Below, one piece after another: positions 1 to 30,135 of a DNA stretch of 30,135 nt. The number at the start of each line of letters is the position of its first letter. The stretch's first letter is position 1. A program made the position numbers and the translations under genes. The stretch spans positions 248,001 through 278,135 of the forward strand of contig BROI01000033.1 of the NCBI GenBank assembly GCA_027923505.1. Reading direction: 5' to 3'. Under the pieces are notes generated by a model. That model had not been told where the DNA came from. It did no database searches and saw only the letters and a list, made by a program, of their open reading frames with translations. This DNA comes from Mayamaea pseudoterrestris (Eukaryota).

Positions 1-280
1 GTTAATAGGTATGCATAAAGGATGTAGGATGTGCAATCCATTCAATGGTACACCTTCAATTCTCCAGTAAAATGACCGGGGTTGGGTTGTGTTGGATGGT
101 GGCTGGTGGACCACATGGTTTTCAGTTATTACACTCAATAGCCATACCCATTTGCCAGCCTGCTTCAATATGAGTCTCTGCAGTTATAAGGCATGCATTA
201 AAGATGGTTGATGTGCAATCCATTCAATGGTAAACCTTCGAACCCTCCAGCAAAATGACCGGGGTTGCGATGTGTTGAAT

Positions 281-2034
281 GGTGGCTGGTGGACCATATG
301 GTTTTCAGTTTTTACACTCAATAGCTAACCCACAGGCCAGCCAGCTTCAATATGAGTCTCTGCGGTGATTAGGCATGCATAAAGGATGTAGGATGTGCAA
401 TCCATTCAATAGTACACCATCAAACCCTCCAGCAAAATGACTGGGGTTGGGTTGTGATGGAAGGTGGCTGTTGGACCACATGGTTTTCAGTTTTTACACT
501 CGATAGCCATACCCATGGGCCAGCCAGCTTCAATGTGAGTCTCTGCGGTTATTAGGCATGCATTAAGAATTTATGATGCGCAATCCATTCAATGGTACAC
601 CTTCAAACCCTCCAGTAAATTGACCGGGGTTGTGTTGTGTTGGATGGTGGCTGGTGGCTGGTGGACCGTTTGGTTTTTCTTACACTCAATAGCCATACCC
701 ATTTGCCAGCCAGCTTCAGTATGAGTCTCTGCGGTTATTAGGCGTGCATTAAGGATGTAGGATGTGCAATCCAGTCAATGGTACACCCTCAAACACTCCA
801 GCAAAATGACCGGGGTTGGGTTGTGTTGAATGGTGGCTGGTGGACCACATGGTTATCAGTTTTTACACTCACAGTCAATAGCCATATCCACGGGCCAGCC
901 AGCTTCAATATGAGTCTCTATGGTTATAAAGGCATGCATTAAGAATGTAGGATGTGCAATCCATTCAATGGTGTTATCCCAAATCCTCGAGCAAAATGAC
1001 TGGTGTTGCGATGTGTTGGATGGTGGCTGGTGAACCATATGGTTTTCAGTTTTTACACTCAATAGCTAACCCACGGGCCAGCCAGCTTCAATATGAGTCT
1101 CTGCGGTTATTAGGCATGTATTAAGGATGTAGGATGGGCAATTCAATCAATGGTGTTGGTGGCTGGTGGACCATATGGTTTTCAGTTTTTACACTCAATA
1201 GCTAACCCACAGGCCAGCCAGCTTCAATATGAGTCTCTGCGGTGATTAGGCATGCATAAAGGATGTAGGATGTGCAATCCATTCAATAGTACACCATCAA
1301 ACCCTCCAGCAAAATGACTGGGGTTGGGTTGTGATGGAAGGTGGCTGTTGGACCACATGGTTTTCAGTTTTTACACTCGATAGCCATACCCATGGGCCAG
1401 CCAGCTTCAATGTGAGTCTCTGCGGTTATTAGGCATGCATTAAGAATTTATGATGCGCAATCCATTCAATGGTACACCTTCAAACCCTCCAGTAAATTGA
1501 CCGGGGTTGTGTTGTGTTGGATGGTGGCTGGTGGCTGGTGGACCGTTTGGTTTTTCTTACACTCAATAGCCATACCCATTTGCCAGCCAGCTTCAGTATG
1601 AGTCTCTGCGGTTATTAGGCGTGCATTAAGGATGTAGGATGTGCAATCCAGTCAATGGTACACCCTCAAACACTCCAGCAAAATGACCGGGGTTGGGTTG
1701 TGTTGAATGGTGGCTGGTGGACCACATGGTTATCAGTTTTTACACTCACAGTCAATAGCCATATCCACGGGCCAGCCAGCTTCAATATGAGTCTCTATGG
1801 TTATAAAGGCATGCATTAAGAATGTAGGATGTGCAATCCATTCAATGGTGTTATCCCAAATCCTCGAGCAAAATGACTGGTGTTGCGATGTGTTGGATGG
1901 TGGCTGGTGAACCATATGGTTTTCAGTTTTTACACTCAATAGCTAACCCACGGGCCAGCCAGCTTCAATATGAGTCTCTGCGGTTATTAGGCATGTATTA
2001 AGGATGTAGGATGGGCAATTCAATCAATGGTGTT
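281..2034 (+). repeat. 877-bp tandem duplication within SatA (281-1157, 1158-2034), out of monomer register
   Basis: ORFs 856..1062 and 1733..1939 are identical (offset 877). Both copies share private indels (GGTGGCTGGTGGCTGG, CTCACAGTCAATAG). The junction AATGGTGTT|GGTGGCTGG lies at 1157/1158. Confidence 0.93.
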
Positions 2035-2042
2035 ATCCCAAA

Positions 2043-2070
2043 AGGATGTAGGATGTAGGATGTAGGATGT
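2043..2070 (+). repeat. (AGGATGT)4 local expansion of the SatA internal heptamer
   Basis: Four copies here versus two in normal monomers, at a point where a truncated monomer restarts. Confidence 0.9.
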
Positions 2071-3045
2071 GCAATCCATTCAATGGTACACCCTCAAATC
2101 CTCCAGCAAAATGACTGGGGTTGGGTTGTGATGGATGGTGGCTGTTGGACAACATGGTTTTCAGTTTTTACACTCGATAGCCATACCCATGGGCCAGCCA
2201 GCTTCAATAAGAGTCTCTGCGGTTATTAGGCATGCATTAAGAATTTATGATGCGCAATCCATTCAATGGTACACCTTCGAACCCTCCAGTAAATTGACTG
2301 GGGTTGTGTTGTGTTGGATGGTGGCTGGTGGACCGTTTGGTTTTCAGTTTTTACACTCAATAACCATACCCATTTGCCAGCCAGCTTCAATTTGAGTCTC
2401 TGCGGTTATTAGGCATGCATTAAGGATGTAGGATGTGCAATCCATTCAATGGTACGCCCTCAAACACTCCAGCAAAATGACCGGGGTTGGGTTGTGTTGA
2501 ATGGTGGCTGGTGGACCACATGGTTATCAGTTTTTACACTCAATAGCCGTATGCACGGGCCAGCCAGCTTCAATATGAGTCTCTGCGGTTATAAGGCATG
2601 CCTTAAGAATGTAGGATGTGCAATCCATTCAATGGTACACCCTCAAACCCTCCAGCAAAATGACCGGGGTTGGGTTGTGTTGGATGGTGGCTGGTGGACC
2701 ACATGGGTTTCAGTTTTTACACTCAACAGCCATATCCACGGGCCAGCCAGCTTCAAAAAGAGTCTCTGCGGTTATCAAGGCATGCATTAAGAATGTAGGA
2801 TGTGCAATCCATTCAATGGTAAACCGTCAAACTTACCAGCAATATGACCGGGGTTGGGTTGTGTTGGATGGTGACTGGTGGACCACATGGTTTTCAGTTT
2901 TTACACTCAATAGCCATACCCATTTGCCAACCAGCTTCAATAAGAGTCTCTGCAAATATTAGGCATGCATAAAGGATGTTGGATGTGCAATCCATTCAAT
3001 GGTACACCTTCAAACCCTCCAGCAAAATGACTGTGGTTGGGTTGT

Positions 3046-5482
3046 ACAGATGCAATGACCTTCAAACGCCCCTACAGCAAGCCCTGTAGGTGCCCAAAAT
3101 ACACCAGAATGGTGTCAACATCATTATTCGGGCTGCGCTACAAGATGGTAGGCTTGGTTGGTGTCTCAGGGGATGACAATGTATCTGGTGACAACTTGTC
3201 ACCATTCACAGCCCGCAGATGCTGTGACATTCAAACGTCCCTACAGCAAGCCCTGTAGGTTCCTAAAATACACCAGAATGGTGCCAACATCATTATTCAG
3301 GCTGAGCGACAAGATGGTAGGCTTGGCTGGTGTCTCAGGGGATGGCAATGTATTTGGTGACAACTTGTCACCAGTCTCAGCCCGCAGATGCTGGACATTC
3401 AAACACCCCTACAGCAAGCCCTGTAGGTGCCCAATATACACCAGAATGGTGCCAACATCATTATTCAGGATGCGCTACAAGATGGTAGGCTTGGCTGGTG
3501 TCTCAGGGGATGGCAATGTATTTGGTGACAACTTGTCACCAGTCTCAGCCCGCAGATGCTGGACATTCAAACACCCCTACAGCAAGCCCTGTAGGTGCCC
3601 AAAATACACCAAAATGGTGCCAACATCATTATTCAGGCTGCGCTACAAGATGGTAGGCTTGGCTGGTGTCTCAGGGGATGGCAATGTATTTGGTGACAAC
3701 TTGTCACCAGTCTCAGTCCGCAGATGCCGTGACATTCAAACGCCCCTACAGCGAGCCCTGTAGGTACCTAAAATACACCAGAATGGTGCCAACATCATTA
3801 TTCAGGCTGCGCTACAAGATGGTAGGCTTAGCGGGTGTCTCAGGGGATGGCAATGTATTTGGTGACAACTTGTCACCAGTCTCAGCCCGCAGATGCTGGA
3901 CATTCAAACACCCCTACAGCAAGCCCTGTAGGTGCCCAAAATACACCAGAATGGTGCCAACATCATTATTCAGGCTGCGCTACAAGATGGTAGGCTTGGC
4001 TGGTGTCTCAGGGGATGGCAATGTATTTGGTGACAACTTGTCACCAGTCTCAGCCCGCAGATGCCGTGACATTCAAACGCCACTACAGCAAGCCCTGTAG
4101 GTGCCCAAAATACACAAGAATGGTGCCAACATCATTATTCAGGATGCGCAACAAGATGGTAGGCTTGGCTGGTGTCTCAGGGGATGGCAATGTATTTGGT
4201 GACAACTTGTCACCAGTCTCAGCCCGCAGATGCCGTGACATTCAAACGCCCCTACAGCAAGCCCTGTAGGTGCCCCAAATACACCAGAATGGTGCCAACA
4301 TCCTTATTCAGGCTGCGCTACAAGATGGTAGGCTTGACTAGTGTCTCAGGGGATGGCAATGTATTTGGTGACAACTTGTCACCAGTCTAAGCCCGCTGAT
4401 GTTGTGACATTCAAACGCCCCTACAGCAAGCCCTGTAGGTGCCCAAAATACACCAGAATGGTGCGAACATCATTATTCAGGCTGCGCTACAAGATGGTAG
4501 GCTTGGCTGGTGTCTCAGGGGATGGCAATGTATTTGGTGACAACTTGTCACCAGTCTCAGCCCGCAGATGCCGTGACATTCAAACGCCCCTACAGCAAGC
4601 CCTGTAAGTTCCCAAAATACACCAGAATGGTGCCAACATCATTATTCAGGCTGCGCTACAAGATGGTAGGCTTGGCTGGTGTCTCAGGGGATGGCAATGT
4701 ATTTGGTGACAACTTGTCACCAGTCTCAGCCCGCAGATGCCTTGACATTCAAACGCCCCTACAGCAAGCCCTGTAGGTGCCCAATATATACCAGAATGGT
4801 GCCAACATCATTATTCAGGATGCGCTACAAGATGGTAGGCTTAGCTGGTGTCTCAGGGGATGGCAATGTATTTAGTGACAACTTGTCACCAGTCTCAGCC
4901 TGCAGATGCCGTGACATTCAAACGCCCCTACAGCAAGCCCTGTAGGTGCCCAAAATACACCAGAATGGTGCCAACATCATTATTCAGGCTGCTCTACAAG
5001 ATGGTAGGCTTGGCTGGTGTCTCAGGGGATGGCAATGTATTTGGTGACAACTTGTCACCAGTCTCAGCCCACAGATGCCGTGACATTCAAACGCCCCTAC
5101 AGCAAGCCCTATAGGTGCCCAAAATACACCAGAATGATGCCTACATCATTATATAGGCTGCGCTACAAGATGGTAGGCTGGGCTGGTGTCTCAGGGGATG
5201 GCAATGTATTTGGTGACAACTTATCACCAGTCTCAGCCCGCAGATGTTGTGACATTCAAATTCCCCTTCAGCAAGCCCTGTAGGTGCCAAAAATACACCA
5301 GAATGGTGCCTACATCATTATTTAGGCTGCGCTACAAGATGGTAGGCTTGGATGGTGTCTCAGGGGATGGCAATGTATTTGGTGACAACTTGTCACCAGT
5401 CTCAGCCTGCAGATGCTGTGAGATTCAAACGCCCCTACAGCAAGCCCTGTAGGTGCCCGAAATACACCAGAATGGTGCCAAC
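3046..5482 (+). repeat. SatB tandem satellite array, 169-bp monomer, ~14.4 copies, orientation defined here as +
   Basis: Exact 169-bp period (ORF starts 4003, 4172, 4341, 4510, 4679, 4848, 5017, 5186). Monomer TAGGTGCCCAAAATACACCAGAATGGTGCC...CCTACAGCAAGCCCTG. Confidence 0.98.
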
Positions 5483-8400
5483 TCATATTGAAGGTGGCTG
5501 GCCCATGGGTATGGCAATTGAGTGTAAAAACTGAAAACCATGCGGTCCACCAGCCACCATTCAACACAACCCAACTCCGGTCATTTTACTGGAGGGTTTG
5601 TAGGTGTACCATTGAATGGATTGCACATCCATCATCCTTAATGCATGCCTAATAACCACAGAGACTCATATTGAAGCTGGCTGGCCCATGGGTATGGCTA
5701 TTGAGTGTAAACTGAAAACCATGTGGTCCACCAGCCGCCCTTCAACACAACCCAACCCCAGTCATTTTACTGGACGGTTTGAAGGTGTACCATTGAATGG
5801 ATTGCACATACTACATCCTTAATGCATGCCTTATAACCGCAGAGACTCATATTGAAGCTGGCTGGCCCGTGGGTATGGCTATTGAGTGTAAAAACTGAAA
5901 ACCATGTGGTCCACCAGCCACCATTCAACACAACCCAACCCTGGTCATTTTGCTGGACAGTTTGAGGGTGTACCATTGAATGGATTGCACATCCATCATC
6001 CTTAATGCATGCCAAGTAACCGCAGTGACTCATATTGAAGCTGGCTGGCCCATGGGTATGGCTATTGAGTGTAAACTGAAAACCATGTGGTCCACCAGCC
6101 ACCCTTCAACACAACCCAACCCCAGTCATTTTACTGGACGGTTTGAAGGTGTACCATTGAATGGATTGCACATCCTACATCCTTAATGCATGCCTTATAA
6201 CCGCAGAGACTCATATTGAAGCTGGCTGGTCCATGGGTATGGCTATTGAGTGTAAAAACTGAAAACCATGTGGTCCACCAGCCACCATTCAACACAACCC
6301 AACCCTGGTCATTTTGCCGGAGGGTTTGAGGGTGTACCATTGAATGGATTGCACATTCATCATCCTTTATGCATGCCAAGTAACCGCAGTGACTCATATT
6401 GAAGCTGGCTGGCCCATGGGTATGGCGATTGAGTGTAAAAACTGAAAACCATGGGGTCCACCAGCCACCATTCAACACAACCAAACTCCAGTCATTTTGC
6501 TGGAGGGTTTAGTAGAACACCATTGATTGAAATGCCCATCCTACATCCTTAATACATGCCTAATAACCGCAGAGACTCATATTAAAGCTGCTGGCCCATG
6601 GATATGGCTATTGAGTGTAAAATCTGAAAACCATGTGGTCCACCAGCCACCACCAACACAACCCAACCCCAGTCATCTTGCTGGAGGGTTTGAAGGTGTA
6701 TTATTGAATGGATTGCACATCCTACATCCTTAATGCATGCCCAATAACCGCAGAGACTCATATTGAAGCTGCTGGCCCATGGGTATGGCTATTGAGTGTA
6801 AAAACTGAAAACCATATGGTCCACCAGCCACCATTCAACACAACCCAACCCCAGTCATTTTACTGGACGAATTGAAGGTGTACCATTGAATGGATTGCAC
6901 ATCCTACATCCTTTATGCATACCTATTAACCGCAGAGACTCATATTGAAGCTGGCTGGCAAATGGGTATGGCTATTGAGTGTACAAACTGAAAACCATGT
7001 GGTCCAGCCACCATCCAACACAACCCAACCACGGTCATTTTGCTGGAGAGTTTGACGGTGTACCATTGAATGGATTGCACATCCATCATTCCTTATGCAT
7101 GCCTAGTAACCGCAGAGACTCATATTGAAGCTGGCTGGCCCATGGGTATGGCGATTGAGTGTAAAAACTGAAAACCATGTGGTCCACCAGCCACCATTCA
7201 ACACAACCCAACTATGGTCATTTTGCTGGAGGGTTTGGAAGAACACCATTAATTGAATTGCACATCCAACATCCTTAATGCATGCCCAATAACCGCAGAG
7301 ACTCATATTGAAGCTGGCTGGCCCATGGGTATGGCTATTGAGTGTAAAAACTGAAAACCATGTGGTCCACCAGCCACCATTCAACACAACCCAACCCCAG
7401 TCATTTTACTGGACGAATTGAAGGTGTACCATTGAATGGATTGCACATCCTACATCCTTTATGCATGCCTAATAACCGCAGAGACTCATATTGAAGCTGG
7501 CTGGCCCGTGGGTATGGCTATTGAGTGTAAAAACTGGAAATCATGTGATCCACCAATTACCACCAACACAACCCAACCCAACCCCAGTCATTTTGCTGGA
7601 GGGTTTGGAAGAACACCATTGAATGGATTGCACATCCATCATCCGTTATGCATGCCTAGTAACCGCAGAGACTCATATTGAAGCTGGCTGGCCCATGGGT
7701 ATGGCTATTGAGTGTAAACTGAAAACCATGTGGTCCACCAGCCACCATCCAACACATCGCAACCCCAGTCATTTTGCTAGAGGGTTCGAAGGTGTACCAT
7801 TGAAAGGATTGCACATCAATCATCTTTAATGCATGCCTTATAACCGCAGAGACTCATATTGAAGCTGGCTGGCAAATGGGTATGGCTATTGAGTGTACAA
7901 ACTGAAAACCATGTGGTCCACCAGCCACCATCCAACACAACCCAACCCCAGTCAATTTGCTGGAGGGTTTGAAGGTGTACCATTAAATAAATTGCACAAT
8001 TAACATCCCTTTTGCATGCCTAGTAACCGCAGAGACTCATATTGAAGGTGGCTGGCCCATGGGTATGGCAATTGAGTGTAAAAACTGAAAACCATGTGGT
8101 CCACCAGCCACCATCAACACAACCCAACTCCGGTCATTTTGTGGGAGCGTTTGAAAGAACACCATTGATTGATTTGCAGATCCTACATCCTTTATGCATT
8201 TCTAGTAACCGCAGAGACTCATATTGAAGCTGGCTGGCCCATGGGTATGGCTATTGAGTGTAAAAACTGAAAACCATGTGATCCACCAGCCACCGTTCAA
8301 CACAACCCAACCCGGGTCATTTTGCTGGAGGGTTTGAGGGTGTACCATTAAATGGATTGCACATCCTACATCCTTAATGCATGCCTAATAACCGCAGAGA

Positions 8401-9041
8401 CTCATATTGAAGCTGGCTGGCCCGTGGGTATGGCTATTGAGTGTAAAACTGGAAACCATGTGGTCCACCAACCACCACCAACACAACCCAACCACGGTCA
8501 TTTTGCTTGAGGGTTTGGAAGAACACCATTGAATGAATTGCACATCCATCATCCCTTATGCATGCCTAGTAAACCGCAGAGACTCATATTGAAGCTGGCT
8601 GGCCCAAGGGTATGGCTATTGAGTGTAAAAACTGAAAACCATGTGGTCCACCAGCCACCATTCAACACAACTCAACCCTGGTCATTTTGCTGGAGGGTTT
8701 GTAAGTGTACTATTGAATGGATTACACATCCTACATCTCTTATGCATGCCTAGTATCCGCAGAGACTCATATTGAAGCGGGCTGGCCCATGGGTATGGCT
8801 ATTGAGTGTAAAACTGAAAACCATGTGGTCCACCAGCCACCATTCAACACAACCCATTTTGCTGGAGGGTTTAAAAATTACCCATTGAATGGATTGCACA
8901 TCCATCATCCTTAATGCATGCCTAATAACCGCAGAGACTCATATTGAAGCTGGCTGGTGAATGGGTATGGCTATTAAGTGTAAAACTGAAAACCATGTGG
9001 TCCACCAGCCACCATTCAAGACAACCCAACCCCGGTCATTT
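5481..9041 (-). repeat. SatA array, inverted; includes a 364-bp dimeric higher-order repeat at ~5600-6400
   Basis: Reverse complement of SatA (GAGACTCATATTGAAGCTGGCTGGCCCATGGG...). Near-identical ORFs at 5616 and 5980 are 364 bp apart. Confidence 0.97.
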
Positions 9042-10332
9042 AGGTGCCCAAATTACACCAGAATGGTGCCAACATCATTATTCAGGCTGCGCTACAAGAT
9101 GGTAGGCTTGGCTGGTGTCTCAGGGGATGGCAATGTATTTGGTGACAACTTGTCACCAGTCTCAGCCCGCAGATGCCATGACATTCAAATGCCCCTACAG
9201 CAAGCCCTGTAGGTGCCCAAAATACACCAGAATGGTGCCAACATCATTATTCCGGCTGTGCTACAAGGTGGTAGGCTTGGCTGGTGTCTCAGGGGATTGT
9301 ATTTGGTGACAACTTGTCACCAATCTCTGCCTGCATATGCGAAGACATTCAAATGCCCCTACAGCAAGCCCTGTAGGTGCCCAAAATTCACCAGAATGGT
9401 GCCAACATCATTATTCAGGCGGCGCTACAAGATGGTAGGCTTGGCTGGTGTCTCAGGGGATGGCAATGTATTTGGTGACAACTTGTCACCAGTCTCAGCC
9501 CACAGATGCCGTGACATTCAAACGCACCTACAAGCAAGCCCTGTAGGTGCCTAAAATATACCAGAATGGATCCAACATCATTATTCAGGCTGCGCTACAA
9601 GATGGTAGGCTTGGCTGGTGTCTCAGGGGAAGGCAATGTATTTGGTGATAACTTGTCACCAGTCTCAGCCTGCAGATGCTGTGACATAGGTGCCCAAATT
9701 ACACCAGAATGGTGCCAACATCATTATTCAGGCTGCGCTACAAGATGGTAGGCTTGGCTGGTGTCTCAGGGGATGGCAATGTATTTGGTGACAACTTGTC
9801 ACCAGTCTCAGCCCGCAGATGCCATGACATTCAAATGCCCCTACAGCAAGCCCTGTAGGTGCCCAAAATACACCAGAATGGTGCCAACATCATTATTCCG
9901 GCTGTGCTACAAGGTGGTAGGCTTGGCTGGTGTCTCAGGGGATTGTATTTGGTGACAACTTGTCACCAATCTCTGCCTGCATATGCGAAGACATTCAAAT
10001 GCCCCTACAGCAAGCCCTGTAGGTGCCCAAAATTCACCAGAATGGTGCCAACATCATTATTCAGGCGGCGCTACAAGATGGTAGGCTTGGCTGGTGTCTC
10101 AGGGGATGGCAATGTATTTGGTGACAACTTGTCACCAGTCTCAGCCCACAGATGCCGTGACATTCAAACGCACCTACAAGCAAGCCCTGTAGGTGCCTAA
10201 AATATACCAGAATGGATCCAACATCATTATTCAGGCTGCGCTACAAGATGGTAGGCTTGGCTGGTGTCTCAGGGGAAGGCAATGTATTTGGTGATAACTT
10301 GTCACCAGTCTCAGCCTGCAGATGCTGTGACA
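9041..10332 (+). repeat. SatB island consisting of two 646-bp copies (9041-9686, 9687-10332)
   Basis: ORF pairs 9115/9761, 9213/9859 and 9566/10212 are all offset by 646. Both copies share a 5-bp deletion (GGGGATTGTATT) and a 1-bp insertion (CCTACAAGCAAG). Confidence 0.96.
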
Positions 10333-11306
10333 ACGGTGTACCATTCAATGGATTGCACATCTTGCAACCTTTATGCATGCCTAATATCCGCAGAGACTCA
10401 TATTGAAGCTAACTGGCCCGTGGATATGGCTATTGAATGTAAAAACTGAAAATTATGTTGTCCACCAGCCACCACCTAACACAACCCAACCCCGGTCATT
10501 TTGCTGGAGGGTTTGTAGGTATACCATTGAATGCATTGCACATCCTACATCCTTAATGCATGCCTAATAACCGCAGAGACTCATATTAAAGCTGCTGGCC
10601 CATGGGTATGGCTATTGAGTGTAAAAACTGAATACCATGTGGTCCACCAGCCACCACCAACACAACCCAACCCCAGTCATTATGCTGGAGGGTTTAAGGG
10701 TGTACCATTGAATGGATTGCACATCCTACATCCTTAATGCATGCCTAATAATCGCAGAGACTCATATTGAAGCTGGCTGGCCCATGGGTATGGCTATTGA
10801 GTGTAAAAACTGAAAACCATGTGGTCCACCAGCCACCACCCAACTCGGGTCACTTTGCTGGAGGGTTTGGAAGAACACCATTGATTGAATTGCACATCCT
10901 ACATCCTGTATGCATACCTATTAACCGCAGAGACTCATATTGAAGCTGGCTGGCCCATGGGTATGGCTATTGAGTGTAAAAACTGAAAACCATGAGGTCC
11001 ACCAGCCACCATTCAACACAACTCAATCCTCGTAATTTTGCTGGAGGGTTTGAGGGTGTACCATTGAATACTATACACATCCTACATCCCTTATGCATGC
11101 CTAGTAACCGCAGAGACTCATATTGAAGCTGGCTGGCCCATGGGTATGGCTATTGAGTGTAAAAACTGAAAACCATGTGGTCCACCAGCCACCATCCATC
11201 ACAACCCAACCCCAGTCATTTTGCTGGAGGGTTTGAGGGTGTACCATTAAATGGATTGCCCATCCTACATCCTTAATGCATGCCTAATAATCGCAGAGAC
11301 TCATAT
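10333..11306 (-). repeat. SatA array, inverted (continuation of 5481-9041)
   Basis: Resumes in phase at ACGGTGTACCATT. Shares the variant ATTAAAGCTGCTGGCCC with the monomer at ~6580. Confidence 0.96.
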
Positions 11307-13436
11307 CAGCCTGAATAATGATGTTGGCACCATTCTGGGTGTATTTTGGGCACCTACAGGGCTTGCTGTAGGGGCGTTTGAATGTAACAGCATCTGCGGG
11401 CTGAGACTGGTGACAAGTTGTCACCAAATACATTTCCATCCCCTGAGACATCAGCCAAGCCTACCATCTTGTAGCGCATCCTGAATAATGATGTTGGCAC
11501 CATTCTGGTGTATTTTGGGCACCTACAGGGCTTGCTGTAGGGGCATTTGAATGTCACAGCATCTGTGGGCTGAGACTGGTGACAAGTTGTCACTAAATAC
11601 ATTGCCATCCCCTGAGACACCAGCCAAGCCTACCATCTTGTAGCGCCGCCTGAATAATGATGTTGGCACCATTCTGGTGTAATTTGGGCACCGACAGGGC
11701 TTGCTGTAGGGGCATTTGAATGTCACGGCATCTGCGGGCTGAGACTGGTGACAAGTTGTCACCAAATACATTGCCATCCCCTGAGACACCAGCCAAGCCT
11801 ACCATCATGTATCACAGCCTGAATAATGATGTTGGAACCATTCTGGTGTATATTGGGCACCTACAGGGCTTGCTGTAGGGGCGTTTGAATGTCATGGCAT
11901 CTGCGGGCTGAGACTGGTGACAAGTTGTCACCAAATACATTGCCATCCCCTGAGACACCATTTAAGCCTACCATCTTGTAGCACAGCCGGAATAATGATG
12001 TTGGAACCATTCTGGTGTATATTGGGCACCTACAGGGCTTGCTGTAGGGGCATTTGAATGTCATGGCATCTGCGGGCTGAGACTGGTGACAAGTTGTCAC
12101 CAAATACATTGCCATCCCCTGAGACACCATTTAAGCCTACCATCTTGTAGCACAGCCGGAATGATGATGTAGGCACCATTCGGATGTAATTTGGGCACCG
12201 ACAGGGCTTGCTGTAGGGGCATTTGAATGTCATGGCATCTGTGGGCTGAGACTGGTGACAAGTTGTCACTAAATACATTGCCATCCCCTGAGACACCAGC
12301 CAAGCCTACCATCTTGTAGCGCCGCCTGAATAATGATGTTGGCACCATTCTGGTGTAATTTGGGCACCGACAGGGCTTGCTGTAGGGGCATTTGAATGTC
12401 ACGGCATCTGCGGGCTGAGACTGGTGACAAGTTGTCACCAAATACATTGCTATCCCCTGAGACACCAGCCAAGCCTACCATCATGTATCACAGCCTGAAT
12501 AATGATGTTGGAACCATTCTGGTGTATATTGGGCACCTACAGGGCTTGCTGTAGGGGCGTTTGAATGTCATGGCATCTGCGGACTGAGACTGGTGACAAG
12601 TTGTCACCAAATACATTGCCATCCCCTGAGACACCATTTAAGCCTACCATCTTGTAGCGCAGCCGGAATGATGATGTTGGCACCATTCTGATGTAATTTG
12701 GGCACCGACAGGGCTTGCTGTAGGGGCATTTGAATGTCATGGCATCTGTGGGCTGAGACTGGTGACAAGTTGTCACTAAATACATTGCCATCCCCTGAGA
12801 CACCAGCCAAGCCTACCATCTTGTAGCGCCGCCTGAATAATGATGTTGGCACCATTCTGTTGTAATTTGGGCACCGACAGGGCTTGCGGTAGGGGCATTT
12901 GAATGTCACGGCATCTGCGGGCTGAGACTGGTGACAAGTTGTCACCAAATACATTGCCATCCCCTGAGACACCAGCCAAGCCTACCATCATGTATCACAG
13001 CCTGAATAATGATGTTGGAACCATTCTGGTGTATATTGGGCACCTACAGGGCTTGCTGTAGGGGCGTTTGAATGTCATGGCATCTGCGGGCTGAGACTGG
13101 TGACAAGTTGTCACCAAATACATTGCCATCCCCTGAGACACCATCTAAGCCTACCATCTTGTAGCGCAGCCTGAATGATGATGTTGGCACCATTCTGATG
13201 TAATTTGGGCACCGACAGGGCTTGCTGTAGGGGCATTTGAATGTCATGGCATCTGTGGGCTGAGACTGGTGACAAGTTGTCACCAAATACATTGCCATCC
13301 CCTGAGACACCAGCCAAGCCTACCATCTTGTAGCGCCGCCTGAATGATGATGTTGGCACCATTTTGGTGTAATTTGGGCACCGACAGGGCTTGCTGTAGG
13401 GGCATTATTTGAATGTCACGGCATCTGTGGGCTGAG
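11307..13436 (-). repeat. SatB array, inverted, with a 3-mer (507-bp) higher-order repeat
   Basis: 169-bp period. Marker CATCATGTATCACAGCC at 11803, 12479, 12986 (676, then 507). ORF ends at 12030, 12537, 13044. Confidence 0.96.
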
Positions 13437-13766
13437 TGACACAATATTATTGAGTTGAGTTGACCTGCGTCTCATGACAAGACGGTTAGCTACCTGTGTT
13501 TTGTATGCATTTAATCCTGTGCAGGGTTGAGTCACACTTGTGACCGAATCCTCACATACATGAGTGAAATCGCTGACGATCGAGGCGTGAACCTCGACCG
13601 TGAACCCAGTGAGAACGAGAAAGAAGCGCACGAGTAGAGTAGCGAGTAACATGCACTATTCTAGCAATTGAGTTTGTTTGTTTGCTTTTACGCTGGACGA
13701 AGAGGTTGATCGCTCCGAGTCCATTGTAGTCGCTGGAATAAAGGTTTGTCTGATATTATCGTGTCA
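13437..13766 (+). repeat. 5' LTR, 330 bp
   Basis: Starts exactly where the satellite stops with TGACACAATATTAT and ends ATATTATCGTGTCA (12/14 terminal inverted repeat). AATAAA lies near the end and a PBS-like motif follows directly. No second LTR is present to confirm it. Confidence 0.8.
13737..13742 (+). promoter_or_regulatory. Putative polyadenylation signal AATAAA in the LTR
   Basis: AATAAA 24 nt upstream of the LTR 3' end. Confidence 0.45.
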
Positions 13767-13777
13767 GATTAACAGTC
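13767..13777 (+). promoter_or_regulatory. Putative primer-binding site complementary to the tRNA-Asn(GTT) anticodon arm
   Basis: GATTAACAGTC abuts the LTR. Its reverse complement GA-CT-GTT-AA-TC has the form of an anticodon stem-loop with a GTT anticodon. Confidence 0.65.
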
Positions 13778-13984
13778 TTGATAGCTTGTCTTGACCTGAG
13801 AGAGCTGTGCGAAAGAGAGAGAGTGAAAGAATCGAGAAATTGAGAGAGAAAGAGCAGATTCCTTGCGGCGTCGTCAATCCGAATACTTGGCACGAGCGCG
13901 TAGAACAGGATCGTATAAGGCTCGACTGCATTGAGAGCGGTTGTTGTGTAAGAAAGGACTTTGGATAAGCGAGGTATTCACTAT

Positions 13985-15553
13985 ATGGTTGCGACTGCGG
14001 AAGCTTTGGAGCTTCTCGCGCATTCCGAGACATCCAAGAAGCGTTCTTCTTTTGGTAACCACCACTACCCAGATGTTGAGATTGACCAAGGAGCAACTTG
14101 AAGCCCCTACTGGGCTTGCGAGCGCGCACTCACAGCGCGGCTGCGCGGACAGGACCGGCCGAGAACGAACAGCCACCCGCCGAGAAACCAGTCAAGCACG
14201 CAAACTCGATGCCTTCGCAACTGATGATGCGAATGGTTTACCATGCACGAAGGACCCCGAACACCAAGAAGTGGGCGTTGCTGATTTAGGCAAGCTCGAC
14301 GATACCAAGCGGTTCTCGCGGAACAAGAAATCGCGCGGAAGCGTGAAGAAGGATACTACGTACTCGAGTCCAAGAAGAAGCAAGCCGAGCTTCTCTTGCC
14401 AAGCAACTCGAAAAATGAGACCATCAAGGCTGAAAGGCCGAGGAAGAAGGAAGCAAGGGTCGTTTCTCGAACCTCAAGACGAAACGAGACTACAAGGACT
14501 ACAAAAACGTTCCAACATCCCCACGCGTGGTTGAGTTGGGAGCGTCTACCAAGGCACACGCCAAGCTCCATGGCTGTTCTAACGTGCTCAACAGCAAGAT
14601 GCACTCCAGTCACGGAAGAAGAGAAATTAGAATTCGAGAATCAGCAGTCTTCATGTACACTGCGTTTCGCAATTGTCTCGAAGTCCCTGGACACCAGTCG
14701 CTCCTGCTGAAGTACGGCGACAAGTATGACGCTCAGCGCGTCTATCGCCTGAACTCGCGACCAAGTTTGGTCGACGCGAGTTAGTCATCCAACCGAACGA
14801 TGCAAGCCAAGCTTGCGACGATTCGCCTAGATTCGACCTGGACGAAAGGACACTACAAGTTCCTAAACTACATCGAACAGCTCATGAAGAATCTCAAGAG
14901 TTCCGTCCTGGAGTGACGGATGACAAGAAAGTACTACTGGCTCCGAGCTGCAGTGGAGGCGACGAAGAATCGCCCCACTGCATGCGACTTCGACCAGCAC
15001 TTGCAGCATTGACGACGACGCATCATCAGTGCAAATGGTGACCCAGGACGCCGTCGTGACGGAAGATTATGACTTGTCATTTTTCGCTAGCAGGCTCCTG
15101 CGCGTCGACAACAAGAACGCGTAAGTTGAATAAGGGCAAGAAGAACGCCGACCGCCAAGCAAACAACGCGAACACTTCCGGTACAAGGACGTGGTAATGG
15201 ACGCGGTTCTCCGGTCGTGGCGGGGGCAGGCGGACGCGGACGAGGACGCGCTTCCAAGTGCGAGCCGTGGTTCCGAGGACGAGGCTCTTCCGCGCCACTA
15301 CCAGCAGCCGGTACGTTAAGCGCAGGAACAATTCCCTGGTGATTATCTGAACTTTGAACAGTTGTTGCAGACCCTGGTGTCGAATGTCCTGAGCACTCAG
15401 GCCGGCCACTGGCGACCGCGCCCAAACGCACCGGCAACCAGCAGAACAAGCCGCCTTGCCTCTGCCTGGTGCCCTGGAAATCTGGACAGAATGATGCTGT
15501 CTCGACCTCCGGGAGACAGGACCGGATGACATGAGCTGCGCTGTGACGTTGGA
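13985..15553 (+). pseudogene. gag: gag region of the gag-pol polyprotein, frameshifted as assembled
   Basis: Probable ATG at 13985. Fragments in different frames join into KRDYKDYKTFQHPHAWLSWE..STKAHAKLHGCSNVLN..PVTEEEKLEFENQQ..FMYTAFRNCL..YDAQRVY and LATIRLDSTW. A Gly/Arg-rich tract lies at ~15190-15300. Boundaries approximate. Confidence 0.7.
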
Positions 15554-16050
15554 ATGGCATCTAGGAAGCGATGGTACAGAGTCACAATCGCGCACACTGT
15601 GAATCCGCCAGAGACCCGCCAAGGATCGATTGAGGCGGACCGATGGAAGGTGAGAATCTTGAGTACTACCAACCACACGTGTAACGTGACAGGTTTGAGC
15701 GACCACACGGTTCGCGACCTCCAAGTCGGAACTGGCGTAGCATTGATTGAGACTCGGACTGGACCCATTATCGGTCAGTTCAACCAGTATGCTTTGTACG
15801 ACGGTGCTGAATCCATTCATGCACCATCGCAGCTTCGTTCGTTCGGCCATCTGATCGACGACGCGTGCCGCTCCCAGAATGGAACACAAGCCATTGTCAC
15901 CAGTTGTGGCAAGACCATCCCCTTGGCGATCCGCGACGGTTTGCCTCGAATGGTATGCGTCCGCGACGGACGAGAGTTGGAAATGTATCCGACGGTCAAT
16001 TCTCTGCGTGGACACCCTTGGGATCCGCGGACTTGGACAATGAATGGAAC
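15554..16050 (+). pseudogene. Aspartic protease region of pol
   Basis: VRILSTTNHTCNVTGLSDHTVRDLQVGTGVALIETRTGPIIGQFNQYA..SIHAPSQLRSFGHLIDD..GTQAIVTSCGKTIPLAIRDGLP..WDP matches CoDi-type protease. The catalytic D-x-G-A motif expected at ~15625-15645 is garbled. Confidence 0.72.
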
Positions 16051-16239
16051 GAAGAAGAACGAGTTTAATCGTCACCTTGACGAATTGAAGAAACCCACGG
16101 TTTCGTCGACGCCCGCATGGATGACTTCGGCGACGCCACCTACCGGAACAACTGAATTCAGTGGAACGCGTGTGGTGCAGTTGTCGATCGCAATCAGGCT
16201 GATACGACGCGCGCCAAGCCAATGCACGACGATAATGCC

Positions 16240-16924
16240 AAAGAACCTGACTACCAAGCGCTGCCGACCCTACCTTGGCTACACGCCAATCGAACGAGTC
16301 AAGCGCACCATTAAGAATTACGACACAGCTTTTCCGTGCACCGGCGCCACACCAGCCAACATTTAAGTCGCGATTCCCTGCCGCCAATGTGGTTCGTTTC
16401 CATGACGATACGGCTGACAGATACCTGGTTTTCCAAGGAAGCTGCCTTTAATGACGGAATCCGCGCCATGGCGGATGCAAGATGATGCAACTGTTCGTCG
16501 GCAAGAAGAGTCTGCTGACGAGGGATACCCACTGAGAACCGAGAGTGACATGCCCATGGCGCTCGAAGACTTCATTCGAGACATTGGTGCTCCCGACTTG
16601 CTCATTAGCGATAACTCGCGAGTGCAGCTCGGGAAGCAAGTTGAAACTTTGTTGCGATTCTACGCGATTCGTGACCAACAGAGCGAGCCCGGATACCAGA
16701 ACCAGAACCCTGCCGAGCGTCGCATCCAAGAAGTCAAGTCATCAGTCCAGAACATCATGAACGCGAACGGGCGCCCGCTGAACCTGCTCCTGATGCTCGG
16801 TGTCCGCGGATGCAAGCCTTTTCAAAATCTGGCAACAGCTGGTCCCTCAACTGGAAGACTCCCTAAAGCGAACCGAGTACCCCGATTCGCCCTTCCGCAG
16901 TTCAAGTTCTGGGAAGGGTCCTGA
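16240..16924 (+). pseudogene. Integrase (rve core) of pol
   Basis: RPYLGYTPIERVKRT, HFKSRFPAANV, TDTWFS (D), ALEDFIRDIGAPDLLISDN (D), SEPGYQNQNPAERRIQEVK (E); several frameshifts. Confidence 0.88.
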
Positions 16925-17569
16925 AGCTGGAGCCGATGAGCCGCCGACATTTCCTCACCAAGGAAGCAGCAGGACTGGTCGGATTGCAGAGCGAAAACCA
17001 CAGTTGACCATCCTCGACGGAATCGTTGTTGTTTCGGTCCGACAACGTTCGTCCCTTCTCCGAAGGGCGTCAACACGCAGCTGAAGCTGAAAGCGCTCCT
17101 GAACCCGAGTCCGAACGACCACTGTTCGCAGAACCTGTCTTCGACGCGCGCCAAGTGGCGTCGAACGAGTCCAAGTCGAAACTGTCGACGAGTTGGACGA
17201 TGAGATTATGACCCTAGCGGGACCGGGTGTTTGAACACGACCTTACACCGACCCCAGCCTGATTCTGGGGGAAAACCGCGTGGATGAAGAGCATTCACGT
17301 TAGAAAGCGTGCGGCCAGTTAGCCGAAAAGTTTTGATCCGACCCATGCCGTCCCACACTCGGCTGAACTGATGGGACGCACTGTTCTTGACGAGGGAAGA
17401 CGGCTCCCCTGCTACCAAGGTTATCGAGCAACTAAACGATCGCGACGAAGCCAACCACAAGATTATCAAGTTTTCGATTGAGTTCGGAGGCGTCGACTTA
17501 TTACACAACGAACTAGACCTGTGCGAACGGCAAGATTCTTTACGACTGGGGGACTGATGACAACGACGA

Positions 17570-17755
17570 TCAGTACTACAAGTTTGATTTCATTGAGGAC
17601 GGACACGAGAGTCCGACTGACACAAGCCGACAAGCTACGTATCGGCGACTCATCCTACAACTTGCTCATCCAATGGGCAAATGGCGAGAAGACCTGGGGA
17701 GCCACTCCGCATTGATTATCAAGTCCAACCCTGTGACCGTTGCCGATGTACGGCA
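17570..17755 (+). other. Chromodomain-like segment between the integrase core and RT
   Basis: Joined across two or three indels: QYYKFDFIEDGHE..SSYNLLIQWANGEKTW-EPL..IIKSNPVTVAMY. Confidence 0.5.
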
Positions 17756-17849
17756 AGCGCAAGGGCAGATGGAAAAGGAGATGGAAGCGGCGGGAGGCAG
17801 CCATGTTTAACCGCATGTGCAAGGCCGGAAAGAAGAACCGTGTCCAAGA

Positions 17850-18290
17850 AGCGCGTTTCAGTTTACGCGTTAAGTTCCTAATACCTGGGAAGGAAGGAAC
17901 GCAACCCCTGACGCTGCTTAGGAAACACACTGTGGGTCCGACGCCGTCAAGACTGAGATGGAGCAGCGACTACGAGTACGACACTTTCATCGACAAGGGC
18001 ATCGGTGCCTTCATGGAAAGTGATTGGGCGCATCAACGCGCATTCGACTTGTTCCAAGCAAAACGATCTAAGCGGCGTAGGCCCGACTCTCGGCCCGGAG
18101 ACATTTGACCCCCGCTCCGCAGGAACTCCGCCTTACCGTGGCGTTGTATCTATGGAAGCATCCTGACCTGTTAGCTGAACTGAACGACCTCAAAGTTTTG
18201 GGCTGCCGGGTGTCGGACCACTCGAGGCCAAGACCAAAGGAAAAGGTCTACATTGTTGCCGGTCCGAGTTTGGACCATTGGGAAGGCCAT
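17850..18290 (+). pseudogene. N-terminal part of copia-type reverse transcriptase (RVT_2-like)
   Basis: GNTLW..AVKTEMEQ..EYDTFIDKG..ARL..GHLTP..LAELNDLKV..EAKTKEKVYIVAGPEFGPLEGH read across frames; dissolves into satellite before a clean YVDD. Confidence 0.85.
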
Positions 18291-19239
18291 ACAGGGCTTG
18301 CTGTAGGAGTTTTGTATGGCATCTGTGGGTTGGATACACGTTGTCACCAAATACTCATCCCTGAGACATAGCCAGCATTCAATCGGGACCTCAGACTGAA
18401 TATGATGTTGGCACCATTCTGGTGTGATGGTGTACATGTTTGCTGTGAGCATTTGATTGTTTGCTGTTAGACTGGACAAGGTTGTCACCAAATACATTGC
18501 AATGCCCTGAGACACCAGCCAAGCTTCTATTGCGTGTACAGCCCAACTTATGTTGGCACCATCCTGGTGTTATTTGGGTGTATGTCCCACCGTGTAGCGA
18601 AACGAAGGTCATCTGCAGCTGAGATTGGTGACAAGTTGTCATCCCAAATACATTGCCATCCCCTGAGACACAGCAAGCCTACCATCTTGTAGCGCAGCCT
18701 GAAAATGATGTTGGCACCATTCTGGTGTATTGGGGCACTACAGGGCTTGCTGTAGGGGCATTTGAATGTCACTGGCATCTGCGGGCTGAGACTGGTGACA
18801 AGTTGTCACCAAATACATTGCAACCCCGAGACACCAGCCAAGCCTACCATCTTGTAGCGCAGCCTGAATAATGATGTTGGCACCATTCTGGTGTGATTTG
18901 GGTGTATACATGGCTGGCTGTAAGGGCATTTCAATGTCATGGCATCTTTAGGCTGAGACTGGTGACAAGTTGTCACCAAATACATTGCCATCCCCTGAGA
19001 CACCAGCCAAGCCTACCATCTTGTAGCGCAGCCTGAATAATGATGTTGGCACCATTCTGGTGTAATTTGGGCACCTACAGGGCTTGCTGTAGGGGCGTTT
19101 GAATGTCATGGCATCTGTGGCTGAGATTGGTGACAAGTTGTCACCAAATACATTGCCATCCCCTGAGACACCAGCCAAGCCTACCATCTTGTAGCGCAGC
19201 CTGAATAATGATGTTGGCACCATTCTGGTGTAATTTGGG

Positions 19240-22200
19240 CACCTACAGGGCTTGCTGTAGGGGCATTTGAATGTCATGGCATCTGTGGGCTGAGACTGGT
19301 GACAAGTTGTCACCAAATACATTGCCATCCCCTGAGACACCAGCCAAGCCTTCCGTCTTGTAGCGCAGCCTGAATAATGATGTTGGCACCATTCTGGTGT
19401 AATTTGGGCACCAACAGGGCTTGCTGTAGAGGCATTTCAATGTCATGGCATCTTAAGGCTGAGACTGGTGACAAGTTGTCACCAAATACATTGCCATCCC
19501 CTGAGACACCAGCCAAGCCTACCATCTTGTAGCGCAGCCTGAATAATGATGTTGGCACCATTCTGGTGTAATTTGGGCACCTACAGGGCTTGCTGTAGGG
19601 GCGTTTGAATGTCACGGCATCTGCTGGCTGAGACTGGTGACAAGTTGTCACCAAATACATTGCCATCCCCTGAGACACCAGCCAAGCCTACCATCTTGTA
19701 GCGCAGCCTGAATAATGATGTTGGCACCATTCTGGTGTGATTTGGGTGTATACATGGCTTGCTGTAGGGGCATTTGAATGTGACGGCATCTGCTGGCTGA
19801 GACTGGTGACATGTTGTCACCAAATACATTGCAATGCCCTGAGACACCAGCCAAGCTTACCATTTTGTAGCGCAGCCTAAACAAGGTTGTTGGCACCATC
19901 CTGGTGTTATTTGGGCATCTACATGGTTGCTGTAGGGGCAATTGAATGTCATGGCATCTGCGGGCTGAGACTGGTGACAAGTTGTCACCAAATACACTGC
20001 CATCCCCCGCACCACCAGCCAAGCCTACCATCTTGTAGCGCAGCCTGAATAATGATGTTGGCACCATTCTGGTGTATTTGGGTACCTACAGGGCTTGCTG
20101 TAGGGGCATTTGAATGTCATGGCATCTACGGGCTGAGACTGGTGACAAGTTGTCACCAAATACATTGCCATCCCCTGAGACACCAGCCAAGCCTACCATC
20201 TTGTAGCGCAGCCTGAATAATGATGTTGGCACCATTCTGGTGTTATTTGGGCCCCTAAAGGGCTTGCTGTAGGGGCGTTTGAATGTCACGGCATCTGTGG
20301 GCTGAGACTGGTGACAAGTTGTCACCAAATACATTGCCATCCCCTGAGACACCAGCCAAGCCTACCATCTTGTAGCGCAGCCTGAATAATGATGTTGGCA
20401 CCATTCTGGTGTAATTTGGGCACCTACAGGGCTTGCTGTAGGGGCGTTTGAATGTCACGGCATCTGCGGGCTGAGACTGGTGACAAGTTGTCACCAAATA
20501 CATTGCCATCCCCTGAGACACCAGCCAAGCCTACCATCTTGTAGCGCAGCCTCAATAATGATGTTGGCACCATTCTGGTGTAATTTGGGCACCAACAGGG
20601 CTTGCTGTAGAGGCATTTCAATGTCATGGCATCTTAAGGCTGAGACTGGTGACAAGTTGTCACCAAGTACATTGCCATCCCCTGAGACACCAGCCAAGCC
20701 TACCATCTTGTAGCGCAGCCTCCATAATGATGTTGGCACCATTCTGGTGTAATTTGGGCACCTACAGGGCTTGCTGTAGGGGCGTTTGGATGTCATGGCA
20801 TCTGCGGGCTGAGACTGGTGACAAGTTGTCACCAAATACATTGCCATCCCCTGAGACACCAGCCAAGCATTCCATCTTGTAGCGCAGCCTGAATAATGAT
20901 GTTGGCACCATTCTGGTGTGATTTGGGCACCTACAGGGCTTGCTGTAGGGGCGTTTGAATGTCACGGCATCTGGTGGCTGAGACTGGTGACAAGTTGTCA
21001 CCAAATACATTGCAATGCCCTGAGACACCAGCCAAGCTTACCATTTTGTAGCGCAGCCTAAACAAGGTTGTTGGCACCATCCTGGTGTTATTTGGGTGTA
21101 TACATGGCATGTTATAAGGGCAATTGAATGTCATGGCATCTGCGGGCTGAGATTGGTGACAAGTTGTCACCAAATACATTGCCATCCCCTGAGACACCAG
21201 CCAAGCCTACCATCTTGTAGCGCAGCCTGAATAATGATGTTGGCACCATTCTGGTGTAATTTGGGCACCTACAGGGCTTGCTGTAGGGGCGTTTGAATGT
21301 CACGGCATCTGCTGGCTGAGACTGGTGACAAGTTGTCACCAAATACATTGCCATCCCCTGAGACACCAGCCAAGCCTACCATCTTGTAGCGCAGCCTGAA
21401 TAATGATGTTGGCACCATTCTGGTGTAATTTGGGCCCCTAGAGGGCTGGCTGTAAGGGCGTTTGAATGTCATGGCATCTGCGGGCTGAGACTGGTGACAA
21501 GTTGTCACCAAATACATTGCCATCCCCTGAGACACCAGCCAAGCCTACCATCTTGTAGCGCAGCCTCAATTATGTTGTTGGCACCATTCTGGTGTAATTT
21601 GGGCACCTACAGGGCTTGCTGTAGGGGCGTTTGAATGTCATGGCATCTGCGGGCTGAGACTGGTGACAAGTTGTCACCAAATACATTGCCATCCCCTGAG
21701 ACACCAGCCAAGCCTTCCGTCTTGTAGCGCAGCCTGAATAATGATGTTGGCACCATTCTGGTGTAATTTGGGCACCAACAGGGCTTGCTGTAGAGGCATT
21801 TCAATGTCATGGCATCTTAAGGCTGAGACTGGTGACAAGTTGTCACCAAATACATTGCCATCCCCTGAGACACCAGCCAAGCCTACCATCTTGTAGCGCA
21901 GCCGGAATAATGATGTTGGCACCATTCTGGTGTAATTTGGGCACCTACAGGGCTTGCTGTAGGGGCGTTTGAATGTCACGGCATCTGCGGGCTGAGACTG
22001 GTGACAAGTTGTCACCAAATACATTGCCATCCCCTGAGACACCAGCCAGGCATATCATCTTGTAGCGCAGACTGAATAATGATGTTGGCACCATTCTGGT
22101 GTGATTTGGGTGTATACATGGCTTGCTGTAGGGGCATTTGAATGTGACGGCATCTGCTGGCTGAGACTGGTGACATGTTGTCACCAAATACATTGCAATG

Positions 22201-22790
22201 CCCTGAGACACCAGCCAAGCTTACCATTTTGTAGCGCAGCCTAAACAAGGTTGTTGGCACCATCCTGGTGTTATTTGGGTGTATACATGGCATGTTAAAA
22301 GGGCAATTGAATGTCACAGCATCTGCTGGCTGAGATTGGTGACAAGTTGTCACCAAATACATTGCCATCCCCTGAGACACCAGCCAAGCCTACCATCTTG
22401 TAGCGCAGCCTGAATAATGATGTTGGCACCATTCTGGTGTAATTTGGGCACCTACAGGGCTTGCTGTAGGGGCATTTAAATGTCATGGCATCTGCGGGCT
22501 GAGACTGGTGACAAGTTGTCACCAAATACATTGCCATCCCCTGAGACACCAGCCAAGCCTACCATCTTGTAGCGCAGCCTGAATAATGATGTTGGCACCA
22601 TTCTGGTGTAATTTGGGCACCTACAGGGCTTGCTGTAGGGGCGTTTGAATGTCATGGCATCTGCGGGCTGAGACTGGTGACAAGTTGTCACCAAATACAT
22701 TGCCATCCCCTGAGACACCAGCCAAGCCTTCCATCTTGTAGCGCAGCCTGAATAATGATGTTGGCACCATTCTGGTGTAATTTGGGCACC
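19240..22790 (-). repeat. ~7-mer (1181-1183 bp) higher-order repeat of SatB, about three imperfect copies
   Basis: Marker CCAACAGGGCTTGCTGTAGAGG at 19411, 20592, 21775; marker GCAATGCCCTGAG at 19831, 21012, 22195. Boundaries approximate. Confidence 0.85.
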
Positions 22791-25700
22791 TACAGGGCTT
22801 GCTGTAGGGGCATTTGAATGTCATGGCATCTGCGGGCTGAGACTGGTGACAAGTTGTCACCAAATACATTGCCATCCCCTGAGACACCAGCCAAGCCTAC
22901 CATCTTGTAGCGCAGCCTGAATAATGATGTTGGCACCATTCTGGTGTAATTTGGGCCCCTACAGGGCTTGTTGTAGGGGTGTTTGAATGTCACGGCATCT
23001 GCTGGCTGAGACTGGTGACAAGTTGTCACCAAATACATTGCCATCCTCTGAGACACCAGCCAAGCCTACCATCTTGTAGCGCAGCCTGAATAATGATGTT
23101 GGCACCATTCTGGTGTAATTTGGGCACCTACAGGGCTTGCTGTAGGTGCGTTTGAATGTCACGGCATCTGCGGGCTGAGATTGGTGACAAGTTGTCACCA
23201 AATACATTGCCATCCCCTGAGACACCAGCCAAGCCTACCATCTTGTAGCGCAGCCTAAATAATGATGTTGGCACCATTCTGGTGTAATTTGGGCACCTAC
23301 AGGGCTTGCTGTAGGGGCATTTGAATGTCACGGCATCTGCAGGCTGAGACTGGTGACAAGTTGTCACCAAATACATTGCCATCCCCTGAGACACCAGCCA
23401 AGCCTACCATCTTGTAGCGCAGCCTGAATAATGATGTTGGCACCATTCTGGTGTAATTTGGGCACCTACATGGCTTGCTGTAGGGGCGTTTGAATGTCAC
23501 GGCATCTGCGGGCTGAGACTGGTGACAAGTTGTCACCAAATACATTGCCATCCCCTGAGACACCAGCCAAGCCTACCATCTTGTAGCGCAGCCTGAATAA
23601 TGATGTTGGCACCATTCTGGTGTAATTTGGGCACCTACAGGGCTTGCTGTAGGGGCATTTGAATGTCATGGCATCTGTGGCTGAGATTGGTGACAAGTTG
23701 TCACCAAATACATTGCCATCCCCTGAGACACCAGCCAAGCCTACCATCTTGTAGCGCAGCCCGAAATATGTTGGGACCATTCTGGTGTAATTTGGGCACC
23801 TACAGGGCTTGCTGTAGGGGCATTTGAATGTCATGGCATCTCTGCGTGAGACTGGTGACAAGTTGTCACCAAATACATTGCCATCCTCTGAGACACCAGC
23901 CAAGCCTACCATCTTGTAGTGCAGCCTGAATAATGATGTTGGCACCATCCTGGTGTAATTTGGGCCCCTAGAGGACTGGCTGTAAGGGCGTTTGAATGTC
24001 ATGGCATCTGCGGGCTGAGACTGGTGACAAGTTGTCACCAAATACATTGCCATCCCCTGAGACACCAGCCAAGCCTACCATCTTGTAGCGCAGACTGAAT
24101 AATGATGTTGGCATCATTCTGGTGTAATTTAGGCACCTACAGGGCTTGCTGTAGGGGCATTTGAATGTTACGGCATCTGCTGGCTGAGACTGGTGACATG
24201 TTGTCACCAAATACATTGCAATGCCCTGAGACACCAGCCAAGCTTACCATTTTGTAGCGCAGCCTAAACAAGGTTGTTGGCACCATCCTGGTGTTATTTG
24301 GGTGTATACATGGCATGTTACAAGGGCAATTGAATGTCACAGCATCTGCTGGCTGAGACTGGTGACAAGTTGTCACCAAATACATTGCCATCCCCTGAGA
24401 CACCAGCCAAGCCTACCATCTTGTAGCGCAGCCTGAATAATGATGTTGGCACCATTCTGGTGTGATTTGGGCCTTACATGGCTTGTTGTAAGGGCAGGAT
24501 TGAATGTCATGGCATAACTGCCGGTGAGACTGGTGACAAGTTGTCACCAAATACATTGCCATCCCCTGAGACACCAGCCAAGCCTACCATCTTGTAGCGC
24601 AGCCTGAATAATGATGTTGGCACGGGGCGATTTGGGCACTACAGGGCTTGCTGTAGGGGCGTTTGAATGTCACGGCATCTGCTGGCTGAGACTGGTGACA
24701 AGTTGTCACCAAATACATTGCCATCCCCTGAGACACCAGCCAAGCCTACCATCTTGTAGCGCAGCCTGAATAATGATGTTGGCACCATTCTGGTGTGATT
24801 TGGGTGTATACATGGCTGGCTGTAAGGGCATTTCAATGTCATGGCATCTTTAGGCTGAGACTGGTGACAAGTTGTCACCAAATACATTGCCATCCCCTGA
24901 GACACCAGCCAAGCCTACCATCTTGTAGCGCAGCCGGAATAGTGATGTTGGCACCATTCTGGTGTAATTTGGGCACCTACTGGGCTTGCTGTAGGGGCAA
25001 TTGAATGTCACGGCATCTGCGGGCTGAGATTGGTGACAAGTTGTCACCAAATACATTGCCATCCCCTGAGACACCAGCCACGCTTTTCATCTTGTAGCGC
25101 AGACTGAATTATGATGTTGGCACCATTCTGGTGTGATTTGGGCACCTACAGGGCTTGCTGTGGGATTAAAGGTTTTGAATGTCACGGCATCTGCGGGCTG
25201 AGACTGGTGACAAGTTGTCACCAAATACATTGCCATCCCCCTGAGACACCAGCCAGCCTACCATTTTGTACGCGCCAGTTCAATGATGTTGGCACCATTC
25301 TGGTGATATTGGGCACCTACAGGCTTGTTTTTACAGTAAGGCAGTTTGAATCGTCATGGCATCTGCGGCGATTGAGACTGTGCAAGTTGTCACCACAAAT
25401 ACATTGCCATCTGAGACACCAGCTGCCTTTCCAACTTGTAGTGCAGCCGAACTAGTGATGTTGGCACCATTCTGGTGTTTGGGCAGGGCTTGCTGTAGAG
25501 GTTTGGTTCCGCGGCATCTTAGGCTGGAGAGACTGGTGACAAGTTGTCACCAAATACATTGCCATCCCCTGAGACACCCAAGCTTACCATCTCGTAAGTG
25601 CAGCCTGAATAATGATGTTGGCACTACATTTCTGGTGTAATTTGGGCACCTACAGGGCTTGCTGTGGGCGTTTCAATGTCATGGCATCCTGCTGCTGTGG

Positions 25701-27229
25701 GAGAAGGACAAGTTGTCAGTAACCAAAACATTGCCATCCACTGCCCAAAACACCAGCCAAGCATCACCATCTTGACGCGCAGCCTGAATAGTGATGTTGG
25801 CACCATTCGGGGTGTATTTTGGGGCACCATGCGGGCATGCTATAGGGGGCACGGGCATCTGCTGGCTGAGACTGGTGACAAGTTGTCACAATACAAGTTG
25901 CCATCCCCTTCAGACACCAGCCAAGCCTACCATCTTGTAGCGCAGCCTGAATAAGGTGTTGGCACCATTCTCTGCGTGTTATTTGGGCCACCTAGGGCTT
26001 GCTGTAGGAGGCGTTTGAATCACGTGAGCATCTGCAGCGAGACTTGACAATTGTCACCAAATACACCCCCTGAGACACCAACTTTCCATCTCGTAGTGCA
26101 GCCTGAATATTGATGTGGCACCATTCTGGTGTAATTAGGGCACCCTCTGGGGGCTTGCTGTGAGGGCGTTTGAACTTCATGGCATCTGCGGGCTGGGACG
26201 ACAAGTTGTCATAAATCGACCATCCCCAGACACCAGTGAAGCTTTCCATCTTGTAGGTGCAGCCTGAATAATGATGTTGGCACCATTCTGGAGTAATTTG
26301 GGCACCTACAGCTTGCTGTAGGGGCGTTTGGAGAATGTCACGACATCGGCGGGCTGGGACTGAGTGACAAGTTGTCACCAAATACATTGCCATCCCCTGA
26401 GACACCAGCCAAGCTTTCCATCTCGTAGTGCAGCCTGTATAATGATGTGTGCACCGTTCTGGTGTAATTTGGGCACCTACAGGCTTGCTGTGAGGCGTTT
26501 GAACATAGCATCTGCGGGCTGAGACTGGTGGCAAGTTGTCACCAAACAGACAAGTTGTCACCAAATACATTGCCATCCCTGAGACACCAGCCAAGCCTAC
26601 CATTTGTAAAGCGCAGCCTGAAATGATGTTGGCAATTCAATCTGGTGTATTTGGGCACCTACAGGGAGGGCGTTTGAATACGGCATCTGCTAAGACTGGT
26701 GACAAGTTGTCACCAAATACATTGCCATACCCTGAGACACCAGCCAAGCCTACCATCTTGTAGCGCAGCCTGAATAATGATGTTGGCACCATTCTGGTGT
26801 ATTTTGGGCACCTACAGGGCTTGCTGTAGGGGCGTTTGAATGTCACGGTGTCTGGGAGCTGAGACTGGTGACAAGTTGTCACCAAATACATTGCCATCCC
26901 CTGCAACACCAGCTAAGCCTACCATCTTGTAGCGCAGTCTATATATTGGTATTGGCACCATTCTGGTGTGATTTGGGCACCTACAGGGCTTGCTGTAGGG
27001 CGCGAATGCTCTCATCTGGTTGAGGAAAGTGTCACCAATACACAAAGCCCCGAGACACCAGCCAAGCACCATTGTACGCTGAAACATGTGTTGGCCCATT
27101 CTGATTTTTGGCAATCTGGCTTGCTGGTAGGGTTTGAATGTCATGGCATCTGTGGGCTGAGACTGGTGACAAGTTGTCACCAAATACATTGCCATCCCCT
27201 GAGACACCAGCCAAGCCTACCATCTTGTA

Positions 27230-27895
27230 GCGCAGCCTGAATTATGATGTTGCCACATTTCTGGTGTATTTTGGGCACCTACAGGGCTTGCTGTAGGGGC
27301 GTTTGAATGTCACGGCATCTGCAGGTTGAGACTGGTGACAAGTTGTCACCAAATACATTGTCATCCCCTGCGACACCAGCCAAGCACACCATCTTGTAGC
27401 GCAGCCTAAATAATGATGTTGTCACCATTCTGGTGTATTTTGGGCACCTACAGGGCTTGCTGTAGGGGCGTTTGGATGTCATGGCATCTGCGGGCTGAGA
27501 CTGGTGACAAGTTGTCACCAAATACATTGCCATCCCCTGAGACACCAGCCAAGCCTACCATCTTGTAGCGCAGCCTGAATTATGATGTTGCCACATTTCT
27601 GGTGTATTTTGGGCACCTACAGGGCTTGCTGTAGGGGTGTTTGAATGTCACGGCATCTGCAGGTTGAGACTGGTGACAAGTTGTCACCAAATACATTGTC
27701 ATCCCCTGCGACACCAGCCAAGCACACCATCTTGTAGCGCAGCCTAAATAATGATGTTGTCACCATTCTGGTGTATTTTGGGCACCTACAGGGCTTGCTG
27801 TAGGGGCGTTTGGATGTCATGGCATCTGCGGGCTGAGACTGGTGACAAGTTGTCACCAAATACATTGCCATCCCCTGAGACACTAGCCAAGCCTA
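27230..27895 (-). repeat. 2-mer (338-bp) higher-order repeat of SatB
   Basis: ORFs 27279..27545 and 27617..27883 are identical. Marker TTATGATGTTGCCACATTTCTGG at ~27242 and ~27580, and again at ~28429. Confidence 0.85.
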
Positions 27896-30135
27896 ACATC
27901 ATGTAGTGTAGCGCAGCCTGAAAAATGATGTTGGCACCATTCTGGTGTATTTTGGAGACCTGCAGGGCTTGCTGTAGGGGCGTTTGAATGTCACGGCATC
28001 TGCAAGCTGAGACTGGTGACAAGTTGTCACCAAATACATTGCCATCCCCTGAGACACCAGCCAAGCCTACCATCTTGTAGCGCAGCCTGAATAATGATGT
28101 TGGCACCATTCTGGTGTGATTTGGGTGTATACATGGCTTGCTGTAGGGGCGTTTGAATGTCACGGCATCTGGGGGCTAAGACTGGTGACAAGTTGTAACC
28201 AATATCATTGCAGTCTTCTATGACACCAGCCAAGCATTTCATCTTGTAGCGCAGCCTGAATAATGATGTTGGCACCATTCTGGTGTATTTTGGGCACCTA
28301 CAGGGCTTGCTGTAGGGGCGTTTGAATGTCATGGCATCTGTGGCTGAGACTGGTGACAAGTTGTCACCAAATACATTGCCATCCCCTGAGACACCAGCCA
28401 AGCCTACCATCTTGTAGCGCAGCCTGAATTATGATGTTGCCACATTTCTGGTGTATTTCTTTGGCACCACAGGGCTTGCTAGGGTGTTTGAATGTCACGG
28501 CATCTGCAGGTTGAGACTGGTGACAAGTTGTCACCAAATACATTGCCATCCCCTGCGACACCAGCCAAGCACACCATCTTGTAAAGGCAGCTAAGATACG
28601 CTGGCACCATCTGGTGTGTACTCTTGGGACCTACAGGGCTGCTAGGGTACGTCACGGCACTGCGAGGCTGAGACTGAGGGACAACCCTACACCAAAACAT
28701 TGCCATCCCCTGAGACACCAGCCAAAACCAACACCAGTAGTGGTAAAGGAGCCTGAAAAATGATGTTGGCACCACTTGGTAATTTTAGACCTACAGGGCT
28801 TGCTGTAGGGGCGCTTGAATGTCACGGCATCTGCTGAGACTGGACAAGTTGTCACCAACTACATTGCCATCCCCTGAGACACGCCAAGCCTACCATCTTG
28901 TAAAGTGCAGCCTGAAAATGATGTTGGCACCATTCTGGTGTATTTTGGGCACCTACAGGGGCTTAATGTAGGGGGCGCTTTGAATGTCACGCATCTGCAG
29001 CTGACTGCGGACAAGTTGTCACCAAATACATTGCCATCCCCTGAGACACCAGCCAAGCCTACCATCTTGCAGCAGCCCGAATAATGATGCTGGCAATCAT
29101 TCTGGTGTATTTTGGGCACCTGCTGGTGGGCCTTGCTGTAGGGGTTGTTTAATGTCACGTGAGCTGAGACCGGTGACAAGTTGTCACCAAATACATTGCC
29201 ATCCCCTGAGACACCAGCCAAGCCTACCATCTTGTAGCGCAGCCTAAATAATAATGTTGTCAGCATTCTGGTGGTTTGGGCACCTACAGGGCTTAAGGTA
29301 GGGGCGTTTTGATGTCATGGCATCTGGGCTGGAGACTGGAGACAAGTTGTCACCAAATACATTGCCATCCCCTGAGACACCAGCCAAGCCTACCATCTTG
29401 TAGCGCAGCCTGAATAATGATGGTGGCACATTCAGGTTTGGCACAGGGGGGCAATGCGAGGAGAGACAGACATGCTGTCACCAAATATGTCACATCCCCT
29501 GAGACACCAGCCAAGTTTACCATCTTGTAGAGCCTCATTAATGATGTTGGTACCATTCTGGTGTAATTTGGCACCAACAGGCCGCTAGGCATTTCAATGT
29601 CATGGTATCTCATGTGGAGCGGAGATCTGGAGCAAGCTGTCAACAAATACATTATATCCCCTCTGAGACACCAGCCGCTTTTCCTTGTAAGTGTTTCAAT
29701 AACATGCTGGCACCATCCTGGTGTCCCCGCACCTACAGGGTTTGGCTGTAGGGGCGTTCAGAATGTCACGGCATCTGCGTACTGAGACTGCGATAAGTCA
29801 TCACCAAATACATTGCCATCACATCACAGCCAAGCCTATATCATTTTGTAGCATTGAATAATGATGTTGGCACTATTCTGGTGTAATTTGGGTCCCAGGG
29901 CTTGCTGTGTAGGGGTGTTTGAATGTTGCAGCATCTGCTATTGAGACTGGTGACAAGTTGTCACCAAATACATTGCCATCTGAGACACCAGCCAAGCCTA
30001 CCATCTTGGAAGCGCAGCCTGAATAATGTGGCAGGCACCATTCAGGGTGTAATTTGGGCGCCTACAGGTCTTGCTGTAGCTTTGAATGTCACAGCATCTG
30101 CGGGAGCTGAGATTGGTGACAAGTTGTCACCAAAT

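Follow-up and report, generated by a model that had tools for sequence, protein, structure and literature searches.

The 30,135-nucleotide stretch analysed here (the window) is best read as the edge of one of approximately 90 dispersed heterochromatin islands that collect chromodomain-bearing copia elements, a reading to which we assign a probability of about 0.5. The window corresponds to C33:248001-278135 of the pennate diatom Mayamaea pseudoterrestris and is the unfinished end of this 278-kb contig, which stops at 278,135. A protein matching the queried RNase H of this genome at 100% identity carries the label Mayamaea pseudoterrestris. A first-pass annotation, made from the sequence, had predicted a diatom or related stramenopile host, as proved to be the case, and had described approximately 25 kb of 183-bp and 169-bp satellites with higher-order repeats and orientation switches. 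TRF detected tandem arrays of both unit lengths (family A, 183 bp, 46% GC; family B, 169 bp, 50% GC) and BLAST labelling assigned 7,317 + 17,303 bp, or 24.6 kb of the 30.1 kb, to satellite. The features of the window are as follows:

1 to 3045, + strand: 183-bp satellite, family A, carrying a 5-mer duplication (TRF, BLAST)
3047 to 5480, + strand: 169-bp satellite, family B, ~14 monomers (TRF, BLAST)
5481 to 9040, - strand: 183-bp satellite A, inverted, ~20 monomers (TRF, BLAST)
9041 to 10332, + strand: 169-bp satellite B, two identical 646-bp 4-mer units (BLAST)
10335 to 11306, - strand: 183-bp satellite A, ~5 monomers (TRF, BLAST)
11307 to 13436, - strand: 169-bp satellite B, inverted, with 3/4/7-mer higher-order signal (BLAST)
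13437 to 13766, + strand: 5' LTR opening with TG and matching the 329-bp LTR of another copy at 98.8% identity
14398 to 15045, + strand: gag region, frameshifted in the window copy (tblastn, L005 ORF as query)
15611 to 15997, + strand: protease region (tblastn with the L005 ORF)
16311 to 16915, + strand: integrase core region, placed by its motifs and location, the Pfam rve match falling short of significance
17556 to 17780, + strand: chromodomain-like module behind the integrase (predicted fold)
18001 to 18290, + strand: start of reverse transcriptase and end of the element (tblastn with the L005 ORF)
18278 to 18610, - strand: degenerate junction between element and 169-bp satellite, a real deletion or an assembly join
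18610 to 30135, - strand: 169-bp satellite B up to the contig end, noisy past ~24400 (TRF, BLAST)

The first A array begins 2.4 kb to the left of the window, and the block that holds the window extends over at least 33 kb before it stops at the contig end. Higher-order repeats are local: family A carries an 877-bp 5-mer duplication at positions 280 and 1157 (878 of 880 bases identical) and family B an exact 646-bp 4-mer duplication at 9041 and 9687, accompanied by weaker 3-, 4- and 7-mer signals. The exact doublings in both families may be recent events or assembly errors. A common origin of A and B was rejected, as their monomers share no significant similarity, and so was a coding role, Pfam matches on four satellite frames all falling below the cut-off.

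The right half of the window looks like unpolished consensus, because the element is rich in gaps, the identity of B monomers drops to 86% at 24.4-27.1 kb, and the contig ends there. That the whole mosaic is largely an assembly artefact is nevertheless extremely unlikely. The high gap rate of the element, the exact doublings and the noisy contig end would fit such an origin, as would the failure of any of five tested satellite junctions to recur in six other loci and, among the matches listed for four public runs, the lack of a contig joining the element to satellite at 18.3 kb. However, both repeats and the element were found in these four runs, A/B mosaics occur also at the start of C33 and at the end of C25, the monomers at positions below 13.4 kb are clean and mutually different, and the 5' LTR junction of the element is sharp. 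The summed contig depth of B in the public runs was several hundred times that of the element interior, an excess that would suggest under-assembly, although this depth is not a copy number. No RNA run holding window sequence appeared among the matches listed.

The embedded element (13437 to ~18290) has a single LTR followed by gag, protease and integrase regions; a chromodomain-like tail comes next, and the element breaks off after the beginning of reverse transcriptase. RNase H and a 3' LTR were not found in the window copy. Alignment to an independent copy required 143 gaps over ~4.7 kb, versus 2-11 gaps over 6.8 kb for three other copies of the family. Another copy encodes a 1987-aa ORF with an RVT_2 match (E 2.9e-25) in the copia order gag-PR-IN-RT-RH, consistent with the CoDi-like identity given in the first-pass annotation; the embedded LTR element noted there is, in the window, an incomplete and error-ridden copy. 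At eight of 11 other copies examined the LTR pairs were identical at 325-329 of 329 positions, and a 5-bp target-site duplication was present at four of the 11. Judged from these sequence features, the window element is a young CoDi-like copia.

An 18-mer found 200 times among 235 pooled local monomers of B has 7,817 exact matches in the assembly; scaled accordingly, B amounts to ~9,200 copies, or ~1.55 Mb and ~5% of the 30.6-Mb assembly. A 180-bp family gave 1,493 matches (~3,200 copies), and the genome contains at least seven unrelated satellite families, with satellite DNA making up ~10-13% of the assembly. The earlier picture of a two-satellite system was thus too simple, close copies of the 183-bp type having been seen only on C33 and at the end of C25. 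Satellite occurs at ~90 sites, with as many as seven on one contig and genes in between. This figure is a sample rather than a census; the tally enters C33 as two blocks instead of the actual four, leaves out two C12 sites and takes in sites that rest on one short match. Block sizes range from <1 kb to ~150 kb, the largest sampled cluster lying on C1. On C33 the four blocks (0-31, 88-99, 159-217 and 246-278 kb) are separated by 28-60 kb of mostly unique DNA, the last gap carrying ordinary genes. C12, a contig of 975 kb, has at least seven satellite sites; four of 20 evenly spaced probes along it were satellite, and the other 16 had normal CpG content and ORFs of 208-830 aa. On the 3-Mb contig C1, five satellite clusters lie 0.43-0.56 Mb apart. 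With ~90 sites, up to seven to a contig and genes between them, the assembled DNA does not have one large array per chromosome, as a centromere of the kind first suggested would; an array of far greater size on each chromosome could have escaped, because the map is sampled and contig ends truncate the arrays that reach them.

The position of the window at a contig end raises the question of whether the block is subtelomeric, the contig ending because satellite runs out to the telomere. A TTAGGG array was found at only one of 82 contig ends, and that one abuts the 180-bp satellite, whose polarity is the same at nine of ten contig ends (one-sided p 0.011); on C30, B and the 180-bp family flank a telomere repeat of four copies. 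The window itself, however, contains neither telomere repeat nor 180-bp family, and the polarity of B at contig ends is mixed. Moreover, the gene segments of 28-60 kb with satellite on both sides cannot all be chromosomes, and many blocks must therefore be interstitial. We consider a subtelomeric origin of the window block unlikely.

The satellites also bear the mark of CpG loss. The CpG observed/expected ratio was 0.17-0.26 in four satellites versus 1.08-1.18 in four gene-rich loci, and across 262 B monomers transitions amounted to 13.1% at CpG versus 1.7% at other C/G positions, suggesting that the satellites have long been CpG-methylated.

Copia insertions are in clear excess in this satellite DNA. 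For the window's family, 15 of 30 LTR outer flanks lay within 400 bp of any satellite (nine of the 30 near the 169-bp family), against a background of ~10-13% satellite DNA; over an assumed null of 25% safe sites the excess is modest (p ~0.01-0.04). Near-total confinement to the repeat was thus not observed. In two other copia families, eight of 20 3' flanks were near satellite (10 of 20 counting tandem LTRs), these 20 copies having been hand-picked mostly for long ORFs, with some satellite positions known, so that bias is possible. The association is real and, because these two families behave alike, targeting specific to one family was rejected; of the proposal that the satellite is targeted by its own copia, the excess stands and the specificity does not, half of the flanks lying outside. 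Clustering of insertions by phase within the 169-bp unit was not significant for the window's own family (p 0.14-0.22).

A candidate tether lies behind the integrase. The model of this tail has a pLDDT of 87.8, and its best 30 VIA rows were all chromo or chromoshadow domains or carriers of these (Z 4.3-6.6), middling fold scores. Pfam and PDB sequence searches with the tail gave no chromo match, and an Atlas search returned Chromo, at 0.79 only. The tail is thus predicted to fold as a chromodomain, which places the element with CoDi-A by fold only. The chromodomain motif is present in other copia families of this genome as well. A chromodomain at the CoDi-A integrase C-terminus was already reported and proposed in 2009 (PMC2774666).

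Taken together, these observations suggest that each island is a patchwork drawn from a shared set of unrelated nucleosome-sized repeats, which spread from island to island and become inverted inside them, and that the islands form long-methylated, gene-free heterochromatin, some lying between genes and others at chromosome ends. A number of young copia families of the CoDi-A type, with a putative chromodomain behind the integrase, accumulate there, probably in part through chromatin-guided integration and in part through removal of insertions from gene-dense DNA.

Under this reading the window block would not be a kinetochore site. Alpha satellite is another regional satellite centromere of the kind to which the window had been likened, and a monocentric arrangement, with one CENH3 domain in one block per chromosome, the window block as (peri)centromere and the other blocks as inert spill-over, would fit the nucleosome-sized units, higher-order repeats and inversions of the window. 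It would also fit the 21 of 63 contig ends examined that break in satellite, as expected of large unassembled arrays, and the presence of one CenH3-like gene in the genome, at C2:130 kb, a call that leans on residues we take to be diagnostic. The low-GC criterion, a cluster of 100-bp windows with GC <=32%, identified no alternative centromere: 0 of 601 such windows in the window were low in GC, C33 has no Phaeodactylum-type low-GC island, and the best of 13 AT-rich spots that are not microsatellites (among the first 100 of 390 rows, contigs up to C18) had four low-GC windows, a search of low power. We nevertheless regard the monocentric arrangement as doubtful, since ~90 sites far exceed any plausible chromosome number (24 to 33 in the model diatoms described in PMC8147415), C33 carries the same A/B mosaic at its start and at its end, with 215 kb between them, and only half of the copia flanks are in satellite versus ~90% centromeric copies for oomycete CoLT (PMC7082073).

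If each block were instead one unit of a repeat-based holocentromere, as for Rhynchospora Tyba, the chromosomes would be polycentric. Spreading the ~1.55 Mb of B over the ~90 sites of the 30.6-Mb assembly gives a mean of ~17 kb at each site and a site every 340 kb, both close to the ~20-kb arrays and ~400-kb spacing of Tyba (PMC10954556), and the five C1 clusters are evenly spaced. On C33, however, the spacing is only 28-60 kb, at least seven families rather than one are involved, and blocks differ in size from <1 kb to ~150 kb; in addition, Phaeodactylum is monocentric by CENP-A ChIP (10.1101/096016), and Hantzschia and Nitzschia are described as having paired localized kinetochores (PMC2111477), making this explanation very unlikely. 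A bolder version, in which the short low-GC centromere was abandoned in a stramenopile for Rhynchospora-like holocentromere units, fed by chromodomain copia elements whose insertions keep one phase relative to the 169-bp repeat and with that repeat maybe derived from a fragment of copia RNase H, is just as improbable. The last idea stems from a 27-residue match between B and a copia RNase H motif, first noticed by eye. With one profile, two of three B monomer pairs scored 3.4-3.9 bits (reached by 11 and nine of 2,000 shuffles; 27 for the third pair), and with a second they scored 4.9-5.0 bits (0 of 2,000; four for the third pair). At the DNA level, B had no convincing match to seven resident RNase H regions, 7-162 of 300 shuffles reaching the score.

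Dispersed satellite islands of this kind are unusual for diatoms. The literature, searched without the species name, yielded no diatom genome in which nucleosome-sized satellites make up about one tenth of the DNA, and a 2026 atlas of centromeres from 325 species does not mention diatoms in its main text and terms the protist centromeres it covers cryptic (10.64898/2026.09.17.752431). With dozens of satellite islands in 30 Mb, this genome is a compact system for deciding whether its centromeres are low-GC, satellite-based or holocentric, and a setting in which the CoDi-A chromodomain can be examined as a tether to heterochromatin. Should the islands be heterochromatin and nothing more, their value is descriptive.

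The islands do not resemble the one large repeat array found at plant or animal centromeres. Arabidopsis CEN178 with ATHILA and Tal1, as described in PMC11735389, is alike in its nucleosome-sized monomers, higher-order repeats, inversions and young LTR insertions, the integrase C-terminus of Tal1 setting its target; Mayamaea differs in that its contigs carry many small blocks, its satellite families number at least seven, and about half of the insertions fall outside satellite. Rhynchospora Tyba (PMC10954556) shares the short arrays among genes and a similar mean size and density, whereas the Mayamaea arrays belong to several families, are uneven in size and spacing and are enriched at contig ends, and related diatoms appear monocentric. 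The centromeres reported for Phaeodactylum (10.1101/096016) and Fistulifera (10.1101/2021.11.10.468027), of the same phylum as Mayamaea, which likewise has a CenH3-like gene, are 2.4-5.6 kb long, low in GC and nearly repeat-free; in agreement with the contrast drawn in the first-pass annotation for satellites of ~50% GC, the window block has 46-54% GC. The copia element resembles CoDi-A (PMC2774666; CoDi groups in PMC2806351) in copia order, TG...CA LTRs, 5-bp duplication, integrase chromodomain and diatom host, and differs in that about half of its flanks are in satellite, a satellite or heterochromatin bias being unreported in the available sections of these two papers. Oomycete CoLT (PMC7082073) is likewise a stramenopile copia clustered in heterochromatin, but its copies are, according to that account, ~90% centromeric, its clusters usually number one per contig, and the matrix in which they lie is not satellite.

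The window, the final 30 kb of contig C33 in an assembly of 30.6 Mb and 41 contigs, contains 24.6 kb of satellites A (183 bp) and B (169 bp), arranged as seven segments that switch between families and orientations. Sequence comparison revealed that A and B monomers are unrelated, and that higher-order structure is local, comprising a 5-mer doubling of 877 bp, an exact 4-mer doubling of 646 bp and weaker 3-, 4- and 7-mer signals. This layout bears out the first-pass annotation, which had described two nucleosome-sized satellites with higher-order repeats and orientation switches. Its embedded LTR element stood in part, as a copia copy running from one LTR to the start of RT and missing both RNase H and the 3' LTR. 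Two features are referred to below:

13437 to ~18290, plus strand: copia element (single LTR; gag, protease and integrase regions; another small domain; RT start)
4504 to 4672: 169-bp unit, one frame of which is similar, across 27 residues, to the RNase H motif conserved in copia

The score of this resemblance was reached by 0-27 of 2,000 shuffles, varying with profile and monomer, and comparison of the unit with copia RNase H at the DNA level gave no significant match; a retroelement origin of the 169-bp satellite is possible. Aligned to an independent copy, the window element shows 143 gaps, versus 2-11 for three other copies, its apparent truncation is bridged by no contig among those listed from four public runs, and satellite B is noisy beyond 24.4 kb. 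As the window lies at a contig end, unpolished consensus is the likely cause of the gaps and the noise. The block is judged real and unusual, and that its mosaic is largely an artefact is very improbable.

Genome-wide, 7,817 sites match exactly an 18-mer that occurs 200 times among 235 B monomers pooled from the locality, which puts satellite B at ~9,200 copies (1.55 Mb, 5% of the assembly). It stands alongside further unrelated families of ~168, 174, 180 (~3,200 copies), 171/178 and 144 bp. Among the first 150 of 455 matches listed, copies of A at ≥84% identity were confined to C33 and the C25 end, and copies at 74-83% lay on nine other contigs. The C25 end (L042) and the C33 start (L041) carry the same A/B mosaic at ~92% identity and may flank one unassembled array. 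Sampled positions gave ~90 satellite sites on 35 contigs, a tally that enters C33 as two blocks instead of four, omits two C12 sites and includes some sites known from one short match. The expectation of one large array per chromosome failed in the assembled DNA: C33, read whole, is ~41% satellite in four blocks 28-60 kb apart, C12 has at least seven sites (20 evenly placed probes were 12.7% satellite, found in 4 of them), and C1 has five clusters spaced 0.43-0.56 Mb. A monocentric satellite centromere in the window's block is thus unlikely, as is any centromere of classic form to judge from sequence. Tyba-like holocentric units, as in Rhynchospora, where arrays of ~20 kb are spaced ~400 kb (PMC10954556, as excerpted), would account for the similar mean size and density of the islands and their even spacing on C1, but the close blocks of C33, the many families and the localized kinetochores of other pennate diatoms (PMC2111477, in part) make them distinctly improbable.

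Satellite occupies 21 of the 63 contig ends examined (of 82). The only telomere array, at one of the 82 ends, adjoins the 180-bp satellite, which keeps one polarity at 9/10 contig ends (the C11 start, L121, and nine others) and is a candidate subtelomeric repeat; some blocks are therefore probably subtelomeric. Many are interstitial, since gene segments are enclosed by satellite on both sides, and the window's own block is unlikely to be a subtelomere. Inside C30 at 219.8 kb (L150:2597-2830), four telomere repeats lie between 169-bp and 180-bp satellites, perhaps a fusion scar or mis-join, and at C1:1226-1245 kb the 180-bp satellite changes strand from minus to plus, the pattern expected of an end-to-end join. 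A repeat of ≤2.5 kb, shared at 96-100% identity by five contig ends (L123, L126, L151, L152, L158), corresponds to none of the known satellites and did not match the copia query.

The window's copia family has 110 exact LTR starts genome-wide and at least 42 RNase H matches at ≥85% among 150 matches listed. Other copies are 6.0-6.8 kb long with 329-bp LTRs (TG...CA); LTR pairs share 325-329 identical bases in 8/11 copies, 5-bp target duplications flank 4/11, and one copy retains a single 1987-aa ORF. One copia RNase H of the genome is identical to a database protein labelled Mayamaea pseudoterrestris, a pennate diatom, as the proposed diatom host required, and a gene 50 kb left of the window is similar to pyrenoid shell proteins of diatoms (score 0.96). 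A motif behind the integrase is kept in 82/120 homologs and also occurs in other copia families of the genome. Both fold searches with its predicted structure (pLDDT 87.8) were headed by chromo and chromoshadow domains, at mid-range scores (best E 0.08; Z 6.6, rmsd 5.0, 76 aligned; Z 6.3, rmsd 1.1, 42 aligned). Repeats of short period (8, 11, 20 and 28 bp) occur in copia copies, next to them and where one contig begins (L006:7801-10000, L128, L022:4314-4541). Two copies on different contigs (L007, L009) share a left junction in the 169-bp unit, with a target duplication in one only, suggesting recombination or duplication between islands.

Counting this family inside versus outside satellite placed 15/30 LTR outer flanks within 400 bp of satellite, nine near B, among the first 30 LTRs (C1-C3), a sample in which two flanks may belong to the same insertion and are then not independent. 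The excess, tested with 14/30, is strong against 10% satellite (p 3e-7) and modest if safe sites are assumed to make up 25% (p 0.008). Two other copia families lie in satellite in 8/20 cases, or 10/20 counting tandem LTRs; the association is therefore real, partial and common to several families, so that the element proposed as the satellite's own targeting copia shows the bias without being alone in it. Junctions of these two families in B fall at unit positions 48-69 in 7/9 cases, on both strands (p ~0.0007, window width picked after the fact; L173, L177, L178, L180, L185, L187, L189, L040, L044), directly after a 17-bp palindrome and over CpG sites. The window's insertion is at position 55, and no significant phase clustering emerged for its family overall. 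Selection would not readily produce a phase bias, which suggests that integration is guided by sequence or by nucleosomes.

Four satellites have a CpG observed/expected ratio of 0.17-0.26, versus 1.08-1.18 in gene-rich DNA, and across 262 B monomers transitions reach 13.1% at CpG versus 1.7% at other C/G, a probable scar of long-standing cytosine methylation. CpG methylation has been reported for diatom LTR elements (PMC2806351, in part). The copia element is not depleted (1.16-1.24), which fits its youth. Most likely, methylated satellite islands expand as their repeats duplicate and invert locally, and swap families with one another; integrases bearing the chromodomain would tether to island chromatin and bias copia insertion toward it, selection would remove insertions in genes, and later duplication or deletion would truncate elements, in islands presumably lacking a kinetochore. 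Seven H3-type loci occur among 20 histone-fold matches, and a single CenH3-like gene (L095, C2:130.3 kb) has characteristic CenH3 substitutions and a longer loop 1.

The component parts are of known kinds; a small diatom genome that combines them was not found in the literature searched, though not by species name. Satellites have been described in one oomycete (PMC7290008), and the excerpted text of PMC8147415, on two model diatoms, lacks the word 'satellite'. Added here are a dispersal map, a three-family copia comparison and a phase lead. The post-integrase module, modelled as a chromodomain, is the mark described for CoDi-A (excerpt of PMC2774666), upholding the CoDi-like assignment. Phaeodactylum centromeres are low-GC and 2.4-5.6 kb long (10.1101/096016, in part), whereas none of the window's 601 100-bp windows is at ≤32% GC; the window is therefore not a centromere of that type, as had been anticipated. 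The most AT-rich spot seen (L222, C16:391.8 kb; 500 bp at 34% GC, 4 low-GC windows) is a weak candidate for one. CoLT of Phytophthora is ~90% centromeric (PMC7082073, as excerpted), whereas only half of the flanks sampled from the window's family lie near any satellite.
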